Part shown: piece after piece, positions 1 to 34,832 of the stretch
Layout: the number at the start of each line of letters is the position of its first letter
How positions within the stretch are numbered: the first letter of the stretch is position 1
Assembly (NCBI GenBank): GCA_028276145.1
Contig: JAPYWX010000003.1
Location: 1 to 34,832 of the forward strand
Direction of reading: 5' to 3'
Length of the DNA: 34,832 bases
Origin: Spirochaetota bacterium
GTDB taxonomy: Bacteria; Spirochaetota; Brevinematia; DTOW01
Program-made: the position numbers and the translations under genes
Notes under the pieces: generated by a model
What the model saw: the letters and a program-made list of their open reading frames with translations, nothing else
Told to the model about the DNA's origin: nothing
Database searches by the model: none

Positions 1-1211
1 ATACTCTTCTTCTTATTTATCAAAACCAAAGAAGCTAAAATAAAGGGGGTTATAGAGTTTGAAAATATTTTGTAGGCAACCATTAATGTAGAAATAATAT
101 CCTTCCCATAAAGAGCTATAACAAGAGCAACTGTTATAGCAACCATAGAAAAAATCCTTACAAACACCAAAGATAATAACTTCTCTCTCACTTTCTCATT
201 TTTCACAATGTTAAAAAGAAAATCCCTAACAAGAAGAGCAGTAACAGTAACAAGAATTATATCAGCTCCAGAAAGAGGTATAGAAACAAGAAATACCATC
301 ATGAGTGGCTTAAGCCACTCAGGTAACAAATCAAGTGAAATCTCCAATATCACCTTATCAGGATTAGCAATATTCCCTAAATAGTACCTAGAAACTATCC
401 CCAATAGCACTATAAGCGTAGCTATAATCAAAATAAGAATGGAAGAGATAATCAAAGAAAACCTAGCAGTTCTCTCCGAGTTTGATGAGAATATCCTAGA
501 GTATATATCCGGACCAAAAAGATACGAAAGGAAAACAGCAACAAACAAAGAAAACCAAAAATCAAAAGTAAATTTATCATCAAACGAAAATGTTATATTC
601 CTTAGCTCCTTAACCCCCCCTAAATCAACCTTACCAAAAACAGCAAACAACAAAACGACTATAGCAGCTACCATCAATATCACTTGAAGAAACCCTGTTT
701 TCATTGTCCCCACTTGACCATACAAAACAGTATACCCCGCAAACAAAACAGTAAAAACAACATACCCTACAACTTTGTTCCCACCAAATAAATACGAAGC
801 TATATTACCACCTGCTATTATCTGACCCGCTAACACCGAAAGCCAAGCAATAAAAAGTATAGCACTAACCAAAACTTTCACTTCTATACCAAAAACCTTC
901 TCCACTACGTCAGATATAGTTACCCCCTTAACTTGATAAATAGCCCTAGAGAAAAAAATTGATAGAACCAGCAACCCAACAACTCCCGGTATTATCCACC
1001 ACAAAGCATTCCAACCAAACTTATACCCCCAACCAGCAAGCCCAAAAACCGAAGAAGCACCAAAAACTAAAGCAACTAAAGACATGCTAACTTCAAATAC
1101 ACCACCACTCCTATTAAAAACAAAATAGTGAGCCAACGAAAAACTATTCCTCAAAACATACAACAAAACAACCAAAAACAACAAAACAAAATAAATAATT
1201 ACATACACCAT
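1..1211 (-). CDS. Sodium:solute symporter (SSS) family transporter, 3' end beyond the window
   Basis: Not in the ORF track. Manual translation from ATG at 1211 gives MVYVIIYFVLLFLVVLLYVLRNSFSLAHYFVFNRSGGVFEVSMSLVALVFGASSVFGLAGWGYKFGWNALWW..., which is hydrophobic and has the SSS-typical 'YF..nR', 'G..G.GY..G' and 'TISD.....FG' motifs. Confidence 0.8.
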   Translation of the reverse strand, partial: MVYVIIYFVLLFLVVLLYVLRNSFSLAHYFVFNRSGGVFEVSMSLVALVFGASSVFGLAGWGYKFGWNALWWIIPGVVGLLVLSIFFSRAIYQVKGVTISDVVEKVFGIEVKVLVSAILFIAWLSVLAGQIIAGGNIASYLFGGNKVVGYVVFTVLFAGYTVLYGQVGTMKTGFLQVILMVAAIVVLLFAVFGKVDLGGVKELRNITFSFDDKFTFDFWFSLFVAVFLSYLFGPDIYSRIFSSNSERTARFSLIISSILILIIATLIVLLGIVSRYYLGNIANPDKVILEISLDLLPEWLKPLMMVFLVSIPLSGADIILVTVTALLVRDFLFNIVKNEKVREKLLSLVFVRIFSMVAITVALVIALYGKDIISTLMVAYKIFSNSITPFILASLVLINKKKS

Positions 1212-1243
1212 ATTAGTAAACACTTTTAAATGATATGTTTACA
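1211..1243. promoter_or_regulatory. Operator-like inverted repeat GTAAAC-N15-GTTTAC (BirA-type architecture)
   Basis: gtaaac 1216-1221 and gtttac 1237-1242. TATTAGTAAAC is identical to 21864-21874. Abuts the symporter start codon. Confidence 0.5.
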
Positions 1244-1257
1244 CATTTTCAAAATGT

Positions 1258-1577
1258 ATTGATTGTCTTGAAAAAATTAACAGGCTATACCTGTATCAGG
1301 CTAATGCTTGTTTCTTAACAGGCTAGTGCCTGTTTCTTAACAGGCCAATGCCTGTTTCTTAATCAATAAAGTGCTTAAAGCACAAAGTGCTTAAAGCACG
1401 AGTGCTATTTAGCACGAGGTGCTATGAAGCACCTCATTTTTATCGTAGAGATTCATAGTATCTCTGCACTATTAAAAAGTGAAGACAGGCAATACAAAAT
1501 TAAGCAGTCTACAGGATTCAAAAATTGAGTGTTTTAAACACTGAGTGTTTTAAACACATAGTGTTTAAAACACTGAG
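1258..1577. repeat. Mosaic palindromic repeat block (C array, A array, hairpin core, B array)
   Basis: Three 22-bp units acaggctagtgcctgtttctta (1296-1361). Four GTGCT-N3/4-AGCAC (1371, 1387, 1402, 1419). gtagaga..tctctgc hairpin at 1445-1467. Three GTGTT-N3-AACAC (1529, 1545, 1561). Confidence 0.9.
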
Positions 1578-1662
1578 TATGTAAAAATTACACAGCTACG
1601 AGATAACATCTCTTTACCGTGAAGGAAAAGTTTTTTCAACAGAATTCAATAATAAAGCAAAA

Positions 1663-2205
1663 TTATTTGTTCGTAGCCTTTGGTATATATTTTTTGATCA
1701 CATACTCAAAGCTTTCAAATGTTCGTGCTCCTATTATTCTCTCAACTATTTTACCTTCGGTGTTTATGATAAATGTGGTTGGTATTGATGAAATACCACC
1801 GTAGAGATACGCTATTTCACCGTATCTGTCCCAAATTATGGGATAATTGAATTTGTTTTCTCTATAGTTTTTTACATCGCCTAGACTCCTATCAAGAGAC
1901 ACACCAATTATTTGTATTTTATCCTTATAAACTTTCTGTAGCTTTATTAGTTCAGGTATTTCAAATCTACAAGGCGGGCACCATGTAGCCCAAAAGTTAA
2001 CAACTATTATCTTCTTGCCAAGGTAATCAGCCAAATTTACTTTATTACCCTCTATGTCCTTCGCTGAGAATATAAACGCTGGTAAATTCTTTTCACTTTC
2101 TTTTCCTATAGCTTTCTCAACTCCCATCAAATGGATTGGTGAAGATACAAACAATATAGTAACCAAAACTAGTAATGTAACTTTAAAGTTTGATAGCTTT
2201 CTCAT
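1663..2205 (-). CDS. TlpA/ResA family thiol:disulfide oxidoreductase
   Basis: N-terminal hydrophobic segment, VNFWATWCPPC active site, cis-Pro motif SIPTTFII. Confidence 0.9.
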   Translation of the reverse strand: MRKLSNFKVTLLVLVTILFVSSPIHLMGVEKAIGKESEKNLPAFIFSAKDIEGNKVNLADYLGKKIIVVNFWATWCPPCRFEIPELIKLQKVYKDKIQIIGVSLDRSLGDVKNYRENKFNYPIIWDRYGEIAYLYGGISSIPTTFIINTEGKIVERIIGARTFESFEYVIKKYIPKATNK

Positions 2206-2218
2206 ACTTCAGTTCCCA

Positions 2219-3208
2219 CTATTTCTTTGATACTTTTTGTTTTATTTTATCAACATACTTCTCTGCTGCAACTGCTGCTATTGCTCCGTCTGCTGCTGCA
2301 GTTATTGCCTGCCTCAGGAACTTAGAAATACAATCTCCCGCTGCAAAAACTCCCGGTATATTAGTACTCATATCATAGAGGTTAACTTTTATATAACCAT
2401 ACTCATCCTTTTCTAAATCTTCAAACATCTGAGTATTCGGAACCATACCGATAAATACAAAAACACCATCTGTCTTTACCTCACTAATCTCTCCAGTTTG
2501 AACATTCCTTATCTTTACAGCCTCAACCTTCTCGTTACCTATAATTTCCTCTACAACAGAATTGAATATAAATTTAAATTTAGGATTAGCAAAAACCCTC
2601 TCCTGTAAGATTTTTTCAGCTCTAAAAGAATCCCTTCTGTGAATAATAGTAATACTTCTAGCAAAGTTTGCTATGAAAAGTCCTTCATCCAAAGCAGTAT
2701 TTCCCCCACCAACTATGACAACATCCTTATCCTTAAAGAAAGCAGCATCACAAGTAGCACAGAATGAAACCCCCCTACCTATGAACTTCTCCTCTCCCGG
2801 TACTCCAAGTTTCTTATAATCCGCACCAGTAGCAATTATAACACTATACGCTTTTAGCTCTTTACCACTAGCCAACTTAACTGTTTTCAATTCTTCCTTC
2901 AAATTAACTCCCTTTACCTCGTCAAGAATAACCTTAAGCCCATGCTTCCTAGCCTGTTCCTCTAACTTAAGTCCCAACTCATAACCATTTATCTCTGGAA
3001 TCCCTGGGTAATTCTCAACTACATTAGTTGTTGCTATCTGACCACCAGGACCTAACTTTTCAACTAAAACAGCATTCATCCTAGCTCTCGAAGCATAAAT
3101 ACCTGCAGAAAAACCAGCAACCCCACCACCTATTATAACAACATCAAAAACATCATCATAGTTTATCTCCTCCTTAGGCTTACTCAAATTCATAATAGTT
3201 ATATCCAT
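2219..3208 (-). CDS. trxB: Thioredoxin-disulfide reductase
   Basis: GGGVAG FAD motif, GVSFCATCD, VGGGNTA, GVFAAGD. GGGGGAG RBS. Confidence 0.95.
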   Translation of the reverse strand: MDITIMNLSKPKEEINYDDVFDVVIIGGGVAGFSAGIYASRARMNAVLVEKLGPGGQIATTNVVENYPGIPEINGYELGLKLEEQARKHGLKVILDEVKGVNLKEELKTVKLASGKELKAYSVIIATGADYKKLGVPGEEKFIGRGVSFCATCDAAFFKDKDVVIVGGGNTALDEGLFIANFARSITIIHRRDSFRAEKILQERVFANPKFKFIFNSVVEEIIGNEKVEAVKIRNVQTGEISEVKTDGVFVFIGMVPNTQMFEDLEKDEYGYIKVNLYDMSTNIPGVFAAGDCISKFLRQAITAAADGAIAAVAAEKYVDKIKQKVSKK

Positions 3209-3233
3209 ATACTCCCCCCATGTATTTTATAAA

Positions 3234-3262
3234 AATATACAAAAGTTAAAATCTTTTTTCAA
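3234..3262 (-). promoter_or_regulatory. Sigma70-like promoter of trxB
   Basis: TTGAAA-N17-TATATT on the minus strand. Confidence 0.5.
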
Positions 3263-3435
3263 CAGGTTAATACCCGAACAGGTTAACACCTGTTTTAACA
3301 CTTTATTCTAAAGGTAATTATTCACCTACTAGCAACAAGACGTTTTTACAGCTAAGCTCGTAGGGAAATAGTTTTTCTCTCCACATCTAGCCTATTTTTA
3401 TCCATTCATTTAAGGGATGCTAACGCATCCCTTAG
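3262..3435. repeat. Degenerate mosaic repeat block
   Basis: acaggttaacacctgt at 3278-3293 preceded by a degenerate copy. gtagggaaa..tttctctccac at 3360-3384. Hairpin taagggatgc-taac-gcatccctta at 3411-3434. Confidence 0.6.
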
Positions 3436-3524
3436 AAGGAAAATTTTTAAGCATAATTCTACTCAGCATATGTAAGGAAAAATATTTGACTAGAGTATTT
3501 TCATTTGTTTATCTTTAAAAGGGA

Positions 3525-4166
3525 ATGGATGAACTTGTAAGGGTTGAAATTGATGACATAATAATGACGAATACTGGCTTTGCGATGGTTCTTATTGATA
3601 GAGAAAAAGAAAGAGTACTCCCTATATTCATAGGACCATTTGAAGCAAACGGTATTCTAATGAAGCTTCAAGGTGTTTCTTTTCCTAGGCCTTTAACATA
3701 CGATTTAATAAAAAACATCATTGAAATGATGCAGGGATACGTAGAGAAAGTAGTTATAAACGACCTTAGAGACGGAACATTCTACGCAACACTATACATA
3801 GTAACCAATGACCAAGTCTTGGAAATAGATTCAAGGCCAAGTGATGCAGTAGCAATATGTGTGAGGTCTGGTGCTCCTATATATGTTACCGAAAAAGTTA
3901 TGGCAATGTCCTCCATCCCGCTCGAAGAGTATAGCAGCAAAAAAGGATTCAAGTCACAAGAAGAGATTGAAGAAGAAGCATCAAAAGAAAAAGAAGAACC
4001 AAAACTTTATCAAACCAAAGAAGAAAAAACAAAGCAACAAGCAAAGAAAAAAGAAGTTTTAATTGAAGAACTTAAAAAAGAGCTAGAGAAAGCAGTAAAC
4101 GAAGAAAGATTTGAAGATGCAGCCAGAATAAGAGACGAAATAAAGAAACTAACAGAGGAACTATAA
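3525..4166 (+). CDS. Bifunctional nuclease (DUF151) with C-terminal UVR domain
   Basis: LPIFIG.FEA, RPLTYDL, IDSRPSDAVA motifs. C-terminal AVNEERFEDAARIRDEIK UvrB/C motif. Confidence 0.92.
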   Translation: MDELVRVEIDDIIMTNTGFAMVLIDREKERVLPIFIGPFEANGILMKLQGVSFPRPLTYDLIKNIIEMMQGYVEKVVINDLRDGTFYATLYIVTNDQVLEIDSRPSDAVAICVRSGAPIYVTEKVMAMSSIPLEEYSSKKGFKSQEEIEEEASKEKEEPKLYQTKEEKTKQQAKKKEVLIEELKKELEKAVNEERFEDAARIRDEIKKLTEEL

Positions 4167-4607
4167 CTTCTCTATAAGTTCTCTTACTGTCCTTTTAGCT
4201 TCTGGTATCGCTCTCAGGACAACATCAGATATTTTTTCTTCAAATATCTGAATATTTTCAACTGAGATGCCGACTATTACCACCTTCTTCCCTTCAAGAA
4301 ATCCCATTTTCTTGGCTACTTCTATAGCAAAAGGTACCTCAAACCCATGAGATGAAATAGGCTTTAGATACTTTGGGTAAGAATCCTGATCAACAACAAA
4401 GACTTTACCAGGTTCATCAGCTAACACAGCATCAACAATTACCATTTTTTCGCTATCCTCAGCTAAGTATATGATTCTAGAAGGGTCATTAGTAGTTACA
4501 AATTCAACTTCATCAGAATCTATTTCATCTGAAAGTTCCTCAACTACCTTTATACCTATGTAATCGTCACCACCTAAAGCGTGCCCAACACCTATTACGC
4601 GAATCAT
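4161..4607 (-). CDS. Hydrogenase maturation protease (HycI/HyaD family)
   Basis: VIGVG....GDD.IG, VIVDAV and SSHG motifs. Confidence 0.85.
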   Translation of the reverse strand: MIRVIGVGHALGGDDYIGIKVVEELSDEIDSDEVEFVTTNDPSRIIYLAEDSEKMVIVDAVLADEPGKVFVVDQDSYPKYLKPISSHGFEVPFAIEVAKKMGFLEGKKVVIVGISVENIQIFEEKISDVVLRAIPEAKRTVRELIEKL

Positions 4608-5149
4608 AACCTAGCAAAAAGCTCATACCCCACCTTTGCAGCATTTTGGTTGAGTAATACTAGATTGGCTCTCCCCTTCTGCCCAAAAAACTTTTCTATT
4701 CCCTTCAATAAATGCTCAAAAGGATAAAGTTTAGTAATTGCTATAAGGGCTCCCAACATTATCATGTTAGCAAACCTAACATCTCCAAGCTCTAAAGCAA
4801 GTTTATTAGCATCTATAGAAAAAGTCTCTATATCATCTCTTTTTGGCGGGTTATTTACCAAAGATTTGTTGTATATCAAAAAACCACCTTTCTCAACCCA
4901 ATTCTCAAACTTATTCACAGAAGGCTGATTCATGCATACAACAATGTTAGGAGACTGAGTAACCGGCGAAGCTACTTCTTCATCATCTATAACAACCGTA
5001 CAATTAGAAGTACCGCCTCTTTGCTCAGCACCATACGAAGGGAAAAAGGTAGGATACTTACCAGCAAACATAGCACCATAACTGAGTACCATTCCAGCCG
5101 AAAGCACCCCCTGTCCACCAAAACCGGATATTATTACTCTATTCTCCAC
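4604..5149 (-). CDS. 2-oxoacid:ferredoxin oxidoreductase gamma subunit (stand-alone)
   Basis: SGFGGQGV, PSYGAEQRGG, ANMIMLGA. GTG start at 5149 preceded by GGAGG, rather than 5191. Confidence 0.88.
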   Translation of the reverse strand: MENRVIISGFGGQGVLSAGMVLSYGAMFAGKYPTFFPSYGAEQRGGTSNCTVVIDDEEVASPVTQSPNIVVCMNQPSVNKFENWVEKGGFLIYNKSLVNNPPKRDDIETFSIDANKLALELGDVRFANMIMLGALIAITKLYPFEHLLKGIEKFFGQKGRANLVLLNQNAAKVGYELFARL

Positions 5150-5248
5150 GGCTTTCCTCCTCACTAAAAGTAGTACCTTGCAATAATACAAGTATAAAAC
5201 AAATCTACAAAAAACTCAAAAAAAGAAGATTATGTTGGACTAAGGTGT

Positions 5249-5278
5249 TTGAAAAAGGTTTAGTATTGAATTTATAAT
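5249..5278 (+). promoter_or_regulatory. Sigma70-like promoter of tsf
   Basis: TTGAAA-N18-TATAAT. Confidence 0.55.
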
Positions 5279-5322
5279 TACACTCAAAATTTTAATCTCT
5301 TAAGGATAAAGGAGGGGTAAGT

Positions 5323-6144
5323 ATGGCAGATATGGAGACGATAAAAGCACTCAAAGAAAAAACTGGTGCTGGTCTCATGGATTGTAAAAAAGCTCTAGAG
5401 GAAGCGGGCGGGGATGTCGAAAAAGCAATAAAGATATTAAGAGAGAAAGGATTCGCTGCTGCAGAGAAAAAAGCTGACAGAGAGGCAAAAGAAGGGCTTG
5501 TTTATATCAATATCTCCGGCGACAAAGGCATAATAATTGAGGTTAACTGCGAAACAGACTTTGTCGCTAAAAATGAAGAGTTTAGAGAATTTGTCAAAAG
5601 AGTAGCTTCTTACATACTTGAAAAAGGATTAACATCAATTGATGAAAAAGTAGAAAAAATGAGAAAGGAAGCTATAATGAAATTCGGAGAAAACACAATC
5701 GTAAGAAGATGGGAAATATTAAAACTTGAGAAAGGCAATATTTTTGATACTTATCAACATGGTGATAAACTTGGAGTAGTTGTCGAAGGTAAGATAGATT
5801 TATCCTCAGAAGAGTCAAAATCTCTCCTACATGATATTGCTTTACAAATTGCTGCTATGGCTCCGCAAGTTGTAAAGAGTGAGGACTTAGACAAGGATTT
5901 CGTAGAGTCCAAGAAAAAGGAATTCATCCAAGAGATGATAAATCTCGGTAAACCAGAGAACATAGCAGAAAAAGCAGCAATGGGTAAACTACAAAAGTTA
6001 TTCTCCGAACTATGCTTGTATGACCAACCATTCATAAAGGACGAAAAAGGAGAAAAAACCGTTAAGGACATCATAAACGAATACAAGAAGAAAACAGGAA
6101 AAGAATTTGAAGTTGTAAGGTTTATAAGGTTTCAAATTGGGTGA
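5323..6144 (+). CDS. tsf: Translation elongation factor Ts
   Basis: LKEKTGAGLMDCKKAL and EVNCETDFVAKN. GGAGG RBS. Confidence 0.97.
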   Translation: MADMETIKALKEKTGAGLMDCKKALEEAGGDVEKAIKILREKGFAAAEKKADREAKEGLVYINISGDKGIIIEVNCETDFVAKNEEFREFVKRVASYILEKGLTSIDEKVEKMRKEAIMKFGENTIVRRWEILKLEKGNIFDTYQHGDKLGVVVEGKIDLSSEESKSLLHDIALQIAAMAPQVVKSEDLDKDFVESKKKEFIQEMINLGKPENIAEKAAMGKLQKLFSELCLYDQPFIKDEKGEKTVKDIINEYKKKTGKEFEVVRFIRFQIG

Positions 6145-6192
6145 TAAAAAAAGATTTTGCCCATTATTTTGGTGTATGGTTAGGGGGTAAAA

Positions 6193-7449
6193 ATGTTTAT
6201 TTACAATCTTTTCCCTAGGCTCTATGGGCCATTTAGCAAGTGGATAGACGACTTAGATAGAATAAAGGAGTTGGGAGTAGACTGGATATATATAAACCCA
6301 GTATCTTACCCTGGGTTTTCCGGCAGCTTGTACTCAATAAAAGATCATTACAAATTCAACCCTCTGTTCCTAGACTCTAATTCAAAAAAATCACCAGAGG
6401 AACAATTCAGAGATTTCATTAAAGCGTGTAAATCAAGAGGAATAAAAGTAATCGTTGATTTGGTAGTCAATCACACAGCTATAGATTCCGTACTTGTAGA
6501 CAAACATCCTAACTGGTACAAAAGAGACGAAAACGGGCAAATAAAGAGACCAGGTGCATGGGATAATGGCGTATGGGTTGAATGGGGTGATTTAGCAGAA
6601 CTAGATAACGAGAACAGTCCTGACAAAAGAGCATTATGGAACTATTGGAAAGACTTAGTAGAATGGCATATAGACTTGGGAGTTGATGGGTTTAGATGCG
6701 ACTATGCTTATAATGTCCCTGTAGAATTATGGGAGTTCCTAATAAAGAACGCAAAATCCAAGAAAGAAGATGTTGTATTCTTAGCAGAGATACTCGGAGG
6801 TCCCTTTGACAAAAACCTAGAAGTTGCAAAAGCTGGCTTTGATTATGTATTTAGCAGTGCTAAATGGTGGAATTTCTCAGACGCTTGGTTCATAGAACAA
6901 ACAAGAGAGTTCTCAAAATATGTTAAAGCAATAGCATTTCCTGAATCTCATGACACACCAAGGTTGAATTCGGAGTACGAAGAAGATTTAGCAAAAATAA
7001 AGCAAAGATTCATATTTACAGCATTCATAAACGAAGGATTAATGATACCTGTAGGATTTGAGTTTGGCTTTGTTAACAAGCTAGATGTGGTAAAAACAAC
7101 CCCAGACTGGTGGGAAATACCATCTTATGACATTTCTAAGTTTATAAAACACATAGTTGAAATCAAAAAAAAGCATCCCATATTGTCGTATGACGCTACA
7201 TCAGTAGATATGCTAGAAAACAACCCTGACATTTCAATGTTTGTTAAAAGGAACAAGCTAACAGACCAAATTGCACTTTTCGTAGTTAACAAAAACACAA
7301 CCTCAAAAGTAAAGAGAATAATAGATTTCCCTAGTGTATTCGGTTATTACGATGCTATAGATGTAATAGATAACGTTGTAATGCCTAAGTACGCTGAAGT
7401 AACAGTACCGAGAGCAGGTATAAAAGTTTTCGTAAACAAAATACACTAA
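6193..7449 (+). CDS. Cytoplasmic alpha-amylase family (GH13) glycosyl hydrolase
   Basis: DLVVNHT, DGFRCDYA, FLAE and ESHD conserved regions. No signal peptide. Confidence 0.88.
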   Translation: MFIYNLFPRLYGPFSKWIDDLDRIKELGVDWIYINPVSYPGFSGSLYSIKDHYKFNPLFLDSNSKKSPEEQFRDFIKACKSRGIKVIVDLVVNHTAIDSVLVDKHPNWYKRDENGQIKRPGAWDNGVWVEWGDLAELDNENSPDKRALWNYWKDLVEWHIDLGVDGFRCDYAYNVPVELWEFLIKNAKSKKEDVVFLAEILGGPFDKNLEVAKAGFDYVFSSAKWWNFSDAWFIEQTREFSKYVKAIAFPESHDTPRLNSEYEEDLAKIKQRFIFTAFINEGLMIPVGFEFGFVNKLDVVKTTPDWWEIPSYDISKFIKHIVEIKKKHPILSYDATSVDMLENNPDISMFVKRNKLTDQIALFVVNKNTTSKVKRIIDFPSVFGYYDAIDVIDNVVMPKYAEVTVPRAGIKVFVNKIH

Positions 7450-7453
7450 TTAT

Positions 7454-7527
7454 TCGGGCCAGTGGGACTTGAACCCACGACCTCACGCGCCCGAAGCGTG
7501 CGCGCTAGCCATCTGCGCTATGGCCCG
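7454..7527 (-). tRNA. tRNA-Pro (CGG)
   Basis: Cloverleaf CGGGCCA...TGGCCCG-A, anticodon arm CACGC-TTCGGGC-GCGTG, T arm GGTTCAAGTCC. CCA not encoded. Confidence 0.95.
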
Positions 7528-7574
7528 TCCCATTACAAATATAATAAATGTTTAAATAATCTCTATACAATTTA

Positions 7575-8025
7575 GTTTGATCTTGTTGAGAAATTCAACA
7601 GGCTTAGCCTGAACAGGCTTAGCCTGAACAGGCTTGGCCTGTGACAAGCTACTACATGTTCCTCAATTTAAAACAAGAATGTGCTACTAAGCACAACGTG
7701 CTATGAAGCACTCCACCCTCTAATTGATGTAGAGAGGCAAAGCCTCTCTATACTCTACAATGTTTAATAAGGAATTGCCGTTAGGACCCTACGAAGTACT
7801 TTCAAGTATTTATAAGAAGGTGCTATTAAGCACCATACTTACTTTTATTGCAAATATGCGTATCATCCTCTGATGTCTAGCATCTCCATGCTTAGAAGGT
7901 TTGCCAAAAAAATATCCCGGCAACACAGAATACAAGAAATTTAACAATTTAAAGAACCAAGTGTTTAAAACACTCGGTGTTTAAAACAAAACACTTTGTG
8001 TTTAAAACACTTTGTGTTTAAAACA
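7575..8025. repeat. Mosaic palindromic repeat block (C array, A array, hairpin core, B array)
   Basis: Three 15-bp acaggcttagcctga units (7598-7642). A palindromes at 7681, 7698, 7820. tagagaggc-aaa-gcctctcta at 7730-7750. gtgtttaaaacac at 7961, 7977, 7998, 8014. Confidence 0.9.
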
Positions 8026-8032
8026 ATAGTAC

Positions 8033-9238
8033 TTAGTTCTTGCTAAATGTAAAGCCCTGTGTTTGATTATAAGCTGAAATAAAGTCAAGGATACCATCAG
8101 AAACGAGTTCTGCAATTCGCTTTTGATAGGTCTCATCAACTAACAATTTAACAGATTCAGGATTTGATATATACCCAACTTCCAAAAGAACAGAAGGGAC
8201 AGGTATGTACTTTATAACGTAAAAAGGTCCTCCCTTTATCTTCAATCCTTCGTCAACACTTCTTAGTCGATTTGCCACTTTTTCCGATAAAATCCTACTC
8301 TCCTCCATAAGAGCAACACTTCTTATCTTACCTATTACCTTCTCAAGTTCCCCTGCTTTCTGAAGCTCTTTTTTATCAATAAACGCATTTTCAAATGCTA
8401 ATGTCTCTCTAGCTTCACTATCAACTGCCTTGTCACTTATAAAGTAAACTTCTACTCCTCTTTTCGATTTCAAAGGTGAGGCATTCATGTGAATACTGAT
8501 GAAGAGTCCATACCCTCCCGTACTTCTCAAAAGGCTATTAGCCAAATTAGCTCTCTCTTCAAGAGAGAGATAAATATCTCTATCTCTACTCATATAGATT
8601 TTCACATCCTTAGGAACTTTTTTTAGCAATTCATTATATATCACTTTAGCATATTTCAGTGTAAGTTCTTTCTCCTTGATACCATTATGCATCGCTCCGG
8701 GGTCCTTACCACCATGCCCCGCATCAATAATAACAAACCTTATCGGTACAAAATTACTATTACCTGAAACTGAATTTGAAGTTAAAGTTACCTGGGAATA
8801 TGAAATATCAGTATTCTTAGTTCCACTTATGGGAATAAATTTGTTCTCATTAGTATCAGTAACACTAGTAGTACCCAAAACTTTGGGTTTATCAGTAGAA
8901 TAATTACTTAAAATACAAGGAATTTCAAGAACAGAAACTATGTAATCAACTTGTGAAATAGAAAGATAATAGTTGAAATTTGACTTAACTAAGGGAGAAG
9001 GAAGAATAAAGTTAGAATTTATAATCCCAACACCTCTATTTTCAAAAAACTCTATAGTATTTGTGCCAAATCTCAACGAAATTAATGATTTGTAAGGGTC
9101 ATAACTAATCTCAGCACCAATAAACTTGGAAAAAGAAATTAAATCAATAAGATTATTTGTAAGACTAATCACAAGCGAACTACCTAAAAGCGGAAAAACC
9201 AAAATGATAAAAACCAAAACTAAAAGTTTCCTGCACAT
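8033..9238 (-). CDS. N-acetylmuramoyl-L-alanine amidase (Amidase_3)
   Basis: Signal peptide. IDAGHGGKDPG, EKEL, FISIHMNA, LLEVGYISN. Confidence 0.92.
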   Translation of the reverse strand: MCRKLLVLVFIILVFPLLGSSLVISLTNNLIDLISFSKFIGAEISYDPYKSLISLRFGTNTIEFFENRGVGIINSNFILPSPLVKSNFNYYLSISQVDYIVSVLEIPCILSNYSTDKPKVLGTTSVTDTNENKFIPISGTKNTDISYSQVTLTSNSVSGNSNFVPIRFVIIDAGHGGKDPGAMHNGIKEKELTLKYAKVIYNELLKKVPKDVKIYMSRDRDIYLSLEERANLANSLLRSTGGYGLFISIHMNASPLKSKRGVEVYFISDKAVDSEARETLAFENAFIDKKELQKAGELEKVIGKIRSVALMEESRILSEKVANRLRSVDEGLKIKGGPFYVIKYIPVPSVLLEVGYISNPESVKLLVDETYQKRIAELVSDGILDFISAYNQTQGFTFSKN

Positions 9239-9286
9239 AACTAAGATTATAAACTACTAAGTAAAACAATATAAAATTTCCTGGAA

Positions 9287-9379
9287 TAGGGGGGCTACCG
9301 CCTCCCCTAAAACCTTAAATGTGCTTAATAGCGCTTGTGCTACAAGCATTTGTGCTACAAGCACTTGTGCCATAGGCAC
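9287..9379. repeat. Hairpin plus A-type palindrome array
   Basis: taggggggc-tacc-gcctccccta at 9287-9309. Units at 9321, 9337, 9352, 9367; the last is GTGCC-ATA-GGCAC. Confidence 0.8.
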
Positions 9380-9400
9380 TTTTGCTCGAATAATCTCTAG

Positions 9401-9697
9401 CTAAGCCAAAAGGTATATAATTCTAACCAAAATGTAATAAATGAGTTCCAAAATTAGGAATAACCAAAGAACAGACAAATCCAAAAAACCAATTCTAGAA
9501 GGTATGTGACGACTTATGAAGTCTAAAATGGGGTCAGTAATGTACGAAATTGCTTGAAAAACTTTAGATGAGTAAATGTTAGGGTTAAACATACCAATCC
9601 ATGAAAATATAACTCTTATGAATAAGATAAACTCATAGACCCTTACAAGATTTGCAAAAATCAATAGAATAGTACCAAAGGTTGACATTCCTTCCAT
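9401..9697 (-). CDS. YggT family membrane protein
   Basis: RVIFSW, ITDPIL and GFLDLS motifs. Confidence 0.9.
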   Translation of the reverse strand: MEGMSTFGTILLIFANLVRVYEFILFIRVIFSWIGMFNPNIYSSKVFQAISYITDPILDFISRHIPSRIGFLDLSVLWLFLILELIYYILVRIIYLLA

Positions 9698-9807
9698 AGA
9701 ACTCTAATTATCAAGAAATATTAATACTTAAATCAATAAAAAAATTCCGCTGAAAAAATCTCATGCCATGTAGCACTCTCAGTAGGGAAGGGCTATATAC
9801 AATCATA

Positions 9808-9834
9808 AAAAATAAAAAGGGGCGAAGCCCCCTT
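9808..9834 (-). terminator. Intrinsic terminator after the por operon
   Basis: GGGGC-TTC-GCCCC followed by a T-rich tract on the minus strand. Confidence 0.75.
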
Positions 9835-9842
9835 ATACAGAT

Positions 9843-10781
9843 TTATGCAACTCCACAAAGTTTCTTATACTTCTCGTAGTTACTGATAACATCCTGCTTA
9901 AACTTTTCAAGAAGTTCAGGATTCTTAAGCAATTTAGCAAATCTCTTTTGGGATGCTAAAAATTCTTCTATTGGCTTAAGTTGTTTTGGATTTGCTGAAC
10001 TCCACTTGTATACGCCATTTTCGTACTCGACTAACGGCCAATAACCTGTTTCAACCGCAGCCTTCGCTAAAGATACGGCATCACCAACCGGCATATTCCA
10101 ACCAGGGATACAAGGTGTCAGAGAAAGTATAAATGTAGGTCCTTCTACAGTTAACGCTTTTTGGATTTTTGTTATGAGGTCATTCCAGTGATATATGCTA
10201 ACGGTTGCTGCGTATGGTATACCATGAGCAACAGCAATTGCGAACAAATCTTTTCTTGTTTGTGTTTTTCCTGGGATTTTTTTACCAAACGGTGCAGTGG
10301 TAGTATCAGCATACAGAGGTGTAGCACTACTTCTCTGATAACCTGTATTCATGTAAGCTTCGTTATCGTAAGCAATATAAAGTATATTGTGTCCTCTCTC
10401 TAGAGCACCCGACAAACTCTGTAAACCTATATCGAAGCTAGCACCATCACCACCAATGGCAACGAATTTTACCTTTCTGTCATCTTTTATCTTTCCTTTA
10501 GCCTTAAGAGCATAATAAGCTCTTTCCACACCTGATATTGCAGCAGGAGCATTCTCAAATGCCACATGTAACCAAGGGTATTTCCAAGCACTCTCGGGAT
10601 ACACACTACTTGTAACTTCCAAACATCCTGTAGCATTAGCTATAACAACATCAACACCAGCAGTCTTCGAAGCAATAAATAGTTCTCTAACGAAAACAGC
10701 AACACCACAGCCAGCACACATTCTGTGCCCTTTAACATAAGCAGCTTCCATTCCAGCAATTTGCTTTAAATTAATAGCCAT
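9843..10781 (-). CDS. porB: Pyruvate:ferredoxin oxidoreductase beta subunit
   Basis: GHRMCAGCG, ATGCLEV, GGDG TPP-binding motif, DNEAYMNTG. Confidence 0.93.
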   Translation of the reverse strand: MAINLKQIAGMEAAYVKGHRMCAGCGVAVFVRELFIASKTAGVDVVIANATGCLEVTSSVYPESAWKYPWLHVAFENAPAAISGVERAYYALKAKGKIKDDRKVKFVAIGGDGASFDIGLQSLSGALERGHNILYIAYDNEAYMNTGYQRSSATPLYADTTTAPFGKKIPGKTQTRKDLFAIAVAHGIPYAATVSIYHWNDLITKIQKALTVEGPTFILSLTPCIPGWNMPVGDAVSLAKAAVETGYWPLVEYENGVYKWSSANPKQLKPIEEFLASQKRFAKLLKNPELLEKFKQDVISNYEKYKKLCGVA

Positions 10782-10784
10782 AAA

Positions 10785-12005
10785 CTACCTCCCTAAAAGA
10801 TTAGGATTTAATCCTACATAAACAATTTGGCCAGAGATACCTTCTTTCAAAGAATATTCTGCATGCTCGTACATCTCGTAAGCATCATCATCGGTGAAAT
10901 CTCTACCACCTAAACCATAGATGTAATCATTAACCAAAACAATTCTTTTATTAGCAAAAAGTCCTGAAGTTATGTCTTGATAAAGTGGTGAACCAGTAGT
11001 ACCTATACTAAGAGCTCTATCCATGACAGCAATGAATTTAGCCGAAGGTATCAGCTCTAAGAACTTTTCGACTACAAAAGGTCTATAGACCCTGACCTTG
11101 ATAACACCTACCTTCTTCCCTTTCTCTCTCAATTTGTCAACTACATACCTTATAGTTCCAGCAGTAGAGTTCATAACAACAAAAACTATCTCCGCATCTT
11201 CCGTTTTGTACGCCTCAAAGAAATCCATCTTTACACCTGTTTCTTTATAAAACTCTTCAAAAACTTTTTCTATTACGCCTACTGACCTATCCATAGCTTT
11301 TTTCATGTCAACTCTAAATTCAAAGTAATGAGAAGGCATTGCCCACTCACCGGCAGATATAGGATTATCAAAGTCAAGAATGTTATAAGGTGCTTTATAT
11401 TCCCCTACGAAATTCTTCACAAAAGAGTCCTCAAACACATCTACAGCCTCAACGCAGTGGCTTGTGATAAATCCATCCTGGTTGACCGCAACAGGCAAAA
11501 ATACATCTGGATGCTCACCTATTCTAAAAGCAACAATATTGTTATGATAAACCTCTTGTGGATTCTCTGAAAATAGCATTATCCATCCCAAATCTCTGAT
11601 AGCCATAGCGTCAGAGTGGTCACAATGGATGTTAAGAGGAGCTGAAATAGCTCTATTCACAATGTTCATAACAATTGGTAATCTCATCGAAGAAGCAATA
11701 GCCACTACCTCCCACATCAGAGCTAATCCTTGAGAAGATGTCGCAGTCATAGCTCTAGCGCCAGACATTGCTGCCCCAACAACTGCACTTAAAGCACTAT
11801 GCTCAGACTCAACCTGTATCATTTCAGTATTAACAAGTCCATCAGCTACAAATTGAGCGAATTCCTGAACTATCGGTGTCTGAGGAGTAATAGGATAAGC
11901 AGCAACTACATCAGGCTCAACCTGCCTCATAACCTCAGCAGCAGCTTGAGCACCTGTCAAAGCTTTCCTAACAACAGATACTTTTGATACTACACCATCA
12001 CTCAT
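10785..12005 (-). CDS. porA: Pyruvate:ferredoxin oxidoreductase alpha subunit
   Basis: AAYPITPQT, VESEHSA, TATSSQG, YGLGGRD. Confidence 0.93.
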   Translation of the reverse strand: MSDGVVSKVSVVRKALTGAQAAAEVMRQVEPDVVAAYPITPQTPIVQEFAQFVADGLVNTEMIQVESEHSALSAVVGAAMSGARAMTATSSQGLALMWEVVAIASSMRLPIVMNIVNRAISAPLNIHCDHSDAMAIRDLGWIMLFSENPQEVYHNNIVAFRIGEHPDVFLPVAVNQDGFITSHCVEAVDVFEDSFVKNFVGEYKAPYNILDFDNPISAGEWAMPSHYFEFRVDMKKAMDRSVGVIEKVFEEFYKETGVKMDFFEAYKTEDAEIVFVVMNSTAGTIRYVVDKLREKGKKVGVIKVRVYRPFVVEKFLELIPSAKFIAVMDRALSIGTTGSPLYQDITSGLFANKRIVLVNDYIYGLGGRDFTDDDAYEMYEHAEYSLKEGISGQIVYVGLNPNLLGR

Positions 12006-12015
12006 AAATACCTCC

Positions 12016-12303
12016 TTAAACCTCTGGTACCATACTTATAGCTTTTGTCGGGCAAACATTTGAACATAAAGAACAACCTTTACAATAATCATAATCAAAT
12101 CCTAACATCTGACCATCCTTAACAACTATGCTATCATCTGGACAATTTAACCAACATATCATACAATTCACGCATTTTTCCTTATTTAAAACTGGTCTAA
12201 ACGACCTCCAACCACCTGTCTTGTTTTCAAGAGAAGTACCACCTTTAGCATAGCCACCCGGATTTATAGAAAAAGATACTATCTCCTTGTCTACCTTCAA
12301 CAT
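12016..12303 (-). CDS. porD: Pyruvate:ferredoxin oxidoreductase delta subunit (2x[4Fe-4S])
   Basis: KTGGWR.FRP, CVNCMICWLNCP and CKGCSLCSNVCP. Confidence 0.93.
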   Translation of the reverse strand: MLKVDKEIVSFSINPGGYAKGGTSLENKTGGWRSFRPVLNKEKCVNCMICWLNCPDDSIVVKDGQMLGFDYDYCKGCSLCSNVCPTKAISMVPEV

Positions 12304-12305
12304 AC

Positions 12306-12890
12306 CTACCCTCCTATAATTTCACTCATTCCCTTATCAAATGCTAACAAGTTTTTATTGACCCCTTCCTCACCTAACTTCTTAATAAACTTCTTCCTTA
12401 TACTCTCTTTAACCTTCTCGGGATCTATTATACCAACTATCTTAACCGTAGCTCCCAAAAGAGGAATATTAGCAAAATTTTTACCAAAAAGGTCAAGAGC
12501 TATTTTCGTAGCGTTCACAGTGTAAACTTTCACATTACTAGGAATATTATACTTCTTCCTAACAGTATCCGGTGAATCAGAAGTATTAACAATAATACAA
12601 GAATCCTCTTTAATACCTTCCAAAACATTTTCAGCATGGAACAAACTCTCATCCATAACAACAACTACATCAGGCTTCGTTATCTGATAATGAACAGATA
12701 TTTTATCTTTGGAAATCCTACTATACGCCTTCATTGGTGCTCCAGTTCTCTCAGCACCAAACTCCGGAAATGACTGAGCATACATGCCTATGTCTATAGC
12801 AGCCTCTGCAAGAAGCTGAGCTGCTGTCTTGGCACCTTGACCAGCCCTACCGTGTATCCTTATATCATAAAACTCTTTCACCCCAACCAT
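12306..12890 (-). CDS. porC: Pyruvate:ferredoxin oxidoreductase gamma subunit
   Basis: IRIHGRAGQG and FGAERTGAP. ATG at 12890 with AGGGGG RBS. Confidence 0.92.
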   Translation of the reverse strand: MVGVKEFYDIRIHGRAGQGAKTAAQLLAEAAIDIGMYAQSFPEFGAERTGAPMKAYSRISKDKISVHYQITKPDVVVVMDESLFHAENVLEGIKEDSCIIVNTSDSPDTVRKKYNIPSNVKVYTVNATKIALDLFGKNFANIPLLGATVKIVGIIDPEKVKESIRKKFIKKLGEEGVNKNLLAFDKGMSEIIGG

Positions 12891-12908
12891 AACACCCCCT
12901 GATTTCAA

Positions 12909-12938
12909 ATTATAACAATTTTAACATTAACTAATCAA
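12909..12938 (-). promoter_or_regulatory. Sigma70-like promoter of the por operon
   Basis: TTGATT-N18-TATAAT with TG upstream of the -10. Confidence 0.55.
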
Positions 12939-13107
12939 AAACTATGAAAATAAAATAAATACTACTTAAATTGTATAATTTTAGCTTTGAAGAAAACCCG
13001 AATTCCTCCCAAATTCACTAAGCTAAACAACAATTCAAACTTCTTACCTCTTCTTTTTAGTGCTACAACACTTATTCCTTCAAACACTTTAGACTACACG
13101 AATAAAA

Positions 13108-13355
13108 ATGCACTATGAGCACAATGCACTTCAAAGCACAACACGCTACTAAGTACTAAATAATGACTCTTTCTCTACTTCTTAGAACGCCTGAAGTAAT
13201 ATTAAAAAGGCTATCAACTTTAAAACTCTAAGGGAGGCTATCGCCTCCCCTAACTCTATAAGTATCATCAAAAATCAAGTTTTACTAACAAAAAGTGTTA
13301 TAAACACAGTGTGTTATAAACACTTTGTGTTATAAACACTCTGTGTTATAAACAC
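13108..13355. repeat. Degenerate A units, hairpin and perfect B-type array
   Basis: agggaggc-tatc-gcctccc hairpin at about 13231-13249. Four identical GTGTTATAAACAC at 13295, 13311, 13327, 13343 (16-bp period). Confidence 0.9.
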
Positions 13356-13360
13356 TCAAA

Positions 13361-14251
13361 CTAGAAAGTAAAGACTAAGAATTCAAATAACTTGACAGTG
13401 AAGTAAAAGCCAACCTTTATGATAATCGCTAATGCTACTCCACCCACGATAATGTAGAGAGGCATAAGTACCGAACTTTTCCTCATTCGCCACATCCAAC
13501 CAAAAGTTATACTGAATAGCATGAAAATAAAACCTATTGTAGGCATAAATATTTTCTCATAAAGAACAAGGTTTATAGGTGATGGTTTTATTTCAAAAAC
13601 AGTAAATGAGTCCCTAACTACTGGGAACTCCCAAATACTCATGAAATTTTCTTTCGAAATGTAAAACAGAAGAACTTTCTCAAGGTCACCGTCAAGTTTG
13701 TAACTCTTCTTACCTAAAATTAGTTCTCTAGTCCCCAGTATGTAAGAAGCAACAGCAAAAAATTCTTTTTTTGAAAAGCTACTCTTATCCACAAGATAAA
13801 CATTTCTTAAAATTATGTTTTTAGACTTACTGTCACACTGAGCTTTACCTATCATAAGGTAATTTCTCTTATCAAATCCTACAATGATATCTTTCAGCCC
13901 TTCATTATAAAATCTCTGTTTTACCAATGTAGGCATTACCAATTCTTGTAGGGCAACAATAGCAAGCAGAACAAATATTGTTAGCAAGACCGAAGGCACA
14001 AATAATCCTGCCGGTGAACTTGAAGAAAGCGAAGACAGCCTATTATCTGGGAGCATGAAAGTATAAACAACAAATACAGCAACACTGCCTGCTACCGGAA
14101 GCTCTAAAACGATTATCCTCAACAAATTAAAAATCCTATTTTTCTCATCACTCAACGAGTTAGTTACTAAACCAGTGAATATAACAAGAACGACAAGAGC
14201 TATTATGAAGGAAATGATTACTCTACTACTAACATAGCTTTGAGGTTTCAT
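13361..14251 (-). CDS. Membrane protein, LptF/LptG-like topology
   Basis: Three N-terminal TM segments, 'QELVMP' after TM3, a beta-rich soluble region, C-terminal TMs. ATGA overlap with the upstream gene. Confidence 0.5.
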   Translation of the reverse strand: MKPQSYVSSRVIISFIIALVVLVIFTGLVTNSLSDEKNRIFNLLRIIVLELPVAGSVAVFVVYTFMLPDNRLSSLSSSSPAGLFVPSVLLTIFVLLAIVALQELVMPTLVKQRFYNEGLKDIIVGFDKRNYLMIGKAQCDSKSKNIILRNVYLVDKSSFSKKEFFAVASYILGTRELILGKKSYKLDGDLEKVLLFYISKENFMSIWEFPVVRDSFTVFEIKPSPINLVLYEKIFMPTIGFIFMLFSITFGWMWRMRKSSVLMPLYIIVGGVALAIIIKVGFYFTVKLFEFLVFTF

Positions 14252-15276
14252 ACGCCTACTTTCCCCTTAAGAATAGAGTTTACTTTGCTCGCAGCAATAA
14301 CAATAAGTACACTCAAGAAGAAAGCCATTATACCAGATATCACCTCATTAACTCCCTTGAGCAACGAATTTGAAGCCATAAACTCAAATATGCTCCCAAA
14401 GAAACCTACTAGCGTCGCCCCTAATACCGCCCAAAGAAGAGAAAGTAATATTACCTTCGTTTTTGATTCATCTTTGAAAATCCAAGCTAAATATATTATA
14501 ACTAGCGATAAAGCTTGTGAATAAAGCATAAGGTTAATAAATCCTAAAATATTCATTTTCCTTATGTAATCCAATATTGAGAATTGCGAAGATATCTTCA
14601 AAGAAGCTCTAAAGAGCTTCTCATAAGGCAATCCATAACTACTCGGAACAATCTTTTCATAAGGTATCACAAATATTACTTTATTGTCAGATTTTAGCTT
14701 AATACCCTCGTCAACAACAGAAATTTTTGTAGTATAAAGCTGAACACTTTGGTTTTTTACTGTCGCTATTCTAACCCCACCTTTATATACATTAATAGGT
14801 ATTATTGCTTGACCCTCAACTACATGAATTTTATTTGGTACAAAAATCATACTAGGGTTTGCCTGAGAAGTTGAGAATTTTCTTATAGAGTCTCTAACTA
14901 ACTTGTCTACCGTAGGTTTGAAAATAAGAGATACAAAAAATATTATGTACACAACTAAGCCCAAAACCACTGAAAACTTTATAACATCACCAGAAAGCTT
15001 ATACCTAAACAAACTATACCCAGTCACAAAGAGAGAGAAAATAACTATAAAAGGCACAACATTTAACATATTATTCAGTCCATATATCACAACTACATCC
15101 CAAAAAGTCGGTTTTTCCAAGATGTAAGTCGCTTTTATTACATCGTTTATTCCATAGAAAAACGAAAAACAAAGAAAAACTAAGAAAAACCACAGAAAAG
15201 TGAGTATGAATTTCACAGAATTCGAAAGATAATCAATAATCTCCCTAGGAGATATATTCAATTCCAACTTCACCAT
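14248..15276 (-). CDS. Membrane protein, LptF/LptG-like topology
   Basis: 3 TM + soluble domain + 3 TM. ATG at 15276 is more likely than TTG at 15336. Confidence 0.45.
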   Translation of the reverse strand: MVKLELNISPREIIDYLSNSVKFILTFLWFFLVFLCFSFFYGINDVIKATYILEKPTFWDVVVIYGLNNMLNVVPFIVIFSLFVTGYSLFRYKLSGDVIKFSVVLGLVVYIIFFVSLIFKPTVDKLVRDSIRKFSTSQANPSMIFVPNKIHVVEGQAIIPINVYKGGVRIATVKNQSVQLYTTKISVVDEGIKLKSDNKVIFVIPYEKIVPSSYGLPYEKLFRASLKISSQFSILDYIRKMNILGFINLMLYSQALSLVIIYLAWIFKDESKTKVILLSLLWAVLGATLVGFFGSIFEFMASNSLLKGVNEVISGIMAFFLSVLIVIAASKVNSILKGKVGV

Positions 15277-15356
15277 ACATGTATAATTATCGTTAACTAA
15301 ACCATCAAAAATAAAGTAACATTGTAAAAAATTCAAGAGCCTACGGCTCTTTTTTA

Positions 15357-15836
15357 TTAAGTGCTTTGAGCACTTAACAAAAAGTATTATTTAGCACACT
15401 ATTTTAAGTAGTCCCATTTACTTCTTTAATCGTAGAAAGCTTTGACCTCTTCTCACTCTCCATCTCCAAAGCATGAAAAGAGTTTATTAACTTAACAGTT
15501 AAGTGCTACTAGCACGCTACTATTAGTAATCCCCATCACCCACCCTATTTAATTGTCAAGAGTTTTCACCTCTCAACACTCCTCTACCGAAACATGAAAA
15601 TAAAAGAAGTGCAATCTAGAACCCATCCACTCTGCTTTATTGCTGTAAACGAGTTTTCCAACACCTTTTACTTATCAAAAAGGCTATTAAGCAAATGAGC
15701 TTTAAGGTACTTAGAACACTAAATAAAAGAGGTGCTTTAAGCACAGGTACTACATAGCACAAGTGCTACACAACACAAGTGCCACATAGCACAGGTATTT
15801 AGAAAATATAATTTTTCGGGAGGCGGAGCCTCCCGG
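15357..15836. repeat. Large mosaic repeat block with several degenerate cores
   Basis: A palindromes at 15361, 15503, 15732, 15747, 15763, 15779. Cores near 15411, 15530, 15622. cgggaggc-gga-gcctcccg at 15817-15835. Confidence 0.8.
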
Positions 15837-15850
15837 TAGAAAATCAATAT

Positions 15851-18430
15851 CTATGAACACTTTGTATAGCCACAATTCTTACATACAAAGCATCCATTTT
15901 CATTAACTAATGCCTTCTCACCACAGCTAGGACATTTCTCCATTTTGGCATTTTCAACTTTTAATTTAACAGCCTGAACTTGATTTTCACTCGATTTATC
16001 AGCAAGCGAAAATGTTCCATTGCCGTTATTAGTACCGTGGGCGTGATCAACAGAATCAGTAATATCATCTCTTTCCTGCTTTTTGTGAGTTGTTTTTTCT
16101 GAAACTTTGATATCTTCTTTGTACTGCCCTTTGTATATTATCATAAGTGCCTTAGAAACAGCATCAGGTATGGAATGTAATGCTATTCCCTGGTCCCAAA
16201 AAGTCTCACTTCCTTTTATCCCTTCTAACTGCTCTATAACAGTCTCTATATCCCCCCCATTCTGGAGATATATACTTATCAGCCTACCAATTGCTTCAGC
16301 ATCTGCCTTCTCATCACCACCACTCTTACCTATGTTTATAAAAACTTCTTTTATCTGATTATTCTCATCTTTGTTCACTGTAACATAAAGGCTTCCTTGA
16401 GGCAACCTAAACTTTACAGTCTCACCAACCATTATTCTAGGTCTCTTAAAGGAAGGCTTAGCCTCTTCTTTCTTTTCGCTAGCTTTTTGCTCAGTTATCA
16501 ACACTCCTTCCCTACTGCCTTCCCTGTAAACTGTTATACCTTTACACTTTAGTTTCCAACTATAGAAGTATATATCACTTATTGTTTTCTCAGTTGTATC
16601 GCTCGGCAAGTTAACTGTACTACTAATACTATGGTCTATATGCTTCTGTATTGTTGCCTGCATTTTAACCCTGAAATAAGGGTCAATCTCATGAGCCGTA
16701 ACAAAGAAGTCAGGTAACTCCTCCTCACTCTTGATTCCGTACTTCTCCATATACCTCTTAACAAGAGGATGATAAACCTTAAAGAACTCCTTACTTAAGC
16801 TTTCACTTCTTCTAACATACGATAGAGCAAACACAGGTTCTATACCACTAGTCACTCCTGCCAAAAGTGCACCACTACCAACAGGGGGAACCGTAAGCAG
16901 CGCTACATTTCTAAGCCCATACTCTTTTATCCTCTCTTGAACCTCTTTATCTAACTTCTTTATGAATGGGCTTTTTAAGTGTTTCCTTGGATCAAACGCT
17001 GGAAACTTACCTTTTTCTATAGCTAAGTTAACACTTTCATCATATGCAATGTTCTTTATTCTATCAAAAAGCTCATCAACAAAATCTATAGCTTCATCAG
17101 AATCGTATTTTATCTGCATCTTTATAAGCATATCGCCAAGCCCAGTAAATCCAACTCCAATTCTTCTAGATCTCATTGATGCTTCACTTTGTTCCTTCAA
17201 AGGATGTCTATCCCTGTTATAATCCAAGACATTATCCAAAAACCTTACAGTATACCTTACTGCCTTTTCTAAGTTTTCCCAGTCCACCTCTGCATTATTC
17301 GTAAACTCATTCAAAACAAACCTCTCAAGGTTTATATTCCCAAGACAGCAATCACCATAAGGCTCAAGAGGTATCTCACTACAAGGATTAGTAGTAAGAA
17401 CATACATATCATCATATTCACTAGTTGAGTTCTTCTTCATCGTTGAGATAAATATCACGCCAGGCTCAGCTGAAGCCCAAGCATTGTGTATTATCTTATT
17501 CCATATATCTTTAGCCTTGACTACCTTGTAAACTTTCCTCTTCCTTATTTCATTTTTGTTAGTAACATAGAAGTAAACTTTAGGTGTAGGTGTATGAAGC
17601 CACATGTCATAGAAACTTCTCTTTGCTAAATCTATAGCAACAAAATCTTCTCTACCTTGCAACTTAGAAAGAACCTCATTAATATCACTTGTACCAAACT
17701 CCTTAATAAGGTCACTTTCTCTCATTATATCAGGATACCAAAGTTCCCAATCATCATCGTTCAATACAGCATTCATGAACTCATCAGTTATTTGAACTGA
17801 AATATTAGCATATCTAACCTTCATTCTAAGTGGGTCATTCTTTATTGTAATGAATTCCTCAACATCAGGATGTTGACAATTAATGGTTATCATTAGTGCT
17901 CCTCTCCTACCACTTTGCCCTATTGTACCAGTAGTCAAGGAGTATAGGTCCATGAAAGAGACAGCACCTGTTGAGGTGTAGGCTGCGTTATTGACTGGCG
18001 AACCTTTAGGCCTCAATACCGAAATGTCTATACCAACACCACCACCAAAGGAATATGTTCTAGCCATTTCCTTCATAGTTTCATATATATCTTCTATGCT
18101 ATCCCCTTTTATAGGCAGGACATAACAATTAAGCAAGGTTGCCTTTCTTTGCTCCTGCCCAGCTCCAAACATTATTCTACCACCGGGAACCATCCTAAAG
18201 TCCTCTAAAAGCCAATAAAACTTCTCATACCACTCCTGCTTTTTCTCCTCCGTTTGCTCAACACTAGATATAGCCCTTGCTACTCTTCTCCACATCTCAG
18301 GTGGAGTTCTTTCTATAATATTTCCATTATAGTCCCTTAAAGCGTACTTCTCTAGAAAAACTCTAGCTCTAAGCTCATCATTTTCAAACCATTCCAAAGT
18401 TTCCTTTGGTAAATCAAGAAGTTTACTCAT
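15851..18430 (-). CDS. nrdJ: Adenosylcobalamin-dependent (class II) ribonucleotide reductase with C-terminal TSCPD/Zn-ribbon
   Basis: PGGRI, NCYV, TNPCSEIPL, CCLGNINL, GIEP, KGITVYR, CPSC..C..C..C C-terminus. No adjacent beta subunit. ATG at 18430 after a G-rich RBS. Confidence 0.88.
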   Translation of the reverse strand: MSKLLDLPKETLEWFENDELRARVFLEKYALRDYNGNIIERTPPEMWRRVARAISSVEQTEEKKQEWYEKFYWLLEDFRMVPGGRIMFGAGQEQRKATLLNCYVLPIKGDSIEDIYETMKEMARTYSFGGGVGIDISVLRPKGSPVNNAAYTSTGAVSFMDLYSLTTGTIGQSGRRGALMITINCQHPDVEEFITIKNDPLRMKVRYANISVQITDEFMNAVLNDDDWELWYPDIMRESDLIKEFGTSDINEVLSKLQGREDFVAIDLAKRSFYDMWLHTPTPKVYFYVTNKNEIRKRKVYKVVKAKDIWNKIIHNAWASAEPGVIFISTMKKNSTSEYDDMYVLTTNPCSEIPLEPYGDCCLGNINLERFVLNEFTNNAEVDWENLEKAVRYTVRFLDNVLDYNRDRHPLKEQSEASMRSRRIGVGFTGLGDMLIKMQIKYDSDEAIDFVDELFDRIKNIAYDESVNLAIEKGKFPAFDPRKHLKSPFIKKLDKEVQERIKEYGLRNVALLTVPPVGSGALLAGVTSGIEPVFALSYVRRSESLSKEFFKVYHPLVKRYMEKYGIKSEEELPDFFVTAHEIDPYFRVKMQATIQKHIDHSISSTVNLPSDTTEKTISDIYFYSWKLKCKGITVYREGSREGVLITEQKASEKKEEAKPSFKRPRIMVGETVKFRLPQGSLYVTVNKDENNQIKEVFINIGKSGGDEKADAEAIGRLISIYLQNGGDIETVIEQLEGIKGSETFWDQGIALHSIPDAVSKALMIIYKGQYKEDIKVSEKTTHKKQERDDITDSVDHAHGTNNGNGTFSLADKSSENQVQAVKLKVENAKMEKCPSCGEKALVNENGCFVCKNCGYTKCS

Positions 18431-18531
18431 ATACCCCCCCACTTACATTTTGTAATTATTAAACCATTTTTCAAAAAAAATCAAGAACAAAAAAATCCGG
18501 GTAGAATCCGAGACATTACCTAATCAACTTC

Positions 18532-19137
18532 TTAATTTGAAATAGCAATTAGCTTCAGGTCAACCAATCTACCCTCAACAGAAACATTTGTAAACTTACC
18601 AATTCCAACACCTTTTAAGAAGAATCTGTCAATTAATGTCAAATCTGAAACCCTTTTCACTTTTACCCAGCTATTCCCGTAAACATATCCACTGGTAAAA
18701 TTCGTAAGAGAAATGCTTTTTATCTCTCCACCATAATATATATTAACATTACCGCTTAAATCTCCTCTAGACAAACTCCAAACAAAAGATGATACATCAA
18801 AAACCTTTCGTGTGCCATCGTTTGTAAAAGATAATTCATTAGTTAATTCGCTGTAATAGAAGCTTATATGTGAGAAATTCAAACTCCCAGATTTATCAAA
18901 TGATGAAATTTGAAATGAATGAATATCCAAATAAGGCGGAACACCCCTTAGAGATTTCGTTACTACTTCAGACTTAATAATACCTTCTTTAAGCATCTCG
19001 TAATCATATTTAATCAAAGCCTGATACCTATATTTTGAATCCACTATGAAGTCATAAGTTACCAGCAGTATATAATTTTCTGCAAAAGCAAAAGAAGAAA
19101 CCAAAAACAAAAGAAGTAAAAGTAATTTCCTTAGCAT
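18532..19137 (-). CDS. Hypothetical exported protein
   Basis: Signal peptide MLRKLLLLLLFLVSSFAFA. Beta-rich sequence. Confidence 0.7.
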   Translation of the reverse strand: MLRKLLLLLLFLVSSFAFAENYILLVTYDFIVDSKYRYQALIKYDYEMLKEGIIKSEVVTKSLRGVPPYLDIHSFQISSFDKSGSLNFSHISFYYSELTNELSFTNDGTRKVFDVSSFVWSLSRGDLSGNVNIYYGGEIKSISLTNFTSGYVYGNSWVKVKRVSDLTLIDRFFLKGVGIGKFTNVSVEGRLVDLKLIAISN

Positions 19138-19174
19138 GCTAATATTTTCGTATTATGTAGAGAAATTTGAAGTT

Positions 19175-20032
19175 CTAGAATCTTTCAAAGAACAAGGTCA
19201 GTGAGGCATAAGTCGCTTTGTCAGTTGAGTAGATTCTAAAAATTGTTTCTATATCCCTTGATTTCATATCATCAGTAAAGAACTTAATAAAATAAAGTCC
19301 TAACCCTGCCCCAAGCTTGTCTTCTTCAAAAGACTCCTCTGAAAAGCCATCAACTATAGTAGTTATATCAGCTGTAGCTTTCTCCCTAAGTAACTTAGCT
19401 TGTTCAGGAGTCAATAGTGTATTGTTTGAAACCTCAACTTTGAATATCTCCTTTGAAAACTTCCACGAAATGGTTACCCACTTGTCTCGTATAACACAAA
19501 GATGAGCTATCTCTTTTCTGTGTTTTGTAACAAATTCAACTTGACTCAGAGGAGTATCTAATTTCTCAGATTCAATAACATTTGTAAAGTTAGCCTTCTC
19601 AGCATTATCAACAAGCTCCATTATAACATTATTAATATGCACAATATCAGTTTTACCTATAAAATCAAGAATTCTATTCGTTATGTACTCTATCAAAACT
19701 CTCTGGTCGTGTGGAGCATACAATTTAAGACTTATACCCTTTGTATAAATCAAAAGCTTTTCTAAGTCTAAAAGAGTCTTTAATGCCTTCTCAGATAGAT
19801 TTATATAAAGATTCGGCAAATTTGAAGGGTCATACTGCCCCCTCTTATCAGGGGGCAGTATATTGTTAAATTTTATAAAACCTAGCTTATTGAGAACAAT
19901 GCTCAGCGTGTCCTTAGGTGTACAAAGTTTCAGCGCTCTAATCAAATCCTCTTCACTAACCCTACTCAACTCCATTAGGTTATCATAAATGAAATAAGCT
20001 CCAACATCAACAATTTTAGAACTTAACTTCAA
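19175..20032 (-). CDS. Protein with C-terminal histidine-kinase-like ATPase (GHKL/anti-sigma kinase-like) domain
   Basis: N-box-like MELVDNAEKAN and G2-like GAGLGLYFI. No H-box seen. Confidence 0.6.
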   Translation of the reverse strand: MKLSSKIVDVGAYFIYDNLMELSRVSEEDLIRALKLCTPKDTLSIVLNKLGFIKFNNILPPDKRGQYDPSNLPNLYINLSEKALKTLLDLEKLLIYTKGISLKLYAPHDQRVLIEYITNRILDFIGKTDIVHINNVIMELVDNAEKANFTNVIESEKLDTPLSQVEFVTKHRKEIAHLCVIRDKWVTISWKFSKEIFKVEVSNNTLLTPEQAKLLREKATADITTIVDGFSEESFEEDKLGAGLGLYFIKFFTDDMKSRDIETIFRIYSTDKATYASLTLFFERF

Positions 20033-21839
20033 TACCTCCCCAAATCCACCTTCTAGGCATCTTCACTTTGTTTACATCCTCATACTCAACATCCCCCAAG
20101 TTCTCACCCTCAACAAATAGCTTAACACCTGAAAGCAATTCATAGGAAACTTTAGCATTTATCAAAGTGTATGTCGTGTATGGTAGCAAATTACCATTCG
20201 CATCCTTCCCTTCAAATCTATTCCTAAAGCTTACAAGAGTATAAATACCAAAACCATATAGGTTTTGATAAACAACTAAATTAGCTTGATGCTCTAGATA
20301 CTTATCATACCTGAATGTGTAATTATCAGGTACCCCAGAATCAAACTTCGAGTATGAATAGAATACCTTAAGTAAGCCACCCTCAAGGAAGTTATGACTA
20401 AAATTCAACCCAACTTCAACACCACCACCACTAATCCACCTTATATTTTGTGCCTCAAACCTTAATCCAGGAATAGATTTATCATCAGCAAAATCTATAA
20501 CATTCAAAGCATCTCTCCAGTACCCAGAAACAAACAAATAAGAACTCTGTTCTTCATTAAGGAAGTAAAATAGATTTAGCTCATAATTCCATCCTTCTTC
20601 GGGCTTTAGGTTAGTGTTACCGAATGCTATGCCATCATAATAGTAAAGTTCAATATAGGTAGGTACTCTAAAGAACCTTGAAGCACTACCTGAGACTTTG
20701 ATAGAGTCTATTATGTAATAGTATCCTTTCAAGGAAGGTGACGGAACAACACCATAAACTCTATCACCCAAATACCAAATATCATTTCTTAGCCCAATAG
20801 AAAGAGAAGACTTATCAATAGGTGAAAAGCCATATTCAAATACAACTCCAAAAGGTACATCGTACCTGTTACCAAGTAAATTTGTCTCACCGTTTGTCGT
20901 ATAAGCTTTACTGTCAATAATGTTACCTCTCCCCTCAGCTCTCACAAACAACGAACCATAGTTACCAAAATCAAACGTGTTCTCAACACTCAAAACAGAT
21001 TGATACTTAACATGATTGTTTGTCTGAGTAGTAGGAGATGAAATATTGACAATATAGTTATCTATAGCACTCTTTGCAAGTAGGTTAACCTTGAATTTGC
21101 CAAAACCAAAACTAGCAATCCCTAATGTACCTACTTCACTTTCCCTAGCTTCAGTACCATAAAATAAGCTAGCACCATACTTCTTTTCAATATGTCCAAC
21201 AAATAAAACAAATTCTCCACCAAACAACTTCGAGACAAAAGTCGTATTCAAAATCCACTCATCAAAATCAGTGTTAAACTTCCATCCATCGCTTGTTTTC
21301 TTATCAAACGAAAACCTAAAACCAAGTACACCAAACCCCTTAGAAACCGAAAAAGTACTTCCAAAAAGCCCATAACCACCAACATAACTCCTTATATTAA
21401 CACCTTCAACAATCTCTTTCGATATATCAAAATTAATAACCCCTCCAATAGCATCACTACCATAAATAGTCGAATTACCTGACTTCTGAATAGAAACAGA
21501 ATCAATATCATAAACAGTAAAAGGCAAAGACAAATTCAAATGCCCCGTCTGAATATCATTGAAAGAAACACCACTCAAAGCGAAAGAAACCTGACTAAAC
21601 CTGCTACCCCTAATACTTACATCACTCTGAATATCAAAAGGAGCTCTATTCTGTAAATAAATACCGCTAGCCTCAAGCAAAGACCTAAAAGACACATAAT
21701 TATTGACATTCGTTAGTACCTCAACCACCGAGTACCCTTCACTAACCCTAGTATCAACAACATACTCCTCTAACTCAGTCCCAAAAGTAAAAGCATTCGC
21801 CACTAAAACCAAAAATAAACTTGCTAATAATCTTCTCAT
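20016..21839 (-). CDS. TonB-dependent outer membrane receptor
   Basis: Signal peptide, plug motifs VSIRGS and IYGSDAIGGVINF, barrel motifs FRVPT..ELY and GN.NLKPE, C-terminal Phe. ATG at 21839 after GGAGG. Confidence 0.9.
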   Translation of the reverse strand: MRRLLASLFLVLVANAFTFGTELEEYVVDTRVSEGYSVVEVLTNVNNYVSFRSLLEASGIYLQNRAPFDIQSDVSIRGSRFSQVSFALSGVSFNDIQTGHLNLSLPFTVYDIDSVSIQKSGNSTIYGSDAIGGVINFDISKEIVEGVNIRSYVGGYGLFGSTFSVSKGFGVLGFRFSFDKKTSDGWKFNTDFDEWILNTTFVSKLFGGEFVLFVGHIEKKYGASLFYGTEARESEVGTLGIASFGFGKFKVNLLAKSAIDNYIVNISSPTTQTNNHVKYQSVLSVENTFDFGNYGSLFVRAEGRGNIIDSKAYTTNGETNLLGNRYDVPFGVVFEYGFSPIDKSSLSIGLRNDIWYLGDRVYGVVPSPSLKGYYYIIDSIKVSGSASRFFRVPTYIELYYYDGIAFGNTNLKPEEGWNYELNLFYFLNEEQSSYLFVSGYWRDALNVIDFADDKSIPGLRFEAQNIRWISGGGVEVGLNFSHNFLEGGLLKVFYSYSKFDSGVPDNYTFRYDKYLEHQANLVVYQNLYGFGIYTLVSFRNRFEGKDANGNLLPYTTYTLINAKVSYELLSGVKLFVEGENLGDVEYEDVNKVKMPRRWIWGGIEVKF

Positions 21840-21859
21840 ACCTCCCTCCTTCAACAAAA

Positions 21860-21899
21860 AGAATATTAGTAAACTTCTTTGTTTTTCAAGTTTACTAAT
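21860..21899 (-). promoter_or_regulatory. Promoter overlapped by a 12-bp perfect inverted repeat (operator-like)
   Basis: ATTAGTAAACTT (21865-21876) and AAGTTTACTAAT (21888-21899), overlapping TTGAAA-N18-TATTCT on the minus strand. Confidence 0.65.
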
Positions 21900-21910
21900 G
21901 TAAAGCATCA

Positions 21911-22270
21911 GTGCTTCATAGCACTAGTGCTTCACAGCACTTTTTTATCAACCATTGAGAATTGCAGAGAGCCGGAAACCTCTTGACATCAAACATAACA
22001 AGATTCTTATTGTTCTTAATTACTTTGTTCCAATAGCATATTGTGCTTATAACAAATTTTTGACAAAAAACGGGTTAATCGGGAGGCTAAACATCTATAT
22101 TAGATGGGTTAAAGTGCTTCGTAGCACTTTGTGCTTAGTAGCACTTTCTTAATGTTTTGGAGAGTGAAGAGGGGCGAAGCTTCTTTTCAAATAATTAGGA
22201 CGTGCGGAGTGCTTATTAGTACCTAGTGCTTACTAGCACTTACTTAATTAACTCGTGCTCCATAGAACTA
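21911..22270 (-). repeat. Mosaic repeat block in inverted orientation
   Basis: A palindromes at 21911, 21927, 22114, 22131, 22226. Inverted core at about 22148-22215 with GCGAAGC loop. Confidence 0.85.
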
Positions 22271-22346
22271 ATCAATGGGACAGAATCATAGAACTCATTC
22301 TGTAAGAATTACTTAATATAATTGCCATTAAGCAATTTCGCATTCT

Positions 22347-22694
22347 CTACCTGTTGCTTTCCCTTAGCTTTTCACTTACTATCTTAGCTGTGACATTATC
22401 GACTTTTTCAACTACTTCGGGATTTGGCTTTAAAGTATAGGATATTTGGTAGGAATTTATTGCAGATTCGTATTGAGAAACTTTTTCGTAGACATCCCCT
22501 ACTTTCTCGTACTTTGAAGCCATTTCATTGATTTGTCTAGTATTTTCAGTATTAGAAGGGGTATTTACATCTCTTTCTACTTCCCTTTTTTGTTCTCTAA
22601 CCTGATTTTGAGTGTTTCTTTCGTTTCTTGACTCTGGAACAACGTTAGAGACAATATTGATATTTCTTATGTCTACAAAATTAACCCTCTCCAT
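22347..22694 (-). CDS. Hypothetical protein (weak FlaG-like appearance)
   Basis: Open frame with TTGAAA-N17-TATAAT upstream. Polar low-complexity N-half, C-terminal 'VVEKVDNVTAKIV'. Confidence 0.55.
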   Translation of the reverse strand: MERVNFVDIRNINIVSNVVPESRNERNTQNQVREQKREVERDVNTPSNTENTRQINEMASKYEKVGDVYEKVSQYESAINSYQISYTLKPNPEVVEKVDNVTAKIVSEKLRESNR

Positions 22695-22772
22695 AACACT
22701 ACAATTATTATTATACAAATAAAATTCATCTCTTTCAATAAGATTTGATTGTATAACTCTCTCCTATTAAGA

Positions 22773-22992
22773 GTGCTTAAAGCACATAGTGCTTAAAGCA
22801 CGTAGTGCTTAAAGCACAGTGTACCAGACTTGTTCCTAATAACACTTTTTACTAAACACTGGTGAGTGAAGAGAGGCTTTGTAACTCTAAAATAATTAGG
22901 ATGGGTAAGGGTGCTTATAACATCCTTAATTGAGTACTTAATAGCATTTTCTCAGTTATTCTAGAAAACGTGGAGAGGTGAAACCTCTTCAT
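22773..22992 (-). repeat. A-type array plus inverted cores
   Basis: Three identical GTGCTTAAAGCAC at 22773, 22789, 22805. Inverted core at about 22850-22922. agaggt-gaa-acctct at 22974-22988. Confidence 0.85.
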
Positions 22993-23046
22993 ATTAAATT
23001 TGAATCTAAAAAAACACTCTTTTATATTTGCTTCAAGGAGGAGTGT

Positions 23047-24783
23047 ATGCATAGGAAGATTATGTTTTTCCTTCTCTTCTTAACTGTTTCTCTAAGTTTT
23101 GCTTTTGGTCAAGAACAAGGAGTAGAGAAGTTAACAGTTAGTGACAAAGACTCGAAGTGGTGGAACGAGGTTTTCACCATAAAGAATCCACCTGATTGGG
23201 CTAAGGGAATAGGATATGAGATATTCGTAAGAAGTTTTTATGACTCAAATGGTGATGGTATCGGTGACTTTAACGGAGTAACTGAAAAGCTAGATTATTT
23301 AAAATCTCTAGGAGTAACACATATTTGGCTAATGCCTATTCACCCTTCTAAGAACTATCATGGATACGATGTACTTGACTACTATGCTGTCAATCCACAG
23401 TATGGAACGATGGAAGACTTTGAAAACTTAGTTAAGGAAGCTCACAAAAGGGGAATAAAAGTTTTGATAGACTTCGTTTACAACCACACTTCAAAAGATC
23501 ACCCTTGGTTCATAGATTCGGCAACTAATGAAAACTCAAAGTACAAAGATTGGTATGTATGGACAAATGTTGACCCTGGCGACTGGCCAAATCCTACTGG
23601 CCAATCAAAACAAAGAGTTTGGAATAAGTTTGACTTCATTAAGGGAGCATACAGAGAAGGATGGTATTTCTACTCAGCATTTAACTTTACCATACCAGAC
23701 TTGAATTTAGAAAATCCTGAAGTCATAAAGGAGCTAAAAAACATAGCCAAGTTCTGGATTGACAAGGGAGTTGATGGCTTCAGGATAGATGCAGCAAGAT
23801 TTGCAATAGCTAAAGGTCCAGATGCACAAGCAGACACACCCGAAACAATAGCTTTCTGGAAGGACTTCATGGGATACCTCAAAAAAGTAAAACCAGATAT
23901 ATATGTTGTTGCTGAGATATTCGCAGGACCTGACATAGTACAAAAATACTATCAAGGTGGTACTACATTCACCCATGGATTTAATTTTGAGTTCTCAACA
24001 TCTTTCGTTATACCTCTACTAGTGGCATCAAAGGTAAAAGTTCCAAGTGCAAAAATGCTAAGCTGGTACAACAGTAAAGCATTTCCTATAACCTTCTTAG
24101 CGCCTTTCCTCTCAAACCATGATGTAGGGAGATTCGCAACTAAAATAAGAAGTGAAGATTCACACAAGATAGCACTAACTCTACTATTAACAACTCCTGG
24201 TGGATTACCATTCCTTTACTACGGAGATGAAATAGGCTTACCAGAAGATTCAAAAGTCATCATAGGTGACGGAGGCATGAGAAGCATAATGATGTGGACA
24301 GATGAACCATTCGGTGGATTCACCAAAGGCACTAAAATATGGCACGCAAGATTTGATACTAACCTTGTCAACATCTCCGTCAAAGTCCAAGAAAACAATC
24401 CTAACTCAATACTAAACTACTACAGAAAATTAGTAGAGGTAAAAAGCTCATCAAAAGCTTTATCACAAGTAGCTGATTTCAAAGTGCTTGAAACTTCCGA
24501 CCCAATACTAGCATACGCTAGGAAATACGAAGATGAGTACGCAATAATAATTTGCAATCTATCCAAGAGAGACCCCAAAGATGTTGTTCTAGACTTAGGA
24601 GAAGTCCTAAAAGATGTAAAATACGATAAAGGCATTTCCTCCCTAATTGATACAGATGTTAACGCAATAGGTCAAAAACTAGCATCAACAGGACAAGCAG
24701 AGATAGCCCTAAAACCAAAAGAGATAATAACCCTAACATTCAAATCAAACAAACCTGTTAAAACAGAACCAAGCAAGAAATAA
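23047..24783 (+). CDS. Secreted alpha-amylase family (GH13) glycosyl hydrolase
   Basis: Signal peptide. SFYDSNGDGIGD, YHGYD, NHTS, DGFRIDAA, AEIF, SNHD. ATG at 23047 after AAGGAGGAG. Confidence 0.92.
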   Translation: MHRKIMFFLLFLTVSLSFAFGQEQGVEKLTVSDKDSKWWNEVFTIKNPPDWAKGIGYEIFVRSFYDSNGDGIGDFNGVTEKLDYLKSLGVTHIWLMPIHPSKNYHGYDVLDYYAVNPQYGTMEDFENLVKEAHKRGIKVLIDFVYNHTSKDHPWFIDSATNENSKYKDWYVWTNVDPGDWPNPTGQSKQRVWNKFDFIKGAYREGWYFYSAFNFTIPDLNLENPEVIKELKNIAKFWIDKGVDGFRIDAARFAIAKGPDAQADTPETIAFWKDFMGYLKKVKPDIYVVAEIFAGPDIVQKYYQGGTTFTHGFNFEFSTSFVIPLLVASKVKVPSAKMLSWYNSKAFPITFLAPFLSNHDVGRFATKIRSEDSHKIALTLLLTTPGGLPFLYYGDEIGLPEDSKVIIGDGGMRSIMMWTDEPFGGFTKGTKIWHARFDTNLVNISVKVQENNPNSILNYYRKLVEVKSSSKALSQVADFKVLETSDPILAYARKYEDEYAIIICNLSKRDPKDVVLDLGEVLKDVKYDKGISSLIDTDVNAIGQKLASTGQAEIALKPKEIITLTFKSNKPVKTEPSKK

Positions 24784-24798
24784 TTAAAGGAAAAACTC

Positions 24799-24822
24799 TA
24801 CCGGGGATAACATTCCCCGGTA
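24799..24822. terminator. Hairpin downstream of the amylase gene
   Basis: taccgggga-taacat-tccccggta. Confidence 0.55.
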
Positions 24823-24922
24823 TCCAATTAATCAAAATAATTTCAACAATACTTCCATCAAACTTACTTACGGTAAAGTCAGGCATATCCTTAGTGTGAC
24901 ACGGTCTAGAAACAGCTATCAA

Positions 24923-25030
24923 TTTATTGTTTTGAAAAATTCAACAGGCTAAGCCTGCCACAGGTAAACCTGTCTCTCTTCAATCACCAGAGTAGGAATT
25001 TTCACCTGTCTTAAATGTTTAGTAAGTAAA
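24923..25030. repeat. C-type module with conserved left boundary and degenerate core
   Basis: ttgttttgaaaaattcaacaggctaagcctg, acaggtaaacctgt, ctctcttcaatcaccag. Confidence 0.65.
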
Positions 25031-25071
25031 AGCGCTTAAAGAACGAAATTTTATATTTTATAAATACAATA

Positions 25072-25092
25072 ACAGGGACGTAAAGTCCCTGT
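25072..25092 (-). terminator. Hairpin downstream of the TPR gene
   Basis: acagggac-gtaaa-gtccctgt, T-rich downstream on the minus strand. Confidence 0.55.
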
Positions 25093-25116
25093 GATAAAAA
25101 CATTAGCAATAGAAAA

Positions 25117-25827
25117 CTACAAAGATGAGAGTAGTTTCTTAAGAATCCTCATCTCATCTTCATCGGCTATAGGCTCAGAATCATTAAACGGCAAGCTAAG
25201 ACCTTTTTCTACAATTTCCTTTGCTTTCTTTTTATCACCAATATCTATAAGGAATTCAGCGTAAAACCTATAAGACATCCTATTATTATACTTTATAGCT
25301 TCCTCAAAATCTTTCTTAGCTTTATTTTTATCGCCTACACTTACAGGCCACCCCGGAGCTTTGTGGTAAACTCTACCTCTAACAGCGTAAGCAGCACCAT
25401 CTCTAAACTTAGGGTCTAAACTTATAACTTTAGTCATCTCATCAACTATGGGACCAGCTAGAAAGAGGCTATTCATTATACCTGTAGCTTCAGCCCACGA
25501 ACCATAAGCAACTCCTAAATAATAATGCCCCTCAACTCCCCCAGGATTAACCTTAGTAGCAAACAGAGCGGCATCCTTTGCCTCTTCAAATATCTTTTTC
25601 TTCTCCTCTACCACTTTAACAAAATAATTTCCGAAAAACCTGGCAACAGCAGAAAACTTCCAAGCAGAATCGTAATCTTTCTTTGAAAGATACTCTGACT
25701 TGTAATAATCATAAGCCCTTTTAGCTTCATCATAATTCGTAAGAGACCTGAATATATCTACTCCAAAACCATACCTAACAAAACAAACAAAAAGAACTGC
25801 AAAGACAAATAAGAATCTCCTTTTCAT
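25117..25827 (-). CDS. Exported tetratricopeptide-repeat protein
   Basis: Signal peptide. TPR-like helices (GHYYLGVAYG, AYAVRGRVY.KAPGWP.SVGD). Confidence 0.75.
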   Translation of the reverse strand: MKRRFLFVFAVLFVCFVRYGFGVDIFRSLTNYDEAKRAYDYYKSEYLSKKDYDSAWKFSAVARFFGNYFVKVVEEKKKIFEEAKDAALFATKVNPGGVEGHYYLGVAYGSWAEATGIMNSLFLAGPIVDEMTKVISLDPKFRDGAAYAVRGRVYHKAPGWPVSVGDKNKAKKDFEEAIKYNNRMSYRFYAEFLIDIGDKKKAKEIVEKGLSLPFNDSEPIADEDEMRILKKLLSSL

Positions 25828-25900
25828 AAATCCCTCCTTAAAGGTATCATATTAATCAAGAAGTAGAATTTCAACAAATCACAAAATATCATTATAAAGT

Positions 25901-26458
25901 ATGAAAAAACAAATACGAACATACGCCTTGAAAAGGAGAAACATAATCCCCCCCTTGGAACAAATAGAATCTTCCTCCAAAATAATATCAAACCTCACTA
26001 AATCTGATTTATGGAAAAACACAAAAAGTGTTATGTTATACATGTCAGTAGGCTCTGAGGTGTTTACGTTACCTCTATTGTCTAAAGCAATAGAAGAAAA
26101 CAAGAAAATAATTTTACCGAAAGTAAAGGGAAGACACATAATTCCCACAGAAGTTGAGGGAAAATTTAGACTAATTAGCGGTTTTGGTGGTATACTCGAA
26201 CCAGAAGCTGAAGAAATATACACAGGCATAATTGAACTATGTATACTACCATTAGTTGCATTTGATAGCCAAGGCTACAGATTAGGATACGGTGGAGGAT
26301 ATTACGACAGATTCCTCAAAGAATACGAAAGCAAAATAAAGTTTAAAATAGGGTTGGCATACGAAAAACAGAGACTAGAAGAAATACCTACTGAAGAACA
26401 CGATGTTACTCTTGATGCCATATGTACTGAAAACGGAATAACACTATTTAGAAAGTAG
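25901..26458 (+). CDS. 5-formyltetrahydrofolate cyclo-ligase
   Basis: GILEP, AFD..GYRLGYGGGYYDR, HDV.LD. Confidence 0.93.
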   Translation: MKKQIRTYALKRRNIIPPLEQIESSSKIISNLTKSDLWKNTKSVMLYMSVGSEVFTLPLLSKAIEENKKIILPKVKGRHIIPTEVEGKFRLISGFGGILEPEAEEIYTGIIELCILPLVAFDSQGYRLGYGGGYYDRFLKEYESKIKFKIGLAYEKQRLEEIPTEEHDVTLDAICTENGITLFRK

Positions 26459-28943
26459 CTCTTCTGTACTTGTAAGTTGAAATATTAAACCTTTCGCAAA
26501 TGTCTAATAATCTCTTTATCTTCTCCAACTTCTCTTTATTTCCCTGAGCTTCCTGGATAAGCTTCGAGATACCTGTAGGTGACTCCAGAAATTCATAAAG
26601 CTTATCTTCTATTTCTCTTCTATTGTATATTTCTATTCCAGCCTGAGAAACAAAATCCATCACACTGATTATTTCTTTACACCCTGAATCTGCATTAGAC
26701 GATATCACTTCATCTACTTTCTTACTCAAAAACTCATAAAGCCCTTTCTGTAAGGACACGAGAGGAACATTTAAGTTGTTTTCTTTTGAAATCTTTATAA
26801 CCTTAAGAAGATAATGAGTATTCAAATCCTTACCCTCAAGCAATAGCTGCGACTGGTTATCCACATACTCCTTGAACAGATAAGAAATAAGTATTTTCTC
26901 TTCTTCCGGTAGTTTCACACCTAGCAAATAATAGCTCTCTATGACTTTCATATATTCTGAAATATCAAAATCTGTCCTTAGCCTCAATGACTTAAATTGC
27001 TTCTCGAAGAGTTTGTAAAGTATAGATTCTCTGACCTCATACTTGAGGTCAAGTAGCGTATATCCTCCAGAGAACCAATCATTGAAAAACCTCTTCACTT
27101 TCGTTAACTCCAACTCCTTTATAACTTTTTCAATGTAGTTTTCAATACCGTCATATAAATGTTCCTTGGTGTAAATGTATACCTCTCCAGTGCCGTAAGA
27201 TAGGAAAATGTAATATATATAATCTGCCCTTTCCAGCGTTATGTTGTTAGCCAATCTCACTATACCTCCCAAAACTTCAAAGCCATCAGAAACAAAAGAG
27301 CTACTTTTTTGCGGAATAATTGTATAAAAGTAATAGTTTTCAGGTTTCTGAATGTTTTTCTCACCTAGAAGGTACTTATACAACACATACTGAGCAACTA
27401 TCCTTTCAGGAGTAAATTTATACTTTTCTATCCAATTCTCAAATATCCACCTACCGTCATTAAACTGCCTTATATTACTCTTAGCCTTACTTAAGATATC
27501 TAGGAACTTATCTTTCACTTCAGTTCTTATATGGTCTCTGAGCAAGTAGAAAATATACGAAGCATATCTCATTACCTGTACTGTTTCAATACCAGAGATA
27601 TCAGCAAAAAACCAACCACAGCTTGTATACATAAGCATTTCATTATACAATGCTTCAAGGAACTTCAAAACTGTTTCCTTCTGTTCCTTTGTCAATTCTT
27701 GAGCTTTATGCTTGCTCAAGAACTCCTCAATATACTTTTCCCACTGATTTGGTGGCACAGAAGGACGAATAAAAACTAAATCTATGTAGTCATTTCTAGC
27801 TTTCCATATATCCTTGAGATAAGAGCCTATCGTGATTTCTGACAAAGAATACAGTTCATCTCTAAGGTAATCAAAAGCATTTCTCAAAGGTTCCCTCCAT
27901 GCTTGATTCCAGCCAGGCTGGCTACCTGTAGTACACCCACAATCTCTATACCATCTATCAACTCCATGAGCACAACTCCAAGAAGTACCTAAATTATTGT
28001 GTCCCTTCTTAAGTATAACCTCTTGAGAAGGCTTAATTATATCCAAAACATTAGCAAAGTTTGTAAAGTTAAATACTTTTTCTCGTTCATTCATCGTCAC
28101 CAAGTAAGAAAGGCACATATCGCCAAATGGTTCATGATGGCCATATACTTCACCATCAGTTGCTATTGAGACAAAAACCTTCGGACCATGCAGATGAGAA
28201 ACTTGAGACAAAATAGCAGATTTAAAAGCTTCTGCACTCCTCAGAAGATGATTAAAGCTAACAGCATGAGACAAATAACCATTGTAGAAGAAAACGGCTA
28301 TTTCACCATTCGGTTCTTTCAAAATGTATGGCTTAGAAAAATCTATGTCTCCTTTCGAAACATCAACCCAATTCTGACCAACCTTAACCTTTTCAACCTG
28401 ATGGGGTGAAAGTATTATGAATTTTACACCGTATTCTATCAAAAATTGAACAACAATATCATTAACAGCAGCCTCAGGCAACCATATACCCTCAGAAGGT
28501 CTACCAAACCTCTTTTCAAAATCTCTCAACCCCCACTCTATTTGTGTTATCTTATCTCTATCAGAGGCCAAAGGAAGTATCATATGATTATAAGCCTGTG
28601 CTATAGCATTACCATGACCATTGTTCCTATTTCTACTGTTATAATCTGCCTCAAGTATCTTCTCGTAAACTTTCTTATGATACTTTTCGAGATAGCTAAG
28701 AAGAGTAGGACCAAAGTTGAAACTTATATACTCGTAGTTATTGACAATTCTTTCAATTCTACCGAAGTCATTAAGGACCCTTGAAAAAGCCATTGACCTA
28801 TAACATTCATCAGTTATTCTCTCGTTCCAATCATGCCAAGGATAAGCAGAATCCTGTAAATCAATCTCACCAGTGTAAGGATCTTCCCTAGGTGGCTGGT
28901 AAAAATGCCCATGAATAACGAGATAAATCTCCTTGTGCTCCAT
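26448..28943 (-). CDS. Glycoside hydrolase family 57 protein with DUF3536
   Basis: HGHFYQPPRE, W.ERI..ECY, WLPEAA, TDGEVYGHH, SWSCAHGV.RW, MYTSCGWFF. Confidence 0.92.
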   Translation of the reverse strand: MEHKEIYLVIHGHFYQPPREDPYTGEIDLQDSAYPWHDWNERITDECYRSMAFSRVLNDFGRIERIVNNYEYISFNFGPTLLSYLEKYHKKVYEKILEADYNSRNRNNGHGNAIAQAYNHMILPLASDRDKITQIEWGLRDFEKRFGRPSEGIWLPEAAVNDIVVQFLIEYGVKFIILSPHQVEKVKVGQNWVDVSKGDIDFSKPYILKEPNGEIAVFFYNGYLSHAVSFNHLLRSAEAFKSAILSQVSHLHGPKVFVSIATDGEVYGHHEPFGDMCLSYLVTMNEREKVFNFTNFANVLDIIKPSQEVILKKGHNNLGTSWSCAHGVDRWYRDCGCTTGSQPGWNQAWREPLRNAFDYLRDELYSLSEITIGSYLKDIWKARNDYIDLVFIRPSVPPNQWEKYIEEFLSKHKAQELTKEQKETVLKFLEALYNEMLMYTSCGWFFADISGIETVQVMRYASYIFYLLRDHIRTEVKDKFLDILSKAKSNIRQFNDGRWIFENWIEKYKFTPERIVAQYVLYKYLLGEKNIQKPENYYFYTIIPQKSSSFVSDGFEVLGGIVRLANNITLERADYIYYIFLSYGTGEVYIYTKEHLYDGIENYIEKVIKELELTKVKRFFNDWFSGGYTLLDLKYEVRESILYKLFEKQFKSLRLRTDFDISEYMKVIESYYLLGVKLPEEEKILISYLFKEYVDNQSQLLLEGKDLNTHYLLKVIKISKENNLNVPLVSLQKGLYEFLSKKVDEVISSNADSGCKEIISVMDFVSQAGIEIYNRREIEDKLYEFLESPTGISKLIQEAQGNKEKLEKIKRLLDICERFNISTYKYRRATF

Positions 28944-29039
28944 AATTTAACCTCCAAAGAGTATAGACTATTATAATCACATATTCAACAAGAATATGTC
29001 AAATTTTTAGATTGTGTTGGAAATAGGCTAGCACATTGC

Positions 29040-29290
29040 TATTAGATGTTTCACCTCTCTTTACCCTCAAACACCTTTCACTTACCAAAGAACACAAGTG
29101 CTATTAACACTCAAGAAGGTGTATTTAGCACTTTACTTTTAGTAGCCCCCAATCTATTTGATTGTTGAGAGGTTTCACCTCTCTTCATTCTTCAATGTGT
29201 AATAAGAATGTGTTACTAAGCACAACGTGCTATGAAGCACGACGTACTATGAAGAACAAAGTGCTATGAAGCACAAAGTGCTATAAGCAC
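29040..29290 (+). repeat. Mosaic repeat block (cores plus A-type array)
   Basis: gagaggt-ttc-acctctc at 29167-29183. Units at 29210, 29227, 29244, 29261, 29278 (17-bp period). Confidence 0.88.
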
Positions 29291-29294
29291 ACAG

Positions 29295-30587
29295 CTATGA
29301 ATTTATTATTTCTCCTATTAGAGTACTACCGCTAAGTTCTTTAATTCTGACACTAACGAACTTACCTATCAAATTTTCTTTTGATTCTACGGCTACCATC
29401 TTATTGTACGTAGTCCTACCAATATACTGATTCTCGTATTTACCTACATCCTCTACCAGTATTTCAAAAGTTTTTCCTACATCTTTCAGGTTACTTTCGC
29501 GGCTTATTGAATGCTGAAGATTTATTAATCTCTGTATTCTCTCAGTTTTAATCTCTTCGGGCACTTGTTCTGGCATTGAAGCGGCAGGAGTTCCTTCCCT
29601 AGGGTTAAAGACAAACATGTATGAAAAATCAAACCTAACTTCTTCAACAAGCTTCAATGTCATCTCAAAATCTTCTTCAGTTTCCGAAGGGAAACCAACT
29701 ATTATATCTGTTGAGATTGCAGCATCAGGCATTCTGCTCCGTATGTAATTTATCATGTCAACATAGTACTCATAAGTGTAACCTCTCTTCATAAGCTTGA
29801 GTATCCTATTAGAGCCACTCTGAACAGGCAGATGGAAATACCTACACAACTTATCCAATTCAGATATTGTATCAATCAAATCTCTCCTAAAGTTAACAGG
29901 ATGAGAAGTCAAAAACCTTATTCTTCTAAGCCCTTCTATCTTATTAACCTCTTTTAGTAGTTCTTTGAACGAAGTACCTATATCCCTACCGTAAGAATTC
30001 ACATTCTGCCCCAAAAGCAACACCTCAACAACCCCATTATCAACAAGCCTTTTTATATCGTCAATTATATCCTTCATTGGCCTACTTACTTCCCTACCTC
30101 TAGTCTTAGGAACAATACAGTAGGTACAAGCATGATTACAACCATGTATTATTGTGACAGAAGCCTTAAAAGGGTAAACATAATCAATCGTTGAAGGCAA
30201 AAACTCATACCTATCCATCCTTATATCTACAACCTGGTTTTGGCCACTCATTATTGCTTCAAGCATCTTACTTCTACTGTATGTCCCAAAAACACCACTT
30301 ATATGCTGAGCCTCCTTCAATAGCCTCTCTCCCCAGTTCTGAGCCATACACCCAGTAACAAAAATCCTAAGATTCGGCTTTTTCTTCTTTAGCCCTTTGA
30401 GATAACCAAGCCTACCAAATACCCTTTCCTCAGCCGTATTCCTAACACTACAAGTGTTTATGATTATAACATCAGCATCTTCCTCGTTATCTGTGTAATT
30501 AAGCCCAGAAGACTGTAACAAAGTCCTAAGCTCAAAAGAATCAGACATATTCATCTGACATCCATAAGTCTCTATGAAAAATTTCAT
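29295..30587 (-). CDS. miaB: tRNA-2-methylthio-N6-dimethylallyladenosine synthase
   Basis: TYGCQMN, NTCSVR, CNHACTYC radical SAM motif, C-terminal TRAM domain. Confidence 0.95.
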   Translation of the reverse strand: MKFFIETYGCQMNMSDSFELRTLLQSSGLNYTDNEEDADVIIINTCSVRNTAEERVFGRLGYLKGLKKKKPNLRIFVTGCMAQNWGERLLKEAQHISGVFGTYSRSKMLEAIMSGQNQVVDIRMDRYEFLPSTIDYVYPFKASVTIIHGCNHACTYCIVPKTRGREVSRPMKDIIDDIKRLVDNGVVEVLLLGQNVNSYGRDIGTSFKELLKEVNKIEGLRRIRFLTSHPVNFRRDLIDTISELDKLCRYFHLPVQSGSNRILKLMKRGYTYEYYVDMINYIRSRMPDAAISTDIIVGFPSETEEDFEMTLKLVEEVRFDFSYMFVFNPREGTPAASMPEQVPEEIKTERIQRLINLQHSISRESNLKDVGKTFEILVEDVGKYENQYIGRTTYNKMVAVESKENLIGKFVSVRIKELSGSTLIGEIINS

Positions 30588-30658
30588 ACCTTCACCAGAA
30601 ACATTATAAAAATACTATATAAATTGTAGAGATTTTTCTAATAATAAATCAAATTAGC

Positions 30659-30750
30659 AACAGGCTAGACCTATTACTTACAGGTTAAACCCAGCTTCTA
30701 TAAAAAAGAATTTCATATTCATCGCAGAGAGGCGTAGCCTCTCTGTACTC
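30659..30750. repeat. Degenerate C units plus core hairpin
   Basis: acaggctagacct, acaggttaaacc. cagagaggc-gta-gcctctctg at 30725-30745. Confidence 0.65.
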
Positions 30751-30773
30751 TTATAAAAATAATTTAATAATCC

Positions 30774-31328
30774 TCACTCAAACTCAACTTCTTCGGAAGG
30801 TACTAACTTAACATATCTATTCTTACCGAAGTAGAATATAGGTGAAACTTTGTTTAAGATGGGTCTTTCGTTTTCATCAAAAACATCAGGATTTATATGA
30901 ACAGTTAGAACCTCTCCAATTATCAAATTATGATCTCCAATCTCTTCATCTTTGACAACTTTACATTCATACACAGCATAGGAGATAGGTAGAATGACAA
31001 TTCCATCGTTTTTACCTTCTTGCACAGGAATATTAAACTTAGAGATTTTGTCTACTTCCCTGCCAGAAACAGAACCTATGTTATCAACCAATTTTAGGTA
31101 ATCCCAGCTCAAAAAATTAGCAGAGAATTTCTGAGATTTTTTTATTAGCTCGTAGGTGTATCTTTTCTTAGCTATCATTACAGCAAAATACCTAGGATTT
31201 GAAGAAACGCCAGAATTCCAAGCAACTGGCATTAAGTTGATTTTATTCTCAAACTTCGTAGCTACGACAGTAACAATATTAGGGTAAAAATGGTAAAATT
31301 TATTACTCTTACTTTCAACTAGCTGCAT
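30774..31328 (-). CDS. Flavin reductase family protein
   Basis: NLMPVAW, GSVSGREVDK, YECKV....GDH.LIIGEV. Confidence 0.88.
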   Translation of the reverse strand: MQLVESKSNKFYHFYPNIVTVVATKFENKINLMPVAWNSGVSSNPRYFAVMIAKKRYTYELIKKSQKFSANFLSWDYLKLVDNIGSVSGREVDKISKFNIPVQEGKNDGIVILPISYAVYECKVVKDEEIGDHNLIIGEVLTVHINPDVFDENERPILNKVSPIFYFGKNRYVKLVPSEEVEFE

Positions 31329-31330
31329 AA

Positions 31331-31903
31331 CTATATTCTTTCAGCTTGGTCAAAATATATATTCACTGGTGTTTCCCTGTTAAATATTTCTACGATTACC
31401 TTTAGCTTGAACTTATCATTGTGAACCTCAGCTACTCTTCCAACAAGCCCCTTAAACGGACCATCCGTTATTCTTACTTGATCTCCAACCTCAAATGTAG
31501 ACGATAGATCCAGAAAAGCCTTACTCTTAAACTCTCCTATCCTCTCGAATATTGACCTAACTTCCTCAAATGACAATGGCTTTGGTGGCTTCCTCAAAGA
31601 CTTCGTTCCAAGGAATCCAATAACTCCTGCTATTCTTTTTATTGCCGCCATGAACCTCTCTAGAAGATGCTCATCCTGTGGTAAATCCAATTCCATCAAT
31701 ATATATCCAGGGTAAACTCTTTGTTTCTTAATAATTTTTTGATTTGTTTTTGGGTTTTTTACCTCAACATTCTCAGTAGGTATCTTTACATTTATTACTA
31801 TCTTCTTAAAATCCTCATCCGACAATATTTCCTTTTTTATCCTCTCAACAACTTTATTTTCCATTCCGGAGACAGCTTGTAGCACATACCATGCTCTACC
31901 CAT
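31331..31903 (-). CDS. nusG: Transcription termination/antitermination factor NusG
   Basis: WYVLQ..SG.E, YPGYIL, KOW motif GDQVRITDGPF, IFNRETPV. Confidence 0.95.
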   Translation of the reverse strand: MGRAWYVLQAVSGMENKVVERIKKEILSDEDFKKIVINVKIPTENVEVKNPKTNQKIIKKQRVYPGYILMELDLPQDEHLLERFMAAIKRIAGVIGFLGTKSLRKPPKPLSFEEVRSIFERIGEFKSKAFLDLSSTFEVGDQVRITDGPFKGLVGRVAEVHNDKFKLKVIVEIFNRETPVNIYFDQAERI

Positions 31904-31910
31904 AAAACAC

Positions 31911-32096
31911 CTACCTAAGAAGCAGTCCTATCAAAGTAGAAGCTATAAAATCGACTAATCCTAGAATTAGCGATAAGATTAATATAAAAACAATAGTAAC
32001 TGTAGATGAGGCAACAACCTCTTCCTTGGAAGGCCAAGAGACCTTCCTCATTTCATCTATTACACCTTTAAAAAAATCAATAAGTCTTCTAAACAT
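31911..32096 (-). CDS. secE: Preprotein translocase subunit SecE
   Basis: EMRKVSWPSKEE plus one TM. ATG at 32096, because the longer ORF overlaps tRNA-Trp. Confidence 0.93.
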   Translation of the reverse strand: MFRRLIDFFKGVIDEMRKVSWPSKEEVVASSTVTIVFILILSLILGLVDFIASTLIGLLLR

Positions 32097-32108
32097 AATC
32101 TTATCCTT

Positions 32109-32183
32109 CAGGTCTGGTGGGGCTCGAACCCACAACCTCCGGATTTGGAGTCCGGCGCTCTAGCCAGTTAGAGCTACAGACCT
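32109..32183 (-). tRNA. tRNA-Trp (CCA)
   Basis: AGGTCTG...CAGACCT-G, anticodon arm CCGGA-CTCCAAA-TCCGG. Canonical position before secE. Confidence 0.95.
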
Positions 32184-32189
32184 AAGTAA

Positions 32190-32272
32190 TGGGGATGGAG
32201 GGACTCGAACCCTCACGGGTTTTCACCCAGGGGATTTTAAGTCCCCCGCGTCTGCCATTCCGCCACATCCCC
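32190..32272 (-). tRNA. tRNA-Leu (TAA)
   Basis: GGGGATG...CATCCCC-A, anticodon arm GGGGA-CTTAAAA-TCCCC, long variable arm. Confidence 0.95.
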
Positions 32273-32281
32273 ATCAAAAAA

Positions 32282-32311
32282 ATTATACAAAACAACGAAA
32301 AATAATTTCAA
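32282..32311 (-). promoter_or_regulatory. Sigma70-like promoter of the tRNA-secE-nusG operon
   Basis: TTGAAA-N18-TATAAT. Confidence 0.6.
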
Positions 32312-32338
32312 ATTGTACAGATTGTATTGAAAAACTAT

Positions 32339-32357
32339 AGAGAGGCTCCGCCTCTCT
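32339..32357. repeat. Isolated core-type hairpin
   Basis: agagaggc-tcc-gcctctct. Confidence 0.65.
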
Positions 32358-32422
32358 GGAATAAAAAGCTAAAAATCAAATTATTTACTCAAATACATTC
32401 ATGAAAAACCGATCTCTTCAAC

Positions 32423-33709
32423 TTAGCTAACAGTATATACCACCTTACCACCAACAACTGTATATTTAACAATCCCATAAACCTCGAAACCAAGAAAACA
32501 CGAATTTTTCCCCTTAGAAACAAAAAATTCTTCGTCTATTACATACTTCTTTCCAGGGTCAAATACTACTATATCGGCATCTGCACCTTCTGAAATATGT
32601 CCCTTCTGTGAAAGCCCTAAAATTTTCGAAGGATTAAATGAAAATACTTTTATTAATTCCATAAAATCCAAAATTCCTTCCTTCACTAACTTCGTAAACA
32701 CAATAGGTAACGCAGTTTCAAGCCCAATTGTCCCAAAAGGTGCTTCCTGTAGTGTGAGAGATTTTTCAAACTTAGTATGCGGAGCATGGTCCGTTGCTAT
32801 CACATCCACTATTCCATCTTTCAAAGCCTCAATAAGAGATTCCCTATCTTCTTCAGTTCTTAAAGGGGGATTCATCTTCTTATTTGTATCTAAATGCCCT
32901 AATATGTCATCTTCCGTGAGAACCAAATGATGGGGTGTAACCTCACAGGTAACATTAATTCCCATGCTTTTCGCCCACCTTATTAGTTCAACAGATTCTT
33001 TAGTAGATATATGCTGTAAGTGTAACCTACTTTCAGACTCTTTGGCCAAGAGTACATCCCTTGCAACAGCAGTAGACTCTGAAGAATTAGGTATACCCTG
33101 TACACCTAATTCCAAAGATTTAACACCTTCGTTTATTACACCTCCAGAAGACAAACTGACATCCTCTGGATGCTCCAAAATAAGAACATCAAAATTTCTA
33201 GCGTACACAAGAGCCTTCTGCATTATTCTAGCGTCGTAAACAGGCTTGCCGTCATCAGAAAATGTAATACATCCTAGCTCTTTGAATAATCCCATCTCAG
33301 TTATTTCCTTGCCTTCCATATTCTTTGTTATAGTAGCGGATTGCAAAACATTGACCACCGATTTTTTCTTTATCCTCTCAACAACATCTATGTAAACCTC
33401 AGGCAAGCTTATAGGCGGGTTAGTATTAGCCATAGCAACGATTGTCGTTATACCTCCTTTAGCTGCAGCTTTCGTGCCTGTTTCTATGGTTTCCTTATTT
33501 TCAAACCCGGGCTCTCTCAAATGGACATGCATGTCAATCAAACCAGGGAAAACAAACATTCCACTTGCATCAATCACTTCACATTCATAATTCAAATTCT
33601 TTCCAACCTTTGCAATTTTACCATCAGAGATGAGAATATCTAAACTCTCACCGTTAATTTTATTCTTATAGCAGTATACAGACCCATTCTTTATAAGAAG
33701 ATTTGCCAT
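32423..33709 (-). CDS. pyrC: Dihydroorotase (type I)
   Basis: DMHVHLREPG, MANT.P, FSDDG, KMNPPLR, ATDHAPH. Confidence 0.95.
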   Translation of the reverse strand: MANLLIKNGSVYCYKNKINGESLDILISDGKIAKVGKNLNYECEVIDASGMFVFPGLIDMHVHLREPGFENKETIETGTKAAAKGGITTIVAMANTNPPISLPEVYIDVVERIKKKSVVNVLQSATITKNMEGKEITEMGLFKELGCITFSDDGKPVYDARIMQKALVYARNFDVLILEHPEDVSLSSGGVINEGVKSLELGVQGIPNSSESTAVARDVLLAKESESRLHLQHISTKESVELIRWAKSMGINVTCEVTPHHLVLTEDDILGHLDTNKKMNPPLRTEEDRESLIEALKDGIVDVIATDHAPHTKFEKSLTLQEAPFGTIGLETALPIVFTKLVKEGILDFMELIKVFSFNPSKILGLSQKGHISEGADADIVVFDPGKKYVIDEEFFVSKGKNSCFLGFEVYGIVKYTVVGGKVVYTVS

Positions 33710-33850
33710 ATATAAAGTTTAAAAGATTTCAACAGCATCATTACCAATTTCCTAAAAAACTACTACCTACTTACCACTTTCACAACTGTACTATACTTAA
33801 CCTAATTACTAAGTAAAAAGCCTCAATATAGTCATAAATATGCTTCATTA

Positions 33851-33964
33851 GTATTAAACACTAGAGAGTAAAGAGAGACGAAGTCTCTCTTCAAACAATT
33901 AGGGTGGAAGAGTGAGGCCACTAGAAGTAATGTTCTAATTCATAATCAAGTGCTAAAAGCACTT
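33851..33964 (-). repeat. Inverted core element plus A palindrome
   Basis: aagagagac-gaa-gtctctctt at 33871-33891 within a reverse-complement core. gtgctaaaagcac at 33950. Confidence 0.8.
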
Positions 33965-33972
33965 ATATGCTT

Positions 33973-34674
33973 TTATACAATTTTAAACTTTTCAATGTAG
34001 TATTCCATCAATTCTACATCATCCCTTGTTGTTATCTTTATATTCCTAACCTCACCTTCAACAACATAAATTTCAGAAATCCCAAGGTATCTAACCACCG
34101 AACTATCGTCAGGGAAACTCATGTTCCCACTTTTCGTTAACTTTTCGTAAGCCTCTAATATAATCTCATACTTAAACCCTTGGGGAGTCTGCACTTGTAA
34201 TATTTTATCTCTATCAAGAAAACTAGTAACTTTTCCGTCAGAAACTTCAACCAGAGTATCAAAAACTTTCAAACACGGTATCACAGCTCCCTTTTCAGGA
34301 ATAGCTTCAACAACTCTGCCTATTAGTTCTTGTGATACCAAAGGTCTTGCCCCATCATGTATGAGTACAAAACTATCTTTATTTTCAATAGCCAACAAAC
34401 CATTAATTGATGACTCTGTTCGAGTATTACCTCCTTCAACAATTTTAGATACTTTCCTAAAATTTTTCACCAACTCCCTTGTCTCATTTATGAATTCTTT
34501 AGATGAAACAATGATTATCCTATCTACATATTTACTCTTCTCAAAAGCTTCCACAGAGTACTCTAATATTGTTTTACTCTTGACTAAGAAAAACTGCTTT
34601 GGTCTATCCCATCCGAACCTTTTACCTACACCACCAAAGAGTACTATAGCAATTACTTCTTTAGCGTTTATCAT
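33973..34674 (-). CDS. ispD: 2-C-methyl-D-erythritol 4-phosphate cytidylyltransferase
   Basis: GG.GKRFG...PKQF, IHDGARP, QTPQGF, NIKITT. A TarI-like paralogue is not excluded. Confidence 0.85.
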   Translation of the reverse strand: MINAKEVIAIVLFGGVGKRFGWDRPKQFFLVKSKTILEYSVEAFEKSKYVDRIIIVSSKEFINETRELVKNFRKVSKIVEGGNTRTESSINGLLAIENKDSFVLIHDGARPLVSQELIGRVVEAIPEKGAVIPCLKVFDTLVEVSDGKVTSFLDRDKILQVQTPQGFKYEIILEAYEKLTKSGNMSFPDDSSVVRYLGISEIYVVEGEVRNIKITTRDDVELMEYYIEKFKIV

Positions 34675-34677
34675 TAT

Positions 34678-34832
34678 TTAGAAAATTAAAGTTCCTTCCA
34701 TCAACTCCTTGTATATACTCTGTGGCAGGAAACTAATACTTCTAACATCATCAGAATAATACCTTGTTTTTAGATTGCATGTTCTGTAACTTATTCTCGG
34801 ATTATAGAGTTTAGAGCCAATAGATATTGTCC
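34678..34832 (-). CDS. 3' end of probable spermidine synthase (partial)
   Basis: Manual translation ..TISIGSKLYNPRISYRTCNLKTRYYSDDVRSISFLPQSIYKELMEGTLIF* resembles the SpeE C-terminus (GSK...P, lktrYY, F.LP). Confidence 0.55.
   Translation of the reverse strand, partial: TISIGSKLYNPRISYRTCNLKTRYYSDDVRSISFLPQSIYKELMEGTLIF

Follow-up and report, generated by a model that had tools for sequence, protein, structure and literature searches.

What are the palindromes that fill the intergenic spacers of this contig, and how do they multiply? Mosaic intergenic repeats are known from a few well-studied bacteria, and their spread is mostly still unclear. The window analysed here comprises 34,832 nucleotides from an uncultured hot-spring relative of the spirochaetes with a small genome (1.57 Mb assembled, about 1.6 Mb) of low GC content. 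An earlier note had distinguished four modules in the spacers of the window, A to D, and taken them for a high-copy, multi-module intergenic family. We find that this is the case and that the family extends beyond the window. Of motif A (GTGCT-N3/4-AGCAC), for which more than 20 copies had been noted, we counted 23 copies in the window and 909 genome-wide, 875 of the latter intergenic and 34 coding, on 151 of 202 contigs. Intergenic and coding counts are 63 and 18 for B (GTGTT-N3/4-AACAC), 39 and 1 for C (ACAGGC..GCCTGT) and 85 and 3 for D (the AGAGAGG..CCTCTCT hairpin), where long open reading frames served as a proxy for genes in place of a gene caller (88% coding, about 12% intergenic). Mean chance counts from 50 first-order Markov simulations of the intergenic DNA were 0.16, 0.3, 0.02 and 0 for A to D, so that all four motifs are enriched in intergenic DNA over random controls.

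Genome-wide there are 346 cores, 10 of them in the window, and about 1,504 units, and elements are found in 257 of 426 spacers of at least 100 bp. They make up 22.9% of intergenic but 0.19% of coding bases. The earlier note had seen no copies in genes, and the family is indeed strictly intergenic. One B copy of the window, at 20977 inside a TonB-receptor ORF, looks like a chance match. The window further holds 10 copies of B, three of C in its strict form, nine intergenic ones of the looser pattern CAGG[CT]..[AG]CCTG, and three AGAGAGG..CCTCTCT hairpins; at least one module is present in 13 of the 18 listed spacers of at least 60 bp, close to the "about 12" first reported. Rfam families at the gathering threshold matched only three tRNAs in the window and none of the repeats, and the literature searched holds no prior description of the family.

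The modules form one oriented composite (Table 1) that runs from a leader of CAGGC hairpins through an array to a core and a second array. The arrays on either side of the core consist of palindromic mini-hairpin units of 13-14 bp that follow each other head to tail with 3-nt spacers and recur every 16-17 bp; of 758 successive distances, 358 measure 15-17 bp. The core of about 100 nt combines a C-rich tract with a long purine-arm hairpin and its mirror-repeat flank. Module D had been described as an oriented core of about 60 bp with a hairpin; orientation and hairpin stand, whereas the stretch itself is only part of the larger core that includes the C/G tract. The two blocks singled out as most complete, 1258-1577 and 7575-8025, do share their order, with C, A, core and B all on the plus strand, the core of the first being degenerate. 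The second, which extends over 455 bp at 7578-8032, has a stop codon on one side, a tRNA promoter on the other and TTAGTT on both.

Table 1. Elements of the repeat family in the window and their state in the congener (G001) and in strains L040 and L041
Position	Strand	Feature	Congener or strains
1279..1356	+	Leader (C): three CAGGC or CAGGC-like hairpins, TTCTT after each	
1371..1432	+	Mini-hairpin array, four GTGCT units	
1402-1481	+	Degenerate core overlapping the four-unit GTGCT array and continuing beyond it; nhmmer E = 0.004	
1529..1573	+	Mini-hairpin array, three GTGTT units (compensated A variant)	
3277..3434	.	C-type hairpin alone (3277-3294); long purine-arm hairpin alone (3411-3434)	
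7578..8032	+	Complete composite block: TGTTGA..TCAACA leader hairpin; three CAGGC hairpins (7599-7641); A units (7681-7711); core (7680-7776) with long hairpin (7730-7750); A unit (7820-7833); GTGTT units (7961-8023)	Absent from G001 (4 bp there)
9321..9379	.	Mini-hairpin array, four units including one compensated GTGCC	
13229..13355	+	Core fragment, long hairpin (13232-13249), then four GTGTT units	Array at 13295: seven units in L040, four here
15361..15792	+	A unit; tandem cores (15383-15475, 15502-15584); four-unit array (15732-15792)	About 244 bp missing in L040; 48 bp (three units, at 15760) missing in L040 and L041
21911..22268	-	Arrays (21911-21940, 22114-22144, 22209-22268) around core (22148-22240)	Unit numbers vary among the three strains
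22773..22945	-	Array of three GTGCT units (22773-22817); core (22846-22945)	
24932..24972	+	Leader hairpin and two CAGGC/CAGGT hairpins	Two additional units in L041; region missing in L040
29098..29290	+	A-like unit; core (29122-29209) with long hairpin (29167-29183); arrays (29210-29240, 29261-29290)	Additional whole core within array in L040 (29240); about 100 bp of core missing in L041
30717..30766	+	Core fragment; long hairpin at 30725-30745	Hairpin loop reverse-complemented (GTA/TAC) in L040 and L041
32339..32357	.	Lone AGAGAGGC..GCCTCTCT hairpin beside tRNA-Leu/tRNA-Trp genes	
33852..33962	-	Core (33852-33940) with long hairpin (33871-33891) and degenerate G tract; A unit (33950-33962)	

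What is conserved in these elements is structure rather than sequence; compensated changes, which affect either strand equally, preserve the pairing of the stem arms. In the long hairpin 95.5% of cells are paired and 8 of 10 pairs have changed on both sides; the covariation score of 0.474 compares with 0.194 after shuffling and at most 0.14 in slid controls, although these counts overstate independent events because family copies share descent. The stems of the mini-hairpins are perfect GTGCT/AGCAC in 875 cases, while 356 have one mismatch and 337 two. Of the latter, 125 are exactly compensated, compared to about 4% if changes were independent, and compensated stems occur in 31 (GTGTT), 27 (GTGCC) and 14 (GTACT) spacers. 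B is therefore not a module of its own, as had been assumed, but A with a compensated stem change.

These stems bear on the idea that a dimeric DNA-binding or nucleoid-associated protein binds along the arrays, one site after another, and that the composite is a scaffold that organises the chromosome. Such a protein would fit the strong preference for one stem sequence, the regular period, and the two-strand symmetry of the units, whose wobble pairs show no bias. Duplex recognition would also be plausible since a single 5-bp hairpin, with predicted RNA energies of -3.9, -1.7 and 0.0 kcal/mol at 37, 55 and 70 C, should be marginal at hot-spring temperatures. However, a dimer that reads sequence is not expected to tolerate compensated variants in dozens of spacers, unit numbers vary freely among near-identical strains, the corresponding loci of the congener carry no arrays, and no candidate protein was found. 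We consider a scaffold of this kind quite improbable.

Alternatively, the elements could act as RNA, either as UTR structures with a stabilising or terminating effect on transcripts or as regulatory RNA. G-T wobble pairs show no strand preference (102 versus 94 in mini-hairpins, 45 versus 36 in long hairpins) and thus point to DNA rather than RNA. Element frequency is alike in divergent (104/171) and tandem (121/212) spacers, and long hairpins are not canonical intrinsic terminators because few of them are followed by a T run of at least 4 within 10 nt (22/222 on the C strand, 12/222 on the G strand). On the other hand, 55 of the 78 uniformly oriented tandem spacers have the G-rich strand as their sense strand, versus 23 with the reverse arrangement (p = 0.0004), and repeat sequence is present in contigs from four metatranscriptome libraries; such contigs give no information on strand or level and could contain DNA. 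One of these contigs spans the 3' end of a ribonucleotide reductase gene and a terminator-like hairpin before it enters an A array. REP and BOX elements are also described as influencing transcripts (PMC3049150). Overall, a role at the RNA level appears very unlikely to us.

Two further features of the core concern DNA structure. The complement of the C-rich tract can hold a G-quadruplex motif (four runs of at least 3 G with loops of 1-3 nt): all 39 such motifs in the genome are intergenic, and the 32 far enough from a contig end to be examined all lie within a core, while none of the 10 cores of the window keeps the canonical motif. The 5' arm of the long hairpin has a mean purine fraction of 0.72, and the mirror run between 3' arm and downstream flank averages 3.81 versus 2.77 with permuted flanks (none of 200 permutations exceeded 2.96) and 2.0 upstream, with runs of at least 5 in 61 of 198 long hairpins. 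This flank changes together with the stem family, in genus g2 likewise, and such symmetry suggests that long hairpin and flank may form a triplex.

The orientation of the copies is equally regular. 78 of the 80 spacers with at least two cores have them in a single orientation, head to tail, and the loops of 575 of 649 A units are co-oriented with the core. Cores in tandem spacers also follow the GC skew of their contig (102 versus 31 of 133), but this signal is inseparable from an effect of transcription because gene direction correlates with the skew (r = 0.76). The bias would be explained by strand-specific tolerance of the G-rich, structure-forming strand; it could also mean a function linked to transcription instead.

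Comparison with related genomes reveals a lineage-specific and fast-changing family. A congener of about 85% identity holds no A and no B in the syntenic 36 kb, compared to 23 and 10 here, so that the comparison of orthologous spacers proposed in the earlier note does yield presence and absence. Across 74 distinct syntenic gaps (78 listed pairs less 4 duplicates) the A count is 121 here and 4 in the congener, and 12 gaps of 190-933 bp here measure at most 70 bp there and represent newly colonised spacers. Since the congener has the same genes without the element, the neighbouring genes do not need it. Three strains, L040 and L041 among them, are 96-98% identical in aligned segments and differ by whole units, whole cores and one loop inversion (Table 1). 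In a sister genus we found diverged cores and no arrays.

How new spacers are reached leads to the question of a mobilising enzyme. Among enzymes, only the RAYT/Y1 family is known to mobilise palindromes of this kind. A RAYT is encoded by a single-copy Y1 gene (PF01797) per genome that is usually flanked by repeats. Spread by a RAYT had been suggested for the present family, but PF01797 had 0 matches in this genome (82.7% complete), the congener (96%) and G002 (93%), leaving the three repeat-bearing genomes, unlike REP/RAYT systems, with no Y1/RAYT gene found; its single match among 8 family genomes is in one without a core match (G005). TnpB (PF07282), rve (PF00665) and IS110 (PF01548) had 0 matches as well, and the terminal repeats of the sole DDE insertion sequence family present (PF01609, contig C2) are absent from the element ends. 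A dedicated enzyme acting in trans on single-stranded hairpin DNA, Y1/HUH RAYT-like or unrecognised, could still be encoded in the unassembled part, as the assembly is incomplete and 60 of 404 contig ends terminate in a module. The oriented, hairpin-rich elements, the colonised spacers and an orientation along the GC skew, as for insertion on one replication strand, would agree with it. In view of the enzyme searches, the confounded skew signal and 12 insertion sites that share no termini and no target-site duplication when compared to the congener, we judge mobilisation in trans to be unlikely. MITEs, too, are small, non-coding, structured and of high copy number, but have terminal inverted repeats matching an insertion sequence and target-site duplications. 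We rejected this identity, as the elements lack terminal inverted repeats, the 12 sites have no common ends or consistent duplication, and the ends of the only insertion sequence family found differ from those of the elements.

The family is comparable to BOX and REP/BIME repeats but differently built. The boxB module of BOX is roughly 45 nt long, whereas here a palindrome of 16-17 bp takes the role of variable unit; in addition, arrays flank the core on both sides, the core contains a G-quadruplex/C-tract and a putative triplex-type hairpin, and a density of 22.9% of intergenic DNA is far higher. REP hairpins have a conserved GTAG tetranucleotide at the 5' foot, which only one long-hairpin subfamily has here, while other subfamilies differ and mini-hairpins begin with GTGC. 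In BIMEs, REPs alternate in orientation and are separated by defined linker motifs, in contrast to the head-to-tail arrays with their 3-nt spacers. High copy number, extragenic palindromes in mosaics, lineage specificity and strain variability are shared with REP/BIME/REPIN systems, but the units are shorter than REPs and the elements as common in divergent spacers as elsewhere. A REPIN joins two REPs in inverted orientation, as outlined in PMC3337134, whereas copies here are uniform in 78 of 80 multi-core spacers. With the BOX elements of Streptococcus pneumoniae, summarised in PMC3049150 as boxA - boxB(n) - boxC with strain-variable unit number and predicted stem-loops, the family shares fixed end and core modules around a tandem internal unit of strain-variable number, an intergenic location and predicted stem-loops. 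This resemblance is one of design only, the host being from an unrelated phylum, and homology to streptococcal boxA, boxB or boxC is not expected in a spirochaete relative. Intrastrand triplex motifs, in the account of Holder et al. 2015 (PMC4666352), are intergenic purine/pyrimidine hairpins with a possible fold-back third strand, tied to local deletions and rearrangements between strains. Here, too, a hairpin with a mirror-repeat third strand goes along with deletions and rearrangements between strains, but it is one part of a larger composite and differs in sequence from the E. coli motif given there.

On balance, we think that this is probably a lineage-specific, non-coding and non-autonomous mosaic repeat family of the BOX/BIME type that lives and changes at the DNA level. 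Units would be gained and lost when folded-back single strands slip at the replication fork, unequal recombination or gene conversion, for which the arrays provide homology, would copy or delete cores, and hairpin-templated repair would keep the arms complementary. Slippage and recombination account for change within a spacer, not for the colonisation of new ones; therefore, a transposition-like step or enzyme may exist that is missing from the assembly. More speculatively, and with little likelihood in our estimate, the fixed order of hairpin array, G-quadruplex/i-motif tract and intramolecular triplex may constitute a new bacterial element, either copied without a known transposase, for example by structure-induced template switching at the fork, or serving this thermophile as an insulator that responds to temperature or supercoiling and separates transcription units. 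The repeats are the reason why this genome assembles poorly, and they offer markers for strain typing. A family that fills almost one quarter of the intergenic DNA and yet hardly occurs in a congener whose gene order is the same is a good natural system for studying how structured repeats gain copies when no transposase is dedicated to them, and how hairpin, quadruplex and triplex motifs affect genome stability.

The intergenic palindrome system that the earlier note had described from the window is real, and its description was largely right. We counted 23 copies of the A motif (GTGCT-N3/4-AGCAC), 10 of B (GTGTT-N3/4-AACAC) and three strict copies of C (ACAGGC..GCCTGT), and 13 of the 18 spacers of at least 60 bp contain a module. 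The genes in between have common housekeeping and carbohydrate functions (B12-dependent ribonucleotide reductase, pyruvate:ferredoxin oxidoreductase, a TonB-dependent receptor, GH13 amylases, MiaB and dihydroorotase among them) together with three tRNAs. The window is contig C32 in full, from an assembly (G000) of 1,572,535 bp in 202 contigs with 35.5% G+C and 82.7% completeness; sequencing runs with DNA of this genome are labeled as hot-spring or microbial-mat metagenomes. Genome-wide, 875 of the 909 A motifs, which lie on 151 of the 202 contigs, are intergenic. Intergenic and coding counts are 63 versus 18 for B, 39 versus 1 for C and 85 versus 3 for D, the AGAGAGG..CCTCTCT hairpin, with long open reading frames (88% coding) taken as a proxy for genes. 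In fifty first-order Markov simulations of the intergenic sequence, A, B and C turned up no more than once and D never, so the genome-wide count proposed in the earlier note did reveal intergenic enrichment. Modules cover 22.9% of intergenic but only 0.19% of coding bases and occur in 257 of the 426 spacers of at least 100 bp (32/43 convergent, 104/171 divergent and 121/212 tandem). Since 60 of the 404 contig ends terminate in a module, true copy numbers are probably higher.

When the sequences flanking the purine-arm hairpins and the G/C-run motifs were aligned, a single oriented composite emerged. On its C-rich strand, it begins with a leader, in which some copies carry a TGTTGA..TCAACA hairpin ahead of CAGGC/CAGGT hairpins, with TTCTT after each of the latter. 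Next come an array of mini-hairpin units, which closes with a degenerate unit (TACTT..AAGTA), and a tract of C3 runs. A short AT-rich stretch links this tract to a long hairpin of 8–12 bp whose 5' arm is rich in purines; beyond the hairpin lie a pyrimidine flank, another AT-rich linker and a second array. An nhmmer model of the core, seeded with 32 copies, detected 346 cores at E ≤0.01, of which 10 lie in the window and 5 in the coding proxy. The earlier note's division into four modules needs revision: B is a version of A with a compensated stem change, and D belongs to the core as its hairpin. We considered and rejected an outward promoter within the leader: its hairpin has only 13 intergenic copies (one doubtful), at distances of 3 to 311 bp from the neighboring gene, and at 7578 the tRNA promoter region is ancestral and outside the insert.

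Three parts of the composite can form structures. There are 875 perfect mini-hairpin units; a single stem mismatch occurs in a further 356 and two mismatches in 337. Of these 337, 125 are exactly compensated, compared to about 4% expected. By spacer, the compensated types are GTGTT (31), GTGCC (27), GTACT (14) and the doubly compensated GTGTC (8). A lone unit is a weak hairpin, with predicted energies as RNA of −3.9, −1.7 and 0.0 kcal/mol at 37, 55 and 70 °C. In 358 of 758 cases, successive A motifs are 15–17 bp apart, so the units are arranged as tandem arrays, and because the units are self-complementary, a whole array can fold into one long nested hairpin. The complement of the C tract is a canonical G-quadruplex motif at 39 places, mostly as G3-N1-G3-N1-G3-N1-G3. 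All 39 are intergenic and all 32 examined, those far enough from a contig end, lie within cores; the C tracts of the ten cores in the window are degenerate only. Quadruplex energies from ViennaRNA with DNA parameters were uncalibrated and hence set aside. In 22 aligned copies the long hairpin is 95.5% paired and 8 of its 10 pairs show two-sided changes; its covariation score is 0.474, compared with 0.194 after shuffling and no more than 0.14 when partners are slid. Downstream of the hairpin, the flank mirrors the 3' arm, and this mirror repeat varies together with the stem family. The mirror run averages 3.81, compared with 2.77 (highest value 2.96) when flanks are permuted and 2.0 upstream. 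Such a layout matches the intrastrand pyrimidine-purine-pyrimidine triplexes outlined for other bacterial repeats (PMC4666352) and may allow a comparable fold here.

The composite is also strongly oriented. Unit loops are co-oriented with the core in 575 of 649 cases, and core direction is uniform in 78 of the 80 spacers with at least two cores. In tandem spacers the sense strand of the genes is the G-rich strand in 55, the C-rich strand in 23 and mixed in one (p = 0.0004). Core orientation agrees with contig GC skew in 102 cases and opposes it in 31, an agreement at least equal to that with gene direction. Because gene direction correlates with skew (r = 0.76), effects of replication and transcription are inseparable here.

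A function of the repeats as folded RNA was weighed against one at the DNA level. Metatranscriptome contigs from four RNA libraries include repeat sequence, and one extends from the 3' end of the ribonucleotide reductase gene into an array, although such contigs show neither strand, level nor freedom from DNA; they mainly cover genes and frequently end at repeats. G-T wobble would be tolerated only on one polarity of strand, as a folded RNA or single strand. Neither the mini-hairpins (102 versus 94 wobbles on the two strands, 81 other mismatches) nor the long hairpins (45 versus 36, 104 other) exhibited a strand preference, which speaks against RNA structure. The long hairpin was also rejected as an intrinsic terminator, since a T run follows only 22 and 12 of 222 copies on the two strands. 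An Rfam scan of the window returned only tRNAs. The weight of evidence is that constraints or processes act on DNA.

Among relatives, the A motif drops to 24 copies in the congener (G001) and to 0–5 in 39 further genomes from this class. One G001 contig is collinear with the entire window at 80–88% identity and has no A, B or C in that stretch. Across 74 distinct syntenic gaps, spread over about 400 kb of G001, there are 4 A motifs in G001 versus 121 in G000 and no core was found in G001, and at 12 loci the gaps measure 190–933 bp in G000 versus at most 70 bp in G001. Relics in G001 include two decayed units in one spacer and one core-like sequence. A covariance model of the core matched three of the 43 class genomes searched, with at least 85 matches in G000, one in G001 and 21 in a genome of the sister genus (G002). 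In G002 the copies keep a small hairpin, a C tract, a long purine-arm hairpin and a matching mirror flank but lack GTGCT arrays. Complete composites with canonical G runs are present on a metagenome contig from one more species (amylase 83% identical at the protein level). The element that precedes the amylase gene has a different neighboring gene there than in G000, so no orthology was assigned to it. Given this distribution, the core predates the genus. Arrays and large-scale expansion are recent and patchily distributed; the family may have been lost from G001 or gained by the others.

Turnover is evident between close strains. Two metagenome contigs (L040 and L041) align with the window over 21.8 kb, at 96–98% identity in most segments and 90% in one 191-bp piece within a spacer. 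The nine spacers compared differ by whole units, an extra core and deletions (see table), and none was newly colonized in any of the three sequences. At 30725-30745, inversion or re-templating seems to have affected an entire palindrome.

Coordinates of features in the window and elsewhere in G000 (positions without a contig name refer to the window)
Position	Feature	Observation
7528-7577	tRNA-Pro upstream region	conserved in G001 exactly up to the start of a 455-bp repeat block; in G001 the neighboring gene's stop codon is 4 bp away
9698-9842	145-bp spacer	about 2 kb in G001 (C5:20747-22725), probably one or two additional genes
9843-12908; 15851-18442	pyruvate:ferredoxin oxidoreductase cluster (four genes) and B12-dependent ribonucleotide reductase	adjoin TonB-dependent receptor; consistent with an anaerobic, B12-scavenging lifestyle
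13295	array	4 versus 7 units between strains
15335-15351; 15817-15835; 24801-24822	G+C-rich hairpins at gene 3' ends	resemble usual terminators, separate from the repeat family; T run after the first, second kept in G001
15337-15580	core-removing deletion	L040
15760	array	difference of three whole units
21909; 22719; 24961; 29290	arrays	one- or two-unit differences among strains
24802-24990	core-removing deletion	L040; allele also on an RNA-library contig
29050-29150	core-removing deletion	L041
29240	extra whole core within an array	L040
30725-30745	perfect 9-bp hairpin	loop GTA in window, reverse complement TAC in L040 and L041
C2:472-1467	IS element, intact 318-aa DDE_Tnp_1 frame	visibly higher G+C than surroundings; several copies at contig ends
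C109:18404-18887; C8:10131-10325; C184:12845-12901	repeat of about 29 nt, period 64-66 bp, at contig ends	commonest 24-mer in 8, 3 and 1 copies; probably one CRISPR array split across contig ends

The earlier note had suggested searching for a Y1/RAYT transposase; none was found in G000, G001 or G002 (PF01797), and the sole match in the family belongs to a genome without a detected core. Searches for TnpB (PF07282), rve (PF00665) and IS110 (PF01548) gave no match. PF01609 identified one IS family in G000, with partial copies on contigs C64, C58 and C86 besides the intact one on C2. This IS5-like element was rejected as parent of the repeats since its terminal repeats are absent from the element ends. 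Comparison with G001 at 12 insertion sites revealed neither common ends nor consistent target-site duplications; at one site TTAGTT flanks both sides. Membership in the REPIN/RAYT, BIME or MITE classes fails on the defining features tested, and the likeness to BOX elements concerns design rather than sequence. Literature searches for an earlier account of the family found none. Triplex motifs from related genomes might be included in the ITxF database of PMC4666352. In conclusion, the family is best read as new BOX/BIME-like mosaic repeats for which our searches found no mobilizing enzyme, with an unusual three-structure core and quick remodeling at the DNA level.
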